Positions 1 through 64,000 are shown, counted from the first letter of the stretch. The stretch: DNA of 64,000 nucleotides from Spirochaetales bacterium (GCA_037142615.1 JBAXAI010000012.1:34066-98065); one strand, 5' to 3'. Notes: generated by a model not told the origin, from the sequence alone. Numbers and translations are program-made.

Positions 1-1155
1 GCGGGCGCCGAGGTCGGTCGCGGCGTGGTAATAGGTTGCCGCCGACAAAACGTCGCGGGCGTAGACCGTGAACTCCTTTTCGCCAACCAGCAACTTCAGG
101 GGCAGCGCGAGGTCGTCCAGCCCGAGCGATCGCGAGAGGGTGAGGTCGAGCGTGGCAGAAGGACCGGCCTTGGGCGGCGCAAAGGTCGGGGTCGGCGGCA
201 GGCTAGCAGGGGCGAGGACCTCGGGGTTGTTGATCGAGTCGCGAAGCAGGCCCTTGGCCTTGTCGAACACGAAGCGGACAAGGGTGTTGTCGTTACCGGG
301 CGCGGGGGCCGGAACCTGGAGGGTCAGGTTGTCGCCGCCGGGAGCGGCGTCCTTGCCCCAGTTCTTTTCCCAAGTGCCTCCCTGCGCGACTTTGTACTCG
401 TAGCTGCCGGCCGGGAAAGCCGCGACGAACTCAAACACGCCGGGCGAGGTTTCCCACATGCGGGTGCTATCGCCGTTGGGATTCCACTCGACGCCGCCGA
501 GAGCCGACTGCAGGGTGCCCGGCAGAGTGATCTTGTCGGGGTCGAGTCCCGCTCCCCCGGCTTGGACAGCGGTGACCGACGCCACCGGCAGCGGCTTGCC
601 GTCGAGCGAGAGTTGCACCTGGCTCAGAACCGCCGAGGCCTCGACCGCAGCATCGAGCTTGACCCGGATCCGGTCGGCGGCGTCGAGAAAGGCGTTGCCG
701 GGCAAGGGTTTAGCCGCGACAGGGGCCTTTTTGGGGGGCACCACGTCGGGGGCCTTTACCTTGTCGGGGTTGTTCAGCGAGTCAAACACGGTGTGGCTGT
801 CTTCGCGGAAGACGAACTTGACGATGGTATCCGCGACCAGGACTTTGAGCGGAATATTGTCACCGTGGTCGGCGCCGTTCTTGCCGTAGTTGACGTCCCA
901 CGAACCGTTGATTGCCACTTTGTACTCGAAACTCCCCTTGGGGAGCTTCGCGACGAACTCCCACACACCGTCGCCGACGCTTTCCATGCGGGTGGTTTCG
1001 ACATTGGTGTTCCACGCGGCGCCACCGAGGGCTACCTGAAGGGTGCCGGGGAGTTCCACACGCTCCACTTGGGCAGCCAGGCCTGGTGTGACAAAACTCA
1101 GCGTGACCAACCACAGCAGCAAGGCGAGCCTGCCCGCGACAACTCGGTTTTTCAT
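1..1155 (-). CDS. Secreted pullulanase/alpha-amylase-type enzyme, N-terminal part (runs off the window edge)
   Basis: Not in the ORF track. Manual translation from ATG 1155 (GGAGG upstream) gives a signal peptide MKNRVVAGRLALLLW and two repeats LPGTLQxALGG..W....TRM...GVxEF...P.G.xEYKVA..G.W, resembling amylopullulanase X25 modules. Confidence 0.75.
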   Translation of the reverse strand, partial: MKNRVVAGRLALLLWLVTLSFVTPGLAAQVERVELPGTLQVALGGAAWNTNVETTRMESVGDGVWEFVAKLPKGSFEYKVAINGSWDVNYGKNGADHGDNIPLKVLVADTIVKFVFREDSHTVFDSLNNPDKVKAPDVVPPKKAPVAAKPLPGNAFLDAADRIRVKLDAAVEASAVLSQVQLSLDGKPLPVASVTAVQAGGAGLDPDKITLPGTLQSALGGVEWNPNGDSTRMWETSPGVFEFVAAFPAGSYEYKVAQGGTWEKNWGKDAAPGGDNLTLQVPAPAPGNDNTLVRFVFDKAKGLLRDSINNPEVLAPASLPPTPTFAPPKAGPSATLDLTLSRSLGLDDLALPLKLLVGEKEFTVYARDVLSAATYYHAATDLGAR

Positions 1156-1220
1156 GATTTCCTCCGTCGGCTTGCGTTACTAAACCGGTTCAGGAAGCGT
1201 AAGCCCAGTTCATCCGGCGG

Positions 1221-2141
1221 TCAACGGGAAAGCGTTGTTGTGGCAAGTTGCTCGCCGCTGGTGCCGAGCAAACGGACCTTGAGCGTGGTGGCGTCGTACT
1301 CCACAACGGCGAACCCCAGGGCGGCGCGACGAAACAGCGTGGGATTGCTCCCGTTGACGTGGGTCAGCGTGGCTCCCCCTCCCCCGGCGACGACCAGAAG
1401 TGGATGACCGGCGGCCGCCGCCATCAACTGCAAACCGTGGTCATGACCGGCCAGGTACAAGTCGGCGTGACCGGCGACGACCTCGTCGAAGAACGCCGCG
1501 AACGCTGGCGATTCGCCCGAGGCGTTGCCGTGAGGTCCGTTGGAAAGGTACGGATGATGCCCCAAGACAATCTTCCAGCCCGACAACCCGGAGGTCGAGG
1601 ACGTGGCAAGCCATCCGGTCACCGCAGTCTTTTGAGCGCCCGAAGCCTCCGGGTGCAGGCGCAAGGCGTTGGTGTCGAGCGCCACGAGAGTGCCGGCGCC
1701 AAAGGTTTGCCGGTAAAAGTGCGCCGGCATTTTCCAGGTGGGGGAGTACAACGCATAGGCGAGCTGGTACTCGGCTTTGGCGGGTTCGTCGCCGGCGCCG
1801 TTGCCCCCATAGTCGTGGTTGCCGAGCACCGCGTACACCGGCAAGCCCCAGCTTCCGTAGAGGTCTTCGTACTTGGTCTTCCATTGCGGGTCGATCACCG
1901 AGGTCACACCCGAAGGGTAGAAGTTGTCACCGAGCAGGACGACAAAGTCGACTTTTTCGTGGCTCAGAAAGGTGTGGATGGCGGTGGCGACCAGAGCTTG
2001 GTCGGCTTCGCCGGTTCCGGTGTCGCCCACGGCCACGAAACGGACCAGTGGCTGGGGCACGGGTGCGGGTACAGCGCAGGACGAAGCGGAAACCAAGGCC
2101 CAGAGCAGGGCCAGGAGTGTCGTTCTGCGCGGGGCAGACAT
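1221..2141 (-). CDS. Metallophosphoesterase (purple acid phosphatase-like), probable lipoprotein
   Basis: Motifs GDTG, GDNFY, GNHD, GHH, GHDH; N-terminal signal ending near a Cys. Confidence 0.9.
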   Translation of the reverse strand: MSAPRRTTLLALLWALVSASSCAVPAPVPQPLVRFVAVGDTGTGEADQALVATAIHTFLSHEKVDFVVLLGDNFYPSGVTSVIDPQWKTKYEDLYGSWGLPVYAVLGNHDYGGNGAGDEPAKAEYQLAYALYSPTWKMPAHFYRQTFGAGTLVALDTNALRLHPEASGAQKTAVTGWLATSSTSGLSGWKIVLGHHPYLSNGPHGNASGESPAFAAFFDEVVAGHADLYLAGHDHGLQLMAAAAGHPLLVVAGGGGATLTHVNGSNPTLFRRAALGFAVVEYDATTLKVRLLGTSGEQLATTTLSR

Positions 2142-2707
2142 CAGCGTTCCTCCGATTCCTTTTCGGGTCCGAAGACGGCGAACTCAAGGTCAAGCCGCAC
2201 GGGAAGCTCCCACACGGCGTAGGTGGCGGCGGCGTACCAGGGTGCGGCGGTGTAGCGCAGGCCCACCGACAGCCCAAGGCCGATTCCGGGCTCGTTGGCC
2301 CATTCCAGGCGGGCCTCGGTCTCGCCTCCGAGCAAAGCCTGAGGAGTGAACGCGTCACCCACTTTGCTCAGGGTTGCACCGGCCAGAGCGTGCAAAGCCA
2401 GGTCGGCACTCCAACCGGCCTCGAAAAACGTCTTCCACGTGACACCCAACGGCATCACCACCTGGGCACCGAGACCCGAAGAGTTGGTGGCCAACTCGAG
2501 CCCAAGTTCGGGACGAAAGCCTTGCGGGAGCATCTCGGGGGGGCCCTCGGCCAGCAATTGGATGGCGCCGCTCGTGAGGCCAAACGACGGGGCGTTGTTG
2601 TAGGCCAGACCCGCGAAACCCAGCACACCGAGGCGTAGGTCGATCGCGCTCACAGGTGCGGCGACTCCGATGAAGACGGCCACAAGGGCACACAGGGTTC
2701 GGTTCAT
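2141..2707 (-). CDS. Secreted/outer-membrane hypothetical protein
   Basis: Start MNRTLCALVAVF overlaps the upstream stop (ATGA); signal peptide then beta-strand-like pattern. Confidence 0.65.
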   Translation of the reverse strand: MNRTLCALVAVFIGVAAPVSAIDLRLGVLGFAGLAYNNAPSFGLTSGAIQLLAEGPPEMLPQGFRPELGLELATNSSGLGAQVVMPLGVTWKTFFEAGWSADLALHALAGATLSKVGDAFTPQALLGGETEARLEWANEPGIGLGLSVGLRYTAAPWYAAATYAVWELPVRLDLEFAVFGPEKESEER

Positions 2708-3393
2708 AGGGTGCTCCAGAAGTCGACGAGTTTCTGCGCCAGGTAGTCCCACTGCGCTTCTTTGGTGATGGTGGCGATGCCGTCGCCGCTTTGAACGCCG
2801 TAGTCGCCCCACTGCGCGTGGTTGCCGCCCGTGAGCTTGAGGAACTGGGTCTGCGTTGGCAGGGCGGTGTTAGCCGAAGTGAACTTGTCGCTGGTGGCCA
2901 AGCCGTCCTGGTCGCCGTGGATCGAGATCACGGGTCCGGTCCAGTCGCTCAGAGGGGTGCTGTCGGCAGGGTAGCTTGCCAGCAAGACGAGGCCCTTGAA
3001 CGCCGTCGGGTGGTCGAAGACGGTCCAGGCCGCCGTGGTGCCCCCAAGCGAATGCCCGCCGGCCACCCAGTCGCCCTGCAGTCGCTGGGCGAGCTCGTAA
3101 CCCTTGCCGATCTGCGTGATGGCGAGGTTGAGCGTCACCTTGGCGATGACCACGCGGTAGCCCCGGCCGGCAAACACGCCCAAACTGGCGACGTACGCGT
3201 GCGGGTCGACCAACCCGCCAGGCCAAAACATCAGGCCGATGGGGCTGGCCAGCGCGCCCGTGGGCCGCAGCTCGATGTAGTCGGCGTAGTCGGTGACGGT
3301 GTAGCCAACCGGGGTGGGATACGGGGACGGAAGGTAACTGCAACTGGTAAGAGCCAGCAAAGCCAGCACAAGGAAACTGAGGGGGGCTTTCAT
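2704..3393 (-). CDS. Alpha/beta hydrolase lipoprotein
   Basis: GHSLGG nucleophile elbow, HGDQD, GGNHAQ; lipobox LTSC. Confidence 0.88.
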   Translation of the reverse strand: MKAPLSFLVLALLALTSCSYLPSPYPTPVGYTVTDYADYIELRPTGALASPIGLMFWPGGLVDPHAYVASLGVFAGRGYRVVIAKVTLNLAITQIGKGYELAQRLQGDWVAGGHSLGGTTAAWTVFDHPTAFKGLVLLASYPADSTPLSDWTGPVISIHGDQDGLATSDKFTSANTALPTQTQFLKLTGGNHAQWGDYGVQSGDGIATITKEAQWDYLAQKLVDFWSTL

Positions 3394-3887
3394 CGCTCCA
3401 AGATACGGACAATCTCGCTGACAAGGAAGTCCAGGCCCAGGCTGGCATCGACCACGTGGCGGGCCCAGCGCAGGTACAGCGCTTGGCGCTCGGCGAACAG
3501 CTCGTCGAGACTCTGGCCGGGCGCCCGCACAATGGCACGGGTGTCGGCATTGGGAATGCGCCGACGGACGGTCGCCAGCGGCAAGTCAAGAAAGACCACC
3601 GAACCGAGCCGCGTCAGGTGCTCCATGGCGGGGGTGCTGTAGACGGCGCTTCCTCCGGTTGAGATCACCGCGCGCGGGGCACTGCAACCGAGCAGGGCCT
3701 TTTCTTCACGCTCGAGGAACCCAACGGCTCCGTGCCTGTCGAGCACCTCTTGCGGACGGCAGTGCTCCTGATGCGCAATCAGGTCATCGGTATCGACAAA
3801 GTCGAGGCCCAGGCGGCGAGCCAGGGCTCTGCCGACGGTGCTCTTGCCCGCCCCCGGCATGCCGATCAGAACAATGGACTCGCTCAC
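3390..3887 (-). CDS. aroK: Shikimate kinase
   Basis: GMPGAGKST Walker A, FVDTD, STGGS, ERQALY; GTG start overlapping the GH36 stop. Confidence 0.88.
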   Translation of the reverse strand: MSESIVLIGMPGAGKSTVGRALARRLGLDFVDTDDLIAHQEHCRPQEVLDRHGAVGFLEREEKALLGCSAPRAVISTGGSAVYSTPAMEHLTRLGSVVFLDLPLATVRRRIPNADTRAIVRAPGQSLDELFAERQALYLRWARHVVDASLGLDFLVSEIVRILER

Positions 3888-6280
3888 TTCGCCGCGTCGA
3901 CCTTGGTCAGGTGGTAGAGCCTCGACCCGAAGTCGCCGACCAGTCGCACCTTTTCGTTGAAGCCGGTGCCGGTGAACTGCGGCGAAGGCCGGAAGCCCGC
4001 GTGCATCAGCTCGTCGCCACGCGCGGTGACGGTGTCGGTGCCGAGCGCGTACAAGTAGTTGTCGGCCAGCACGTTGTGGATCACGCCGTTGGCCTTGATC
4101 GGAATCGGTGCCACCTGGCCAATCAGATCGCCCAGCGTGCGGAGGTTGAGGTACTGGGTACGGGTCTGCAGCAGGTAGTCGGACGCCGCATCGAGACCCG
4201 TGAGTCGCAGCGTTTCGTGGCCGCCGTTGGCCGGTTGCAGGCGCTGATAGTAGCCGACGAGGGCCTCGCTCTGGTCGGGACTGACCACCATCCACAGGCA
4301 CACGTTGTTCTCGAAGGGCGAGAGCAAACGGTGAAAGGTGCCAAACTGCAGGGTTTGGCGGTGCCGCTTGTAGTAGGCAACCTGCTTTTCGATCACTTGC
4401 AGTTCAAAGCTGGGCAGCTTGGTCAGGTCGAGCTCGTAACCCAGGAGGCCGAAGGCCGCCACGTGAAAGCGCGTCTCGAGCGGCGTGGTACGGAGCACCT
4501 GGTGACTGGGCGCGCCGCTGACGTGGGCCCCCATCGTGCTGGGCGGGAACACGTAGCTGGTGCCCCACTGGATTCCCTGGCGCTCCACGGCGTCGGTGTC
4601 GTCGCTGGTCCAGGTTTGCGGCATGTACGCGAGCATCCCGAGGTCGAACCGGTTGCCCCCGCTGGAGCAGCTTTCGAACAACACGTCGGGGAAGGCTTCG
4701 ACGAGCCGCTGCAGCAGCGCGTACAAGCCCAAAACGTTGCGGTGCAACACTTCTTTCTGCTGGCTGGCGGGCAGCCACGAACTGTAGACGTCGCTGAAGT
4801 TGCGGTTGTGGTCCCACTTGACGTAGCTGACGCGAGCGCGCTGGAACACGCCGCCCAGGATGCCAAACAGGTAGTCTTGCACCGCCGGATTGCCGAGGTC
4901 GAGGAGCAGTTGGTGGCGACCCAGCGACGGTTCGCGGCCGGGCAGTTGCAGGGCCCATTCGGGGTGGGCGCGGTACAGGTCGCTGTCGATGCTGACCATC
5001 TCGGGTTCGACCCACAGGCCGAACTCGAGGCCGGTCTTGTGGATCTTGTCGGCCAGACCTTCCAGCCCCTTGGGGAGCTTCTTCTTGTGTTCGAACCAGT
5101 CGCCCAGGCTGGTGGTGTCGTTGTCGCGCTTGCCAAACCAGCCGTCGTCGAGCACGAACAGTTCGATGCCAAGTTTTGCCGCCTCCTTGGCGAGCGAGAC
5201 GAGCTTGGCCTCGCTGAAGTCGAAGTAGGTGGCCTCCCAGTTGTTGATGAGAACGGGCCGGGCCACCCCCTGCCAGCGTTTGGCAACCAAATGGTTCTGC
5301 ACCAGCGCGTGGAAGTTGCGGCTCATCCCGCCCAGGCCTTCGGCGCTGAAGGTCATCACCGCTTCGGGGCTTTGGAAGCTTTCGCCGGGGGCGAGCGTCC
5401 AGCCGAAGCCGTGGGGGCTGAGCCCCAGCAGCACGCGGGTGAGGTTGTGGGGGCTGACTTCGGCCGTGGCCCGGTGGTTGCCGCTGTAAACCAGCGCAAA
5501 ACCGAAGGCCTCACCGTGCGTTTCGGTGGCCGCGGGGCTGACGAGGGCCACAAACGGGCTGTGGTCGGCGCTGCTGACGCCCTTCTTGCTGTCCACTCCC
5601 TGAAGCCCGGGGGACAGACCTCGGCGGTGGGGCGTGCGTTCGGCAATCCACTTGCCGTCGAGGGTGACGAGCTCAAAGTGGGCGTGACTGAAGTCGTGCT
5701 GCAGACTGGCCAAGGCCTCGATCTTGAGGTCGGCGCCACCGGTGTTCACGACGCGCGCCGAACGGGCCACGACGTCGGCAGCTTCGAACACGCTCCAACA
5801 GAGAACGAGTTGCAAGCCGCAGTGGCGATCCTCGAGGGTAATTTCCAGCGTTTCAACGTGGTCGCCAAACGTCGAGGGGAGGCCGGCCAAGGCGGGCTTG
5901 GAGGCCAAGAGGCGGTGGCTGGCGTAGCGGGGGTCGTGCGTCGAGGTGCCAGCCAAGGTCGAGGTGCCAGCCAAGGTTGAGGCTCCACCAAACGTGAACT
6001 GGGCCGGAGGCTCGCGGTAGTCGCCCTTCCCACTCCCCGACCACTCCAGGGGAATCGCGTCGAGGTTGAACCCGGGGTGCTTCGGGCTGTAGTCGGTCGA
6101 ACTGCCCCACGAGGTGGCAAAGCTTTGCACCAGCGAGGCAAAGTCCGGCCGGTCGGCCAAACGCTGGCCGTAGTGCAGTTGTTGCAGATGGCCAGTGACG
6201 GTCACGCGGAAGATCAGACTGGTGCGCGCGGTCTGCAGGTGGAACTCGGGGCCGGAAGCAAGCGGATGAACATGGATCAT
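3884..6280 (-). CDS. Alpha-galactosidase (GH36)
   Basis: NNWEATYFDF, LFVLDDGWFG, FGLWVEPEM, YVKWDHNR, CSSGGNRFD; ATG 6280 with AGGAG upstream. Confidence 0.95.
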   Translation of the reverse strand: MIHVHPLASGPEFHLQTARTSLIFRVTVTGHLQQLHYGQRLADRPDFASLVQSFATSWGSSTDYSPKHPGFNLDAIPLEWSGSGKGDYREPPAQFTFGGASTLAGTSTLAGTSTHDPRYASHRLLASKPALAGLPSTFGDHVETLEITLEDRHCGLQLVLCWSVFEAADVVARSARVVNTGGADLKIEALASLQHDFSHAHFELVTLDGKWIAERTPHRRGLSPGLQGVDSKKGVSSADHSPFVALVSPAATETHGEAFGFALVYSGNHRATAEVSPHNLTRVLLGLSPHGFGWTLAPGESFQSPEAVMTFSAEGLGGMSRNFHALVQNHLVAKRWQGVARPVLINNWEATYFDFSEAKLVSLAKEAAKLGIELFVLDDGWFGKRDNDTTSLGDWFEHKKKLPKGLEGLADKIHKTGLEFGLWVEPEMVSIDSDLYRAHPEWALQLPGREPSLGRHQLLLDLGNPAVQDYLFGILGGVFQRARVSYVKWDHNRNFSDVYSSWLPASQQKEVLHRNVLGLYALLQRLVEAFPDVLFESCSSGGNRFDLGMLAYMPQTWTSDDTDAVERQGIQWGTSYVFPPSTMGAHVSGAPSHQVLRTTPLETRFHVAAFGLLGYELDLTKLPSFELQVIEKQVAYYKRHRQTLQFGTFHRLLSPFENNVCLWMVVSPDQSEALVGYYQRLQPANGGHETLRLTGLDAASDYLLQTRTQYLNLRTLGDLIGQVAPIPIKANGVIHNVLADNYLYALGTDTVTARGDELMHAGFRPSPQFTGTGFNEKVRLVGDFGSRLYHLTKVDAAK
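5940..5982. repeat. In-frame 18-bp tandem duplication inside the GH36 gene
   Basis: GTCGAGGTGCCAGCCAAG x2 plus a partial third copy, encoding STLAGTSTLAGTST. Confidence 0.85.
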
Positions 6281-8721
6281 GGTTTCTCCTTGCGGACGTT
6301 TAGGGTCAGCGACTGGGTTCCGGTCTGCACGCCCGACGCGGTCAAAGCAAGCAGGTGGCGTGTTCCGGCGCCGAGGTCGGCCGCACGGGTTCGCACCCAA
6401 ACCGCGCAAACACCGCCAATCAGGGCCACGGTGGTGGGCCCCAAGATTTCGCCGGGACCAGTGAGCGTCAAGGTCACCACTTCGCTCGAGTAGGTGAGCA
6501 CCTGCTCGTGGGTGTCGAGGTGGCGCAGGACGACGCGGGTGACGTCGTAGGTTTCGCGTTCGACCAAGTGCGTCGCGTCGGCCTTCACCTCGAGGCGGGC
6601 CGACTGCGACGGCCCCTTGTCGGTGCGGGCGACCACCTCGCCGTTTTGGAGGGCCTCGAAGGTGTACACCAGCGAGGTCTGACCCCACTGCCCTACGTAG
6701 CGCACGAACAGCGCGGTGAGCCTGGGCAGGCTGAAGCCATGCAACATCAGGAAGCCGGCCCGCAGCTGGGCCGTAAGCGGCAACGCTTTGTCTCCGTGAC
6801 GGACGATGGCGCGGAACAGCCTCTTGAGCATTCGCGACGCCAGCGGCGTCAACCCTTCTTTGGTGACTAGCTGCTCGCCGACAAAATCGTCGATCACCAC
6901 CGGCGGATGCGGCAAGTCAGGCCAGTTTTTCCGGTCCGGGAGAAACTCGGCCAGCACCTCGCCGTTGAGGCTCAGCCGTACCCGGTCGGCGTTGGTGAAG
7001 GCCAGCACCTGCCCCAGCATGCCGCCGTCGCGGTCGCCGGGAATCATGGCCGTGGCCAGCTCGAGCACGGGCACTTCGCTCTGTTGGCTGGCGTAGGCCG
7101 CCGCGGCGAGCTTGGGCAGGCGGAAGATGTCGCTCACGCCGTGGTAGCAGATGTGGTCACCCGAGCCGAAGTCGCGGTGGGTGTTGTAGTCGAACGCGCA
7201 CCAACCAATGGCGCCCGAGCGCTGCGGATGCGCGTAGGCGGCCTGAAGCACCCGCAGGTGACGAAGGGCGTGCTCGATCCGGCGGCTTTCGGTGTCAAAG
7301 CTCTTGGTGGGGAACATGTGGCCGTTGTGCTCGGTGACCAGGAACGGGGCCTTGCGGGGCAAAACTTTCTTCGGGTCGAGGAGCGCTTGGTTGGTGCCCT
7401 TGTGCACAAAGTCATTGTAGGTATAGACATCCTCGAACAGGGCGCTCTTTTCGAAGTTGCGAACCCCGCCGGTTTGCCGGGTGGGGTCGAGCTGGTGAGC
7501 GAGCGCGTTGGTGCGGCGGTAGAACTCGTCGCTGTCGGGGCTCTCGTTGATGCGCACGCCCCACAGGATGACCGAAGGGCGGTTGCGGTCCCGGACAATC
7601 ATGTCGCGCACGTCTTGCAGCGACTGCTCCTGCCAGGCCAGATCGCCGATGTGCTGCCAACCAGGAATCTCCTCGAACACCAAGAGGCCGATCTCGTCGC
7701 AGCGGTCCAAAAAGTGCCGGCTCTGCGGGTAGTGGCTGGTGCGCACCAGGTTCACACCGAGTTCGAACTTCAGCAGGTCTGCGTCGCGGGCCTGGGCCGA
7801 GCGCGGCATGGCGTACCCCACGTGGGGCCACGCCTGGTGGCGGTTGAGCCCGCGCAGCTTGAGAGGTTTGCCGTTGAGCAAGAAGCCCTCGGGCGTGAAG
7901 CGGGCCTCGCGGAAACCGAAGGTGACCTGAGCCGCGTGGGGCCGGGCGCTGACGCCTTCCACTTTCAGCTGGTACAGCGCGGGAGTCTCGGGCGACCAGA
8001 GCTGCACACCTTCGGGGTACAGCGCGCAGACGGCGACTTGCCCGGCGCCGGAGCCGAACTCGAAGTGAAACGGGCGCGTGAGCACGACTTCGGAGCCCTT
8101 CGAAAGAGTCAGCACCAGATCGACGGCGCGGGGACGGGCAAGCTCACCGGAGAGGGGACCGACGAAGTTCAGTTCCACTTCCAGGTGCGGTTGGAGCTCT
8201 GGCGTGCCGGGCAAGACGTCGAGGGTCTTCACAAAGGTGTCGACCAGGTGGAAGGGCTCGACCCACTCCAGCTGCACCTCTCGGTAGATGCCGGCGAAAG
8301 TGAGGTAGTCGACCACGTAGCCAAAGGGGGGAATGCGCTTGTCCTCGTGCCCGTCGACCAGCACCTCGACGACATTCTCTTGCCCGGCAACGAGTTGGTC
8401 GGTGAGGTCGAAGGTGAACGGGGTATAGCCGCCCAAGTGTTCCCCCACCAGGGTGAGCGGTCCGACGGAGGCCGAGGCCGGTCCCACGCGAACCTCCGCC
8501 CGTGCCATGACGCCCTCGAAGTGGATCAGGGTTCGCAGGCCGGGGCGCAGCGCGTCGGGCGGGAGGATCTTGCGGTAGCGGCTGACAAAGTGGAACTCGG
8601 TCTCGCTGAAGTTGTTGAGCGGCAGGTCGGTGGTGGAATGCGGCAGGTCGACCAGATCGCAGGCGTCACCAACAGGGTCGCGGAACCACTGCCAGCCGAA
8701 GTTGAGGGGTGTGCTGTTCAT
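6277..8721 (-). CDS. Beta-galactosidase (GH2)
   Basis: GGYTPF, GIYREV, LRGLNRHQ, VRTSHYPQ, WGVRINES. Confidence 0.92.
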   Translation of the reverse strand: MNSTPLNFGWQWFRDPVGDACDLVDLPHSTTDLPLNNFSETEFHFVSRYRKILPPDALRPGLRTLIHFEGVMARAEVRVGPASASVGPLTLVGEHLGGYTPFTFDLTDQLVAGQENVVEVLVDGHEDKRIPPFGYVVDYLTFAGIYREVQLEWVEPFHLVDTFVKTLDVLPGTPELQPHLEVELNFVGPLSGELARPRAVDLVLTLSKGSEVVLTRPFHFEFGSGAGQVAVCALYPEGVQLWSPETPALYQLKVEGVSARPHAAQVTFGFREARFTPEGFLLNGKPLKLRGLNRHQAWPHVGYAMPRSAQARDADLLKFELGVNLVRTSHYPQSRHFLDRCDEIGLLVFEEIPGWQHIGDLAWQEQSLQDVRDMIVRDRNRPSVILWGVRINESPDSDEFYRRTNALAHQLDPTRQTGGVRNFEKSALFEDVYTYNDFVHKGTNQALLDPKKVLPRKAPFLVTEHNGHMFPTKSFDTESRRIEHALRHLRVLQAAYAHPQRSGAIGWCAFDYNTHRDFGSGDHICYHGVSDIFRLPKLAAAAYASQQSEVPVLELATAMIPGDRDGGMLGQVLAFTNADRVRLSLNGEVLAEFLPDRKNWPDLPHPPVVIDDFVGEQLVTKEGLTPLASRMLKRLFRAIVRHGDKALPLTAQLRAGFLMLHGFSLPRLTALFVRYVGQWGQTSLVYTFEALQNGEVVARTDKGPSQSARLEVKADATHLVERETYDVTRVVLRHLDTHEQVLTYSSEVVTLTLTGPGEILGPTTVALIGGVCAVWVRTRAADLGAGTRHLLALTASGVQTGTQSLTLNVRKEKP

Positions 8722-9695
8722 GAGTGTTGGTAGATCTCCTTGACGATGTCGGCGATGTCGGGGTCTTCGATGGCGAGGTCTTTCACCTCGCGCTCCTGCA
8801 CCACGCGGGCGATCAGGTCGCCGGACCGGATCCCTTCGCGGGGGAAGCGCAGCACGAGGCGGTCGGGGGTCTCTTCGGCGGTGACGCCTTCGGGCAGCCC
8901 GGTGAGCGGTGCGCCGCCGGGTCGTCCCAGGTCAAAACTGATGCGTCGTATGCGGCCGTAGCGGTCGCGCAAATCGTTCTGGCTACCGTCGAAAGCCTGC
9001 TTGCCGTCGTCGATGACAATGATGCGCCCGCAGATCTGCTCAATATCGCCCAGGTCGTGCGTGGTGAGGAAGATGGTGGTTCCCCGGTTCTTGTTCACGT
9101 CCTTGATGGCTTCGCGCAGGCGTTCCTTCACCACGAGGTCGAGGCCGATGGTGGGTTCGTCGAGGAACAGGATTTTGGGGTCGTGGAGCAGGCTGGCGGC
9201 AAAATCGGCACGCATCCTCTGGCCCAGACTCAAGTTGCGCACCGGCGTCAGGTAGAACTCGTCGAGCTCGAGGATTTTCTTGAACCACGCGAGGTTCTCG
9301 TCGAAGCGGGCCTGGGGCACCTGGTAGAGCCGCCGCAGAATGCCCAGGCTCTCGCTCACGGGCAGGTCCCACCACAGCTGCGTGCGCTGGCCGAACACCA
9401 CACCGATGTTTTGGGCGTTCTTCTGGCGGTTCTTGTGCGCCTCGGCCCCGAACACCCGGCATTGGCCCGACGTGGGGTGCAGAATCCCGGTCATCATTTT
9501 GATGGTGGTGCTCTTGCCGGCGCCGTTGACCCCGATAAAGCCGATGGACTCGCCACCGGCGATGCTCAGGCTCAGGTCGTCCACCGCGCGTTTGACGGTG
9601 TATTCCCGGCTGAAGAGCGTCTTGAACGCGCCGCCGAGGCCCTCGTGCTTTTTGGGAGTGCGGAACTCCTTGGTCAGATGCTCCAGCTCGATCAC
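8718..9695 (-). CDS. ABC transporter ATP-binding protein (DrrA/NatA-like)
   Basis: GVNGAGKST, LSLGQ signature, LFLDEPTIGLD. Confidence 0.93.
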   Translation of the reverse strand: MIELEHLTKEFRTPKKHEGLGGAFKTLFSREYTVKRAVDDLSLSIAGGESIGFIGVNGAGKSTTIKMMTGILHPTSGQCRVFGAEAHKNRQKNAQNIGVVFGQRTQLWWDLPVSESLGILRRLYQVPQARFDENLAWFKKILELDEFYLTPVRNLSLGQRMRADFAASLLHDPKILFLDEPTIGLDLVVKERLREAIKDVNKNRGTTIFLTTHDLGDIEQICGRIIVIDDGKQAFDGSQNDLRDRYGRIRRISFDLGRPGGAPLTGLPEGVTAEETPDRLVLRFPREGIRSGDLIARVVQEREVKDLAIEDPDIADIVKEIYQHS

Positions 9696-9716
9696 AGCGC
9701 CCTCCTCACGGTCAAC

Positions 9717-10547
9717 TTAGGTCCCGGTCCCGGTGTAGCGGCGCAGACCGATGCGGAACAGAACGAAGCCAAAACCAACGAACGCCGCCGACAACAGCGC
9801 CATGCCGACGGGAACCCACGTCTTGCTCACGACGTCAAAGCCCAGCGCCGCCGATAGCGCCGCCGTGTCGCGCAAAAACCAGGCCATGGGCACGTAACTC
9901 ACGACGGCGAAAGGAAGCACGAACAGCAGGAAGTTCTTCAGCCACACGTTCTTGTAGATGTCGAGCGGGTACTTGGTGAAGCTGTTGACCTCGTAGGCCA
10001 CCTGCATCAGCTCGCCGCTCGACACCGTCCAGAAGGCCACCGCCGCCGCCGCCAGCTTGATGCCGAAGTACAGCGCCAAGCCGCAGACCAGGAACACCAG
10101 CAGCATGCCCAGTTCGGCGGGCCCGAGAGCCAGCCCCAATCGCAGCCAGGCGTAAGCGAACAGCAGGAACCCGACCAGCAGTTCGCCAAAGCCGTCGAAC
10201 TGCACGCGCTCCATGATGATGTGCTGGATGATGCCGATAGGCCGCAGCAGGTAGTGGGTGAAGCTGCCGTCGCGGATACGCCACCACCCCACCAGCCAGA
10301 TGTTGTCGTTGTAGATGTGGTCGATGCCGCGCACCACCTGGCTCCAGCCGTAGAACAGCAGCATCTCGTCGAAGCTCCAGCCGCCCACCGCCTTGATCTG
10401 CGTGAACACCGCGAACAACACGAGGAAGGACCCAATCTGCTGGATGCTCAGCGCGATGACGCCGATGAGGAAGTCGAGCTTGTACTCGACGAGGGCCTTC
10501 ACCTGCTGGCTGAGGAACGCCGCGTAGATAGAAAAGAACCGGCGCAT
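9717..10547 (-). CDS. ABC-2 type permease (DUF990-like)
   Basis: Start MRRFFSIY; six hydrophobic segments; IRDGSFTHYLLRP, KYPLDIY. Confidence 0.85.
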   Translation of the reverse strand: MRRFFSIYAAFLSQQVKALVEYKLDFLIGVIALSIQQIGSFLVLFAVFTQIKAVGGWSFDEMLLFYGWSQVVRGIDHIYNDNIWLVGWWRIRDGSFTHYLLRPIGIIQHIIMERVQFDGFGELLVGFLLFAYAWLRLGLALGPAELGMLLVFLVCGLALYFGIKLAAAAVAFWTVSSGELMQVAYEVNSFTKYPLDIYKNVWLKNFLLFVLPFAVVSYVPMAWFLRDTAALSAALGFDVVSKTWVPVGMALLSAAFVGFGFVLFRIGLRRYTGTGT

Positions 10548-11422
10548 CAGCCCCCCTGAATCGTGACGCGTTTGAGCGCCCGACCCCAGGTGAGCCAAAC
10601 CACGAGTGCCATCGCGAGCACCCAGAACGCCTGCATGCCGAGGTGCCAGGCGATTTCGGTGGGGGTGCTGAGCATGCCGGTGGCAATAGCCGACGGCACG
10701 TAGTACAGCGAGGGGAACGGCGTGGCGTAGGCCACGTACCCAAGGCCCGTCAGCAAGCCCTTCGTCAGTTCCTCGGGTAAGAACGGCACCGGGAAGTTGC
10801 CGCTGGGCGCGTTCGCCAACTGGAACAGCAGGTTGAACGCGATCACCTGCCCCGAGAACAGCGCGATGGCCTGGTCCTTGAACAGGAACAACCCCCAGTA
10901 GTTGGTGATCCAGAAGGCCACCAGCCCGAGCAAAAAGGCCACGAGAAGGGCCAGCACGTAGGTGAGGGCCAAGCTGAGCACCGTGAGCGCCACCGTCGTC
11001 AGGCTGACCGAGGCGATGGGCACCAAAAACGCGACGATGACCACGAAGGGCACCAGCGCGAGCAGGTTGCCCACCGTGAAGCCCACCTGTTGGGCCACCT
11101 GCTCGCCGAAAAAGCTGTAGGGGCGCACCAGGTGCATGGCGATGGCGCCGTCCTTGATGGTGCCGCCCACGTTGCCGTCGATGCCGCAGGCCGTGAGGCG
11201 GCCGAAGATCATGCCCAGCGCGACATAGCTGAGGTACTGGCCCAGGCTGATGGTGCCCAGCGTGCCGCCATTCCCCCCGAACACCGCGCTCCACAAAAAG
11301 TACTGGATGAGCAGGAGCACCAGATCGTTGATCATGAAGATCAGAACACGGACCCGGTAGGTCCACATCACCTGGATGTTGAGAGGAATGAAGCCGAGGT
11401 AGCGGTCGAGGCGCGCGAACAT
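10547..11422 (-). CDS. ABC-2 type permease (DUF990-like)
   Basis: Start MFARLDRY just after the galE stop; IKDGAIAMHLVRPYS, C-terminal IQGG. Confidence 0.85.
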   Translation of the reverse strand: MFARLDRYLGFIPLNIQVMWTYRVRVLIFMINDLVLLLIQYFLWSAVFGGNGGTLGTISLGQYLSYVALGMIFGRLTACGIDGNVGGTIKDGAIAMHLVRPYSFFGEQVAQQVGFTVGNLLALVPFVVIVAFLVPIASVSLTTVALTVLSLALTYVLALLVAFLLGLVAFWITNYWGLFLFKDQAIALFSGQVIAFNLLFQLANAPSGNFPVPFLPEELTKGLLTGLGYVAYATPFPSLYYVPSAIATGMLSTPTEIAWHLGMQAFWVLAMALVVWLTWGRALKRVTIQGG

Positions 11423-11427
11423 GCGCC

Positions 11428-12456
11428 CTAATTGTAACCCTTGGGGTTCTGGCTTTGCCAGCGCCACGCGTCAGCGCACATGGCGTCGAGGCCGCGGGTG
11501 GCCTTCCAGCCAAGTTCACGCTCGGCGAGGCTGGGGTCGGCGTAGCTGGCCGCCACGTCGCCGGGCCTTCGGGGTACCACTTCGTAGGGCACTTTTTTGC
11601 CGCTGGCCTTTTCGAAGGCCTTCACGACGTCGAGCACGCTGCTGGGGTTGCCAGTGCCAAGGTTATACGCGACAGCCCCTGGCCTGGTCGCGAGCTTCTC
11701 GACGGCCTTGAGGTGGCCTTGCGCCAGGTCGACGACGTGGATGTAGTCGCGCAGGCCGGTGCCGTCGGGCGTCGGGTAGTCGTTGCCGTACACCTTGAGC
11801 TGTGCGCGCATTCCCACGGCCACTTGGCTGACAAACGGCAGCAGGTTGGCCGGCACGCCCAGCGGATCCTCGCCGATTTTGCCCGACGGGTGCGCTCCCA
11901 CCGGGTTGAAGTACCGCAGCAGGATGACGTTCCAAGGGTTGGGATCCTTGGCGAGCACGTCGGCATGGGCTGCGTCACGCAGAATCTGCTCCATCATCAC
12001 CTTGGTCCAGCCGTAGGGGTTGGTGGCAGCTGTCGGCAGATCCTCGGCGAAGGGCGGGTTGGGATTCTCGCCGTACACGGTGGCCGACGAGCTGAACACG
12101 ATGTTTTTGACCCCGGCGGCGGCCATCGCCTCGCAGAGCACAATGGTGCCGGCGATGTTGTTGTGGTAGTAGCGCAGCGGCTGGGCCACCGACTCGCCCA
12201 CCGCCTTGAGCGCCGCGAAATGAATCACAGCGTCGATCTTGTGGGCGGCGAACACTTTGTCGAGGCCCGGACGGTCGAGCAGATCGACGCGGTGGAAGGT
12301 CAGCGCCTTGCCGGTGATTTCGCGCACCCGGTCGAGAGCGATGGTCTTGCTGTTCACGAGGTTGTCGACGACCACCACCTGATGGCCCGCGTTCAGCAGT
12401 TCCACGCAGGTGTGGCTTCCGATGTAGCCGGCCCCGCCGGCAACGAGAATGGTCAT
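11428..12456 (-). CDS. galE: UDP-glucose 4-epimerase
   Basis: GGAGYIGSHT, FSSSATVYG, YGWTK, LRYFNPVGAH. Confidence 0.97.
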   Translation of the reverse strand: MTILVAGGAGYIGSHTCVELLNAGHQVVVVDNLVNSKTIALDRVREITGKALTFHRVDLLDRPGLDKVFAAHKIDAVIHFAALKAVGESVAQPLRYYHNNIAGTIVLCEAMAAAGVKNIVFSSSATVYGENPNPPFAEDLPTAATNPYGWTKVMMEQILRDAAHADVLAKDPNPWNVILLRYFNPVGAHPSGKIGEDPLGVPANLLPFVSQVAVGMRAQLKVYGNDYPTPDGTGLRDYIHVVDLAQGHLKAVEKLATRPGAVAYNLGTGNPSSVLDVVKAFEKASGKKVPYEVVPRRPGDVAASYADPSLAERELGWKATRGLDAMCADAWRWQSQNPKGYN

Positions 12457-12465
12457 AGAAACTCC

Positions 12466-13683
12466 TTACAGTTTGGCCTCGCCAGCGCGGTCGGGGCGTA
12501 CGCTCAGCCGGTGCACCGACCCGGGGCCGAACACCGCCTCCATCGTTTTCGCATAGTCCGCGGCCCGCTTCAAGGGAATATAGGCCTGGATGGTGCCGGC
12601 AAACCCGCCACCGTGGACGCGTACCGCCCCGACGCCTTGCGGGTTGTCGTGGCTCAAGAAGCGGCGCGTGAGGGCCAGGCCCAGAGGAATCGCCTGGTCG
12701 CGGATGGCGCCGTGGGGGATGACGTTCTGCAGGAACTCGGCGCTCGAGGCCCCCGACGCGTCGACCAGTGCCAGGTAGTCCTCGAACCGCCCCGCCTCGA
12801 TCGCCTTCACCATGTGCTCGACACGGAGGTTTTCTTCCAAGAAGTGCATCGCCCGCAGCACGGCCCGGTCGCCCACGCGGGCCCGCAGTCCGGCCACCTC
12901 GGCCCAGAACTTCGCGGGATCGACCTCGCGCAGAACCGACTTGCCGAAGCAGGCCGCCACAGCGTTCATTTCACTGCGGATGGCGGCGTAGTCGGGAGTC
13001 AGGTCGGCGTGGTTGCCCTTGGTGTCGACAATGCACAGCGCGTACCCGTGGGCCTCCCAGTCGAGGGCCAGTTGCCGGATCACGGGCTGGGACGGTGAGG
13101 CGAAGTCGATGGTGACCAGGCCGCCCACCGAGCTCGCCATCTGGTCCATCAGGCCGCACGGTTTGCCAAAGTGCAGGTTCTCAGCCTCCTGCCCGATGAC
13201 GCCCAGCGTCACCGCGTCGACCTTGCCGTCGTTGTACAGGGCGCTGAGAATGGTGCCGGTGAGGACTTCGAAGGCGGCCGAACTCGACAGTCCCGAGCCC
13301 TGGAGCACGCTGCTTTCGACACAGGCACGGAAGCCACCCACTTTCAGACCCCGTTTGACGAACGCGGCGGCCACACCACGGAGCAAGGCTTCCGTCTTGC
13401 CCGTCTCGGCGGGTTGTGGCTCAAGCGAATCGAGGGCCACGCGGAATGGGGCGTCCCAGCCGGCGGAGCGCAGTTCGATCACGCCTTCGGCACGCTGAAC
13501 GACGGCGGCGGCCTCGAGGTCGATGGCGGCGGCGAGGACCCGGCCGTTGTTGTGGTCGGTGTGGTTGCCCCCCAGTTCGGTACGGCCGGGCGCGGTAAAG
13601 GCCCGCAGGCCGGTGGTGTTGCCGTACACTTCGCCGAAGCGTTTGGTCAGGCGTGCGAAAACAGCGGCGCGTTCGCTTTTCAT
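12466..13683 (-). CDS. galK: Galactokinase
   Basis: [38 protein letters not shown]; ATG overlaps the galT stop. Confidence 0.93.
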
Positions 13684-14744
13684 GAGGCGGCTCCCGGGGT
13701 AAGGACAGTTTCGACGCCGAGTGCCGTCTCGGCGCAGGCCCGGAGGCGCTCGGCGGCCTGCTCGGCGGTGATGTCGCGCTGGGGTTGAGCCAGCATCTCG
13801 TAACCCACCATGAACTTGCGCACGGTGGCCGAACGCAGCAGCGGCGGCAAAAAGTGCAGGTGCAGCTGCCAGTGGTCGTGCGCCTGCCCGTCGGTGGGGC
13901 GCTGGTGCAGGCCCATGGTGTACGGAAAACTCACCTGGAACAGGTTGTCGTAACGGCGCGTCATGCGGCCCAGCGCATCGGCCAGCCCAGCACGCTCGGC
14001 GCGGGTCAGTTCGGCCACGTCGCGGCGATGAGTTTTGGGGAGCAGCATGGTTTCGAAGGGCCACACCGCCCAGTACGGCACCACGGCCACCCAGGTGTCG
14101 TTTTCGAACAGCACGCGTTCCTTTTCTTTGAGCTCGAGCTTCAGGTAATCGAGCAGCAAGACGCTGCCCTTGTCTTTCAACCACTTGGCCTGCTGTTCGC
14201 CTTCGCGGGCTGGCAGGTCGGGCACCGTGCGCTGGGCCCAGATCTGCCCGTGCGGGTGCGGCATCGACGAGCCCATGATTTCGCCCCGGTTCTCGAAAAT
14301 CTGCACCGAGTTGATTTCGGGGCGACCACCGAGGTCGAGGTACTGGGCCGCCCACTCGTCGACCACCTTGGTGAGGCCCTCGTTGGTCATGCGAGCCAAG
14401 GTGAGGTTGTGTTCGGGGCTGAAGCACACGACACGGCACAAGCCCGCTTCGGCTTCGGCCACGAGCAAACCGCCTTCGTTGCGCGCCCCGGTCGGAACGT
14501 CGGTCAGCAGCGCCGAGAAGTCATTGGTGAAACTGAACACGTCGGTGTAGGCGGGATTCACGTCGCCGGTGACCCGCTTGTTGCCGGGGCACAAATAGCA
14601 ATTGGGATCGTGCTTGGGCATGTTGGTGGGCGGCACAGCCTCGACCTTGCCCTGCCAGGGCCGCTTGGTGCGGTGCGGCGACACCAGTACGGTCTCACCC
14701 GTCAGCGGGTTAAATCGGCGGTGCGGAACGTCATTCCAATCCAT
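13680..14744 (-). CDS. galT: Galactose-1-phosphate uridylyltransferase
   Basis: HRRFNPL, CYLCPGN, HPHGQ, KFMVGYE. Confidence 0.97.
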
Positions 14745-14765
14745 AAAGTCTCCTGTTTCGCGACG

Positions 14766-14806
14766 ATGTACACGTGTACATTACGGTCAAAAGACGAGAC
14801 TGTCAA
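14766..14806 (-). promoter_or_regulatory. gal operon promoter with LacI-type operator
   Basis: TTGACA (14806-14801), 17 nt, TAATGT (14783-14778); perfect palindrome ATGTACACGTGTACAT at 14766-14781 overlaps the -10. Confidence 0.82.
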
Positions 14807-14862
14807 GTCAATCAGGCATGCGACGGTTTTTTCTGTTACAATGCGCAACGACAGGAGTTCTC

Positions 14863-15894
14863 ATGGACATTAAAATGTGGGGCAAGGCCCTGAGTATCAT
14901 CCCTGCGGTGACAAAGGACGAGTGGAACGCCCTCGACTTCGTAGCCAAGTGGCTGATTGCCACCCGCGCGGCCGTCCTGCTGATGACTTTTTTGTCGGCG
15001 GCGCTCGCCGGACTGTTCGCTGCCCGCGACGGCGGCTTCGAGTTTCTGCCGTGGCTGGCGGTCGCGCTGGGGCTGATTCTGGCCCATGCGACCAACAACA
15101 TTGTGAACGACTACACCGACTTTGTGCGTGGCGTCGACACCGACAACTACTTCCGACGGCAGTACGGGCCGCAGCCGGTGGCCGAAGGCCTGCTGACCAA
15201 GGGCCAAACCCTGCGCTGGGCCATCACCACGGGCGTGATCGCCTTGGCCATTGGCTTGGGCCTGTCGTGGTGGCGGGGCTGGGATCCGGTCGTCCTGTAT
15301 TTGCTGTTCGGCGGCGTGTTCCTGGTGCTGGCCTACACGTGGCCGCTCAAACAACTCGCGCTCGGTGAAGTGTCGGTCATCCTGGCGTGGGGCCCGCTGA
15401 TGATCGGTGGCGGCTACTACACGCTCACCGGCCACTGGGACTGGAACGTGGTGCTCGCGGGTCTGCCCTACGCGCTGGGCGTGACCACCGTCATCTTCGG
15501 CAAGCACATCGACAAACTCGAAATCGACAAGGCCAAGAAGATCCACACGCTGCCGGTGCTCATCGGCGAAAAGGCCTCGCGCTGGGCGGTCATCGCGATG
15601 ATGTTGCTGCCCTACCTGCTGGTGGGTGGCCTGATCGCGACCAAGTACTTCACCCCGGTGATGGCGCTCGTGGTGCTCGCCATTCCGTCGTCGCTCAAGA
15701 CCATCCAACTCTTCCTCAAACCACGACCGGCGGAGCGTCCCGAGTGGATGGCCGAGGGCAATGGTGGCTGGCCGTTGTTCTTTGCGCCGATCGGGTTTAT
15801 CAACAACCGGGCCTTTGGCCTGTGGTTCCTGCTGGGACTGATTGTCGATGTCGCTTTGCGGGTGATTCCAGCCACCAGCGGCTTCTGGCGGTAG
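14863..15894 (+). CDS. menA: UbiA-family prenyltransferase, MenA-like
   Basis: NDYTDFVRGVD, KHIDKLEIDK..KIHTLPV, multiple TM helices; AGGAG upstream. Confidence 0.78.
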   Translation: MDIKMWGKALSIIPAVTKDEWNALDFVAKWLIATRAAVLLMTFLSAALAGLFAARDGGFEFLPWLAVALGLILAHATNNIVNDYTDFVRGVDTDNYFRRQYGPQPVAEGLLTKGQTLRWAITTGVIALAIGLGLSWWRGWDPVVLYLLFGGVFLVLAYTWPLKQLALGEVSVILAWGPLMIGGGYYTLTGHWDWNVVLAGLPYALGVTTVIFGKHIDKLEIDKAKKIHTLPVLIGEKASRWAVIAMMLLPYLLVGGLIATKYFTPVMALVVLAIPSSLKTIQLFLKPRPAERPEWMAEGNGGWPLFFAPIGFINNRAFGLWFLLGLIVDVALRVIPATSGFWR

Positions 15895-15899
15895 AGCCG

Positions 15900-16721
15900 G
15901 TGGACCTCGAAACCCTGTATCAACCGATTGCCAGCGAGTTGGACGCCGTCAAGGTCGGTCTGAGTGCCTTGGCCAACACGTTCCACTACGGGCACACCAA
16001 CACCATCCTGGAGCATTTCTTCCAGCGTCCGGGCAAGCTCTTGAGGCCGGCACTGGTGCTCCTGTCGGCGAAGGCCCTGGTGGATCCCCTGCCCGCTCCG
16101 CTGCGCGAACGGCTGGTGCAAACCGCCTTGGGGGTCGAACTGCTGCACGATGCGAGCTTGGTGCACGACGACGTGCTCGACAGTGACACCGAGCGCCGGG
16201 GGCAGGCCACGCTCAATGGGGCTTGGGGCAACAAGATCGCGGTGCTGGCGGGCGACGTCATCTACTCGCGCGGGTTCGGGCTTTTTACGCAGGCCTTGCC
16301 ACAGCCGCTTTTGGCCGACGTGATCCGCCTGAACGAGCAGATGTGCTCGGCCGAGATCGAACAGGCCCGGACGCTCGGAAGCCCGCTCGACCGGGAAACC
16401 TATTTCCGCATCATCGAGGGCAAGACCGCCGCGTTCATGAGCGTTTGCTGCCACCTGGGTGCGTCGGTGGCCGCTGAGGTGAACCCGAACTACTTGCCGC
16501 ATGCCTTCACCCTGCGCCGTTTCGGGCTGGCCTTCGGCCTGGCGTATCAACTCTTTGACGACCACGCCGATGGCGACCTGAACTGTCCGGGCCTCGACGG
16601 CGTGACCGAGGGCCGCCGCCATCTGGCGAAAGCGGTCGATCTGGTAAGTTCGTTACCACCAAGCCCCGCAAGCTTGGAACTCTCTCATCTTTGCTCATTC
16701 CTCCAGGAACAAAACTCGTAA
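15900..16721 (+). CDS. Polyprenyl diphosphate synthase
   Basis: GKLLRP, ASLVHDDVLD...RRG, GKTA, YQLFDD. Confidence 0.88.
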   Translation: MDLETLYQPIASELDAVKVGLSALANTFHYGHTNTILEHFFQRPGKLLRPALVLLSAKALVDPLPAPLRERLVQTALGVELLHDASLVHDDVLDSDTERRGQATLNGAWGNKIAVLAGDVIYSRGFGLFTQALPQPLLADVIRLNEQMCSAEIEQARTLGSPLDRETYFRIIEGKTAAFMSVCCHLGASVAAEVNPNYLPHAFTLRRFGLAFGLAYQLFDDHADGDLNCPGLDGVTEGRRHLAKAVDLVSSLPPSPASLELSHLCSFLQEQNS

Positions 16722-16774
16722 TTCATTTGACAGCGGGTCCTTTCGGGTAGTTAATGGAAATTAACGGAGGATTT

Positions 16775-18328
16775 ATGTCAGATTTAAAGTATCCCGAGGA
16801 TAAGAAGCTGGGTCCCCAGTTTTCCAGCTTGATGATCGACGAAGTTCCCAACTACGGCAACCGTTTCCAGTACTCGCTGGGGTTTCTGGCGGCCATCGCG
16901 TTCACCATGCTTATTGTCACTGGCGTGATCGAAGTGTTCTTCGGCGCCGACTGGTGGCTGACCAACAGCGTGGGTATTTTCTTCCGCAGCATTCACCTTT
17001 GGGCCACGCAGGCCTTTGTGGTGTTCATCATTCTTCACCTTGTCGTGGTGTTCTGTACCATGGGCTACCGTGGCAAACGCAAGATCACCTGGGTGCTCGG
17101 TGTGTTGATGTTCCTGTTCGCCTTGATTGAGACCGAAATGGGCTACGCCCTCCGTGGCGACTTCTCGGCCCAGTGGCGCGCGCTGCAGGGCGCTGACTTC
17201 TTCAACGGCTCCGGCCTGGGTCTTTGGATCAACCCGCTCAACGAACTCAAGATCATGGGCACCCACATCATGATCATGCCGCTGATCATCATCACCATTT
17301 TGGTGGTGCACTACATGTTGGTCCGCTTCCTGGGTCTTGCCACGCCTCCCAAGCCCGACCATCCGCACCGCATCGAAAAAGCCAACCACACCGTGCTGTT
17401 TCTGCGCGGCGGTTTTGTCGCGGTGCTCGTCATTGTGCTCGCTATCCTGCTCCCTTCCCCCTACGTCAAGCCCGTGACGGCGGCCGAAGTCGCCAAGAGT
17501 GACCCCAAACTGTTTGCCCGCACGCTGGTGGGTGAATTTGGCCGGCTGGAAAGCCTGGTCGTTCCCGGTCAGGCCGCCGACGTCAAAGAGGCCGATCTGG
17601 AAGCGCAAGACCTCACCTCAGGCTATGTCGACAACCTGCACCCCTACACCGACAAAGTGGATGAGGCAACCAAGGCCGCCGACCCCGGCGTTCCCGGCAT
17701 TGCCTTCGACACACGCGAAGTGTTCGTCAAGCAACCGTGGTCCGGACTGGTCGCTGGCGGACGCCTGACCGACGATTTGGCCACCATCGAAAAGCTCAGC
17801 GCTGAAGAACAGGCCAAGCTGGTGGAAGAAGCCGCCGACTATTTCGGCGACAACAAGGGCAACGTGCAGCCGGCGAACAACCTGCTGATCGGTGTGGTCA
17901 ACAACCTGACCACCCTGGCGACTTCCGGCTACTACGACCAGTACCTCAAGGGTTACGGCAACGCGGGCGACAACACCAAGTTTCTCCGCTTCATGGCCGA
18001 CCTGGGCGTGCTCGCGCCACTGGCCGACGCGATGGACATCACCACCGAAAAGTGGGGCTTCCTGCGCGAAGAAAAGCCGACCGGCACCGACGGCAAGCCG
18101 ATGATGGACGTCGCCACGCCCCCCGGAGCTTGGTGGCTGGCCCCGATCGGCGTGCTCAACACCACGGTTCTCGTGGGTGACGACAACGGCGACCGCGACG
18201 GAGCCATGATCCTGGGCATTCTGGTGCTGATTCTGGGTGCGGTTCCCTTCATCCCTGGAGTCAACAAGCTGCCCCTGTACCTGAGCCTTTACAAGCTATT
18301 CCAGCGCAAACCCAAGGCTGCGAAGTAG
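16775..18328 (+). CDS. Cytochrome b/b6 N-terminal-domain protein with long C-terminal extension
   Basis: His pairs HLWATQAFVVFIILH and HIMIMPLIIITILVVH, TWVLGV, GYAL; GGAGG upstream. Confidence 0.8.
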   Translation: MSDLKYPEDKKLGPQFSSLMIDEVPNYGNRFQYSLGFLAAIAFTMLIVTGVIEVFFGADWWLTNSVGIFFRSIHLWATQAFVVFIILHLVVVFCTMGYRGKRKITWVLGVLMFLFALIETEMGYALRGDFSAQWRALQGADFFNGSGLGLWINPLNELKIMGTHIMIMPLIIITILVVHYMLVRFLGLATPPKPDHPHRIEKANHTVLFLRGGFVAVLVIVLAILLPSPYVKPVTAAEVAKSDPKLFARTLVGEFGRLESLVVPGQAADVKEADLEAQDLTSGYVDNLHPYTDKVDEATKAADPGVPGIAFDTREVFVKQPWSGLVAGGRLTDDLATIEKLSAEEQAKLVEEAADYFGDNKGNVQPANNLLIGVVNNLTTLATSGYYDQYLKGYGNAGDNTKFLRFMADLGVLAPLADAMDITTEKWGFLREEKPTGTDGKPMMDVATPPGAWWLAPIGVLNTTVLVGDDNGDRDGAMILGILVLILGAVPFIPGVNKLPLYLSLYKLFQRKPKAAK

Positions 18329-18335
18329 CACCAAC

Positions 18336-18364
18336 TTGACCTGAACACGTGTTCACGCCATGCT
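18336..18364 (+). promoter_or_regulatory. LacI gene promoter with operator
   Basis: TTGACC, 17 nt, CATGCT; palindrome TGAACACGTGTTCA (18342-18355) lies between the two boxes. Confidence 0.75.
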
Positions 18365-18370
18365 GGCAAC

Positions 18371-19354
18371 ATGCCTACCCGTCAGGATGTTGCCAGCAAA
18401 GCCGGCGTGAGCGGCGCCACCGTCAGCCGGGTGTACAACTCGCCTGGCCTGGTTGACGCCGCCACCCGTGAACGCGTGCGGGCTGCCGCTGCCGCGTTGG
18501 GCTTTGTCCCCGACCGCCATGCGGCTGCCTTGCGGCGCAAAACCAGCACCACCCTGCTTCTTGTCGAAATCGAGGACTCCGAGGCCTACCGGTGGCCAGG
18601 TCAGCGTGCGTACCAGAGCCTGTACGGCGAGATCATCCGTGGGCTGGTGCATCACCTTCAGACGACCCCGTGGCACCTCGAGCTTGTCAACTTACCTTCA
18701 TCACGCGACCTCCCTTCGTTGGTGGCGGGCCCCGAGTTTGCGGGGATTCTGGGGTTTGACGTGGTCACCCAGGCGGTGGCCGACGAACTGGCGAAGCTGG
18801 GGAAGCCGGTGGTCTGCGCCCACCATGGCGATCATCTGACCGGTGTCAGTACCGTGACAACCGACAATTTCGCCGGAGGCGCGCTTCAGGCGCGCTGGCT
18901 TCGCGAGCAAGGCCTGGTTGACGTGGCGTACGTCACAGGACTTTCGGACCAGGTCAGGTCGCACTCGTTGCGCCAGCAGGGCTTCGCCTCGGTTCTGCAA
19001 CCCCTTGAACTGCTCGCCACGGGCGTCGGTCTGCTGGAAGGGAGGCAAGCCGCCCGGAGTCTGGCGCCCCTGGTCAAAACGGGCCGGGTGAGGGCTGCGG
19101 CCTGCGTGAACGACCTGACGGCGCTGGGGCTGATCCAGGGCTTGGCCTCGCTGGGCTTGCAGGTTCCGCGCGATGTGGTGGTGCTGGGCTACGACAACCT
19201 GGTGGTGACCGATCTGTTCGAGACCCGCTTGCCCACCATTGAGGCCCGGTTGCCCCTCGTGTACGAGCAGGCGCTCGACGTGCTGATCGGTCTGGTGCAG
19301 CACCCCGGCGGAGAGACCCACCTCGCCGTGATCCCCGAATTAGCGGGGGTCTGA
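18371..19354 (+). CDS. LacI-family transcriptional regulator
   Basis: TRQDVASKAGVSGATVSRV HTH, NDLTALG, VPRDVVVLGYDN. Confidence 0.93.
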   Translation: MPTRQDVASKAGVSGATVSRVYNSPGLVDAATRERVRAAAAALGFVPDRHAAALRRKTSTTLLLVEIEDSEAYRWPGQRAYQSLYGEIIRGLVHHLQTTPWHLELVNLPSSRDLPSLVAGPEFAGILGFDVVTQAVADELAKLGKPVVCAHHGDHLTGVSTVTTDNFAGGALQARWLREQGLVDVAYVTGLSDQVRSHSLRQQGFASVLQPLELLATGVGLLEGRQAARSLAPLVKTGRVRAAACVNDLTALGLIQGLASLGLQVPRDVVVLGYDNLVVTDLFETRLPTIEARLPLVYEQALDVLIGLVQHPGGETHLAVIPELAGV

Positions 19355-20221
19355 AACGACCACCCGGTTGCGCCCGGATTCCTTGGCTTCGTAAAGGGCC
19401 CGGTCGGCGTGCTCGAGCAGATGGTCTCCACTGGTGTCGGCGAGGGTCATTTCGGCCACGCCGATGCTGACCGTGAAGCGAATCGACTGGCCTTCGTGTT
19501 CCACAGCGACGGCGGCGACTTTTTCGCACAGGCGAACGGCGAGCCCTCGCGCATTGGCCAAGTCGGCGCCAGGAAGCAGAACGGCAAACTCCTCGCCGCC
19601 CAAACGGCCTGCCACGTCGAAACGGCGTAGGGTGGCGCTAACCAAGTCGGCGAACTGCCGCAGAAGGGTATCGCCCGCGGCGTGGCCGTAGTTGTCGTTC
19701 ACGCGCTTGAAGTGATCCAGGTCGAGCATCAACAACGACACAGGCTGGTCGGGTTGCCTCTGGAACCGCGAGATTTCGGCCTCGTAGAGGGCCAAAAACG
19801 ACCGGCGGTTGCAAAGGCCGGTCAGAAAGTCGGTCGCGGCGAGGTCTCTCAGTTCCAGTTCCAAACGTTTATGGCCGGAAATGTCGGTGACGGTGCCGAA
19901 GTAGCCCACCAATTCTTCGCCCTCGCGGTCGTCGGTGGCCTGCCCGAGCACCCAGATCGTCGAACCGTCGCGCCGCACCAGGCGAAAATCCTCCGAAAAA
20001 GGCCCACCACCGTGAGCGAAGGCAGCCCAGCGTGCCAGCACCCGTTCGCGGTCGTCGTCGTGGATAACCTCGGTCCAGCCGTCGTCCTGAGCCCGGGCTG
20101 AGTTCTGGCCCGTGAGCAAGGTCCAGCGGTCGTTGACGTAGTCGCAGCGGCCCTGGAGGTCGGTCCGGAAGATTCCGACAGGGAGGTGCTCGAGCAGGCG
20201 CGTCATCATTCCCGGTTGCAT
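19340..20221 (-). CDS. PAS-GGDEF diguanylate cyclase
   Basis: PAS/PAC region, DFLTGLCNRR, DLDHFKRVND, RLGGEEF. Confidence 0.92.
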   Translation of the reverse strand: MQPGMMTRLLEHLPVGIFRTDLQGRCDYVNDRWTLLTGQNSARAQDDGWTEVIHDDDRERVLARWAAFAHGGGPFSEDFRLVRRDGSTIWVLGQATDDREGEELVGYFGTVTDISGHKRLELELRDLAATDFLTGLCNRRSFLALYEAEISRFQRQPDQPVSLLMLDLDHFKRVNDNYGHAAGDTLLRQFADLVSATLRRFDVAGRLGGEEFAVLLPGADLANARGLAVRLCEKVAAVAVEHEGQSIRFTVSIGVAEMTLADTSGDHLLEHADRALYEAKESGRNRVVVSDPR

Positions 20222-20258
20222 AGCCTCATCGTCTTCTTTTTGCTGGAGTTTGACAAGT

Positions 20259-21044
20259 TCACTCCTGCGCCGAGGCCAAGCGGTACAGCGCCACGCTGGC
20301 CGCAACCGAAGCGTTGAGGCTATCGTGCCCCTCGGCCATGGGAAGCACCAAGGGGATGGAACCCTGCAGCCGTTCGGTAGGCGACAACCCTTCGAACTCG
20401 TTGCCTACCCACACCGCCAGTTTGCCGGCCCTCGCTGTGCGCCCAGCGGGACTTTCGCGCCACACTTCCAAGGGAAGAGCACCCTCTTCCAGCGCCAAAA
20501 CGACCGTCGTCCACCCGGCCTGCCCGAAGAGCTTCTGCATCGCAACCAAAGAGTCGGGTAACTGCACGGGCGGGTGGGCGTACACCGCGCCCATCGACAC
20601 CTTGGCGCAGCGGCGGCTGAAGGGGTCGCACGATTCCCGTCCCACCGCCACCGCATCCCAGCCCAGGGCCAGCGCCGAACGGTAGAGCGCGCCGAGGTTC
20701 TCGGGATCGGTGAGCCGTGGGGCCACGGCAAGCCGCCGGGCAGGACCGGCCAAAAAGGCTTCCAGAGTCAGCGGCGCGGGCCGATGGGCCACGGCAATCA
20801 CGCCCCGATGAAAGGAAAAACCCGCCCACCGGTCCATTTCGGCCTGCGACAGCACCTGAACCGGGCAGCGCCCCGCGGCCAAAACCGTGAACTCGGCGTA
20901 GTGTGCCTCGAGGCAGTGAACCGCCTCGGGAACCAACGACGATGCGAGCAAACGGCGGGCCAAGGTGTTTCCTTCGGCCAACGTGAGGCCGGAACGGGTC
21001 CACTGCCGTTCGCTGAAGCCCCAGTACGGGGTGGGATCGTCCAT
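20259..21044 (-). CDS. TrmH/SpoU-family RNA methyltransferase
   Basis: DPENLGALYRSA, GNEFEG, DSLNASVAA. Confidence 0.88.
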   Translation of the reverse strand: MDDPTPYWGFSERQWTRSGLTLAEGNTLARRLLASSLVPEAVHCLEAHYAEFTVLAAGRCPVQVLSQAEMDRWAGFSFHRGVIAVAHRPAPLTLEAFLAGPARRLAVAPRLTDPENLGALYRSALALGWDAVAVGRESCDPFSRRCAKVSMGAVYAHPPVQLPDSLVAMQKLFGQAGWTTVVLALEEGALPLEVWRESPAGRTARAGKLAVWVGNEFEGLSPTERLQGSIPLVLPMAEGHDSLNASVAASVALYRLASAQE

Positions 21045-21045
21045 G

Positions 21046-22074
21046 CTAAACGAGAAGCTTCTCGACTTCCTTGATGCAAGCTTCCAGCCGTTCGTAGTAG
21101 TCCGGCGAGCTGACGGTGACAAACTTGCGCATGTCAAAGCCAAAATCCTTGTACATCTTCATCAACGCCGTGTGGTTGGTGTCGCGCAGCACTTCACCGG
21201 TGTCGCGCATGCCATCGTCGATCCACGGCACGTTGGGCTTGAGCGCCAGCACGAGGTCGTACTTGTTCGGGTCGATGAAACTCTCGAGGCGGCTCGACAC
21301 CTGCCCCATGAAGAACACACTGAAAAAGCGGGTCACCACCGCGTCGGTGTCGAAAAAGCAGACCTTGCTACTGGTGGCCAGTGCCTGCAGGTCCTGCTCG
21401 TACTGGATGTGGGCGATGCGATTGAAGTCTTCGAGCTCAAAGAGCGTCCCGTCGCCCCCCAAAAAGTCTTCCTGGTAGGTGCGGCCGGCCTCTTCGGACC
21501 AACTGGTGTAGAACACCTTGGCCAGCTTCTTGGTCAGCGTGGTCTTGCCGCAGCTTTCAGTGCCGGTGATGAGCACACGCTTGGTGAAGAACGGACGCGC
21601 GGCGCCGACGATGTAGTCCCAGTACTTGTAAGGATGCTGGCGAATCTCGGTGCTGCTGATGTTCCACTTGCTGCGGTTGGGGTCGAGCAGGCGGTACTCG
21701 GCCTCGGGAAACGCCCGTTTGTGATCTTCGGTGTAGCGGGTTTCGCCACCGAACACGAGGTCGATTTTTTTGCCGACGGCTCCGCGGACCAGTTGGGCGT
21801 ACTCCGTCCAACCGTAGGGCGAAGGCGGAATGTCGGCCTCATCGACCAGGCGGATGCGGATGCCCAGCCCCTTCAACTCTTGCGCCAACCAGCGTCGGCG
21901 CAGGGCGCCGTCAACGTAGGCGATTCCCGCGTCACGGCACAGCGCTTCGTCTTCTTCGCGGCGCTCGCTCACCACCACAAAGAGCTCATCGCACAAGGCG
22001 TGCGCGCGCAGGATTCCGGTCAGGTGACCACGGTGGGGAGGCAGAAAACGACCGGGAAAGACGCCAACGCTCAT
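21046..22074 (-). CDS. nadR: NadR-like NMN adenylyltransferase/ribosylnicotinamide kinase (no HTH)
   Basis: GRFLPPHRGH, ISSTEIR, GTESCGKTT, FFDTDA, PWIDDGMR. Confidence 0.85.
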   Translation of the reverse strand: MSVGVFPGRFLPPHRGHLTGILRAHALCDELFVVVSERREEDEALCRDAGIAYVDGALRRRWLAQELKGLGIRIRLVDEADIPPSPYGWTEYAQLVRGAVGKKIDLVFGGETRYTEDHKRAFPEAEYRLLDPNRSKWNISSTEIRQHPYKYWDYIVGAARPFFTKRVLITGTESCGKTTLTKKLAKVFYTSWSEEAGRTYQEDFLGGDGTLFELEDFNRIAHIQYEQDLQALATSSKVCFFDTDAVVTRFFSVFFMGQVSSRLESFIDPNKYDLVLALKPNVPWIDDGMRDTGEVLRDTNHTALMKMYKDFGFDMRKFVTVSSPDYYERLEACIKEVEKLLV

Positions 22075-22083
22075 GGCGCTACA

Positions 22084-22941
22084 CTACACCACGACGGGTG
22101 CCTTGAGAAGGGTTGGAGCAGGACGCCGCGCCCCGATGACGCTCGCGGCCGTCACGCTCAGCAAGATGAGCGCACCACCGGCCAGCGTCCAGCCCGACGG
22201 AGCCTCGCCGAGCGCCAGGAACACCCACACGGGGTTGAACAGCGGCTCGATCACGACGAGCAGGCTTCCCGTGGTAGCCGACACCCGCTTGATGCCGTAG
22301 CTGAAGAACAGCGCGGCCAGGCCCATCTGCACTACGCCCAAGGCCACGATGAGCCCGATCGAGAGCGGCGTGAACACCGGCAGTGGCTGAAAGGCCGCGA
22401 TTCCCAGCGTGCCAAAGGCCGCCAAAAATTGCGACAGCAGCATCGAGTGCACCGGGTTACCGTCCTTTTGACGGCGGGTCAGGATGATCATGAACGCGAA
22501 GGCCAGCCCCGAGGCCAGCGCGGCCAGGTTGCCCCACAGCGCGCCGGGCCCCAGTTTGTCGGCGAAGAGCAGCACCAGACCAGCCAGCGTGGCCACCAGC
22601 GCGACAATTTGTTCCGGGTGAAGCTTTTCGCGCAGAAACCAGATGGCCAGCAGCGCCGTCGGCACTGGCGCCCAGTATTGGATGAGGATGGCATTGGCCG
22701 AGGTGGTCATTTTGTTGGCCAACACGAACAGAACCATGCACACGGCGTTCGCGACGGCCGCCAGCACCAGCGTGGGGCTCCAAGCGATCTTCCAGGGGCG
22801 GACGACCACGAGCAGGAACAGCCCCGCGATCAGGCTCCGCAGGCCGGCGATCCAAAAAGGGCTCCAGTCGAGCAGCTTGATGAACAGGCCGGCCGTGCTC
22901 CAGAAGAACGCGCAGGCGACGAGGGCGAGGGAACCTTTCAG
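22084..22941 (-). CDS. EamA/DMT-family transporter (probable CTG start)
   Basis: Two EamA repeats (FLREK; IEPLFNPVW..LGE). Homology runs upstream of the track start to KGSLALVACAFFWSTAGLFIK. Confidence 0.82.
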   Translation of the reverse strand: MKGSLALVACAFFWSTAGLFIKLLDWSPFWIAGLRSLIAGLFLLVVVRPWKIAWSPTLVLAAVANAVCMVLFVLANKMTTSANAILIQYWAPVPTALLAIWFLREKLHPEQIVALVATLAGLVLLFADKLGPGALWGNLAALASGLAFAFMIILTRRQKDGNPVHSMLLSQFLAAFGTLGIAAFQPLPVFTPLSIGLIVALGVVQMGLAALFFSYGIKRVSATTGSLLVVIEPLFNPVWVFLALGEAPSGWTLAGGALILLSVTAASVIGARRPAPTLLKAPVVV

Positions 22942-24971
22942 GCCAGCCCCCGCTGCTTCAACAGAGCGCCGATCTGTGGGTCGCGGCCCCGGAAGTTACG
23001 GAAGGCCTGCGCCGGTTCGACCGAGTTGCCGATGCTGAGGATGGTCGCCTTGAGCTTGGCTGCCAACTCGGGATCGAACAGGTCGCCCTTCTCCTCGAAG
23101 GCGGCGAACACGTCGGCTTCGAGCACTTCTGCCCACATGTACACGTAGTACCCGGCCGCGTAGCCTTCGCCCGTGAACAGGTGCTGAAAGTGCGGCAGGC
23201 GGTGGCGCAAGCCGATCTCGTCGGGCACACCCAGCCGCTTGGATTCCTCGCGCTCAAAGGTGGCGGCGTCGAAGCCCGCCGCATCGGGCAAACTGTGAAG
23301 CGCCATGTCGAGCAGGGCTGGTCCCAGGTACTGCACGGTTTCCCAGCCCATATTGAAGGTGCGGGCCTTGCGGATCTTCTTGACCAGAGCGGGAGGGATG
23401 CTGGCTCCGGTCTTCACATGCTTGGCGAACTTGGCCAGCACCTCGGGCGCGAGAGCCCAGTGCTCATTGAGTTGGCTGGGCAGCTCGACGAAGTCCTGCA
23501 GAACGTTGGTGCCGCTCAGGCCCTCATATTTCACGCGGCTGAGCAGGCCGTGGAGGCCGTGGCCGAACTCGTGGAACAGCGTCTCGACGTCGTCGAAGCT
23601 GAGCAAGACGGGCTCGCCGGGTTTGCCGTGATTAAAGTTGTTGTTGTTGCTCACGATGGGCACCACGCCCTCGCTCTGCTCGCGGTAGTTGCTCATCCAC
23701 GCGCCGGAATGCTTGCCGGTGCGGGAATAGTTGTCGCTGATGAAAATGCCCTGCAGGCTGCCATCGGCGTTGCGCACCTCGAACAGGCGGGCGTCGGGGT
23801 GGTACAGCGCTGCCTTGCCGGTCACCTCGGCAAACTCGACCTGGTACAGGCGGCTGGCCGTGTGGAACATCGCCTGCAGCATGTTGTCGAGCACGAAGTA
23901 GGGCTTGATTTCGCCGTCGTCGAGTTGGTAGTCACGCACGCGCACCTTTTCCGCGTAGTAGCGCCAGTCCCAGGCCTCAAGAGCGGTCAGACCATCGGCC
24001 TTGGCCACCGAGAGCAGCAACTGATATTCCTCGCGGGATCGCTTCAGCGCGGCCGGCCACACCTGCTCGAGCAGGCCCGCGACGTTGGCGGGGGTCTTGG
24101 CCATGCGGCTCACCAGAGCGTAGTCGGCGTAGCTTTTGTACCCGTGGATGTGGGCCATCTCGGTGCGCAGCGCCAAGATTTCGGCAATCAGCGGCTTGGT
24201 GTCGCGCTCGGGGTGCATTTCGCCCCGGGCCGAAAACTGGTCGTACACCTTTTTGCGCAGATCGCGGCGGCTCGAGCGGGTCAAAAAGGGCTCGACAAAG
24301 GAACGGCTGGTGGTGAGGGCCCACTTTCCGGGGTGGTCGTGTTCCTTGGCGCACTCGGCGGCGGCCTCGATCAGGTCTTCGGGGAGCCCGGCGAGGTCAG
24401 CCTTGCTGTCGAGCACGATGAGCGTCGAATCCTCGTCGGCGAGCACGTACTGCCCAAAGGTGGTGCATTTTTGCGACAACTGTTCGACCAGTTCGGCGAG
24501 GCGGGCCTTTTTGGCGGCGTCAAGCTTGGCACCCGCGAGCACGAAGTCGAGGTGGATCCGCTCGGTCAGGCGAATCTGCACAGGGTCGAGACCGCCGGAG
24601 TGGCGTGTGCTGTGCACCGCATCGACGCGGGCGAACAGGGCCGCATCGAGGTAGAACTTTTGCTGGTAGACAGCCAGCTTCGGACTGTATTCCATTTCGA
24701 TGGCTTGCAGGGCCTCGTTGGTCAGGTTGCTCGTCAGGTTGCCGAACACGCCGTACACTCGGCTCAGCGTGGCCCCTGCCCGGTCGAAGGGCTCGAGGGT
24801 GTTGGCGAACGTTGGCGCGTTCCGATTGCTAGTGATAGCTGCCACGTCGGCCGACCCTTCGGCCATGGCGGCGTCGAGGGCTGCGGCGTAGTGTTCGGTT
24901 TGAATCAAGTCGAAGGGGGGTAGGCCGTAGGGCGTGTTCCACGGCATAAGCAGGGGGTTGGTGGTGCTCAT
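22938..24971 (-). CDS. dcp: M3 peptidyl-dipeptidase Dcp
   Basis: Start MSTTNPLL..YGLPPF; FHEFGHGLH, DFVELPSQ, YAAGYYVYMWAE. Confidence 0.92.
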   Translation of the reverse strand: MSTTNPLLMPWNTPYGLPPFDLIQTEHYAAALDAAMAEGSADVAAITSNRNAPTFANTLEPFDRAGATLSRVYGVFGNLTSNLTNEALQAIEMEYSPKLAVYQQKFYLDAALFARVDAVHSTRHSGGLDPVQIRLTERIHLDFVLAGAKLDAAKKARLAELVEQLSQKCTTFGQYVLADEDSTLIVLDSKADLAGLPEDLIEAAAECAKEHDHPGKWALTTSRSFVEPFLTRSSRRDLRKKVYDQFSARGEMHPERDTKPLIAEILALRTEMAHIHGYKSYADYALVSRMAKTPANVAGLLEQVWPAALKRSREEYQLLLSVAKADGLTALEAWDWRYYAEKVRVRDYQLDDGEIKPYFVLDNMLQAMFHTASRLYQVEFAEVTGKAALYHPDARLFEVRNADGSLQGIFISDNYSRTGKHSGAWMSNYREQSEGVVPIVSNNNNFNHGKPGEPVLLSFDDVETLFHEFGHGLHGLLSRVKYEGLSGTNVLQDFVELPSQLNEHWALAPEVLAKFAKHVKTGASIPPALVKKIRKARTFNMGWETVQYLGPALLDMALHSLPDAAGFDAATFEREESKRLGVPDEIGLRHRLPHFQHLFTGEGYAAGYYVYMWAEVLEADVFAAFEEKGDLFDPELAAKLKATILSIGNSVEPAQAFRNFRGRDPQIGALLKQRGLA

Positions 24972-24989
24972 AAGGTGACTAGGATAAAC

Positions 24990-25370
24990 CGATTGTGGGG
25001 CGAGTGTCAGCCGTTCAAAGCGGTAGTACCGGTCGGCGAGCTCCTGCAGGTTTTCTTCGATATGCCTCAAGGCGTACATCCACTCGGCCAGTTCTGACTT
25101 TTCGCCCTCGGGCAGTTTTCGCAATTCCAGAAAATGCAGCACGCTCACGCTGACCACGGGCATGAGCCTACGGTACTGATCACCTTCGTAGATCTGCTCT
25201 GTGTAGCTCTTGGCCCAGTAGTACAGGCTGCGCTCACCGTATTCTGCCTGACTTCGGACCTGCACCTCGACGTTGATCACCGTGCCGGATGTCGATCACC
25301 GTGGGCTTGGCGGAATAGTATTCGAGCTCACCGATCGGGTTGACGATCTCGAGCGACGAAAACTCCTCCA
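24990..25370 (-). pseudogene. Rpn/PD-(D/E)XK nuclease remnant
   Basis: LEIVNP..KPTVIDIR in one frame, then INVEVQ..ERSLYYWAKSY..EGDQY in another; no family N-terminus; internal deletion. Confidence 0.72.
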
Positions 25371-25586
25371 TTCCCGCGTGCCGCTGCACCGCGTTGGCGG
25401 CCAAAGCGTGGAAGGCCACCCCGGGGCAAGCCGAGATCCCGGTGGGCGCTTTGGCGCCCGACCGAAGCTCGGCTGGGGGGCGGGTCGGAGGGACCATCGG
25501 CCGGGAAAGCGTTGCCGCCCCCCGATTCTTCTGGATTTCTGGAAGCAAACGCCTTCATTTCCCTGTCTTGCTGGGTGGAGGTTTCT

Positions 25587-26423
25587 ATGCCGTATTCTCC
25601 CATGACCAACGACCGTGTGTTCCGCTATGTTTTTGGTGAGCCCGAAGGCTTGCCGGTGCTCAAGAGTCTGATCAATGCCTACTTCGACCTCGCGAAACTG
25701 CCGCCGGTCGTCGAACTCGAACTGCTCAATCCCGACCTCGGACCCGAAACTCTTGGAGAGAAAAGGACCGCGCTGGACGTTCTGGCCCAGGACGAAACCG
25801 GACGGAAGATCAATGTCGAAATCCAGACCAGCCGCAAACCGGCTTTCGCGGAAAGGAGTTTGTTTTACTGGGCGAGGCTCTATGGCCGACAACTTCCGGA
25901 AGGTGAGAACTACGTGAGCCTGAGGCCCGTGGCCACTATCAACTTCCTCGAGTACGAGATCGACCCCGCAGGTCCAGCCATTGGCGAGTACCGCCTGCCC
26001 TTCACCGACCATTTGGTGCTGTTCCAGGTCGAGTTGCCGAAGTTCGTGGGAAAGGCCGCCGAGGGCTTGAATCCGGCCGAACTTTGGGGCAAATTCCTCG
26101 AAGAGCCACGGAGCTCGGGACTAACGCGGGAACTGCCGCAGGCGCAGGCCCTGAATGCCGCCCGTGACCGAATGGAGGCCTTTATGTCGCTTACGCCCGA
26201 TGTTGTCCGCGAAATCCAGCTGTCGATGTACGACCATGACATCGCCACCCTCAAGAAGATGGCCGAGCTAGAAGGTAGAGCCAAAGGCAAGGCTGAAGGT
26301 CATGCCGAGGGGCTGGAGGAAGGTCTGGCCGTGAAGTCGCTGGCCGTGGACGAGATGGTCCGACGGCTCAAAGCCGAGGGCCTATCCCAAGAGTCAATCC
26401 GCAGGCTCGTCGAAGGACTGTAG
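25587..26423 (+). CDS. Rpn-family recombination-promoting nuclease/putative transposase (PD-(D/E)XK)
   Basis: NDRVFRYVFG, LDV, INVEIQ, RSLFYWARLY, C-terminal EGxxEG repeats; GGAGG RBS. Confidence 0.9.
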   Translation: MPYSPMTNDRVFRYVFGEPEGLPVLKSLINAYFDLAKLPPVVELELLNPDLGPETLGEKRTALDVLAQDETGRKINVEIQTSRKPAFAERSLFYWARLYGRQLPEGENYVSLRPVATINFLEYEIDPAGPAIGEYRLPFTDHLVLFQVELPKFVGKAAEGLNPAELWGKFLEEPRSSGLTRELPQAQALNAARDRMEAFMSLTPDVVREIQLSMYDHDIATLKKMAELEGRAKGKAEGHAEGLEEGLAVKSLAVDEMVRRLKAEGLSQESIRRLVEGL

Positions 26424-26438
26424 CGAAAATCCCACCCC

Positions 26439-28106
26439 CTACCCCACCGTGAAGCGCTTGATTTTCTTGGTCGAGGTCATCTCCATGGGCTCGGCCACGA
26501 AGGTGGTCTTGGTGATCTTCTGCCACACGTGCAGCCCGGTGTTAACCTCGCTGACGATGGCGGCCAGGCGCTCGTCGGTGGGGCGCTTGGGTTCCTGCTG
26601 GGGGTAGATGACGGCTTCGATGCCCTCGGCCCGGGTGGCCTCGTCGACCACGTAACCGCGCACCAAAATCTGGTCCACCTCGGAAAACAGCTGAAAACGG
26701 TCCTCGATTTCCTCGGGGTACACGTTCTTGCCACCCTCGGTGACGATAAGGTTCTTGGCTCGCCCGGTAAGGTACACGTAGTGCTCGTCGTCGATGTAGC
26801 CGACGTCGCCGGTGTTGAGCCAGCCGTCGGAGCTCAGCACTTCGGCGGTAGCCTCGGGATTCTGGTAGTACCCCTTCATCACCATGGGACCGCGCAGCGC
26901 GATGACGCCCTGACCGTTGGAATCGGGCTCGAGGATCTTGAGCTCGACCTGCGGGATGAGCGAACCGACGCTGGTCTCTTTGTAGTGCCAGGTGGGGTTG
27001 ATGGTGACGATGGGGCTGGTCTCGGTAAGGCCGTAGCCCTGCACAAAATCGACGCCCAGTTGGTTGAAGCCGCGGAACGTCGACGCGGGCAGCGGTCCGC
27101 CCCCCGAGATACAGATGCGGATGTCGGCCAGCCCGGCCTGCGAAAGCACGGCGCCGAACAGGGCCTTGCCGGGGTTGAGTCCGGTGGTCTTCTTGAGCAG
27201 GCCGCTGACACTCATCAGGAACCGCAAAACTCCGTTCACCACCGGACCCTTGTCTTTGATGCCTTTGAGGATGCCGGCCAGCAGGCGGTTGAACAGCAGG
27301 GGTACGCCCAAAAACATCGTGACCTTGGCCTGTTTGAGATCCTTGAGGATCTGCGACACGACCATCTTTTTGCCGAAGACGACTTCGGCGCCGCACGACA
27401 TCGACACCAGAAACACCGCGACCAAAGTATAGCTGTGGTGGATGGGCAAAAGAGCGTAGAACACGTCGGTGGGGAACAACGGCATGTTGTATTGCGCCAG
27501 AAAGGCGTCGCTGACGAGATTTTCGTGGGTGAGCATGACGCCTTTTGGATTGCCCGTGGTGCCACTGGTGTACAGCAGCGCGGCCAGGTCGTCGCCCCGG
27601 CGCAGCGGCGCGGCAAGGGGCGCCAGAGCGGGCTCGGGCGAGGCTTCCAGACTCAGCAACTGCACTCCGTCGGGGATTCCGGCTTGCGTGAGCACTTCCA
27701 GGCGGTCTTGGTCGGCCCACAGCATCCGCGCGCCGCTAGCAACCAAAAGGGCCCTCACTTCCTCGCCCTTGAGGCTTGCGTCGAGGGGCACCACAACGGC
27801 GTCACAAAACAGGATGGCGAAAAAACCCAACGCCCACTCGGGACTGTTCTTGCCGCAAAGCCCAACCCTGTCGCCGGGAGCGACTCCGCGCCGCCGCAGA
27901 TCGGCAGCCCAAACGAGCATGCGCTGGTGCGCCCTGGCGTAGGTGATGTGCTCCTCGTCTGGATCAAACACCGTGAAGCAAGCCCGGTCGGGGAACTTCT
28001 GGGCCGTTTGGGTAAACATTTCGGGCAGCGAAGGCCAAGCGGCAAGATGCGACCACGGAGCGGGGCCCACGCGGGCAGGTCGGGGGGCGAGATTTGGAAT
28101 GTCCAT
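26439..28106 (-). CDS. Long-chain fatty acid-CoA ligase
   Basis: YTSGTTGNPKG, GYGLTETSP, TGD, GKNVYPEEIE. Confidence 0.92.
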   Translation of the reverse strand: MDIPNLAPRPARVGPAPWSHLAAWPSLPEMFTQTAQKFPDRACFTVFDPDEEHITYARAHQRMLVWAADLRRRGVAPGDRVGLCGKNSPEWALGFFAILFCDAVVVPLDASLKGEEVRALLVASGARMLWADQDRLEVLTQAGIPDGVQLLSLEASPEPALAPLAAPLRRGDDLAALLYTSGTTGNPKGVMLTHENLVSDAFLAQYNMPLFPTDVFYALLPIHHSYTLVAVFLVSMSCGAEVVFGKKMVVSQILKDLKQAKVTMFLGVPLLFNRLLAGILKGIKDKGPVVNGVLRFLMSVSGLLKKTTGLNPGKALFGAVLSQAGLADIRICISGGGPLPASTFRGFNQLGVDFVQGYGLTETSPIVTINPTWHYKETSVGSLIPQVELKILEPDSNGQGVIALRGPMVMKGYYQNPEATAEVLSSDGWLNTGDVGYIDDEHYVYLTGRAKNLIVTEGGKNVYPEEIEDRFQLFSEVDQILVRGYVVDEATRAEGIEAVIYPQQEPKRPTDERLAAIVSEVNTGLHVWQKITKTTFVAEPMEMTSTKKIKRFTVG

Positions 28107-28122
28107 AAAAATGAGTGTAACC

Positions 28123-28968
28123 CTACCGGTCGGATTTGCGAAGCGACAACTTCCAACTCAGGCCCGTACCGATGTTGTAGGCGCGCGCGAACGAGCCCTG
28201 GTTGATGGCCACTGCGACGTTGAGCAGGCTGTTGATGTACACCAGCGGCTCGCCCACATGCACCGAGGCGAAGCTTTTGACGAACACCATGCTGTTGCGG
28301 TACAGCTCGCGCGTGTCGTTGCGGATGCTCACCTCGACCCGGTCGCCGTAACCGATGCCGAGCTTCTGGAACAGCGTGTGGGGAATGTTGCTCCACAGGC
28401 TGCCAAAGCGGACGTCGAGGGTGTCGACCGTGCCGCGCACTGCCCCGTCGTCAAAGGTGGCCGGCAAGTGGTCGAGTTCGATCACCGAGTCGATGGGCAC
28501 CTCGGGGCCTACGGCTTCGGGGGCCAACTGCCCCGACGCGAGCCGGGCTCCGGTAAAGGCGTACACATCGCGACCGTGAAAGGTGTAACTGAGTTCGGAG
28601 CCCGCCAGGCGGTTGCTGGCCTCGTCGAGCACCCAAGCTTTTTCGAGTCCCAGGAGCAACTTGATATGGGTGAGCGTCCCGTTGTCGGGCGTGACGACGA
28701 GCTGCCCGCCCTTGGTGCGCGCTACCAGGCTGCGGCGCTGACTGCCCACGCCGGGGTCGACCACGCTGACAAACACCGTGCCAGCCGGCCAGTAGCTGAT
28801 GGTCTGCACCAGGCGGTAGCTCGCCTCCCAGATGTCGTACTGCGGAATCTCGTGCGTGAGGTTGTTGAGGTTGAGCTGGGGATCAACCTGGTAGGCCACC
28901 CCTTGCATGGCGCTCACGGCGCCGTCGGCGAGGCCGAAATCGGTTTGAAAAACGAGGGCTTGCGACAT
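28123..28968 (-). CDS. SAM hydroxide adenosyltransferase (DUF62 family)
   Basis: QTDFG..DG, VVDPGVGS.R, PDNG, TFHGRD. Confidence 0.9.
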   Translation of the reverse strand: MSQALVFQTDFGLADGAVSAMQGVAYQVDPQLNLNNLTHEIPQYDIWEASYRLVQTISYWPAGTVFVSVVDPGVGSQRRSLVARTKGGQLVVTPDNGTLTHIKLLLGLEKAWVLDEASNRLAGSELSYTFHGRDVYAFTGARLASGQLAPEAVGPEVPIDSVIELDHLPATFDDGAVRGTVDTLDVRFGSLWSNIPHTLFQKLGIGYGDRVEVSIRNDTRELYRNSMVFVKSFASVHVGEPLVYINSLLNVAVAINQGSFARAYNIGTGLSWKLSLRKSDR

Positions 28969-28984
28969 GAAAACTCCTTGGCGC

Positions 28985-29794
28985 CTAGCGCCGGCTTCGG
29001 CCCAGCCGCTCTTCGAGCACACGGGCAGCGAGCGACAGGGTAATGGTCAGGCAGAGGTAGAAAAACGCCACGGCGTTGTAGGTTTCAAAAAACTGGAACG
29101 TGCTGGCCGCATACACCTTGCCCATTTGGGTGATGTCTTGCACGCCGAGCACCGACACGAGCGAGGAGTCCTTGATCATGGCGACCGACTCGTTCACCAG
29201 CGCCGGCAGCACGTTGCGGAACATTTGAGGCAGCACGATGTGGCGCAGCGTTTGCCAGCGGCTGAGGCCCAGCGCGAGGCCGGCCTCGGTTTGTCCCTTG
29301 TCGACGCTCTCGATGCCGGCGCGGAACACCTCGGCCAAAAACGCCGAGTACCCCAGCGTGAGCGCGGTGACAGCGCGGGTGGTGAAGTCGATGTTGCGGG
29401 CCGACAGCGGCACCATCCAGCCCAACGCCTGCACAGGAAACAAGAAAAAGTTCAGGATTCCCGCGAGAACGGGCGTGGCCACAAACGCGATGTAGTAAAG
29501 GATGACCAGCATGGGCAACCCGCGCATCAGCTCGATGTAAAAGGTGGCGGCCTCGCGGGCCAAGCGCCACGGGCTCCCCTTGAGCAGGGCCAGCCCGAGA
29601 CCCAGGAACAGACTGATGACGTAGGCGATCATCGCCACAAGAACGGTGATTCCGATGCCCGACGCGGTCACCTCAAAAATGACGCGCGACTGGGGGCTCG
29701 ACAGGGCCGACGTGAGACCGAGGGCCCCCAGCACAACGATGGTGATCAGCCACCACGGCCAGGGCGCGCGCGAACGCGCCGGGGACCGGAGCAC
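28985..29794 (-). CDS. Polar amino acid ABC transporter permease
   Basis: RGLP, AEVFRAGIESV.KGQ.EA, KDSSL; GTG start overlapping the upstream stop. Confidence 0.88.
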   Translation of the reverse strand: MLRSPARSRAPWPWWLITIVVLGALGLTSALSSPQSRVIFEVTASGIGITVLVAMIAYVISLFLGLGLALLKGSPWRLAREAATFYIELMRGLPMLVILYYIAFVATPVLAGILNFFLFPVQALGWMVPLSARNIDFTTRAVTALTLGYSAFLAEVFRAGIESVDKGQTEAGLALGLSRWQTLRHIVLPQMFRNVLPALVNESVAMIKDSSLVSVLGVQDITQMGKVYAASTFQFFETYNAVAFFYLCLTITLSLAARVLEERLGRSRR

Positions 29795-30537
29795 TAGTCT
29801 TTCCAGGGAAAAATCATGCCACGGAGGCTGCGCGGACCCAACCGATCGAGGTCCTCGGCAAGGATTTGCTTCCAGGGCAAGGGTTTCTTCTTGTCCCAGT
29901 CCGGGTTCTTCTCCATCCATTCGTAGCGGGTGAGCAGGAACCGGAACGCCACCTGCAACCAAACATGCACGCCGAGAATACCAGGAAAAAAGCCGAGCGT
30001 GACGACCGAGAGGCCCAGAAACAGCACGGTGAAGATGAACAGGATCAGCGACTGCAGAGGGTGGGCCATGAACAGCATGAAACTCTTGCGCGCCAGCGAC
30101 TTGAGATTACCCCCGACCTGCGCCTGAAGTCCCGAAAGGTACAAGCTCATCCCGAGCAGGAAGAACGCGCCCCAGAACATGACGGCGCCAAACCCCATGC
30201 CCGCCCACTGATTGAGCGCCGAGTAGAACGGCACACCGAACACGAAGCCGGTGCCCAGAAGAATCCAAACGACCGAAGTGGCCAGCGAAGTCTTCCACGA
30301 GGCCTTGAAGTGCGGCCAGGCGTCGCGCCAACGAAAGGCGCCAGAAACCACCAGGTCCTTGGCCCAGAAGCTCGCGATGCCGCCGAGCAGAAGGCACAAC
30401 GTCATCCCCAGAGGGAAGAACAGCGGCAATGCGCCGGTGCCCAGCAGGGCGGTGGTAAACAAAAAGTTGACCAAAAGGACCATGAACAGTTGGTCCCACA
30501 GGTCGAAGAACGCTTTTTTGATGGCGAAAGGAAACAT
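29794..30537 (-). CDS. Conserved membrane protein (DUF624/YesL-like)
   Basis: Multiple TM segments; family call tentative. Confidence 0.6.
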   Translation of the reverse strand: MFPFAIKKAFFDLWDQLFMVLLVNFLFTTALLGTGALPLFFPLGMTLCLLLGGIASFWAKDLVVSGAFRWRDAWPHFKASWKTSLATSVVWILLGTGFVFGVPFYSALNQWAGMGFGAVMFWGAFFLLGMSLYLSGLQAQVGGNLKSLARKSFMLFMAHPLQSLILFIFTVLFLGLSVVTLGFFPGILGVHVWLQVAFRFLLTRYEWMEKNPDWDKKKPLPWKQILAEDLDRLGPRSLRGMIFPWKD

Positions 30538-30546
30538 GTCGAGAGT

Positions 30547-31083
30547 CTACCCCAACCGACCGCTCGACAACAAGAACCGCCAGAAGGCCTGGAGCGACGG
30601 GAAAGCGAGGTCGGCGAGGTCGACGTCGCGGGGGTTCAGCCAGACGAGCCTCGTCACCTCGGCCGGGTCGATCACCAGTTCGTCGGGGGGCGTGACCAGT
30701 TCGGCTTGAAAGTAAAAGTCGCAGGTGTGGTACCACGCCTTGCCAAACGTGTACTGGTTGGGGAACGAGGCCAGCAACACAGGTGTGCCGACCTGGCCAC
30801 CGACTTCTTCGCGCACTTCGCGGGCCAAGGACTGCTCGGCACTTTCGCCGGGATCGGTGAAGCCCCCGGGTAGACCGAGTTTGCCCTTGGACGGTTCGAG
30901 GGCCCGTTCGATGAACAGGGCCTTGCCTTCGTGCATCAGAAGGGCTCCGACCGCCGTCGCGACGCTGTGAAAATAACGGAAGCCGCAGGCGGGGCACCGA
31001 AACTCGTGCTGGCGCAGGAACTCGATGCCTTTTTGGCCGCACGAGGGGCAGAAAGTGAACGGAGAAGGCCGGGGGGTTTGCAT
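30547..31083 (-). CDS. Zn-ribbon NUDIX hydrolase
   Basis: CPSCG..CPAC, Nudix box GFTDPGESAEQSLAREVREEVG. Confidence 0.9.
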   Translation of the reverse strand: MQTPRPSPFTFCPSCGQKGIEFLRQHEFRCPACGFRYFHSVATAVGALLMHEGKALFIERALEPSKGKLGLPGGFTDPGESAEQSLAREVREEVGGQVGTPVLLASFPNQYTFGKAWYHTCDFYFQAELVTPPDELVIDPAEVTRLVWLNPRDVDLADLAFPSLQAFWRFLLSSGRLG

Positions 31084-31100
31084 GGCCAGAGTGTAGCGCC

Positions 31101-31166
31101 TTGACCTGCCCTTGAACAACATTTGAACTCCCTTTGAACCCCAGTGACGTTTAACCCTGCTAACGT
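31101..31166 (+). promoter_or_regulatory. OmpR/PhoB-type tandem box plus -10 for the Msp-like gene
   Basis: TTGACC/TTGAAC at 31101, 31112, 31123, 31134 (11-bp period); TGcTAACGT at 31158-31166. Confidence 0.72.
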
Positions 31167-31198
31167 GAATCCAACATATTTTTTTTGGAGGATTCTGC

Positions 31199-32473
31199 AT
31201 GAAACGAATTGTTCTTGCCTTTCTTGCCGTCGCGTTGACCGGAGTCGGCGCCTTTGCCGACGACGCGGCCAATGCTGCAACGCTTACGGTGCCGTCGCCC
31301 CTGACCGCCGCCATTACCGCCGACGGATACGTCCAGGCGGGCGTGGATCTCGACAAGGGAACCTTCGGTTTCTCGAACGGCTATGACTTCGGCTTCACGT
31401 TCAACCTGCTGCCCGGAACCGGCGTCGCACACGGTGACGGCACCATGACCGGTACCCTCAGCGTCAGCGCGATCCGCTTGTTCCATTACGACGGCGTTGG
31501 TCTTTCCGCGGGTGACCCGGGCAACGGCCTTGCAGGCACCGCTCCTACCGTCCTCGCCAGCATCGGCGACGTGGTGGCCAAGCTCGTGATCGGTGACCTC
31601 TGGATCCAGCTCGGTGACAACGGCGCCGGACCCGGTGCGAGCGTCAACTACCAGCCCGGTTTGGCCAACGATTCGGGCTTCCTCACCAGCGACGACACCT
31701 TCTACACCTACAGTGGTGTCTACGGCGGATCCTCGACCGAGTACGGCTTGTCGACCAAGGGTGCAATTGACCCTTCGGCCGCCGCCAAGGGACTTAGCTT
31801 TGGCTACACCCTGCCTAACCTCGTCGGTCTGACTGGTTCGGTGGCCTCGCTCAACGATTGGAAGACTGCGGGCACCAACGTGTACGAAGTCAAGGGCGAA
31901 GCCAGCGTGCTCGTCGACTCCAACCTGACACTGGTTGCCGCCTACGCCATGTCGACCGCCGCCAGCAGCGATGCCGGCGTGGGAATCAAGGCTGGCTACA
32001 ACGTGGGTATTCTGAGCCCCCTGGTCGGTGTTGACTTCAACCTCACAACCTCGAAGTACTCGGCCGTTGTCGGTTCCAAGGCCGCGCTGGTCAAGGACCT
32101 GCTCAACCTGGCCGCCTACGCCCAGTACGACGCCACCGGCGCCGCCGCTGTGGCTAACGCCGCCGCCAGCCTCGAAGTGACCGCCGCTCCCCTTGGACTC
32201 AAGGTAGCGACCCAGTTGACCGACCTGACCGGAACCCTCAAGGACACCATCAACGCCCAGCTGACCTTCGCTGCCACCCCTGACATCGGCGTCTGGGCAA
32301 AGATGTCGTTCGACAACCTCGGTGCTTCCAATGCCCTGTTCGCCAAGGCCGGTGTCGATATCGCAAAGCTCTTGCCTATGACCACCCTCTCGCTCGAGTA
32401 CGACTCGAACGACCTGATGGGAACCAGCGCCATTCTGGGCGAAGTGTTCACCACCCTCAAGGTGACCTACTAA
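31199..32473 (+). CDS. Outer-membrane beta-barrel protein, spirochaete Msp-like
   Basis: Signal peptide; GYVQAGVDLDKGTFGFSN resembles the Msp N-terminus; amphipathic strands ending LKVTY; GGAGG RBS. Confidence 0.72.
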   Translation: MKRIVLAFLAVALTGVGAFADDAANAATLTVPSPLTAAITADGYVQAGVDLDKGTFGFSNGYDFGFTFNLLPGTGVAHGDGTMTGTLSVSAIRLFHYDGVGLSAGDPGNGLAGTAPTVLASIGDVVAKLVIGDLWIQLGDNGAGPGASVNYQPGLANDSGFLTSDDTFYTYSGVYGGSSTEYGLSTKGAIDPSAAAKGLSFGYTLPNLVGLTGSVASLNDWKTAGTNVYEVKGEASVLVDSNLTLVAAYAMSTAASSDAGVGIKAGYNVGILSPLVGVDFNLTTSKYSAVVGSKAALVKDLLNLAAYAQYDATGAAAVANAAASLEVTAAPLGLKVATQLTDLTGTLKDTINAQLTFAATPDIGVWAKMSFDNLGASNALFAKAGVDIAKLLPMTTLSLEYDSNDLMGTSAILGEVFTTLKVTY

Positions 32474-32497
32474 GCCTGACCCTTCTCGCGGAGAAGT

Positions 32498-32529
32498 GGG
32501 CTGGTCCTGTGGGGCCAGCCCTTTTCTTT
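32498..32529 (+). terminator. Intrinsic terminator after the Msp-like gene
   Basis: GGGCTGGTCC-tgtg-GGGCCAGCCC followed by TTTTCTTT. Confidence 0.8.
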
Positions 32530-32549
32530 GTCCGGAAACGACTTGGTAT

Positions 32550-32614
32550 TTAACCTGCATTTGACCTGACGTTGAACTAGCCATAACCCGACGTAACCGG
32601 GCGTGCGCTAGGAT
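32550..32614 (+). promoter_or_regulatory. OmpR/PhoB-type tandem box plus -10 for the candidate sRNA
   Basis: TTAACC 32550, TTGACC 32561, TTGAAC 32572, ATAACC 32583; TAGGAT at 32609. Confidence 0.68.
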
Positions 32615-32620
32615 GTCTCT

Positions 32621-32721
32621 AGAAGTGCGAGAGTGCTGAAGCCCGTGGGTCTGGAGCGACCGTTCCCAAGGGCAGCAACACACAGCGGTTCAGGGAGGCA
32701 GACGTGCCTCCCCTTTTTTTT
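32621..32721 (+). ncRNA. Candidate ~100-nt small RNA
   Basis: Own promoter, no credible ORF or RBS, ends in GGGAGGCA-gacg-TGCCTCCC plus a T-tract. Confidence 0.55.
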
Positions 32722-32840
32722 GGGCCTTCGCTAACACAACCAGTGGTCTAATGACGCGCCGACCTCTTGCGTCTGGCTGCGCCTCGTCCTCGCCAGACCC
32801 AAGACTTCGTCGTGAAGCCCCAAAAAAAATCTTGCCCCCC

Positions 32841-33385
32841 GTCAAGGCGCAGCCGAAGACACCAGTACGCCCGCCAAAGGTGTTGGACGCAGGTCAAGGC
32901 GCAGCCGAAGACACCAAAGTGCCCGCCAAAGGCGCCCGACGCAGGTCAAGGCGCAGCCGAAGACACCAGTGTGCCCACAAAAGGGCCACGACGCAGGTCA
33001 AGGCGCAGCCGAAGACACCAGCATGCCCGTCAAAGGGGCCACGACGCGGGTCAAGGCGCAGCCGAAGACACCAGCATGCCCGCCAAAGGCGCCCGACGCA
33101 GGTCAAGGCGCAGCCGAAGACACCAGTACGCCCACAAAAGGGCCATGACGCGGGTCAAGGCGCAGCCGAAGACACCAGTATGCCCGTCTAAGGCGCCCGA
33201 CGCGGGTCGAGGCGCAGCCGAAGATACCAAAGTGCCCGCCAAAGGTGTTGGACGCCGGTCAAGGCGCAGCCGAAGACACCAAAGTGCCCGCCAAAGGTGT
33301 TGGACGCCGGTCAAGGCGCAGCCGAAGACACCAAAGTGCCCGCCAAAAGGGTTTGACGCGGGTCGAGGCGCAGCCGAAGACACCA
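32841..33385 (+). repeat. Tandem array of 11 ~52-bp units with a conserved hairpin core
   Basis: GTC(A/G)AGGCGCAGCCGAAGA(C/T)ACCA starts at 32841, 32893, 32945, 32997, 33050, 33102, 33154, 33206, 33258, 33310, 33362. Confidence 0.95.
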
Positions 33386-33420
33386 GTGTGCACCGAGTAG
33401 GCCCTTCCGGGGTGGTGAGT

Positions 33421-33545
33421 GCCCTAGCGCGAGTTCTCCGGTTTGGCTAAGTCGAGGGGGCGCGAGTACCGCAGCATAGCGGCAGCTATGTGAGGACACG
33501 GAGCGTCCCCGAGACGACGCCAAACCGGAGAAATCGCGCTAGGGC
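33421..33545. repeat. 125-bp imperfect palindrome (family B, copy 1)
   Basis: Arms GCCCTAGCGCGA-g-TTCTCCGGTTTGGC / GCCAAACCGGAGAA-a-TCGCGCTAGGGC. Confidence 0.85.
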
Positions 33546-34258
33546 TGGAAGACGTAGCCGATGCCACGGACGGTGGTAATATACCCCTCTGCGTTCGACA
33601 CCGTTCTCAGTTTCTTGCGCAGCCAAGCCACGTGCACGTACACGGTGCGCGAGGTCACGAGAGCCTCGTAGCCCCAGGCCAGGCTGAGAATCTTGTCGGT
33701 ACCGAGCACCTCGTGGGGATGTTCCACAAACAGGCACAAAAGGCGGAACTCCTGATGCGAAAGGGGGACGATTTTGCCGGAACGCAACAGGTGTCCACTT
33801 TTGTAGTGCAGAACGAACTCACCAAAGACCGTGTCAGCCTTGGTGGTGTCGAGCCAGTTCTTCTCAAGGGGCAAGGGGGCATCGGTGGTGGCGGGTCCCC
33901 GGCGGAGGTGGGCCTCAATCCGCGCCAAGAACTCGTCGTACTCGAAAGGTTTGGTGATGTAGTCGTCGGCACCGCCGCGCAACCCTTCAACCCGGTCGGC
34001 AAGCGAGTCCTTGGCCGAAACGATCATGATGGGCACCGAAGAGCCCGTTTCGCGAAGTTGGCGGATGATGCGCTCGCCGCCGAAGCCGGGCAACATCAGG
34101 TCGATCAGCAGCAGGTCCCAGACCTTGCTGCGCGCCGCCTCCCACCCGCTGGGTCCATCGTAACACGAGGAGAACTCGTACCCCAACGAAGTCAAGCGAT
34201 CGCCCACGGCCATGACAAGGCTCCTCGTGTCTTCCACCATCAGGATTCTTTTGCCCAT
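33539..34258 (-). CDS. OmpR-family response regulator
   Basis: ILMVED, DLMLPG, GADDYITKPF, VHVAWLRKKL, TVRGIGY. Confidence 0.95.
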   Translation of the reverse strand: MGKRILMVEDTRSLVMAVGDRLTSLGYEFSSCYDGPSGWEAARSKVWDLLLIDLMLPGFGGERIIRQLRETGSSVPIMIVSAKDSLADRVEGLRGGADDYITKPFEYDEFLARIEAHLRRGPATTDAPLPLEKNWLDTTKADTVFGEFVLHYKSGHLLRSGKIVPLSHQEFRLLCLFVEHPHEVLGTDKILSLAWGYEALVTSRTVYVHVAWLRKKLRTVSNAEGYITTVRGIGYVFQP

Positions 34259-34263
34259 AGAGG

Positions 34264-34306
34264 ATTCTATCCACGGTGTGTCCCCTTGAGGTCAAATCGA
34301 GGTTAA
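34264..34306 (-). promoter_or_regulatory. Tandem box plus -10 for the response regulator
   Basis: Minus strand TTAACC (34306), TTGACC (34295), TAGAAT (34269); ATG 5 nt later. Confidence 0.65.
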
Positions 34307-34357
34307 ATCGGCACTCCTGCTCTCGAAACCTTGACAGTGAGCCACTATACCAAGGCA

Positions 34358-36076
34358 ATGAGAGTTATGCCGCTCGCCAACGCGCGCTCCTCGTTCGTTT
34401 TCGTTCCTGTTCTTGCCGTCTTGGCTCTGGCGTCGCTTGTCCTGTTCAATTCGCTCGAAACCGAGTCGCAAGCCGAGAACGCCCGTCAGTTGCACTTCAT
34501 GAAGACCGCAGCGTTCCAGGTTGTCGACGACCTGGGCTACGAGTTATTCAGCATGGTGTCGGCGTTCAGCTTCGACCTGAATACCCAGATCGCTGACGGG
34601 ACCGTGATCACCCGCGACACACTGACCGCCGCGGTGGCTCGTTACCGGGCCCAAGCCCGTTTTCCGTCACTGTTTGAAGAGCTTGCCTGTCTGGAGCGGA
34701 CCGGACCCGGCACCTACCGTTTCGACAGCTGGAACGACTCGGGCTGGGTCACCGACTATCGGCCCAGCTGGGCCGAAAACATGGTGGTGCCGCCCCAAGA
34801 CGGGGGTCGACCAGAAAGCACACCTCCCAGCGACAACACCTTTTCGCTCGACCGGCCCGTGTTGACCGTGTACCTTCGCAACCGCAGGGCGCAGGTGGGT
34901 GAAGTGATTGCCATCACGCTGCGCTTCCGGCCGCAAACGGTGATCGGCACCATCGTCCCCGCGCTTGTGAGTCAGAGGTTTTCCGAAAGCAACGGCGCCA
35001 GCCCCTACATCGCCAACATCATCTACAGTCCGGCGACAACCTCGGGCGACAGCATCCCGGTCGACTGGAGGGTGCCGCTGTTGCCGTGGACCCCCTTTGA
35101 AGGCTGGTTCGACTACTACGTGAAGCGGATCTCGGCGCTCCAACCGTCTCGGACTGCCTTTGATCGGCTTGCCCAACAGCCTGTGGGCGCCAAGACAGAG
35201 GGTACAGGTTGGAACCTCGAGGTGAGTCGCCTTCCCGGGGGACTGCTGGAAGAATTGATCGGTTTCCGGTGGCGGAACGGCGCCCTTTCCCTGGGCTTCT
35301 TTCTCGTGCTGGGCCTTGGCTTTCTGGGCTTGTACCTCACAACGAGGCAGACCAGGTTGCACGAACATCAGGTGCGGACGTTTCTGGCCCTGGTATCGCA
35401 TGAGCTGAAGACACCGCTGGCGGTGGTTCAGTCGCTGGCCGACAACCTTTCGCGCGGCATAGGCACCGATGAAGCGCGTGCCAGGGAGTACGGGGTGGTA
35501 CTGCGCCAAGAAAGCGACCGACTGGGACGCATGGTGAACAACATCCTCGGTCTGACGGCCATCCAAGGCGGGATTTCGCCCCGCGACAGGTGCCCGATCG
35601 AGGTGTCGGCTCTAGTGAAAGATCGTTTGGCCTGTGAGCCTGACCTGCAAGACCAAGCCGCAGACCTCACAGTCAACACCGAGTTTCCGACCGACCTGCC
35701 GCTCGTGCTGGGCCACCACACGGCCTTGTCGGCGGCGATCGACAACCTGGTCGGCAACGCCTTCCGCCACGGCACACTGGGTCCGGGCCCCCACCTGGTG
35801 GAACTCCGGTTGCGGAGCCAACACCGTCTCGGTCGGCGAGGGGTTTCATTCTCGGTGCGCGACAACGGGCCCGGCTTCACGCGGCGGGAAGGGCGCCGGT
35901 TCCGTCGTCCGTTCCGGCGGGGTCAGCGTGCCAGCCAGGAACAGACCCCTGGCAGCGGCGTTGGTCTCAGCCTTGTGTACTCCACGGCCGAAAGCCTGGG
36001 CGGTCACCTGAGCTGGAAGTCGCAGGCCGGTCGTGGCAGCCAGTTCGTCCTGTGGCTGCCGGCGGTGGTCAAGTGA
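34358..36076 (+). CDS. Membrane sensor histidine kinase
   Basis: Two TM helices, SHELKTPL, NLVGNA, DNGPG, GSGVGL. Confidence 0.93.
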   Translation: MRVMPLANARSSFVFVPVLAVLALASLVLFNSLETESQAENARQLHFMKTAAFQVVDDLGYELFSMVSAFSFDLNTQIADGTVITRDTLTAAVARYRAQARFPSLFEELACLERTGPGTYRFDSWNDSGWVTDYRPSWAENMVVPPQDGGRPESTPPSDNTFSLDRPVLTVYLRNRRAQVGEVIAITLRFRPQTVIGTIVPALVSQRFSESNGASPYIANIIYSPATTSGDSIPVDWRVPLLPWTPFEGWFDYYVKRISALQPSRTAFDRLAQQPVGAKTEGTGWNLEVSRLPGGLLEELIGFRWRNGALSLGFFLVLGLGFLGLYLTTRQTRLHEHQVRTFLALVSHELKTPLAVVQSLADNLSRGIGTDEARAREYGVVLRQESDRLGRMVNNILGLTAIQGGISPRDRCPIEVSALVKDRLACEPDLQDQAADLTVNTEFPTDLPLVLGHHTALSAAIDNLVGNAFRHGTLGPGPHLVELRLRSQHRLGRRGVSFSVRDNGPGFTRREGRRFRRPFRRGQRASQEQTPGSGVGLSLVYSTAESLGGHLSWKSQAGRGSQFVLWLPAVVK

Positions 36077-36771
36077 CCCCGGCACCCAAACGCATTTTGA
36101 TGATCGAAGACGAGCGGGGCCTGGTGCTGTCGGTGAGCGACCGGCTTCGCAGCGAAGGCTACCAAGTGTTTGCCGAAACCCGCGGAGACAGCGGCTTGCA
36201 GCGGGCGTTGGCCGAGGAGTGGGACCTCTTTTTGATCGATGTGATGCTCCCCGGCGTCGATGGCTTCGAGATCGTCAAACGCCTTCGCCAGGCCAAAATC
36301 ACCACGCCGGCCCTGTTGGTGACCGCGCGAGAACAGGTGGTCGACCGCGTTTCGGGCCTGCGCCTCGGGGCCGATGACTACCTGGTCAAACCCTTTGCCA
36401 TGGACGAGTTGGTCGCCCGCATCGAAAACCAGATTCGCCGGTTGGTAACCATGCCGGGCCCGAGCACGCCGAGCCAACGGGTCTTTGGACCCTACGTGTT
36501 CGACCCGGTAAAAGCCGGCGTGTTTGTCGAAGGCGAGCGCGTCACCATGACCCACCAGGAGTTCCTGCTGCTCAAGGTGCTCATCGAACACGAGGGGCAA
36601 GTGGTGGAGCCCGCCAAGCTGCTCGACCTGGCCTGGGGTTACGGCAGCGAGGTTACCTCGCGAACCCTGTACGTCCATATGTCTTGGTTGCGTCAGAAAT
36701 TAAAAATCCCCGACCGCAAGGATGGACCCATCCAGACGGTGCGGGGCTTCGGCTACCTGTTCGTCGGCTAG
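36073..36771 (+). CDS. OmpR-family response regulator
   Basis: ILMIED, DVMLPG, GADDYLVKPF, TVRGFGY; GTG overlaps the kinase stop. Confidence 0.93.
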   Translation: MTPAPKRILMIEDERGLVLSVSDRLRSEGYQVFAETRGDSGLQRALAEEWDLFLIDVMLPGVDGFEIVKRLRQAKITTPALLVTAREQVVDRVSGLRLGADDYLVKPFAMDELVARIENQIRRLVTMPGPSTPSQRVFGPYVFDPVKAGVFVEGERVTMTHQEFLLLKVLIEHEGQVVEPAKLLDLAWGYGSEVTSRTLYVHMSWLRQKLKIPDRKDGPIQTVRGFGYLFVG

Positions 36772-36783
36772 AGTGTGCCGGGT

Positions 36784-37200
36784 CTAGCTGCGGTCTTCGG
36801 GACCGTCGATGCCCATCGTCCAAATGTTGCGCCCGATTCGCATGCTCGCAAACTCGGTTTCACCGCGCACCAGCGACGCCTTGAGCAACGGATTGATCAG
36901 GGCCGTCAGCGAAGCGCGGTTGTTGGTGTCGTTCACCAGCGTGTCGATGGCGTCCTTGTAGGTTACGGCGACCGAGGCCAGCGGGGCGTCGATCTTGTCG
37001 CCGTCAACTCCATGGGCAGTGAACCATGCGCGGATCGCGTCGGCGGGCGAAACCTCGATGGTGCCGAGGGTTGTCTGGTCGTTTGTGTGGCCGTACGTGG
37101 TCACCAAACGGTAGTTTTCCGCATTGCCCTGAGCGAACGCCATTCCAGCAGCGCTGGTGACCAGCAGGGTTGCAAGTGCCAATTTCTTGAAGGTTTTCAT
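36784..37200 (-). CDS. Small secreted hypothetical protein
   Basis: Signal peptide ending AFA; strong RBS AGGAGGAAGG. Confidence 0.75.
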   Translation of the reverse strand: MKTFKKLALATLLVTSAAGMAFAQGNAENYRLVTTYGHTNDQTTLGTIEVSPADAIRAWFTAHGVDGDKIDAPLASVAVTYKDAIDTLVNDTNNRASLTALINPLLKASLVRGETEFASMRIGRNIWTMGIDGPEDRS

Positions 37201-37220
37201 GTTTCCTTCCTCCTGAGTCC

Positions 37221-37285
37221 AAGCTAGTTCTTCCGCGCTGGAGCAAGGTCAAACGACAGCTAAACGTAGGTCAAAGGCCGGTCAA
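37221..37285 (-). promoter_or_regulatory. Tandem box plus -10 for the small secreted protein gene
   Basis: Plus-strand GGTCAA at 37247, 37269, 37280 and AGCTAA at 37258 (11-bp period); minus-strand TAGCTT at 37226. Confidence 0.68.
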
Positions 37286-37315
37286 ATGCGCTAGACTGAA
37301 GAGCGGAGGTCACCC

Positions 37316-39643
37316 ATGCTTCGTTTCCTTCTGGTCTTTCTGCTGGTTTTCCCGGTTCTGGACGCTCAAGTCATTCAAAAACAAACGCTTTATACCACCG
37401 CGAAGGTGGAAGGCGGAGTCACTGTCACGGTAGATGGCCAAACCTTCGGACCCTATCAGGGGGTCGAGGGAGTACCCGCTTTTTCGGCCGACCTGCAGCA
37501 CTGGGCTCTCGTGGCTCGCAAAACTGGCCCCGGGAACGCTCACGAGGTGCTGGTTGATGGCAAGAGCGCAACGACGTTGGACCAATACAATGGCCTGATG
37601 GGCCTTTCGCTCACCGAGGACGGCAAGACGTGGAGCCTGGTCGCGGGCCTGAGCACCAACTCACGGCAGAATGCCGTGCGCATCACCAATGGAGTTGCAT
37701 CCCCGCCGCTGGGCAATGTCGGGCCCCTGGTGGGGTCTCCCGACGGCAAGAGCTCGTACTTCGTGGCCGAAAGCGACAAAGGCCGGGTTGTGGTGCTGAA
37801 CGGAAAAGTGCTGGGACCGTTCCAAGACGTCCGTTTCGCGGCTTGGGACCTGGGCGGCTCCAAGCTGGCGTTCAGTTTTTCGCGCGGTGGCTCCTGGTTC
37901 CTGTGGACCGATGGGAAAGAAGCGGGACCGTTTCAGGACGCGCAGCCCATCACCCGCGCCGACGGGGCCTGGCTGGGAACTTCGACCACCGACAAGGCCA
38001 ACAAGACCACGTTGAACATCGGCGGCAAGGCCTATGGGCCCTACGATTCCGTCGCCCCCAACCTCGACTGGAAGAGTGCCGACGGCACCAAATGGATGAC
38101 CCGCGCCTACAAGAAAGGTGTGGCCTACCTGGTCGACAATGGCAAAGAGACCAAGCTCGACTCGCTGGATTTCCAAACCCTCCCCGGCGGAAGTTGGGTG
38201 GCCCGCTACGGCGGCTTTGCGAATTGGAGGCTGAACATCGACGGCCAGGTGCTGGGCCCCTACGACGCACCAAGCACACCGCTGGCGTTTGCCGACGGCT
38301 CGAACTGGGCCTTTTCGTACGGAACCCTTCCCAACGACCCCACCGAGAAGTATTTCATCCGCTTGAAAAACGGCAAGACCTATCCAGGTGCGCACCTTAA
38401 ACTCATCGCCGACGATCAAGGTCAGGCGTTCACCTGGTACACCGACGACCGCCAAGGGCCGCTGGTATTCAGCCGGGTCGACAAGTCGGGCTATCAAAGC
38501 ACGACGCTGGTGACGGTGGTCCCCTCGCCGCCCGACGGTATCACGTTGCAGGCCGAAAAAGTGACCTCCGGCCCCTACGCCGAAGTGACCGGGTGGGCAG
38601 CTTCTCCCGATGGTAGGCATTGGGGCGCGCTGGTCCGGCTCAGCGGTGACCGCTACCAGGTGGTGGTCGATGGCCGCGAAGGTGCACCGACCGGGGCCCT
38701 GACCCACGTCGGCGACCTGCAGATCAGTGGCAACGGTGCCTCGTGGAGCTTGCGGGGCTGGCCCACCAAGGGGAGCGACTCCCAGGTACGAATCGTCAAC
38801 GGTGTTATGGCCGGTCCGTTCCAGTCGCCGTGGCCCGTGATGTTTTCGGCCGACGGTTCGCACTCTGGCTATTGGAGCCAGTCCCTCAAGGGCAACCAGA
38901 AGCAGCTCAACTTCGACGGCAAGCAGTACGGCCCGTACGCCAAAGATCAGCTGCAGCACCTGTACGACCTCGATGCCGGCCACTTTGCGTTTGGCATGCC
39001 CGACAAAGGCGGCACGCTGGTCGTGACGGACCAAGGCAACTTCGGTCCTTTCCAGGACTACCGCATTCTGCCCAAGCGGGAGCTGGTGCGCGATTCAGAG
39101 ACCGGAAGTCTGTTTGGCTTCACGGCCCGCAAGTCAGACGGTTCCACCGTCCTGTACGTGTTTCCGGGCGTTCCCGGTGGTGGAGTGACCTACGGGCCCT
39201 TCCAGAATCTGAATGGCAATGGACAGGGTGCCGTGACCCAGGGCGACTGGTACTTTCTGGGCCAAAAATCCGGCAGCCCCAGCCAAACCCTGCTGCACAA
39301 CGGCGAGGCGACTGAGGTGCGCGGGGCCGACGTGCGCGTCCTGGCCTCAGGCGGAGTGCAACTGCGTGTTTGGGAAGAAAACCAGGAAACACTGACGTTG
39401 AATGGCCGCAGTCTGGGTTCTTGGACCCACGTGAACCAGTGGTTGGTTGCCGACGACCAAAACTGGGCCGCCGAAGTGCAGCAAGGGGAGGGCCCGCAGT
39501 CTCGCAATCTTCTGGTCATCAACGGCCAGGAGCTCACGGGGACAGACCTCAAGCTTATTGGCAGCCCGGGTCGCCAAAGCTTCCAGTGGTTCTCGGTGAC
39601 ACCCGAAGGCAGCGGCGTGCGCAATACGTTGGCCCTCCCATGA
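37316..39643 (+). CDS. Secreted repeat-rich all-beta protein (propeller-like)
   Basis: Signal peptide; about ten (D/N)GxxxGP(Y/F)-type motifs and SPDG/SADG motifs; GGAGG RBS. Confidence 0.75.
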   Translation: MLRFLLVFLLVFPVLDAQVIQKQTLYTTAKVEGGVTVTVDGQTFGPYQGVEGVPAFSADLQHWALVARKTGPGNAHEVLVDGKSATTLDQYNGLMGLSLTEDGKTWSLVAGLSTNSRQNAVRITNGVASPPLGNVGPLVGSPDGKSSYFVAESDKGRVVVLNGKVLGPFQDVRFAAWDLGGSKLAFSFSRGGSWFLWTDGKEAGPFQDAQPITRADGAWLGTSTTDKANKTTLNIGGKAYGPYDSVAPNLDWKSADGTKWMTRAYKKGVAYLVDNGKETKLDSLDFQTLPGGSWVARYGGFANWRLNIDGQVLGPYDAPSTPLAFADGSNWAFSYGTLPNDPTEKYFIRLKNGKTYPGAHLKLIADDQGQAFTWYTDDRQGPLVFSRVDKSGYQSTTLVTVVPSPPDGITLQAEKVTSGPYAEVTGWAASPDGRHWGALVRLSGDRYQVVVDGREGAPTGALTHVGDLQISGNGASWSLRGWPTKGSDSQVRIVNGVMAGPFQSPWPVMFSADGSHSGYWSQSLKGNQKQLNFDGKQYGPYAKDQLQHLYDLDAGHFAFGMPDKGGTLVVTDQGNFGPFQDYRILPKRELVRDSETGSLFGFTARKSDGSTVLYVFPGVPGGGVTYGPFQNLNGNGQGAVTQGDWYFLGQKSGSPSQTLLHNGEATEVRGADVRVLASGGVQLRVWEENQETLTLNGRSLGSWTHVNQWLVADDQNWAAEVQQGEGPQSRNLLVINGQELTGTDLKLIGSPGRQSFQWFSVTPEGSGVRNTLALP

Positions 39644-40020
39644 ACCGGTCGATGGCCGCCTTGATCGACCATTTGATTGCCCACCACGACGTGCTTCGCG
39701 TGGGTTTCGTCGGCGCGGGCGACAAGCCCTACGCCGCCTCGCTGTTGGCGCAGTTCCGCTCGCGCACCGACGACGCGGCGATCCGGCCCGAGGCCGCTTG
39801 GGTTTGCCCGGGTGGGACGACTGCCGAAGACGGTGCCGCCGCCGCAGATTCCTTGGTCGCGTGGGCCCGGGCCAACTCGCACCGGGGCGCCTTCCAAGCC
39901 GTGATCGTCGTCGGAGCTGAGCAGACCCAAGGTGTTCGCCAAGTGTTGGCCGCGGCGGGGGGAGCCTTGGCGGCCGTTTTCGTCGAAACGATCGAACCGG
40001 AACTGGCGACTCAGTACTGA
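39640..40020 (+). CDS. Small hypothetical protein
   Basis: ATG overlaps the upstream stop (ATGA). Confidence 0.5.
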
Positions 40021-42032
40021 AGGGACTCGATCAGGCTTTCGAGGCTCCGACCCTCTTCACGGAGCGTATTGGCCATTGCACTCAGCGACGAGGCCGTTTC
40101 TGCCGTGCTGGCGTTGAGTTCAGCCAGATGGCCCAGCGAGGTCTGGATCGTGAGGGTGCCGCTGAGCTGGCGAGCGGTCGTGGTGCCCGCTTGTGAGGCC
40201 AGCGACTGCTGCGTCCGGCTGCTCTTTTCGAGGTCCAGCAACAGGGGACCCTGCGCGGCCAACTCCCCCGAAACCTCCGACAGCAATTGGGCCGAGTTGC
40301 TCAGGTCTTGCGACAAGTGCTGCAGTTGTTCGCGCACCGTGCGGGAAAGGCCGGCAAACGCTTCGGCCTCGCCCGTGGCCTGCTGGGCCAGACCCACGAC
40401 GCCCTCGATTCGATCCCTAACCGACCCAAGGATGACACCGGTGGCCGAGACAGACAGGTTGGCCTGTTCGGCCAGCTTACCGACTTCGCCGGCGATCACG
40501 GCGAAGCCCTTGCCAGCGGAACCCGCATGAGCCGCCTGAATCGACGCATTCATCGCCAACAGGGCCGTTCGGGCCGCGATGTCGGTTATTCCCGTCAGCA
40601 CCTCGTCGATGCGCTGGCTTTCTTGCTGAATTTGCTGCATTTCACCATCAAGGCCGGCGAGCAACCGCGCCAAGGTGCTGAACTTTTCAAGGCCTCGGTC
40701 CAGGTGGACCACTTCCTCACGGGCGGCGGAGGACCGTTCCAGGCTCTCGCGACAGGCGTCGGCGGCTCTGTCGGCCAGGTTCTGGCTGCGAACCAGAAGG
40801 CCCGAGAGTGTTTGTGCGCCGGTCTGGGCTTGCAGGGCCTGGTCTTCGGCGGTTCGACCCAGATGTTCGGCGGCTCCCGCCAGGTCGTTGATTTCCTGGG
40901 TGATGTTGCGATTCGCTTCGGTTTGAACCTCGAGTCCGAGCTCGAGTTCGTTGGACCGGGTCTGCGCGGTTTCGGCCGAAAGCAGCAGCTTGCTGAGCAC
41001 TGTCTCGATGGACCGGAACAGCGTTCGAAGCTCGGCAGAAACGCGGTTCAGCTGGTGAGCCACAGCGCCCAACTCATCGCCAGAAAGCCGCGAAGTGTCC
41101 TGTCGAAAGTCACCGTGAGACAGGTGGCCTACCGTCGTGTTCAAGGCCCGGATTTGGCGGATCAACGACAACAGGATGAGGCTCATCAACCCGAGACCCA
41201 GGGCCACGGCGGCGGTGGAACCGACCAGCGACCACAGCAGTTCCCCTTGGTAACGGTCGACGCGTGCCTGCACCATCGCTTCCAGGTCGGTGTTGGCGGC
41301 ATACCAGAGCGCTTCGAGACTGGTCATCGCCTGCCGAGTCAGCGCTTGCAGCGACGCGCGCGAACCCGTGCCCAGTTCGTCGGCGAGAAGCTTCAAGTCG
41401 TTGGTGAGTTTGCCGCTGAGGGTGGGCAGGTGGTCGCTCAACGCTGGCAGCGGGCCCATGAAGTGTGCATCCTCGCGCAACACGGTCGCAACCGAGGCCT
41501 CCACGCCGGGCAAATCGATCTGCTGCACGAGCACCCGGACTTCGGCCTGGGCCTCGCGGGCCACTTCGCCTACCGCCAAACCGGCCTCGAGGGCCTCGAG
41601 CCGTTGCCAAAGGGGCACCAACTGAAACACCGAAAGGTTCATCAAGTAGTAGCTGTCGAGGTCTGGATCCAGAGTCAGGTTCGAAGCATCCGAAACGGCG
41701 GTAATCTGGCCGGCGGCCCAGGTGGCCCAGGCGTCTGGGGTCTTGCTGCTGTCGAGGGTGAGGTCTTTCAGCGGGAGCGAAGGGAAGTCTGCCGCGTGGC
41801 TGCGCAGGTGCGCTTGGATGGCTGCGAGGTCGGCTGTGGGCTGGTGAAGGCTCACCAGCAGTTGGAACAGGGGCTTGAGCAGCTGGGCACCCTGCACTTC
41901 TTTGGCGTTGAAGTTGATGTTGCCCATCGAAACCTGTACCAACAGGTAGAGCACAAACAACAAAGGAAGAAGAAAGCTGGAGACCATCCAAAAGAACTTT
42001 CCCCGGAGCTTCATGCCAGTAGGTTTTTCCAT
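40011..42032 (-). CDS. Methyl-accepting chemotaxis protein
   Basis: Two TM helices, [35 protein letters not shown]. Confidence 0.93.
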
Positions 42033-42168
42033 ACGCCAATAGTAATTGCACCGGGGCCCGGCGTAAACAGCAAAGAAGTCGACTATTCCGTCCTAATCCC
42101 CGTCAACAACCGCCAACGCCGGTCAGGGGCAGACACGAGCGCCCGGGCCGGTGTATGTTGGCGCACCT

Positions 42169-44007
<1,839 letters not shown>

Positions 44008-44029
44008 TGGAGGGGGGCGTCCCCCCCCT

Positions 44030-44083
44030 GCGCTCCATAAAAAAGGCGGCCCTCGGGCCGCCTTTTGTTATTGCGCTACCCCC
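44030..44083 (-). repeat. Hairpin element family A, copy 1 (also a plausible typA terminator)
   Basis: Minus strand GGGGGTAGCGC-AA-TAA-C-AAAAGGCGGCCC-ga-GGGCCGCCTTTT-TTA-TGGA-GCGC. Confidence 0.8.
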
Positions 44084-44162
44084 GTGCGGGGACACCCCTC
44101 AAGGCCCGATGGTTCGCAAGACTCCGTTGCCCATGCTATAAAGATGTTCGGAGTCCGAACAC

Positions 44163-47100
44163 ATGCGAACCGTAAGAGACCTCTGTACAATTCAGCCCGG
44201 TGCCCTCGATGTCAGCGTTTCCGATCAGATCGAACGCCTCGACCAATTGATCAACGAAAAAGGCGATGGCAGGGAGTTTTTTGACAAGACATTTGTCACG
44301 GAAGGCATGAAAGCGATGCTTACCGAGGGGTTTGCGCGCCTCTCGGGGAAGTCCTCACAGGCACTGTTCCACCTGAAACAGGCGATGGGTGGGGGAAAAA
44401 CCCACCTTCTAGTCAGTTTTGGACTCTTGGCCAAGAGCGTCGATCTTCGCCGCTTGGTCACCCCCAACATCGCCTATCACGAGTCTTTCGTTCCGGCCAA
44501 GGTCGCCGCCTTCACCGGACGAAACTATCCCAACGAATACTTCTGGGGCTCTTTGGCGAGCCAACTTGGTAACCCCGCGCTCTTTTCCCGCTATTGGACC
44601 AATGGACCGGACGCCCCAGGTGAGGATGCGTGGCTCCAACTGTTTGACGGTGACCAACCCATACTCATCCTGCTTGACGAATTGCCACCCTACTTTAACT
44701 TCTACCGAACCAAAGAAGTCGGCCAGGGGACTGTTGCAGATATAGCGACCAGTGCGCTCTCCAACATGTTTTCGGCGGCTAGCAAGAAGGCGAATGTCTG
44801 TGTCGTGATCGCCGATCTTAATGCCGCTTACGAGAAAGGCGCCGCGGGGATCAACCACGCGCTCGAGGACGCGAAACAGGAGCTTGGTCGGGGGGCAAAA
44901 ACCATTACACCGGTTGACTTGGCCGGTAATGAAATCTACGCCATCCTACGCAAACGTTTGTTCGCCTCGCTGCCAAGCCAGAGTGCCATCGACGAAGTAG
45001 CTGCCGGCTATGGAAGGGCGATCGCCGAGGCCAGCCGGGCCAAGATGATCGGTCGGTCAGCCGAGGCGATCGCCGACGAAATCAGCCAAACCTACCCGTT
45101 CCATCCCAAACTCAAGAACCTCATTGCGTTGTTCAAGGAGAATGAACAGTTCCGGCAAACACGTGGCCTCATGGAATTGGTTTCCCGACTTCTGAAGAGC
45201 GTGTGGACCCGCGAACTGAACGACGTCTACTTGATTGGCCCGCAGCACTTTGATCTGTCGATCTCCGAGGTTCGCGACAAGCTTGCTGATATTTCCGACA
45301 TGGCCGACGTGATTGCCAAAGACTTGTGGGACGCCAACGGTGCCGCACATGCTCAGGTGATTGACGCTGATACCCAAAATGACGCTGCTCGCATTGCAGC
45401 GAATCTCGTGTTCACCTCGAGCCTTTCGACCGCGCACAACGCGGTTCGCGGCCTGACTTCCGAGGAAATTCTGGAATGTGCCATTAGTCCGTTTCAAGAT
45501 GCTGCCAGCATCACTACGGCATTGGAGCAACTCAACTTGCAGGCATGGTACTTGCACCACTCGGGCGAAGGGAAGTACTTCTTCGACAGGGTCGAGAACC
45601 TGACCAAGCTATTGCAGGACCTCGCGGAGAAGGCACCAAGACCTCAGGTCGACCAGGTGATTCAGAAGAGACTATCCGATCTCTTTCAGCCGACCCGCAA
45701 AGTTGCGTACGAAGAAATGATCGCGCTCCCGACTCTCTCGGAGGTGGAAGACACTATCCGAAAAAAGCGAGTCCTACTCATTCTACCCCCTGAGGGTAAG
45801 ATCCCTTCCGACGGACTTGAGAAGTTCTTCCAGTCGATTCAGTCCAAAAACAACTTGTTGGTGCTGACCGGGGAAAAGAGCGTGATGGACAACCTTGAGG
45901 CCAAAGCAAGGTACGTGTTCGCATCCATCAAAGCTGAATCCAGAATCCCCAAGGGACACGCTCAGCGTGAAGAACTCGAGCGGAAGCAAGAACAGTACTC
46001 TGCTGACCTTCTGACCGCGACCCTCAACACGTTCGATAAGGTAGTGTTCCCCACCCAACGTTCGGGTCAACAGGCTCGCCTTGTCTCCAAGCCGCTTTCT
46101 CAAAGCTATAACCAGAGCAAACCTTACAATGGTGAACAGCAGATAGAGGCCACGTTGGCGGCGGACCCTCTGAAGTTGTATGTCGATGTTGCCCAAGATT
46201 TTGAGGCGATTCGCGACAAAGCGCAGGATTTACTGTGGCCGCAAGGGAGCGACGATACGAGGTGGACGGACGCTCGAGAGCGGGCAACTCAGGAACCGGC
46301 CATGCCCTGGCTACCGTCCGTAGGTTCCGCAGGTCTCGAACTCGTGAAACAACTGGCTCTCAGCCATGGCAAGTGGGAAGATCTGGGGAACGGATACGTC
46401 ACCAAGAAACCCCGCCCCAAGAAGGCGTCGTTGCAGATTTCGCAGGAGTCGGAGCCCGACGACGAAGGCCGAGTCCGCTTGAGGCTGGTACCTCAGAACG
46501 CAGGCAATCAACCCAAAATCTACGTTCAGGAAGAAGGGTCGGTCTCACCTTCCAGCCCAGTTCATCTAGATACACTGTTTTCAACCAAAGCCTTGTGGGC
46601 CGAGTTTCTTGTTGTAGACCCTTCGGGCCAAGCCCTGCCCGGTGAGCCAATACGGTGGGACAACGAGCTGGTGATTCGTCATCGGGTAAGCGGTCAAGGA
46701 GCCCACCGAAGCGTGGAGTTGTACCTGTCGCCGCGCGGAAAACTTTGGTACAGCCTCGATGGTACAGAACCTCGAAACGGTGCCTCCTATGATGGCTCCT
46801 TCGAAGTCGCAGAAACGGGAGGCCGGCTGCTTGTCTATGGCAAAGCCGACGCCCTTGAAAAAAAGGCTGACTTCACGATTCCGGCAGTTCAGCAAAACGA
46901 AGTCACCTTCGACGAGAGTCGGCCCGCAAGTCTAGTTCGGCCTTCACCGTTTCGCCTTGACTCGCGACAGAAGACATTCGAGCTCTTGGAGCTAGCTGCA
47001 ACCCAACAAGTGGTGTTTTCCAAACTCTCGCTGGCCGTCGGCCAAATGGCTTCTGCGATTTCGGTGACAATCCCACAGAAAGAAGTTAGCGCCGAGTATC

Positions 47101-47255
47101 TTCTGAAGATTGTGAAGGCCATTAGCGACGACCTGCCAGCCAGCGAACCTATCACTTTAGGGTTTTGCCGCGCCCAGTTTCGCCTTGGCAAAGAGCTCAA
47201 GGAGTTCACCGACCGAGCTGGCTTCAATCCGCAGGCAGGAGACATTGTTCAGTGA
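44163..47255 (+). CDS. DUF499 ATPase of a restriction-like (Gao RL-type) defence system
   Basis: QAMGGGKTH, ILLDELPPY, YPFHP, FRQTRG; position in the operon; TGcTATAAA at 44134. Confidence 0.88.
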   Translation: MRTVRDLCTIQPGALDVSVSDQIERLDQLINEKGDGREFFDKTFVTEGMKAMLTEGFARLSGKSSQALFHLKQAMGGGKTHLLVSFGLLAKSVDLRRLVTPNIAYHESFVPAKVAAFTGRNYPNEYFWGSLASQLGNPALFSRYWTNGPDAPGEDAWLQLFDGDQPILILLDELPPYFNFYRTKEVGQGTVADIATSALSNMFSAASKKANVCVVIADLNAAYEKGAAGINHALEDAKQELGRGAKTITPVDLAGNEIYAILRKRLFASLPSQSAIDEVAAGYGRAIAEASRAKMIGRSAEAIADEISQTYPFHPKLKNLIALFKENEQFRQTRGLMELVSRLLKSVWTRELNDVYLIGPQHFDLSISEVRDKLADISDMADVIAKDLWDANGAAHAQVIDADTQNDAARIAANLVFTSSLSTAHNAVRGLTSEEILECAISPFQDAASITTALEQLNLQAWYLHHSGEGKYFFDRVENLTKLLQDLAEKAPRPQVDQVIQKRLSDLFQPTRKVAYEEMIALPTLSEVEDTIRKKRVLLILPPEGKIPSDGLEKFFQSIQSKNNLLVLTGEKSVMDNLEAKARYVFASIKAESRIPKGHAQREELERKQEQYSADLLTATLNTFDKVVFPTQRSGQQARLVSKPLSQSYNQSKPYNGEQQIEATLAADPLKLYVDVAQDFEAIRDKAQDLLWPQGSDDTRWTDARERATQEPAMPWLPSVGSAGLELVKQLALSHGKWEDLGNGYVTKKPRPKKASLQISQESEPDDEGRVRLRLVPQNAGNQPKIYVQEEGSVSPSSPVHLDTLFSTKALWAEFLVVDPSGQALPGEPIRWDNELVIRHRVSGQGAHRSVELYLSPRGKLWYSLDGTEPRNGASYDGSFEVAETGGRLLVYGKADALEKKADFTIPAVQQNEVTFDESRPASLVRPSPFRLDSRQKTFELLELAATQQVVFSKLSLAVGQMASAISVTIPQKEVSAEYLLKIVKAISDDLPASEPITLGFCRAQFRLGKELKEFTDRAGFNPQAGDIVQ

Positions 47256-47839
47256 ACAATCTGCCCCAGTTTGAAGACTTTGGTGCACCCACTAGGGTGG
47301 GCTCTCACATCTTCTTGGTCGATATTCCCATCAGTCGTTCAGAGCCGGTTCTCATTCTGGAAAACTATGGCTTCCTTGGCGGTGAACGGGGTATTCCCGA
47401 GAAGGAAACCCGCGTCAGTCTGAATCGCAGCCATTGGTACGGTATTTCGGAGATCGCCCGACAAGACTTCAACGATCGGCTCAAGGGCAAGAAGATGACG
47501 ACGAGCCGATGGACGACCGGCCTGAACAAACTCGACAAGCTATTGGGCAAAGAACTCTGCGTGCTAGCCTGGGCAGCAGAGCAGTCGTCGTTGGAACAGC
47601 TGCCCATCGTTTGCCACAGGTGGGTGTCGCTCCGACCAGAGGAACGCTGGTGGTTGTTTCGCATGACTGTCGCCGAGGCAGGGCTGGCGCAAGACCTCGA
47701 CCGAGGCTGGCGAAAGGCCCTCCACTTTGCTCTTTCTGATGGTAAGATTGACGAGCGGCGCATCAAGCGCCCCCGACCCGATGACGACGACGAGGATTTG
47801 TCGTTGTTCGGTGGTTCCGTGCAGGAGGTTCACCAGTGA
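47252..47839 (+). CDS. DUF3780 protein
   Basis: LGKELCVLAWA, LRPEERWWL, GWRKAL; coupled to DUF499 by GTGA. Confidence 0.85.
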   Translation: MNNLPQFEDFGAPTRVGSHIFLVDIPISRSEPVLILENYGFLGGERGIPEKETRVSLNRSHWYGISEIARQDFNDRLKGKKMTTSRWTTGLNKLDKLLGKELCVLAWAAEQSSLEQLPIVCHRWVSLRPEERWWLFRMTVAEAGLAQDLDRGWRKALHFALSDGKIDERRIKRPRPDDDDEDLSLFGGSVQEVHQ

Positions 47840-48882
47840 TTAGCCACCTCAGCGTTGAAAACTTTGCGGCACTGGAGCAGGCCGAGCTCGACTTTTCCCC
47901 GGGGCTGAATGTCATCCTGGGCGAGAACAGCACCGGCAAAAGTTTGCTGATGAAATTGATGTATTCCGGCGCTTGGGTCAGCCACTCCTTGGGGAAAGGC
48001 GACCGCAAAACCAAAGATGAGCTGCAGCGAGCCATAGCTGACAAGCTGAAGGCAGTGTGCATTCCTGAATCTCTTGGGAGACTCGTTACCCGGAAGGCGG
48101 GCCGAAATCGGTGCACGGTTCGGGTATCGTTCAGCGAACCCCAGAATGCCTCATTCGGGTTCTCATTCGCCACAAATAGCGATCGTGAAGCCAAACTCGA
48201 CGGCGCCACCCCCGAAGGCTACCTGAGCTCATCGCCTATTTTCATTCCAACAAAAGAAGTTCTTTCGGTGTTCCCCAATTTTGCAGCGACACTTCGCTCC
48301 AAGCACCTCTTCTTTGACGATACATACCTTGATTTGCTCGACGCACTCGACCAGCCAGTCAACAAAGGGGCCCCCAAGAAGGACGAAAGAGAACTCCGGG
48401 ATTCACTGGAGCAGGCAATGGCGGGTCGCGTTGTGTTCGACGGAGGCCGCTTCTACTACCTGCCCGAAGCAGAGGGCAAAGGGAAGATTGAAATGCCGTT
48501 GGTTGCCGAAGGCCTACGGAAGATTTCGATCTTGACCTACCTAGTGATGAACGGTGGCCTGCGCAATAAGTCTCTCTTATTCTGGGACGAACCTGAGGTT
48601 AACTTGAACCCCAAACTGATGCGCAGACTTGCCGTCGTGTTGGTCGACATGGCCGAGCGCGGGGTTCAAGTGATCCTTGCCACTCATAGTCTGTTCTTGC
48701 TCCGCGAGTTGGTCATTGCTCGCGCCAGTAGCAAGACGAAAGAACCCGTGCGTTTCTTTGCCCTTTCGAAGCAAGGAGACACGCAGAGGGTGACGCAAGG
48801 TGACTCGGTCGAAGAGGTCGACCCGTTGGCCAGTCTCGATGCGGAACTGGAACAGAGCGATCGGTACCTGGAGCTTCCTTGA
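47836..48882 (+). CDS. ABC-type (AAA_15/AAA_21-like) ATPase
   Basis: LGENSTGKS, AEGLRK, FWDEPEVNLNP, LATHS. Confidence 0.88.
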   Translation: MISHLSVENFAALEQAELDFSPGLNVILGENSTGKSLLMKLMYSGAWVSHSLGKGDRKTKDELQRAIADKLKAVCIPESLGRLVTRKAGRNRCTVRVSFSEPQNASFGFSFATNSDREAKLDGATPEGYLSSSPIFIPTKEVLSVFPNFAATLRSKHLFFDDTYLDLLDALDQPVNKGAPKKDERELRDSLEQAMAGRVVFDGGRFYYLPEAEGKGKIEMPLVAEGLRKISILTYLVMNGGLRNKSLLFWDEPEVNLNPKLMRRLAVVLVDMAERGVQVILATHSLFLLRELVIARASSKTKEPVRFFALSKQGDTQRVTQGDSVEEVDPLASLDAELEQSDRYLELP

Positions 48883-49421
48883 TGCAAGTCTTCGACGAGC
48901 AGGGAATTGCGTTTGCCTTTCCTGACGACTTTGTCGTTTTTCGCCCTCAACACTCCGTTTTTTACAGAAAGTTGTGGCAGCGGTTTTCGATCCCCGACGC
49001 GGCGGGCGAGAAAGGAAACAAAGAAGCTGACTTCGTTGCCGTCGACCGAAAGGAGCAACGCCTTTGGCTCATCGAGGCCAAGGACTATCGTGTCCACGAA
49101 CGCACCAAGCCCGGGTCACTGTCGCAGGAGTTTGCCCGCAAATGCCGCGATTCGCTGGCATTGTTGGCCGCGTTGCAGCTCAGTAGCACCGCAGCCGAGG
49201 TTGGCGAAACAGCGAGCGGGCTGTTGGATGGTCTCAAGAAGGTTTCTTGCGTCTTGCACGTCGAGCAGAAGGCAGGTGAAAAACTTTTCCCGCTGGCGGT
49301 CAGACCCACTGACCTGAAAGACGCACTGCGTCGCGAACTACATGCCCTTGACCCCCAGGCGCTCACGGGTACGGCTGCGGAGCTCGCAACACTTCAACTT
49401 CCCTTCACCATCACCGTCTAG
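48879..49421 (+). CDS. Putative PD-(D/E)XK-fold nuclease partner of the ATPase
   Basis: EADFVAVD...LWLIEAKDY; coupled to the ATPase gene. Confidence 0.62.
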   Translation: MMQVFDEQGIAFAFPDDFVVFRPQHSVFYRKLWQRFSIPDAAGEKGNKEADFVAVDRKEQRLWLIEAKDYRVHERTKPGSLSQEFARKCRDSLALLAALQLSSTAAEVGETASGLLDGLKKVSCVLHVEQKAGEKLFPLAVRPTDLKDALRRELHALDPQALTGTAAELATLQLPFTITV

Positions 49422-49429
49422 GAGCCCCC

Positions 49430-52264
49430 ATGCCAGTAGTTCCCTTTTCCCTCAAAGAAGCACCGGCGTTGATCGAAACGCTGTTCCCGGCCCAGAAGTT
49501 GTCGATCGAAGCGTACAAGGAACAGATGGCGGGCAGCGGCAAGACCTTGACCGCTTTGGGAAGCTACTGGAAGGGCCGCAAGCCGCTCATCTTGAACCGT
49601 GCCTGTGTCTTGGGCTGCCTGCTGCCGGTGACTGCCAACCCCATCCGGGACCTCGAGATTTTCGAGAAGCTAATGGCCATGGACGAAACCGCGCTAACTC
49701 ACCGTCTCAAGGCCAAGAACGACAAGAAGAGTCGCTCTCTTATTTCCAGCTATCAACATAAGGTCGATGCCGCCTGTCGCCCCGAGGAGTGCGACAACAC
49801 TTTGTACGACGGGATTTGGCCCGAGGTAAACGCTCACTTGGGCACCGAAGCGACGAGCTTTCCCGAGTTGGTGGAACAGCTGGGAATCATGCGCTTTGGC
49901 CACCGTCCCCGGTTTGCCGACGTGTTTTCGGGCAGCGGGCAGATTCCCTTCGAGGCCGCCCGGCTGGGCTGCGACGTGTACGCCAGCGACCTGAACCCCG
50001 TGGCCTGCATGCTTACTTGGGGCTCGTTTCATTTGGTGGGTGCCCAGCCCGAGGAGCGGCAAGAGATTGCAGTGGCGCAGGCACGGTTGGTGCAGAAGGT
50101 GCAGTCCGAAGTCGATGCCTTGGGCATCGAGAACGACGGCAAGGGATGGCGGGCTAAGGCCTTTCTGTATTGCGTCGAGGTAAGGTGCCCCCAGACAGGC
50201 TGGATGGTGCCGCTGATTCCCAGTTTGATTGTCAGCCAGCCACGTACGGGCGAGGTGCGCAACAACGTGGTGGTTCAGCTGGTTCCCCTGCCCGCCGAAA
50301 AGCGCTACCGCATTGATGTGGTTTCGTTCGCCACTGAAGCCCAACTGGCTCAAGCCGAACTCGGCACCGTACAGGGCGGCGAGATGGTGCATTCGCCCGA
50401 CGGTACCAAGGTGTACCGCACCAAGATCAGCACCTTGCGGGGGGATTACGCCGAGGGCGGCGAAACCAAGAACAGGCTGCGAATGTGGGAAAAGCATGAC
50501 TTTGTAGCTCGGCCCCACGACCTATACCAAGAGCGACTGTACTGTGTGCAGTGGCTTCGCACCAAAGCCGCTGGCCGGGGGCAGGAGTACGAGTTCCGGT
50601 CGGTGACTCCCGACGACCTGACGCGCGAGAAAACAGTGATCGACTTTGTGGGATCACGGCTGGCCGAATGGCAGGCCAAGGGTTGGGTCCCCGACATGGT
50701 GATCGAGGCCGGGGCCAAGACCGACGAGCCGATTCGCACCCGGGGCTGGACTCACTGGCACCACCTGTTCAACCCGAGGCAGTTGCTGGTGGCGGGGTTG
50801 GTGCGGCAAAACATCAACTCCACCACGGCGTTCGGACTGTCGCAGGTGATCAACTGGAACAGCCGGTTGTGTCGATGGAATATGGGCAGCGGTGGCGGTG
50901 GCAGTATCCAGGACGTATTCTACAATCAGGCTCTCAATACTCTTTTCAACTACGGTTGTCGTAACACAGCTCTGGCCCTTACCCAGGTCGACCTCGGTGC
51001 CAGGAGCTTTCCTTTCGCCAAAGGAGTGAAGGCTGAAGTGAAGACTCACGCGGCCAACGCCATCACCGCGCCCACCGATCTGTTCATCACCGACCCGCCG
51101 TACGGCGACGCCGTCAAGTACGAAGAAATCCTCGAGTTCTTCATCGCCTGGCTGCGCAAGAACCCGCCTGCCGAGTTCAAAGGTTGGGTGTGGGACAGCC
51201 GCCGGGTGATGGCCATCAAGGGTGAAGACGACAAGTTCCGGCAGGCCATGATCGACGCGTATTCGGCCATTACGCGTTGTATGCCCGACAACGGTATGCA
51301 GGTCATCATGTTCACCCACCAGTCGGGCAGCATTTGGGCCGACATGGCGCACATCGTGTGGGCGGCGGGGCTGCAGGTCACGGCGGCGTAGTACGTGGTC
51401 ACCGAAACCGACAGCGCCTTGCGCGGCAGCAACAACGTCAAAGGAACAGTGCTTCTGGTACTCCGCAAACGACAGGGTGAACACAAAAGCAGCCGCAGCG
51501 ACTTGGGGTGGGAACTGCAAGAAGAAGTCGACCGGCAAGTGCAGACTCTGACCGGTCTGAACCAGAGCGCGAAGACTCTGTACCGAGACGAAAACTTGTT
51601 CAGCGACGCCGACCTACAGATGGCGGGCTACGCGGCGGCGCTGCGAGTGCTTACCCGGTACACATTCATCGACGGCAAAGACATGCGTATCGAGGCCGGG
51701 CGCCCCAAACAGAAGGGCAAGAAGGACTTTGTCGAGCAGCTGATCGACTTTGCCGTCGAGACCGCCAACGGGGCTTTGGTCCCCTTGGGGCTGGAACGTT
51801 CCGTGTGGGAAAAGCTTACCCCCGGCGAGCGGTTCTACCTCAAGATGATCGACCTCGAGTCGCAAGGGGCCAAGTCGCTCGACAACTACCAAAACTTCGC
51901 CAAAGCGTTCAAGGTGCCTGACTACCGGCTGTACCTGGCCGAAGACCGGGCCAACCATGCCCGCCTTAAGTCAGGCGCCGATTTTGGACGCAGCGAAATG
52001 TCCGACTCTTCCGAACTGGCGGGCACCCGGCTCCGGGGCTTGCTGTATGGCTTGATGGAACTGGGCCAAGGCGTCGAGTCCGACGATGTGCTGGGTCACC
52101 TGAGTCTGAACGTGAAGAACTACTTCAACTGCCGTTTGGAACTTGTCGAAATCGCCGACTTCTTGGCCGCCAAGCTGGAGCACCTGGACGCCGACCAGGC
52201 CAGCCACGCACGCGTGCTGCGCGACCTGGTACGCCACCAGAAACTCGGCGCCTGGGAAAACTGA
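49430..52264 (+). pseudogene. DUF1156 amino-methyltransferase interrupted by an in-frame TAG
   Basis: FSGSGQIP and TDPPY motifs; TAG at 51389-51391 in VTAA*YVVTETD; same frame continues to 52264. Confidence 0.85.
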
Positions 52265-55014
52265 TGCCGATTCGACGTTTTTCCTCGCTGCACGAGCGCC
52301 TCGACAAGAGCTTTCTGGCCGAACACCTCAAGGGTGCCCGCTCATATCGCCGCATCGCCGGGTACTTCCGGTCGTCCATCTTCGAGCTGGTGGGCGAAGA
52401 AATCGCCGGTATTCCCGACGTACGAATTCTGTGCAACAGCGAACTCGATGTGCACGACATCAATGTAGCCCAGGAAGCCAGCCGCAACGTTGCCTTGAAG
52501 GAAAAGTGGAATCAGGTTCCTGTGGAAGTGGAAGGGCTACTCCACAAGCACCGTTATAGGGCCCTCTACGACTTGCTCATGGCCGGAAACCTGAAGATCC
52601 AGGTGGTTCCCAAAGACAGCGTGTTCGTGCACGGCAAGGCGGGCGTCATCGAAGGCGCCGATGGCAAGCGGATCGCCTTCTTGGGCTCGATCAACGAAAG
52701 CAAGTCGGCGTTCCTGACCAATTACGAAATTCTTTGGGAAGACGACAGCCCGGAAGGTGTCGCGTGGGTCGACCGTGAGTTTGACGAGCTTTGGAAGCGC
52801 AGCTACCCCTTGCCGCAAGCCATTATCGAAGAAATCGGCAGAGTGGCCAACCGAACCGAGGTCAGGTTCGAGGATTTAGAAGACGCCGACATTCCCGCCT
52901 CGGCGTTGGTAGAGGCGCCCATCTACCGTGGCGGCGAGCAATTGCAGCCCTGGCAGCGGTCCTTCGTGACGCTATTTCAGAAGCATCGCGATATGTACGG
53001 CAAAGTACGCCTATTGCTGGCCGACGAAGTCGGGTTGGGAAAGACCCTCTCACTGGCCACCGCAGCGATGGTGGCCAACCTCATGGGCGATGGCCCCGTT
53101 CTCATCCTGTGCCCGGCGACCTTGGTGTGGCAATGGCAGGTCGAACTCAAAGATCGGCTGGGGATTCCCAGCTGCGTGTGGGAATCCAGCAAGAAGGTTT
53201 GGGTCGACCCCGAGGGCCGGGTGATCCCTACCAAGGGTGCCGAAGACATCGCCAAGTGTCCCTTCCAAGTCGCCATTGTCTCTACGGGGCTCATTTTCCA
53301 ATCGTCCCGCGCGCGCGAACCCGAGGTGTTGTTGCAGCGCCGGGGTGGCTACGGAACTGTAGTGCTGGACGAGGCACACAAAGCCCGCAAGCGCGGTGGC
53401 CTGGGCCAACGTGACGCCGAACCCAACAACCTGCTTGAGTTCATGCTCCGCATTGGCGAGAAAACTCGACACCTGCTTTTGGGAACGGCGACGCCCATCC
53501 AAACCAACGTGGAAGAGCTTTGGGACCTCATGGAGATCCTTTCGGTCAAGGCGGAGTTCGTGCTGGGTCGGGAAACGCCTTCTTACTGGCGCCGCATGGA
53601 CTTCGCGCTCCCACTGATCAAAGGGGAATCGGTACCTGAAAGTGCGCTCGAAGCTTGGGATCTGCTTCGAAACCCACTGCCACCGATTCAGGAGACCTGC
53701 GAACCGGCTGCGATGATTCGGACCCTGCTCGAGTTGGAAGACAGTCGATTCTTCGTTCCTACAGGATACCATCAGCTCGATCCGACCGTTCAGATGCAGG
53801 TAGACCAAGCTATGGAACCAGGTTTTTTTCGCGAACATAACCCTTTGCTCAGGCACGTCGTCTTGCGGAAACGGGCCCGATTGGAAGACTTGGGTCTGTT
53901 GGAACGCATCCGTGTCGACGTTCATCCGGACCCTGAATTGGGCCCTGGAGCCTACCCCGGAATCCCCTTTGCCGTAGAGGGACAGGGACTCCTGACCAAT
54001 CAACCGTTCAACCTAGCTTACCGAGCTGCCGAGGAATTTACGCGCCTCCTTGCATCCAAAGTAAAGAGTGCGGGGTTCATGAAGTCCCTGATGCTGCAAC
54101 GAATCTGCTCGAGCTTTGCGTCGGGACTTTCGACAGCCCGAAAGATCATGGCAAAAGCAATCTTGGGCGACTCGGAAGATGAATCCCAATCGATGTCTGC
54201 CGTCTACGACGCCATTGGCGAAGAAGAACTCGCCCAACTGCAGATCATTGTTGACGAGCTTTCGCGGCCGGAAGCCCGTGACCCCAAACTGGGGGCGGTG
54301 AAGCATTTTCTGCTGGAACATCGGTCCGCGTTTGATGACACTTTGGCTCAACCTCACAACTGGCTCGAATACGGGTGCATCATCTTTTCGCAGTACTACG
54401 ACACTGCGCTCTGGGTGGCGAAAGAGCTCGCCAGGGTGCTCCCCGACGAACCGGTCGGTGTCTACGCTGGTTCAGAGAAGAGTGGGATCTACCGCAACGA
54501 CGACTTCAGTAGCGTTGAGCGTCATCAGCTCAAACTTGCGGTCAAAGATCGAAGTATCCGGCTCATGGTGGCTACCGACGCGGCGTGTGAGGGACTCAAC
54601 CTTCAAACCCTTGGAACACTAATAAACGTTGACCTCCCGTGGAACCCGAGCCGTCTGGAACAACGTCTGGGCCGCATCAAGCGCTTTGGTCAGGCTCGCA
54701 GAAGCGTCGACATGCTCAATTTGGTCTACCACGACACCCAGGACCAGAAGGTCTATTCAGTGATTTCCCAGCGACTTAAGGACAAGTTCGACATTTTCGG
54801 CAGCCTTCCCGATACGATCGACGACGAGTGGATTGCCGACGAGCAAACATTGGAAGAGCGACTAAATCAGTACCTCCATCTCCGTGATCAAGCCAAGAAT
54901 GCGTTTGAACTCCGCTATGAAGATGACGTCGACCCCGAGAAGAATCGATGGGAGCTTTGTAGCCGAGTTCTCAGTCGAAAGGACATCGAAGAGAGAATGG
55001 CAAAGAGTTGGTAA
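52264..55014 (+). CDS. PLD-nuclease/SNF2 helicase fusion
   Basis: VHGKAG..GSIN (HxK), LADEVGLGKT, DEAH, TATP, EGLNLQ, WNPSRLEQRLGRIKR. Confidence 0.92.
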   Translation: MPIRRFSSLHERLDKSFLAEHLKGARSYRRIAGYFRSSIFELVGEEIAGIPDVRILCNSELDVHDINVAQEASRNVALKEKWNQVPVEVEGLLHKHRYRALYDLLMAGNLKIQVVPKDSVFVHGKAGVIEGADGKRIAFLGSINESKSAFLTNYEILWEDDSPEGVAWVDREFDELWKRSYPLPQAIIEEIGRVANRTEVRFEDLEDADIPASALVEAPIYRGGEQLQPWQRSFVTLFQKHRDMYGKVRLLLADEVGLGKTLSLATAAMVANLMGDGPVLILCPATLVWQWQVELKDRLGIPSCVWESSKKVWVDPEGRVIPTKGAEDIAKCPFQVAIVSTGLIFQSSRAREPEVLLQRRGGYGTVVLDEAHKARKRGGLGQRDAEPNNLLEFMLRIGEKTRHLLLGTATPIQTNVEELWDLMEILSVKAEFVLGRETPSYWRRMDFALPLIKGESVPESALEAWDLLRNPLPPIQETCEPAAMIRTLLELEDSRFFVPTGYHQLDPTVQMQVDQAMEPGFFREHNPLLRHVVLRKRARLEDLGLLERIRVDVHPDPELGPGAYPGIPFAVEGQGLLTNQPFNLAYRAAEEFTRLLASKVKSAGFMKSLMLQRICSSFASGLSTARKIMAKAILGDSEDESQSMSAVYDAIGEEELAQLQIIVDELSRPEARDPKLGAVKHFLLEHRSAFDDTLAQPHNWLEYGCIIFSQYYDTALWVAKELARVLPDEPVGVYAGSEKSGIYRNDDFSSVERHQLKLAVKDRSIRLMVATDAACEGLNLQTLGTLINVDLPWNPSRLEQRLGRIKRFGQARRSVDMLNLVYHDTQDQKVYSVISQRLKDKFDIFGSLPDTIDDEWIADEQTLEERLNQYLHLRDQAKNAFELRYEDDVDPEKNRWELCSRVLSRKDIEERMAKSW

Positions 55015-55037
55015 GGGCTCCGGGCAGCGCCCGGCGA

Positions 55038-55100
55038 GGGGGTAGCGGAAGACCCCGCAGGCGCAGCCGAGGAGGCTGAAGCGAGGGGGAGACTTCCCCC
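55038..55100 (+). repeat. Hairpin element family A, diverged copy
   Basis: GGGGGTAGCGGAAGA-[inner hairpin with GGC-GCA-GCC]-TGAAGCGAGGGGG then a G/C hairpin. Confidence 0.55.
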
Positions 55101-55123
55101 CTTGGTCCAGTCGACCTACCAAG

Positions 55124-55248
55124 CTCCTCGGCCGAGATCGGGGCTTTGGCTAAGCCGAGGGAGAAGCGAGGACCGCAGGCGTACTGGAAGTACGTCGAGG
55201 ACCGGAGCCGCCCTAGGCGACGCCAAAGACCCGAGATCGGCCGAGGAG
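55124..55248. repeat. 125-bp imperfect palindrome (family B, copy 2)
   Basis: Arms CTCCTCGGCCGA..TCGGGGCTTTGGC / GCCAAAGACCCGA..TCGGCCGAGGAG. Confidence 0.85.
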
Positions 55249-55249
55249 G

Positions 55250-55886
55250 GCACGAGCCCATCGAGCACCGCCACATCGACTGCGAAGAAAGCTACACCGG
55301 CATCGTCACCGAAAAGCTGAGCATGCGCAAATGCCGCATGACCAACATGGTCAACCACGGCAGCGGTCGCGTGCGCCTGGAGTTTTCGGCCCCCAGCCGC
55401 TCGCTCATCGGTTACCGCGACGAGTTCCTCACCGATACCAAAGGCACCGGCCTGATGAACAGCTACCTCGCCGGCTACGAACCCTACCGCGGCGAAATCC
55501 CGAGCCGTAACAACGGCTCTTTGGTGTGCGACCGCCAGGGCGAAGCCGTGGCCTACGGCATTTTCCACCTCGAACCCCGCGGCCGCATTTTCGTGGTGCC
55601 CGGCGACAAGGTGTACGAAGGCATGATCGTCGGCGAACACAACCGCGACCTCGACCTCGACATCAACGTGTGCAAGGAAAAGAAACTCAGCAACATGCGC
55701 TCCGCCGGCAAAGACGACAACATTTTGCTCACGCCCGTGAAGCCCATGACGCTAGAGGCCAGCCTGAACTTTTTGCGCGACGACGAGTGGCTGGAAGTGA
55801 CCCCGAAGAATTTGCGGTTGCGGAAGCAATACCTGGGGATTGCGGATCGGAAGCAACACAGTAAGAAACTCAACGACGGGGTGTAG
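55250..55886 (+). pseudogene. typA: 5'-truncated second copy of typA (3' 637 bp)
   Basis: Gap-free direct repeat of 43371-44007 at offset 11879; differences are mostly synonymous. Confidence 0.95.
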
Positions 55887-55952
55887 CTAGGACCGGAGAG
55901 TTTTTGGCGAAGCCAGAAACTCTGGGGCTAAGGTACCGTAGGTGCCGTGCCC

Positions 55953-56005
55953 GCGCTCCATAAAAACAGCCCCGTCAACGGGGCTGTTTGTTATTGCGCT
56001 ACCCC
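55953..56005 (-). repeat. Hairpin element family A, copy 2
   Basis: Minus strand GGGGTAGCGC-AA-TAA-C-AAACAGCCCCG-ttga-CGGGGCTGTTT-TTA-TGGA-GCGC. Confidence 0.8.
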
Positions 56006-56084
56006 GGCGCAGACTTCGCTAGCGCCTGCCGGGCGTCGCCCGGAGCCCGGATCGCGTGCTATAACACTCCTGTGAGACCGATTC

Positions 56085-58616
56085 ATGGCGAATGAAGCCG
56101 CTGCCCGCCTCAAGATCAATCACTTGCTCACCACCGCCGGCTGGAGGCTCCTCGACGAAGGCGACCTGCGCGCCAACGTGCATGTCGAGGCCAAGAGCGA
56201 CGCAGGGTTTGCAGACTACCTGCTGTTCGACTCGCAAGGCTTCCCGCTCGCGGTCATCGAGGCCAAGGCGCCTGCCAAGAACCCGTTGGTGGGCAAGGAA
56301 CAGGCGCGCGGCTATGCCAAAGATCACCATGTGCGGTTTGTGTTCTTGTGCAATGGTGAGGAATCGTATTTGTGGGACGTGGCGACCGGCGATCCCGAGC
56401 CGCTGACCCACTGGCCCAGCCCTGAAGCGCTTGAGGCCAAGGCTCGAGTGCAAGCAACCGGAAAGTCGGCCTTCGTCGATCCGTATCGGGCCCGGGGACT
56501 CCTGGCGTCCGAAGCCGTGGCCGACGACTACATTGCCCGTACCCAGGACAGCCACTACGACGAGCACGCCAGTTGGAAGAACTCCGCGTTGCGGCCCGGG
56601 TACATCGCAGAGCTCAAACTCAGGTTTCTTAGGCCGTACCAAGTCGAGGCCCTCGCCGCCATCCAAGCCGCAGTGGGTCAGGGCCGAAGCCGGTTCCTAC
56701 TCGAAATGGCCACTGGCACCGGCAAGACTCTCACCAGCGCTGCCCTCATCAAGCTGTTCTTGCGCACCGGGGCCGCACATCGCGTGCTGTTCCTGGTGGA
56801 TCGGCTGGAGTTGGAAGACCAGGCGCAGAAGGCTTTCGTCGCTCAATTGGCCCGCGACTACCGAAGTGTCATCTACAAGCAGCACCGAGGTGACTGGCGA
56901 CAGGCACATATCGTCGTCACAACCGTGCAGTCGCTGATGGCTTCGGACCGGTACAAGGAAGAGTTCAGCCCTAGTGACTTCGGGTTGGTGATCAGCGACG
57001 AGGCGCACCGGTCGATCTCGGGGCAGGCCCGCGACGTGTTCGAATACTTCCGGGGGTACAAGTTGGGGCTCACCGCGACCCCACGCGACTTGCTTCGTGG
57101 TATTTGGGCCAAAGAGACCGGCATCAGCGAGTTCGAGCTCGAGAAGCGCGTGCTGTTCGATACCTACCGTGTCTTCGGCTGCGAGTCGGGGGTGCCCACC
57201 TACCGCTTTGGGCTGCTCGATGGCGTCAAGGGCGGCTACCTGGTCAACCCCACCGTGCTTGATTGCCGCACCGACAAGACCACGCAATTGCTGTCGGAGC
57301 AGGGCTTGGCTTTTGAGGCCAAGGATGAGGACGGCAATGATGTCGCCGAGACCTTCGGCAAACGCGACTTCGAGCGCACGTACTTCAGCCCCGAGACCAA
57401 CCAGTCGTTCGTGGCCACGTTCTTGGACCACGCGCTCACCGACCCCATCACCCACGAGCTGGGCAAGAGCCTGATCTTCTGCGTCAGCCAGAGTCACGCG
57501 GCCAAGATCACCAACCTGCTCAACCAGGAAGCCAGCCGCCGTTGGCCGGGGCGCTACCAGTCCGACTTTGCCCTGCAAGTGACCAGCAGCGTGGCCGACG
57601 CCCAAGCCATGACCGTGCGCTTCAGTGAGAACACGCTCGGTGGCAAGACCAAGATGGTGAACGACTACACGTCGAGCCGGGTGCGTATCTGCGTTACGGT
57701 GGGAATGATGACCACCGGCTACGACTGCGCCGACCTGCTCAACGTGGTGCTGATGCGGCCCGTTTTCAGCCCGTCAGAGTTCATCCAAATGAAGGGGCGG
57801 GGAACCCGGCTGCATACCTATGAGTGGACCGAACCCAAGACCCGCCAGCGCTTTGCGCACAAGAAAACCGGCTTCCATCTGTTCGACTTTTTCGCCAACT
57901 ACGAGTTTTTCGAGGCGGAGTACGACTACGACGCCGTCAAACCGGTGCCGCTCAGCCGCGCCGAGCTGGGGGTGCACGACGACAAGTTCGAGGTACCCAA
58001 GCCGCTGGGTTCGGTGATCGACGACAGCCCCGATGCGCTCAAGGCCACCAACTGGATCACCATCGGTGTCGACGGCATGAAGATCGACCGCCTGTTCTGG
58101 CAGGACTTCAGCACGCAAGTGACCGACGACGCCGACATTGCGGATGCGGCCGCCCGCGACGACTGGGACCGCGTAAGCAGCTACATCCACGAGCGTTTGC
58201 TCGGCGGCGAGGGCGGTGCGAGTCCCATTGCCGAAACCGACACCAGCGACCGAGGGCGCAGTCTCGACGTGATCCGCACCCTTTTGGCTCGCCGCGATGG
58301 TCCGGCCCTTGAGGCCCTATTCGCCAAGCTGTTTGGTCGCTCCATCCAGCTGCCCACCAAGCAGGACCTGCTCACCCAGGCCTTCGAGCGGTTTGCCCGC
58401 ATGCATCCGCCCCGGCCCGAAGCCCTCGACGACGTGAGGTTCTTCTTTTTCAGCTACGTGGGCGAGCCTCGCATCCGGGCGCTCATCGATGAGGGCCGTC
58501 TGGCCGAGCTCAACAGTACCGCGCTGACCCCCGACCGCCTCAAGCGCGTGCCTGACTGGCGGGGAATCGTGAAAGCTCTGCAGACCGAGGTGGATTGGGA
58601 TAGGTTCGGAGCGTGA
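56085..58616 (+). CDS. hsdR: Type I restriction enzyme R subunit
   Basis: ADYLL..VIEAK, RPYQ, MATGTGKT, DEAHRS, TAT, MTTGYD, QMKGRGTR; TGcTATAAC at 56057. Confidence 0.9.
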   Translation: MANEAAARLKINHLLTTAGWRLLDEGDLRANVHVEAKSDAGFADYLLFDSQGFPLAVIEAKAPAKNPLVGKEQARGYAKDHHVRFVFLCNGEESYLWDVATGDPEPLTHWPSPEALEAKARVQATGKSAFVDPYRARGLLASEAVADDYIARTQDSHYDEHASWKNSALRPGYIAELKLRFLRPYQVEALAAIQAAVGQGRSRFLLEMATGTGKTLTSAALIKLFLRTGAAHRVLFLVDRLELEDQAQKAFVAQLARDYRSVIYKQHRGDWRQAHIVVTTVQSLMASDRYKEEFSPSDFGLVISDEAHRSISGQARDVFEYFRGYKLGLTATPRDLLRGIWAKETGISEFELEKRVLFDTYRVFGCESGVPTYRFGLLDGVKGGYLVNPTVLDCRTDKTTQLLSEQGLAFEAKDEDGNDVAETFGKRDFERTYFSPETNQSFVATFLDHALTDPITHELGKSLIFCVSQSHAAKITNLLNQEASRRWPGRYQSDFALQVTSSVADAQAMTVRFSENTLGGKTKMVNDYTSSRVRICVTVGMMTTGYDCADLLNVVLMRPVFSPSEFIQMKGRGTRLHTYEWTEPKTRQRFAHKKTGFHLFDFFANYEFFEAEYDYDAVKPVPLSRAELGVHDDKFEVPKPLGSVIDDSPDALKATNWITIGVDGMKIDRLFWQDFSTQVTDDADIADAAARDDWDRVSSYIHERLLGGEGGASPIAETDTSDRGRSLDVIRTLLARRDGPALEALFAKLFGRSIQLPTKQDLLTQAFERFARMHPPRPEALDDVRFFFFSYVGEPRIRALIDEGRLAELNSTALTPDRLKRVPDWRGIVKALQTEVDWDRFGA

Positions 58617-58624
58617 CGACCGTC

Positions 58625-58719
58625 TTGACTTACATGTCACGTGGGATTAGTCTGAATCTATCTTCCCCGTAGGCATTGCGTTCTGCGGGCCCCCAGGGTT
58701 TAGCTCTGGGTTTTTTTTT
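58625..58719 (+). ncRNA. Promoter plus ~60-nt two-hairpin leader RNA ending in a terminator, upstream of the NYN gene
   Basis: TTGACT-17-TAGTCT; hairpin 58666-58689; hairpin 58692-58710 followed by T9. Confidence 0.62.
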
Positions 58720-58733
58720 GCCCGAAGGATGCC

Positions 58734-59342
58734 ATGAAACGAGTCGCCGCGTTTGTCGATGGGTTCAATCTCTACCATGCCCTTGAAAATCTGGATTCTC
58801 CGAAGGTGAAGTGGCTCGACCTTCAGGGCCTTGTCCGCTCGGTACTGAAATCAGATGAAAAGCTGGTCTCAACGTTGTATTTCACGGCGTACGCGACTTG
58901 GGATGACGAAAAGGCAGCGCGGCATAAGAAGTACATTCGAGCCCTTGAACTGACGGGTGTACAAGTGATACTCGGCAAGTTCAAACGAAGGAATCGCACC
59001 TGTCGCGAGTGTGGTGCCCGAGCCGTCGACCACGAGGAAAAACGGACCGATGTCAACATTGCGACCCACCTGCTTCGAGGTGCCTTTCTGAACGAGTTCG
59101 ACCTCGCCATTGTCGTCTCCGGTGACACCGACCTGATTCCTGCCATCGACGCGGTGAAAGAACTGTTCCCAGCCAAGCGAGTGGGCATCTTGTTCCCTAT
59201 GAACCGCCATACCACCGAGATGGAGCAGAGCGCCGACTTCAGCGAGTCCGTGAAGCTGCCAGCGCTCCTGGCCAACCGTCTGCCCGACCAGATCCGCCTT
59301 CCGAGCGGAAAGTACCTTACGCCGCCCACCGAGTGGCAATAG
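58734..59342 (+). CDS. NYN/LabA (PIN-like) domain RNase
   Basis: FVDGFNLYH, EEKRTDVNIA, VSGDTDLIPA. Confidence 0.9.
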   Translation: MKRVAAFVDGFNLYHALENLDSPKVKWLDLQGLVRSVLKSDEKLVSTLYFTAYATWDDEKAARHKKYIRALELTGVQVILGKFKRRNRTCRECGARAVDHEEKRTDVNIATHLLRGAFLNEFDLAIVVSGDTDLIPAIDAVKELFPAKRVGILFPMNRHTTEMEQSADFSESVKLPALLANRLPDQIRLPSGKYLTPPTEWQ

Positions 59343-59352
59343 CGAGTCTTCC

Positions 59353-61821
59353 ATGCTCAACGCCGACACGAAACGACGCATCAACGCCTGCCGCGACATT
59401 CTGGTGGGCAAGGTGACCGACCCCAAGGCGCAGGTGGAGCAGATCACCATCGCGCTGATGTACAAGTTCATGAACGACATGGACCACGAGGTGCGCGACC
59501 TGGGCGGGGCGTCGTCGTTCTTCGCCGGCGAGTTTGCCACCTACAGCTGGGACCGCATCACCGACCCGCGGCTGGGCGGCGAGGAGCGCCTGCGCCTGTA
59601 CGCCGAGGGCATCGAGGCCGTGGTGAAAAACCCGGGCGTGCCCGAGCTGTTCCGCCAGATCTTCCGCAACGCGTACTTGCCCTACCGCGACCCTGAGACG
59701 TTCAACCTGTTCAGCCAGGAGATTTCGGGCTTTCGGTACGAGCACAGCGAAGACCTGGGCGACGCCTTTGAGTACCTACTCAGCGTGATGCAGAGCCAGG
59801 GCGACGCCGGCCAGTTCCGCACCCCGCGCCACATCATCGACTTCATGGTCGAGGTGGTGAAGCCCCAGCCCGGCGAGGCCATCCTCGACCCGGCCTGCGG
59901 CACGGCCGGGTTCCTCATCAGCGCGTACAAGCACATCGTGAAGCATCACCAACTGACCCCCGCACAGACCGAAGACCTGCACCGCAACGTGGAAGGCTAC
60001 GACATCAGCCCCGACATGGTTCGCCTAAGCCGTGTGAACCTGTACCTGCACCAGTTCGCCGACCCCCGCGTGGTGGAATACGACACCCTGACCAGCGAGG
60101 ACCGCTGGGGCCGCCGCTTCGACGTCATTCTGGCCAACCCGCCGTTCATGACGCCCAAGGGAGGCATCCGCCCGCACCGCAAGTTCAGCCTGGAGTCGAA
60201 CCGCAGCGAGGTGCTGTTTGTCGACTACATTGCCGAGCATCTGATGGCCGGGGGGCGGGCCGCCGTCATCGTGCCCGAAGGCATCATCTTCCAGTCGGGC
60301 AAGGCCTACCAACAGCTGCGCCGCATGCTGGTCGAAAGCAGCCTGTGGGCCGTGGTCAGCCTGCCCGCCGGAGTGTTCAACCCGTACAGCGGCGTCAAGA
60401 CGAGCATTCTGTTCCTGGACCGGGGAATCGCCGAAAAGGGAGCCCCGGTGCTGTTTGCCCAGGTGAAGGCCGACGGCTACGACCTGGGTGCCCAACGCCG
60501 CGCCGTGGCCGCCAACGACCTGCCCGCCGCGCTGGCCTTGCTGAACGACGCCCACACCCGCCTGAGCCGGGGAGAGGTTCCCGCCGACTTTCGCGACAGC
60601 CTGACTGACCACGCCCTGACTCACCTGTTTGTGCCCCGCGCCGTGCTGGCCGAAGGCGATGCCAACCTGAGCGGCGAACGCTACCGAGTCGCCGCCGCCA
60701 CCGGACCGAAGAAGTGGCCGATGGTGAAGCTGGGGGAGGTGTGTGACCTGCTTTCCGGACAACACATCGATACCGAGAAGTACAACTCGGAGGGTGTCGG
60801 TACTCCCTACCTTACTGGACCTGCGGACTTCGGGCCGACATACCCTCTCGTCTCGAAGTGGACCACCGAACCGAAAGTTCTGGCGAATGCGGGAGATATC
60901 CTAATCACGGTAAAGGGTTCTGGGGTTGGGAAGGTGAACCGGCTGAATCTCGATGCCACCTGCATAAGCCGACAGCTGATGGCAATTCGCCCACGGGAGA
61001 TCGAGGTTGGATTTCTATATGCACTGCTCCAGACGAAGTTCGAACATTTCCAGCTTGAGGGCGAGGGTGCTGCGATTCCGGGCCTTACTCGAGATGATGT
61101 GCTGTCACTCGAAATCCCTCTCCCCCCGCTCTCGGTGCAGCAGCAGATCGTGGCCGAAGTGGCCCGGTACCAGGCCGTGATCGACGGGGCACGACAGGTA
61201 GTGGACCACTGGAAGCCGAGCTTCGCCGTGGAACCCGAGTGGCCGGTGGTGAAGTTGGGGGAGGTGGCCATTAGGATCACCAAGGGCACCACGCCCACGA
61301 CTATGGGCTTCAAGTACCATGAATCCGGTGTTGCATTCGTGAAGATCGAAGCTCTATCCGAAACTGGGGAAATCGACAGGAAGAAGCTCTCGTTCGTCGG
61401 GACAGATTGCCACGAGGCATTTTCCAGGAGTCAACTTGCCACCGGCGATGTTCTTTTTTCCATCGCCGGGACAGAAATGGGTATCACCGCGATTGTCACC
61501 GAGGAGATTATTCCCGCCAATACGAATCAGGCCTTGGCTATCATCCGACTTGGGACCTTGTGTATGCCTCGTTACGCCTTGAACTTCCTTCGTTCACCGC
61601 GCCTAAAGTCCCAAATCGAAGGTCTGAAAACAGGTGTGGCCCAATTCAACCTATCACTTGCCCAGGTTTCAGAGTTGGAAATTCCCCTCCCTCCCCTCGA
61701 AGTCCAGCAACAAATCGTGCAACGCATCGAGGCCGAGCGCGAGCTGGTAGAAGCCAACAAGCGGCTGATCGAGCTGATGAAGGCCCGGATCGACGAGACC
61801 ATGGCGAGGGTGTGGGGATGA
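59353..61821 (+). CDS. hsdM: Fused type I methyltransferase-specificity subunit (HsdM-HsdS)
   Basis: [21 protein letters not shown]; two TRDs bounded by WPxVKLGEV and EIPLPPL. Confidence 0.9.
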
Positions 61822-62573
61822 TCGTCGACAACCGCGACGCGGTGGACCTCAGAGAGCTCCTTGAGGAGTACGGCGATCCCCATGACCTGGAAATCCTTCT
61901 GAAGAACGCCGGGGTCCAGCTTCCGTTCGGCGTCGGCACCTCGAAGCTTGGACTTGCGAACTATTTCCTTGAACGCCTGAACCGGGGAACGGTCGATGTC
62001 TTCCTGCTAGAATTCCTGTACCTCTGTGAGCAACGAGCGGGAGCTCGCATCGCGCGGACAGACTGGGATGTTCGTGACCATCATCGACAATTGCTTGACC
62101 TTTGCATCGCCCTCAGCACGAGGCTGACGGACGGCATGGCGCCGCGTGAACTTCACTCAGCCGAACGAAAACCCTTTACGGCTCGGTCTACGCTCCGTGA
62201 GCTGATCTCGACTGCCGAGACCGAGGTGTTTCTCGTCGACAACTACGTCGATCTAGCCACGCTGGACATTTTTCGCGAGTGTCACCATCCAATCAAACTA
62301 TTGACGGGACCAACCCCTAGAAACATACCCGAGAGTCTACGTGGCTCGATGAAGAGTTTCCGAGATGAGGGATTTCGTATTGAAGTCCGGACTTGTTCTG
62401 ACCTTCATGACCGGATTCTGTTTTTCAACGAAAAGGCCTGGCTATTGGGCTCCAGCATCAAGCACGCAGGGGTGAAGCAGCTCAACATGATCCAATTTGA
62501 GGCTCCCGAGATCGTCGAAAGTGTCATGAAAGAGGCCACCGAGAAATGGAACCTCGCGCAGGTTTGGGAATAG
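61818..62573 (+). CDS. Hypothetical protein with C-terminal PLD-like domain
   Basis: LVDNY, LHDRILF....WLLGSSIK; ATG overlaps the upstream stop. Confidence 0.65.
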   Translation: MIVDNRDAVDLRELLEEYGDPHDLEILLKNAGVQLPFGVGTSKLGLANYFLERLNRGTVDVFLLEFLYLCEQRAGARIARTDWDVRDHHRQLLDLCIALSTRLTDGMAPRELHSAERKPFTARSTLRELISTAETEVFLVDNYVDLATLDIFRECHHPIKLLTGPTPRNIPESLRGSMKSFRDEGFRIEVRTCSDLHDRILFFNEKAWLLGSSIKHAGVKQLNMIQFEAPEIVESVMKEATEKWNLAQVWE

Positions 62574-62736
62574 TGAGGGTTCTAGGCGCGCAAGCCGAAG
62601 GCGTCGCAGAGCCCGGTCATCATTTTGGAAAAGTGGGGCGTGATGGGAGAAGAGTCCGTGGGAGCGGGGTAGTCCACGTGGCAGAGGCAGCCTGCGCAGG
62701 CTTGACTTCGACGCAATTTCGGACGATATATTTGGC

Positions 62737-62949
62737 ATGAGTGACTTCCTGTTCGCCCGTCCTTCCGTACTGGAAGGCATCGGGAGAAACCTCGACCTGT
62801 TTGGCACGATGCAGATGTACAACGCTTCTGATACACCCGAACAGGCTGACACTTTGGCCTTCTTCGCCGACCTTGCTGCGCTCAAATCCGACGCTGCGGC
62901 GGCATATGCAGCACTGGTCAAGAACTATGAGTCGTCGCGGAAAGAGTAG
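62737..62949 (+). CDS. Small hypothetical protein (70 aa)
   Basis: TTGACT and an AT-rich -10-like sequence just upstream; overlaps the next gene. Confidence 0.55.
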   Translation: MSDFLFARPSVLEGIGRNLDLFGTMQMYNASDTPEQADTLAFFADLAALKSDAAAAYAALVKNYESSRKE

Positions 62950-63394
62950 TGGTCAGCTTTCCCACACCGCGGGAAACTCTCCAGATCAGCACACCATGCA
63001 GAAGGTCCCTGCGGGGCAGTTAGCTTTTGCCGCATCACAAAATGTGCGGATCAGCCCGTTTCCTCCGCCGGCAGAAATGCAGGTCTACGAGCATTTGGCA
63101 CCTGGGTTCACGGCCGAGTTCCTCGGAACCTACAAGAGTCAGGTGGAACATCGACAAAAGCTGGAGACTCTCGCGATCACGGGAGACAATACTCGAGCAA
63201 ATCGTGCTCAGATCTTGTCATTCATCTTGGCAATTGTTTTCGGAATATTGGGGTTCTCGCTCATTTTGTTGGGTCGGGACGTTATCGGCTACGCTACATT
63301 GCTGGGCGCAATCGGCTCACTTCTACTCGCGTTCTTTGGGGGAACGTTCATGCGCTACCTTGAGCGAAGAGGAAAGGCTCGCCAGTCTCAGTAG
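62927..63394 (+). CDS. DUF2335-like two-TM membrane protein
   Basis: PFPPPAEMQVYE..PG...QVEHRQKLE followed by two TM helices; start uncertain. Confidence 0.72.
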   Translation: MSRRGKSSGQLSHTAGNSPDQHTMQKVPAGQLAFAASQNVRISPFPPPAEMQVYEHLAPGFTAEFLGTYKSQVEHRQKLETLAITGDNTRANRAQILSFILAIVFGILGFSLILLGRDVIGYATLLGAIGSLLLAFFGGTFMRYLERRGKARQSQ

Positions 63395-63637
63395 CGGCTA
63401 CTCGGCTTGGATTTCCGAAAAAAACCGATTACCCCTGCACGCTTCACCGGGGCATAAAAAAAGTCCCATCGGAGGCTAGGTGATGTTGCCATCACACAAG
63501 GCACGTGGCCTACGTTCACCGTCCCGGGACTTGTCTTTCAGTATGACACCACGGTGCCATTGGTCAATCACCCATTCTGGATCCGGGGGTCTTAGGGGGG
63601 CGTAAGCGCGAAAGCGCGTCGCCACGCCCCCTAGGCC

Positions 63638-63692
63638 GGGGGTAGCGCAAGAACAACCAGACCGTCGGGCTGGTTTTCTGGAGCGCAGGGGG
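63638..63692 (+). repeat. Hairpin element family A, copy 3
   Basis: GGGGGTAGCGC-AA-GAA-C-AACCAG..CTGGTT-TTC-TGGA-GCGCAGGGGG. Confidence 0.8.
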
Positions 63693-63718
63693 CTTGGCAC
63701 CCTCACTGATCTAGGAAT

Positions 63719-63773
63719 GTTACCACATTGGTAACTCAATAATATTGACTCAAGCGGTAACTCATCCTATCCT
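63719..63773 (+). promoter_or_regulatory. higB promoter and putative antitoxin operator
   Basis: GTTACCA-cat-TGGTAAC palindrome; TTGACT (63745), 17 nt, TATCCT (63768); GGTAACTCA occurs twice. Confidence 0.7.
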
Positions 63774-63781
63774 GAACTTGG

Positions 63782-64000
63782 ATGAGGATAATCTCCCGAA
63801 AAGCCCCCAAAGACTTTTATGAGACACTCATCCCGATGCCGAACAGCCCCTGTTGGCGTGGTACCGTGAAGCGAAGGATGCCGACTGGAACAACCCAGCC
63901 GACATCAAGGCCAAGTTTGGGTCGGCGAGCGTACTCAAGGACAAGATTGTGATTTTCAACATTGGTGGCAACAAGTACCGCTTGGTGGTGCGAGTTTTCT
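63782..64000 (+). pseudogene. higB: Frameshifted HigB toxin (runs off the window edge)
   Basis: MRIISRK..DFYE in one frame; HPDAEQPLLAWY..ADW..PADIK..FNIGGNKYRLVV in another; extra AC at 63824-63827. Confidence 0.82.

Follow-up and report, generated by a model that had tools for sequence, protein, structure and literature searches.

Genes and hairpin elements downstream of typA

The window, i.e. the whole 64-kb stretch of Spirochaetales DNA analyzed here, consists of a 44-kb core part and a 20-kb island part, and every large ORF between 42 and 64 kb lies on the + strand. A full-length typA/bipA gene is followed by two defense cassettes, with a promoterless 3′ fragment of the same gene (typA′) between them, and four copies of a hairpin element (W1 to W4) occupy the gaps (Table 1). 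By its gene content, cassette 1 is an Hma-like system; its DUF1156 methyltransferase is split by an in-frame TAG (51389-51391). Each cassette has a −10-like box, TGCTATAA, in the gap separating its left-hand element (W1 or W2, respectively) from its first gene, and W3 is followed by a promoter-like site (63745-63773) and a higB-like gene (HigB_toxin). Profile searches detected no integrase, Y1/HUH (Y1_Tnp) or transposase gene in either cassette, and no tyrosine recombinase, Y1/HUH or integron integrase gene across the 64 kb. No tRNA genes were found.

Table 1 Coordinates of genes and repeat elements in the window.
Feature	Coordinates	Strand	Description
typA/bipA, full length	42151..44007	+	TIGR01394 TypA_BipA, 882.5 bits; Pfam GTP_EFTU, EFG_C, BipA_C
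W1	44008..44083	-	Core 44030-44083 and tail G-run hairpin 44012-44028; directly after typA stop; T-runs on both strands
Cassette 1	44163..55014	+	DUF499 ATPase, DUF3780, embedded HEC-02 pair, DUF1156 methyltransferase, PLD-helicase (PADLOC, Pfam)
Small hairpin module	55015..55035	+	5′ side of W4 head; inverted partner of 56028-56048
W4	55039..55101	+	Head GGGGTAGCGG; tail TGAAGCGA and hairpin GGGGGAGACTTCCCCCC
X, long hairpin of second repeat family	55124..55248		125 nt; fold −45.4 kcal/mol, z −5.89
typA′, promoterless 3′ fragment	55250..55886	+	Pfam EFG_C and BipA_C only
W2	55953..56005	-	After typA′; frames as in W1, different apical stem, no G-run tail
Small hairpin module	56028..56048	-	5′ side of W2 head; inverted partner of 55015-55035
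Cassette 2	56085..63394	+	Type I R subunit, NYN (HEC-09), fused M-S subunit, PDC-S05-like ORF, DUF2335 protein (PADLOC, Pfam)
W3	63627..63692	+	After cassette 2; core 63638-63686; C-run/G-run hairpin at head

W1, W2 and W3 are strong copies and W4 is a decayed, long-form one; these are the only family copies found within the 64 kb. All four have the same layout, namely, a head, GGGGTAGCG..AA, a variable self-paired core and a tail, TGGAGCG, and the exact 9-mer head occurs four times in the window, each time in one of them. The earlier note placed the copies at these positions, with a common sequence, a stem-loop, TGGA and GCGC, and the sequences read as it described. The 15-mer GGGTAGCGCAANAAC has three exact matches in the window, at 44067-44081(-), 55990-56004(-) and 63640-63654(+); with up to 3 mismatches allowed, there are 19 matches (5.87 expected), a number reached in none of 100 shuffles of the window. 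The covariance model proposed in the note was built from the three strong window copies and one outside copy and applied, unfiltered, to the whole window. W1, W2 and W3 score 80.9, 76.6 and 70.2 bits, respectively, a fit that is by construction because these copies built the model, and the best unrelated match reaches 12 bits. W4 scores a weak 16.8 bits (E = 0.13); nevertheless, it is accepted as a decayed family member on the grounds of its 9-mer head and a tail hairpin identical at 19 of 19 nt to that of a family member in another genome (LB, below). With W4 included, the strand order is − + − +, confirming the claim that each cassette has a minus copy on its left and a plus copy on its right although all flanking genes are on the + strand.

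Structure of the element and its occurrence in a second genome

As single-stranded DNA, W1, W2 and W3 fold into a GCGC helix, an AA/TGGA internal loop, 3 base pairs, a bulged C and a variable apical stem. The fold z-scores are −3.69 for W1 (−28.9 kcal/mol) and −4.68 for W2, but only −1.88 for W3, a stability matched by 10 of 200 shuffles. In a 4-sequence alignment, 95.3% of the cells are paired, compared to 81% in shuffled alignments and 37-57% with slid partners. Both sides changed in 7 of the 18 pairs, including T-A/G-C at the TAA/TTA position, in line with the covariation of TAA/TTA with GAA/TTC and the varying inner stem noted earlier; none of 500 shuffles reached the covariation score, in a test with only four sequences and a structure derived from those same sequences.

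To search other genomes, a 21-base two-frame pattern was matched against 185,579 species genomes. Five loci matched, of which four lack the hairpin (model scores 14.8-24.3 bits, stems unpaired); the sole real match, and the only genome with the exact short form (1 of 185,579), is a Spirochaetia MAG in which a true copy (63.6 bits) and two more members lie within 20 kb (locus L005; members LA, LB and LC). Thus, the family comprises seven members, four in the window and three in L005, all intergenic and all with the exact head GGGGTAGCG, whose GTAG is located directly at the foot of the hairpin in 7 of 7. The L005 copies are in + − + order among core and housekeeping genes: one separates the convergent TauE and lnt genes, another the divergent starts of the genes for an oxidoreductase and a HAD hydrolase, and the third the tandem HAD and PPDK genes. 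LC is solitary, not part of an inverted pair.

The seven members refine the anatomy of the element. The conserved parts are the GTAG-bearing head (GGGG-GTAG-CGC-AA), the 4-bp basal helix and the AA/TGGA internal loop. The apical stem varies freely, and the tail, TGGA-GCG, is usually followed by a G-run/C-run hairpin (W1, W4, all three L005 copies and, weakly, W3), with which the element extends beyond the length originally given. The AA/TGGA loop, described in the note as kept, is present in five of the seven (W1, W2, W3, LA and LB), but its companion claim of a kept extrahelical base did not hold: the bulged C of W1-W3 is paired with G in LA (GAAC/GTTC). Short forms measure 48-54 nt and long forms ~63 to ~150 nt, with cores ranging from 24 to ~110 nt.

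Density differs between the loci, with 4 copies per 64-kb window (all within 20 kb) vs. 3 per 20 kb in L005. The L005 density would predict ~6-7 copies for the 44-kb core part of the window, which has none; by our own arithmetic, the probability that randomly placed copies all fall in the island part is about (20/64)^3 to (20/64)^4, i.e. 0.03 to 0.01. Copies scattered among core genes with no link to an island, which the note had held would refute it, are seen in L005, the only related genome available, but not in the window.

Duplication of the typA 3′ end

The 3′ end of typA (43371-44005) is repeated at 55250-55884 with 94.66% identity over 637 nt (blastn). Among 211 codons, there are 26 synonymous and 3 non-synonymous differences, and the last ~200 nt are identical; the stop codon is TGA in typA and TAG in typA′. 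The excess of synonymous differences shows that both typA 3′ ends belonged to functional genes, in separate lineages, while they diverged. The homology ends exactly at the stop codon, and the variable DNA, the element included, starts right after it. Since the typA 3′ end is duplicated, both W1 and W2 are elements following typA, and cassette 1 seems to have been added by homologous or homology-facilitated recombination anchored in typA, with typA′ as the apparent scar. The short identical att repeats of an integrase-mediated island are absent; the repeat here is 637 nt long at 94.7% identity. The frame bases of W1 and W2 are identical (33 of 33), whereas the apical stems and the stretches beside the typA stop are unalignable; given that the synonymous sites of typA are well diverged, W1 and W2 are therefore not simply orthologous terminators.

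Several other repeats are attached to the elements. The two small hairpin modules at the W4 and W2 heads form a 21-nt inverted repeat (90% complementary), and the sequences upstream of W2 and W4 are 83.8% similar over 37 nt. The long hairpin X stops 1 nt before the truncation point of typA′ and has a homologue elsewhere in the window (33421-33545), and the W4 core holds a 14-mer of a 52-nt tandem array (12 matches vs. 0 expected). By these sequence matches, the mosaic repeats accompanying the elements appear native to this genome.

Relation to known repeats and alternative explanations

The closest resemblance is to GTAG REPs and BIMEs (E. coli REP y/z, Pseudomonas GTAG-1, Stenotrophomonas SMAG) and their RAYT/TnpA-REP enzymes. 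According to PMC3733652, the GTAG tag of GTAG REPs is unpaired, their stems covary and their self-complementary 'loops' are variable and can reach 27 bp; they are intergenic and form inverted HH/TT dimers, with DNA inserted between dimer partners. The window elements share the GTAG at the end of an imperfect palindrome, the covarying stems, the variable self-paired apical parts and the intergenic location, as well as inverted partners with the GTAG ends inside ('TT'), a mosaic with other short motifs and possible terminator activity (PMC3733652). The HUH enzymes recognize REPs via GTAG and a stem irregularity (PMC8266576, PMC3733652); TnpA-REP requires GTAG and the E. coli enzyme also a conserved AA-GC stem mismatch (PMC8266576), comparable to the AA opposite TGGA kept here. 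Unlike the 20-40 bp that define REPs, these elements are 48-150 nt in length; furthermore, the apical stem differs fully from copy to copy, a G-run hairpin is added at the tail, and partners lie 1-11 kb apart as opposed to 1-100 bp. Also at odds with a REP interpretation are the confinement of 4 of 4 window copies to the island part, the identical frames but unrelated apical stems of W1 and W2, and the consistent orientation of the inverted pairs: in three of three (W1/W4, W2/W3 and LA/LB, with 11 kb, 7.6 kb and 1 kb between the partners, respectively), the GTAG heads point toward the enclosed genes. No RAYT gene (Y1_Tnp profile) was detected among the ORFs of the 64-kb window and the 20-kb L005 locus. 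The suggestion of a recombination or HUH-nuclease site finds agreement in the REP-like architecture (GTAG and stem irregularity), whereas the proposed link to cassette mobility is not supported and the features of attC sites are not matched.

The elements could be plain bidirectional intrinsic terminators, with their likeness due to common descent of the typA terminator and gene conversion and to nothing more. Indeed, W1, W2 and W3 lie just past gene ends and have a GC-rich stem with A-runs before and T-runs after it on both strands (read by eye), and both W1 and W2 came with the typA duplication. This explanation is nonetheless unlikely to suffice. W4, LA, LB and LC have no T-run, and the L005 copies, being between divergent gene starts in one case and without T-runs, occupy non-terminator sites with the same frame, as expected if the elements are more than terminators, which the earlier note had maintained. 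Moreover, the GTAG head, the AA/TGGA loop, the GCGC base and the G-run tail are dispensable for termination yet conserved, whereas the terminator stem itself is the variable part, and W3 points opposite to W1 and W2 despite the uniform direction of all genes. A consensus terminator scan did not flag W1-W3 (19 sites vs. 23.0 expected), in our reading because A-T pairs extend the stem into the T-run.

More far-reaching is the possibility that each inverted pair forms the functional ends of a cargo unit without its own transposase (MIC-like, a stretched REPIN-like doublet or attC-like), of the form [tail-head]-genes-[head-tail], which an enzyme encoded elsewhere would excise and insert, with the spot just after the typA stop codon as a preferred target. 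The inward heads of all three pairs, the exact start of the variable DNA past the typA stop codon, the different family members at the same position (W1 and W2), the presence of every window copy inside the island, the promoter-like box just inside the element in each cassette and a frame kept across genomes, as expected of a protein-recognition site, are all compatible with such units. However, there is no recombinase or transposase in or beside the cassettes and no target-site duplication at the outer ends (no direct repeat in the flanks, read by eye); the typA′ scar implies that at least the last acquisition occurred via typA homology; the ends of cassette 2 are unequal, the G-run tail being absent from W2; what the L005 pair encloses is an ordinary HAD gene whose GC and GC3 resemble those of its neighbors; LC is solitary; and of the three pairs, two have a shared history. 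Comparison with known systems is similarly mixed. REPINs are two inverted REP-type units that act as one and are thought to be mobilized by a single-copy enzyme encoded elsewhere; the pairing is alike, but REPIN partners are near, separated by a short spacer within one hairpin, whereas here whole genes lie between. Integron attC sites are likewise folded single-strand sites, in which conserved basal boxes and an internal loop are combined with a terminal structure that varies, and they flank cassettes that are promoterless or self-contained; unlike the uniformly oriented attC sites, one per cassette 3′ end, the elements alternate (− + − +) and have no conserved extrahelical base, no IntI, attI or Pc was found in the 64 kb, and the attC R-box consensus is not matched beyond AAC/GTT. 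MICs and MITE-bracketed cargo have inverted terminal repeats around passenger genes and no transposase inside; the units here have the inverted pairs but differ from these in the missing target-site duplication and unequal ends, and none of them is known in a second copy. We regard cargo units as improbable, and it is quite doubtful that inward-facing GTAG hairpin pairs end 1-11 kb cassettes moved by an enzyme elsewhere, with the hypervariable apical stem as a cassette-specific label and the position just past the typA stop as a preferred landing site. If true, this would amount to a REPIN-like doublet extended to hold cargo, whole defense systems included.

An immobile, cis-acting role in host functions, in which the RNA or DNA would stabilize mRNA 3′ ends, bind nucleoid proteins or gyrase or encode a small RNA, appears very unlikely. 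A conserved frame around a variable stem and the intergenic placement fit this role, and similar ones, including nucleoid-protein or gyrase binding, have been proposed for REP/BIME (PMC3733652); against it, no Rfam family reaches the gathering score for the element, both orientations relative to transcription occur, and the core length varies widely (see above).

On balance, we lean toward W1-W4 being lineage-restricted, modular and mosaic GTAG-tagged REP/BIME-like GC-rich intergenic repeats that also serve as terminators, with the defense genes brought in by recombination in typA. The conserved frame would be a putative protein-recognition site on folded ssDNA (or RNA), as in REPs, and a RAYT/HUH-type enzyme acting in trans would spread and maintain the family. 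Because A- and T-runs flank the GC stem on both sides, we propose that the short forms in the window may also act as bidirectional intrinsic terminators closing each transcription unit. The locus downstream of typA may be a hotspot for variable defense genes. Like other core-gene-flanked defense hotspots, it has a defense stack downstream of a housekeeping gene, no mobile-element genes and the scar of a duplicated core-gene fragment, but differs in the second junction at the end of X; our literature search found no paper that names typA as the anchor of such a hotspot. A diverged relative would have supplied cassette 1 along with the accompanying typA 3′ end and W1, and the joining within typA would have been either the integration of a circle (Campbell type) or illegitimate recombination facilitated by homology, with the other junction at the end of the X hairpin, leaving the older typA 3′ end (typA′) and W2 ahead of cassette 2. 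The 'minus left, plus right' arrangement would then reflect repeats that fill intergenic gaps at unit borders as 'TT dimers' rather than hairpin-mediated capture.

Sequence, structure and extent of the hairpin elements

The existence of the three strong hairpin copies listed in the earlier note (W1, W2 and W3) was confirmed by head matches, a covariance model, folding and pairing. The exact 15-mer head occurs in the window only at these three sites; with up to three mismatches allowed, 19 matches were found in the window compared to 5.87 expected, and 0 of 100 shuffles yielded as many as 19. In an unfiltered search of the whole 64 kb, the covariance model gave 80.9, 76.6 and 70.2 bits for W1, W2 and W3, respectively (all three are training sequences), and no unrelated sequence exceeded 12 bits. 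All three fold as the earlier note described (z = -3.69, -4.68 and -1.88), and in an alignment of four sequences, 95.3% of cells are paired, with both sides changed in 7 of the 18 pairs. The diverged fourth copy that it had proposed, W4, scores just 16.8 bits, yet contains the exact 9-mer head GGGGTAGCG, of which all four occurrences in the window lie at W1 to W4, and its tail matches that of a member from another genome in 19 of 19 nt. A loose regular expression for head and tail produced only noise (17 matches vs 27.5 in shuffles); only copies with the exact head are real.

Features of the window and of the related Spirochaetia locus L005
Feature	Coordinates	Strand	Description
Y	33421-33545		Homologue of X, within the window's core part
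typA/bipA	42151-44007		Full-length gene
W1	44030-44083	-	GGGGGTAGCGCAATAAC-AAAAGGCGGCC-CGAG-GGCCGCCTTTT-TTATGGAGCGC
Cassette 1	44163-55014		Hma-like DUF499/DUF3780/DUF1156-methylase/PLD-helicase system with embedded HEC-02 pair
W4	55038-55100	+	Head GGGGTAGCG, tail TGAAGCGA then GGGGGAGACTTCCCCCCTT
X	55124-55248		Long hairpin, 125 nt, -45.4 kcal/mol, z = -5.89
typA'	55250-55886		Promoterless duplicate of the final 637 nt of typA, 94.66% identity
W2	55953-56005	-	GGGGTAGCGCAATAAC-AAACAGCCCCG-TTGA-CGGGGCTGTTT-TTATGGAGCGC
Cassette 2	56085-63394		Type I R-M system with embedded NYN gene, PDC-S05-like ORF and DUF2335 protein
W3	63638-63686	+	GGGGGTAGCGCAAGAAC-AACCAGACC-GTC-GGGCTGGTT-TTCTGGAGCGC
LC (L005)	1717-1868	+	Long-form member
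LA (L005)	10001-10048	-	63.6 bits, G-run tail present
LB (L005)	11065-11166	+	Long-form member

As in W4, a G-run/C-run hairpin lies 3' of the W1 tail (44012-44028), a C-run/G-run hairpin precedes the W3 head, and W2 has no G-run tail. Given the GTAG head, the tail and these added hairpins, the unit runs from a GGGG-GTAG-CG. head through a basal helix, an internal loop of AA/TGGA and a variable core to a TGGAGCG. tail and, often, a G-run hairpin. The GTAG tag, the short basal helix and the AA-containing irregularity of the stem are kept, whereas the stem proper varies and the core reaches about 110 nt. W1 and W2, which occupy the same position behind typA, are identical in 33 of 33 bases of the frame (head, basal helix and tail motif), whereas their apical stems and tails are unrelated.

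No Rfam family matched the window at gathering score; E-value scans of 54990-56100 and 43980-44180 returned weak terminator-stem matches (best, 27 bits vs a gathering score of 111). In a plasmid collection (blastn 'distant'), W1 yielded short generic hairpin matches, none spanning 80% of the query, and a literature search by motif string gave primer-type matches throughout, among the matches listed. A tRNA-fragment origin, considered for the likeness of GCGCTCCA to an acceptor end plus CCA, was dropped (ARAGORN found no tRNA gene in the window, and no T-arm motif was seen).

Related and accompanying repeats

The pattern GGTAGCGCAANAACN{15,40}TGGAGCGC was scanned against one genome per species (185,579 species; the window's contig was not returned, so its genome is not part of this collection), which yielded 5 loci compared to about 7 chance matches expected by our own arithmetic. 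Four of the five contain no hairpin; the fifth, L005, comes from a Spirochaetia MAG and is a genuine member (LA), with two further elements (LB and LC) in the same 20 kb. These elements are surrounded by housekeeping genes (TauE, lnt, proC, an isocitrate/isopropylmalate dehydrogenase-family gene, an M16 peptidase, an oxidoreductase, a HAD hydrolase, PPDK, a RadA-like gene, a 2-hydroxyacid dehydrogenase and a class II (D/K/N) aminoacyl-tRNA synthetase), LC lying between convergent gene ends, LA between divergent gene starts and LB between tandem genes. No T-run is present at any of these elements. The family is found in both orientations and also at non-terminator sites. A GGGCGTCGCGGG-like motif is located about 45-60 nt 5' of the head in all three (near 1650, 10105 and 11005), so the repeated unit in L005 is longer than the head-to-tail element.

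In the window, X and Y form a second family of hairpins of about 125 nt, which retain the inner part TTTGGCTAAGYCGAGGG...GACGCCAAA; their outer arms are unlike, yet self-pairing, and both are palindromic. Neither matched Rfam at gathering score, and X had no match in the plasmid collection. Just 5' of Y lies a tandem array (32841-33391; 10.6 copies of a 52-nt unit, 86% matches) whose period is not divisible by 3 and which sits in a probably spurious 227-aa ORF; the unit folds no better than shuffles. A 14-mer, GGCGCAGCCGARGA, is common to this unit and the W4 core (12 matches in the window vs 0 expected), and W2 and W4 share an additional small hairpin module 5' of their heads. Such mixing of short modules has been described for BIMEs and REP clusters.

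The typA scar and the defence cassettes

W1 begins directly past the typA stop codon, and W2 stands behind typA', the duplicated typA 3' fragment between the two defence cassettes. Each of the two minus-strand copies is thus an 'element behind typA', with typA' representing a scar. Of 211 codons compared between typA and typA', 26 show synonymous and 3 non-synonymous changes; the stop codons are TGA and TAG, respectively, and the homology runs out there. The last ~200 nt (43806-44005 vs 55685-55884) are 100% identical, whereas about 8% of positions differ in the preceding ~435 nt, suggestive of a tract of later gene conversion or of a recombination arm common to both, stopping exactly at the stop codon. 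Duplication of an integrase-type att site was rejected, given that the repeat is 637 nt long and diverged.

The arriving DNA would have comprised a typA 3' end, W1, cassette 1, W4 and X, and would have been joined via typA homology, whether a circle integrated in Campbell fashion or homology-facilitated illegitimate recombination took place; W2 and the resident 3' end of typA would thereby have been left ahead of cassette 2. The second junction (55249/55250) lies 1 nt past X. When the typA 3' end was searched against the plasmid collection (blastn 'distant'), typA of unrelated taxa was found (65-72% identity). Papers on typA, defense islands and hotspots are not, judging from titles and abstracts, about a typA hotspot, and PMC10121019 contains no passage on homologous recombination.

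In neither cassette was a gene for an integrase, a Y1/HUH protein or a transposase found. The sole mobility-type gene in the 64 kb encodes an Rpn-family PD-(D/E)XK 'recombination-promoting nuclease/putative transposase' (25512-26423; TIGR01784, PF12784), for which no connection to the hairpin elements was found. An extended -10-like box, TGCTATAA, is present at 44134-44142 and 56057-56065, just inside the element and about 20-30 nt 5' of each cassette's first start codon, and accordingly placed boxes of this kind may make each cassette a self-contained transcription unit. Embedded candidate genes are present in both cassettes, namely, a HEC-02 A/B pair (ATPase and small protein; 47836-49421) in the Hma-like system and, in the type I system, an NYN-domain HEC-09 gene (58734-59342) that lies between those for the R subunit and for the M-S fusion subunit. 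The DUF1156 methyltransferase is divided by an in-frame TAG (51389-51391) into ORFs 49430-51391 and 51395-52264, and PADLOC model positions run on over the break (1-651, then 654-944); a sequencing error, a readthrough site or pseudogene status could account for the TAG. A higB-like toxin gene (63782-64000) with a promoter-like site ahead of it (63745-63773) is located 3' of W3; therefore, the variable region runs beyond the window end. Pfam HigB_toxin matches 63853-63999 (E = 8.5e-19), and a typical N-terminus (MRIISRK...) starts at 63782 in a different frame, so that the gene may be frameshifted.

REP-like elements or cassette ends

The GTAG tag, the basal helix, the AA-containing irregularity, the variable stem and core, the occurrence in both orientations and the non-terminator sites match GTAG-tagged REPs. 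As described in PMC3733652, these have an unpaired GTAG, covarying stems and variable self-complementary loops of up to 27 bp, and form inverted dimers, including the 'TT' type with GTAG inside, with DNA inserted between partners. For TnpA-REP, PMC8266576 reports folded single strands as the substrate and a requirement for GTAG and, in E. coli, also for an AA-GC mismatch. We place somewhat more belief than doubt in a joint reading, namely, that the elements are a REP/BIME-like family, that the short window forms flanked by A/T-runs also terminate transcription at unit borders, and that the island, the ~20-kb part with both cassettes, was built by typA recombination. The structure was described correctly in the earlier note, and the REP-like logic that it suggested is plausible; participation of a RAYT-type enzyme is what we infer.

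Several observations nevertheless count against this joint reading and leave some weight to the inverted pairs as ends of cassettes mobilised in trans. All 4 copies in the window fall within the island and none within the 44-kb core part; heads face inward in 3 of 3 inverted pairs; the elements exceed classical REPs in size; no RAYT gene was seen in the window or the 20 kb of L005; and a terminator scan did not list W1, W2 or W3. Furthermore, a single terminator that diverged slowly would not be expected to give identical frames in W1 and W2 combined with unrelated stems and tails. However, the typA' scar, the lack of any target-site duplication visible by eye on the outer sides of these three pairs, ends made unequal by the missing G-run tail of W2, the ordinary HAD gene enclosed by LA and LB (similar to its neighbours in GC and GC3) and the solitary LC all speak against mobilisation in trans, which we regard as improbable. 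Capture of cassettes by the hairpins is unsupported by the visible evidence. The attC-like alternative of the earlier note, with a kept bulged base, fails: the orientation is wrong, an integrase is absent from the 64 kb, and the bulge is not conserved.

Should the heads-in pairs be true ends of trans-mobilised cassettes, they would carry far greater weight, because this would be a mechanism for moving defence systems without mobility genes of their own. If the joint REP/BIME-like reading is true, a family of unusual build, with a GTAG frame strictly kept around a freely changing core, would be added from a poorly sampled lineage, with one relative in a Spirochaetia MAG, and the locus would be a clear case of a defence hotspot stacked through housekeeping-gene recombination with the scar still present, not surprising as such but helpful in annotation and in delimiting islands.

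Follow-up and report, generated by a model that had tools for sequence, protein, structure and literature searches.

The PrrC anticodon nuclease lies within the EcoprrI type I restriction-modification (RM) locus and is held by the RM proteins, and the rnc, rne and pnp leaders of E. coli are autoregulated by their own RNase product. For toxin-antitoxin (TA) systems of type III the article text gives as criteria a promoter, an RNA, a terminator and a toxin, with the terminator setting the RNA-to-toxin ratio, and defines the antitoxins as tandem arrays that are processed by the toxin (PMC3401426). Three related toxin families are known, all with repeat-array antitoxins. In ToxIN, as the article presents it, the RNA is processed by the toxin that it inhibits, and a phage escaped by way of an acquired pseudo-antitoxin (PMC5086642). 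Two described groups of NYN proteins have to be considered as well. One is HEC-09 (PADLOC PDLC04163), one of nine candidates found embedded in Hma systems (Payne et al., bioRxiv 10.1101/2024.01.29.577857). A representative, cloned with an inducible promoter and ca. 150 bp of its own upstream sequence, did not protect against the coliphages used; the article text reports no toxicity and treats HEC-09 as a single protein, with no mention of an RNA partner, makes no use of the word 'terminator' and speaks of promoters in connection with cloning (10.1101/2024.01.29.577857). The other is the CRISPR-associated NYN protein of Bacteroides fragilis, described as a Mn-dependent, sequence-nonspecific ssRNA nuclease that trims crRNA intermediates (Chi and White, 10.1101/2024.04.08.588522).

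The locus that we have analyzed belongs to a Spirochaetales bacterium and is contained in a stretch of 64,000 nucleotides (GCA_037142615.1 JBAXAI010000012.1:34066-98065), here called the window, from whose first letter all positions are counted. As the first-pass annotation had proposed, a NYN gene lies within a type I RM operon, and Pfam, PADLOC and NCBIfam all bear this out. All features of the operon are on the plus strand. Its upstream flank is an EcoAI-like hsdR gene for the restriction subunit (56085–58616; Pfam ResIII, HSDR_N and Helicase_C), which matches PADLOC REase_I with an E-value of 1.2e-68 and NCBIfam restrict_EcoAI under the cut-off of that model. The downstream flank is a fused hsdM-hsdS gene of 822 aa (59353–61821), with Pfam N6_Mtase at residues 132–387 and Methylase_S, or, in PADLOC, MTase_I at residues 3–446 and Specificity_I at 454–810. 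The spacer between hsdR and the NYN ORF measures 117 nt, and 10 nt separate the NYN stop codon from hsdM-hsdS. Just upstream of the RM operon PADLOC detects a DUF1156-methylase and PLD-helicase system, i.e., the window is a defence island.

The segment from 58617 to 59352 (promoter, small RNA, terminator and NYN gene) is a lower-GC insertion between hsdR and the fused hsdM-hsdS. GC content is 52–58% across the spacer and the NYN gene and 62–66% in both flanks. The C-terminal 404 residues of HsdR were searched in 401 genomes of the same class and homologues were found in eight of them, the window's own counted. In five of the seven other loci (L172–L175 and L178) hsdM starts ca. 0–30 nt from the projected end of hsdR with no NYN gene between them; of the other two, one stops at a contig edge and one was not placed in either class. 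Strong matches to the HEC-09 model are rare among relatives (2/61 related genomes, this genome included). In sample X2, from a near-identical strain, hsdR, leader, NYN gene and hsdM are contiguous on a single contig of 2,389 nt, and among the DNA contigs of four runs over positions 57000–61000 none joins across the cassette. The segment is best explained as a mobile, self-contained cassette that has come to lie between hsdR and hsdMS.

The NYN gene (58734–59342) codes for a protein of 202 aa, a predicted metal-dependent RNase of the HEC-09 family. That it has the NYN fold, as first supposed, is agreed by Pfam (NYN, PF01936, 51.1 bits, the cut-off being 24.2, residues 3–157), by PADLOC (HEC-09, E 8.1e-63, residues 1–202 on model positions 1–203 of 203), by an AlphaFold2 model built from a 34-sequence alignment (pLDDT 95.4) and by Foldseek, whose best hit was the LabA-like protein 2qip (E 1.8e-9), followed by the MARF1 NYN domains 5yaa and 6fdl. 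A profile search of the PDB sequences with the alignment of the NYN protein gave no match at E ≤ 0.01. Residues D9, D106, D131 and D133 are invariant in the 34 sequences, and their equivalence to the catalytic aspartates of MARF1 follows the description in Payne et al. (bioRxiv 10.1101/2024.01.29.577857). Only the NYN and HEC-09 models match the protein, which has no other Pfam domain and does not belong to the ToxN, CptN or TenpN families. It shares with HEC-09 the full-length match, the NYN/MARF1-like fold and the embedding in a multi-gene defence operon; it differs in that HEC-09 appears in that article as a protein without RNA and without defence activity (10.1101/2024.01.29.577857). The earlier statement that NYN systems of this kind had not been characterised has to be qualified, the family having already been named HEC-09 and screened without effect, as far as the article describes.

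Between hsdR and the NYN gene we found the promoter, RNA, terminator and nuclease gene in the order in which the first-pass annotation had read them. The putative sigma-70-type promoter (58625–58653) consists of TTGACT (58625–58630), a spacer of 17 nt and TAGTCT (58648–58653). The hexamers and their spacing are as described at first, but they are not near-consensus: they agree with it at 5/6 and 3/6 positions (8/12), and the promoter scan did not call them. The -10 hexamer ends 5 nt ahead of the start of the RNA model, which is the geometry of the family described below. The predicted NYN-associated small RNA of ca. 60 nt (58659–58719, with the 5' start placed from the position of the -10) has two hairpins and is matched by our covariance model R1 with 39.1 bits at 58659–58718, the only copy that the R1 search found in the 4.27-Mb genome. 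Its order is a 5' tail of the AUCUUCCCC type, hairpin P1, a C-rich junction, hairpin P2 and a U-run. P1 (58666–58689) has 8 bp, two of them G-U, and a loop of 8 nt. P2 (58692–58719) has 8 bp, a loop of 3 nt and nine U, the stem extending from 58692 to 58710 and the T9 from 58711 to 58719, 14 nt before the ATG at 58734; it is both an intrinsic terminator, the top site in the terminator scan, and part of the conserved RNA. Both hairpins lie where they had first been placed, and the alternative pairing then suggested, of CGGGC (58686) with GCCCG (58720), is present in the minimum-free-energy fold. The leader fold has a z of -2.43, with 3/200 shuffles equally stable. There is no space for a second promoter in the path from promoter, RNA and terminator to the ATG. 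Tandem Repeats Finder over 58300–59400 gave no rows, the RNA of the window being a single unit.

This arrangement resembles that of ToxIN, CptIN, TenpIN and AbiQ as they are described, i.e., a constitutive-type promoter, a structured ncRNA, an intrinsic terminator and an RNase gene a few nt further on. At the window locus the terminator precedes the nuclease gene and the promoter stands at the RNA start; there is no tandem array, and the nuclease is not of the ToxN/CptN/TenpN families. Moreover, the fold is NYN/PIN-like and not ToxN-like, one two-hairpin unit is the usual state here, whereas type III antitoxins are described as arrays of 34–40-nt repeats forming pseudoknots, and one NYN clade has its RNA divergent from the gene. 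With a different fold and no repeat array in the window, the NYN-RNA pair is not a member of the type III TA systems as defined. The likeness to the B. fragilis protein, as that article presents it, lies in a defence locus that combines a bacterial NYN enzyme with a small, defined and structured RNA, although that enzyme serves a type III CRISPR system and the window locus has no CRISPR genes or repeats.

We have surveyed the leaders of 160 homologue loci (80 on genome contigs and 80 on metagenome contigs) from a protein family that numbers 1,733 members at E ≤ 1e-10, the surveyed proteins being 37–49% identical to that of the window. The first-pass reading depended on the leader being conserved, and a covarying motif is indeed present: R1 matches it at E ≤ 0.05 in 117 loci, a minimum for the 160 surveyed. 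In the 1.1 Mb scanned on both strands, all R1 matches with E ≤ 0.3 adjoin a NYN gene, and the only others had E-values of 0.9–0.98. The shared design is a -35/-10 promoter, ca. 5 nt, a AUCAUCCC-like tail, a variable P1, GGCCCC, P2, a U-run and the start codon. The RNA model ends 14 nt (median) ahead of the start codon, and no more than 40 nt ahead of it in 89/93 loci. Promoters reach at least 9/12 in 83 of 95 homologues (control windows, 27/491), and in 57 of the 95 the -10 ends 4–6 nt before the start of the RNA model. The invariant positions are those of the single-stranded tail (AUCAUCCC), the junction (GGCCCC) and the base of P2, and between fixed flanks both the sequence of P1 and the length of its loop vary greatly. 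The 43 remaining loci were classed by eye, the opposite-strand group also by fold analysis: two have no upstream DNA, 31 carry variants of the same design and 10 have elements on the opposite strand, with two hairpins and a U-run. An alphaproteobacterial and a Treponema form are among the 31 variants.

Covariation in support of the predicted leader structure is strong. A MAFFT alignment of 63 leaders gave a consensus fold of two hairpins with compensatory changes in 12/13 pairs. In this alignment 83.7% of the cells pair, compared to 61.8 ± 1.2 after shuffling, the double-change cells number 210 against 66.3 ± 7.5, and sliding the partners by 1–3 columns lowers pairing to 29–55%. All six modelled pairs of P1 have compensatory changes among the homologues and the pairs of P2 also covary. 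In the alignment of 97 matches made with R1, which is biased towards the structure of the model, 91.1% of the cells pair (64.8% shuffled). The leader is one copy of a conserved, predicted small-RNA family that travels with the NYN family. This RNA family extends over more than 20 phylum-level groups, with NYN as its sole constant genetic partner. It is uncatalogued, being absent from Rfam 15: over the window the best hit was only anti-hemB (17.1 bits, gathering score 49.5), and over the motif in eight canonical homologue loci it was only Hrs13 (19.6 bits, against 52). A literature search confined to article texts found no description of this NYN-linked RNA.

These data bear on one account of the leader, in which the hairpin and T9 are a plain terminator of hsdR and the promoter-like hexamers arose by chance. 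The hairpin does lie 75 nt past the hsdR stop codon and will stop hsdR transcripts, and a promoter of just 8/12 would suit a chance origin. However, the element accompanies NYN genes in unrelated contexts, and the hsdR-hsdM pairs of relatives lack such a spacer. Furthermore, in the 150 nt that precede the NYN start, a terminator-like hairpin was found at 100 of 149 places (148 homologue loci and the window), compared to only 10 of the 491 remaining ORFs of 200 aa or more in these loci. The conservation data contradict this account, to which we give hardly any credence.

A second possibility concerns the proteins that surround the gene. The NYN locus is like PrrC/EcoprrI in having an RNase gene between genes of a type I RM system, and the protein could be a PrrC-like back-up nuclease restrained by the neighboring RM proteins, the leader having no specific part. 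Its position between hsdR and hsdMS speaks for this, and so do the Hma systems in which the family was seen embedded, according to the article (10.1101/2024.01.29.577857), and a few single loci in which the neighbour is a type III methylase, a type III restriction enzyme, HmaB or an HmaA-like helicase. For the 56 homologue loci in which both flanks extend for 2.5 kb or more, we scanned the longest ORF of either flank. No neighbour Pfam family occurred in more than 3/56 loci, most neighbours being housekeeping enzymes, and each PADLOC family was found in at most 1/56 loci upstream and 1/56 downstream. The PrrC-like RM link that had been put forward fails as a general rule, and the association is local. 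Besides, the protein consists of the NYN domain only and is of another family than PrrC, its RM association is not conserved, and its constant partner is the RNA and not any RM gene, whereas PrrC is held by RM proteins and not by RNA. Restraint by RM proteins is, in our opinion, very improbable. The module is self-contained and context-free; embedding in defence operons occurs but is not the rule. As no neighbouring protein family is conserved, NYN is left as the probable partner that reads the AUCAUCCC tail and the GGCCCC junction. The invariant single-stranded nucleotides, together with NYN being the sole partner across more than 20 phylum-level groups, lead us to infer that the NYN protein recognises the RNA.

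Several loci depart from the canonical arrangement. In L139 there are three head-to-tail RNA units, with a U-run on the last one only, and L161, L206 and L212 have two copies each; these four are the only loci with arrays of 2–3 units, and in this they resemble type III systems, which have tandem RNA units. In nine loci the RNA is upstream of the NYN gene on the opposite strand, pointing away from it. An alignment of these nine shows two hairpins with compensatory changes in 11/16 pairs, and G-U pairs outnumber A-C mismatches (13 and 3), which favours the opposite strand as the one that would carry the RNA. Promoters on this strand reach 10–11/12 in 3/9 loci, and the Bacteroidota members of the set have no match to the sigma-70 consensus. 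In a quick IQ-TREE tree, the nine proteins form one clade (SH-aLRT 99) with long internal branches. In three loci of this divergent clade the 5' boundary of the RNA, as set here, is 25–39 nt from the NYN start. Outside this set, L124 has a canonical copy of the RNA (61.7 bits) divergent from NYN with a promoter of 9/12, and in L127 and L043 the motif has no U-run and a separate terminator comes afterwards.

There are also copies that lack an intact NYN gene. One Bdellovibrionales genome has two extra copies of the RNA, each followed by only the first 13–14 codons of NYN; truncated toxin genes that keep a full RNA are described for type III systems as well (PMC3401426, PMC5086642). On predicted viral contigs the NYN family was found 53 times, with an R1 match upstream of the gene in 21 loci. 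Two phage contigs carry an orphan RNA, the NYN gene being absent from the surrounding contig sequence that was examined: that of L180 (33.8 bits) is located between the tail-terminator and major-tail genes, ahead of the tape-measure gene, and that of L187 (42.8 bits) comes after a repressor-like gene. A search of viral contigs with strict DNA patterns yielded 13 separate loci, and seven of them (L179, L182, L183, L185, L186, L189 and L190) were dismissed as chance matches, with 23 bits or less or no score at all. The two phage orphans and the NYN stubs could be deletion remnants. Taking together the arrays, the opposite-strand clade, the stubs and the phage orphans, the RNA is a gene partner and not just an hsdR terminator; by its arrays, divergent orientation and orphans it behaves as a unit of its own.

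The same loci weigh on the idea that the leader acts in cis, as an attenuator and autoregulatory site that NYN binds or cuts to set its own level. The E. coli rnc, rne and pnp leaders offer a parallel, since they too are conserved hairpin leaders before an RNase gene whose product could bind or cut them; they differ in that they are not separate genes, are not terminated before the ORF and have no divergent, array or orphan copies. In most NYN loci a terminator stands right before the ORF with no space for a second promoter, the conserved single-stranded nucleotides could be the binding or cleavage site of the protein, and the loci with RNA and NYN in tandem on the same strand are well explained in this way. 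However, in the nine-locus clade and in L124 the RNA is on the opposite strand and cannot attenuate transcription of NYN, the first two units of L139 have no U-run, and orphan copies exist without NYN. Nor did duplexes of the RNA with the translation start of NYN differ between cognate and non-cognate pairs (-18.2 kcal/mol, compared to -17.7 for non-cognate ones, p = 0.81), and the 5' tail alone gave -4.16 and -4.35 kcal/mol (p = 0.21), a comparison that is blind to invariant C-runs pairing with G-rich ribosome sites. With cognate and non-cognate duplex energies equal for the whole RNA and for the tail, locus-specific antisense or SD-sequestration was dropped. Overall we regard cis regulation as unlikely, albeit a serious contender. 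On this view the terminator would keep a dangerous nuclease at a low level and protect it from transcription that starts upstream. What moves the reading towards an RNA that would act in trans are the arrays, the phage orphans and the divergent clade.

An RNA acting in trans might also be a positive partner, i.e., a cofactor, scaffold, sensor or guide, with a ribonucleoprotein as the active entity. Co-inheritance, the conserved single-stranded nucleotides and the behaviour as a separate gene fit this explanation equally well, and the high variability of P1 between fixed flanks is in its favour. RNA class also follows protein clade on the quick IQ-TREE tree (11 label changes, 39.8 when shuffled), although kin share labels and the test shows co-inheritance only. 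Against it, no unstructured variable segment that might serve as a guide is visible, P1 being a closed hairpin, and the phage orphans are easier to understand as decoys for an RNA of the inhibitor type. We consider a positive partner distinctly unlikely.

We have ranked first the possibility that the RNA restrains the nuclease in the manner of type III systems, because the arrays, the stubs that keep their RNA and the phage orphans all have type III counterparts. By analogy with those systems, the promoter would make the RNA in excess, with most transcripts ending at the U-run and a minority reading through to encode the nuclease. The RNA would restrain NYN, and when this short-lived RNA is lost, e.g., when a phage shuts down host transcription, the nuclease would be freed. 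Transcription of the RNA, its binding to the protein, toxicity, neutralisation and a role in defence are all parts of the scheme that we infer. Some observations count against an antitoxin. The leader consists of a single RNA unit, tandem repeats being absent, and the fold is that of NYN and not of ToxN, CptN or TenpN. The published HEC-09 screen showed no defence, and the text of that article reports no toxicity (10.1101/2024.01.29.577857), and the CRISPR-associated protein is described as trimming RNA, so that NYN enzymes need not be toxins (10.1101/2024.04.08.588522). A conserved terminator right before the ORF would be equally expected of a cis attenuator, and the spacing of 25–39 nt in three divergent loci is such that antisense or promoter interference could act. 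All considered, type III-like restraint of the NYN nuclease by the RNA falls only slightly short of an even chance.

A broader proposal may be built on this restraint, namely that NYN together with its RNA constitutes a fourth family of TA or abortive-infection modules of a type III-like kind, structurally unrelated to the known three, with an NYN/PIN-like RNase as toxin and a two-hairpin RNA of ca. 60 nt as antitoxin. Horizontal transfer would have carried such modules into more than 20 phylum-level groups, where they drop into defence operons, and some phages would carry the orphan RNA as a decoy. We put this forward tentatively, with somewhat less than an even chance of being right. What was already known is the protein family, as HEC-09; to this our data add the RNA family, with its arrays, its phage orphans and its divergent clade. 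Should the leader be cis-regulatory instead, few leader motifs of nuclease genes would be expected to have so wide a distribution. If the proposal is true, a widespread RNA family, accompanying a protein family of 1,733 members at E ≤ 1e-10, would be added to the catalogue, and there would be reason to re-test HEC-09, negative in the only published screen as the article describes it, this time minding its RNA. If a two-hairpin RNA without repeats holds a NYN nuclease, the RNA-antidote solution would have arisen independently on another nuclease fold.

The predicted two-hairpin RNA usually found just 5' of the NYN gene has a second class, which was detected at nine loci (L058, L072, L074, L077, L082, L156, L163, L032 and L045), where it lies on the minus strand, upstream of the NYN start and divergent from the gene. 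The P1 loop is conserved within this class, with a sequence near GAUAGCAUC, and all nine of the corresponding NYN proteins fall in a single clade, labelled as Bacteroidota, Chlorobiota and others.

Copies of the RNA were also found next to incomplete NYN genes. The genome of a member of the Bdellovibrionales (G061) carries extra promoter and RNA copies at two loci (L169, 1501-1563, and L170, 1501-1563), in which the downstream NYN consists of the first 13-14 codons only, the point of truncation being nearly identical in both. N-terminal NYN stubs are present as well in the viral loci L240, L241 and L243. In the sequence examined from two phage contigs of IMG/VR the motif is found with no NYN gene, in one case within a tail-gene module (L180, 2538-2598, 33.8 bits in the covariance model) and in the other after a repressor-like gene (L187, 6573-6630, 42.8 bits). 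These orphan RNAs could be antitoxin-type decoys or else deletion remnants.

Regarding the restriction-modification genes, hsdM and hsdS are fused in the window into a single ORF of 822 aa (59353-61821), with the methylase at residues 3-446 and two target-recognition regions at 454-810. The end of this fusion is overlapped in a different frame by another ORF (61407-62573), whose true start is probably past 61821 and whose residues 216-378 match the PADLOC candidate PDC-S05. At the locus of a relative (L177, genome G208) hsdM starts ca. 440 nt beyond the hsdR match, a gap that may hold a further small embedded element. In the upstream defence system, the DUF1156 methylase gene (49430-52264) carries an in-frame stop (51389-51391) that divides it, and the two resulting ORFs match positions 2-651 and 654-944 of one PADLOC model of 944 positions. 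Between the two defence systems sits a fragment from the C-terminal end of a TypA/BipA GTPase, an ORF of 246 aa (55146-55886) with the domains EFG_C and BipA_C only.

When contigs of two other samples (X2 and X9) were compared with the window, a stretch of 100 nt towards the 3' end of the NYN gene (59182-59283) was found swapped for a diverged one of equal length, between flanks that are near-identical. The homologous cassette of L085 lies between a tRNA gene (1220-1292) on one side and a TPP riboswitch (2311-2411) on the other, and this region (1220-2411) is an example of the module landing in unrelated contexts.
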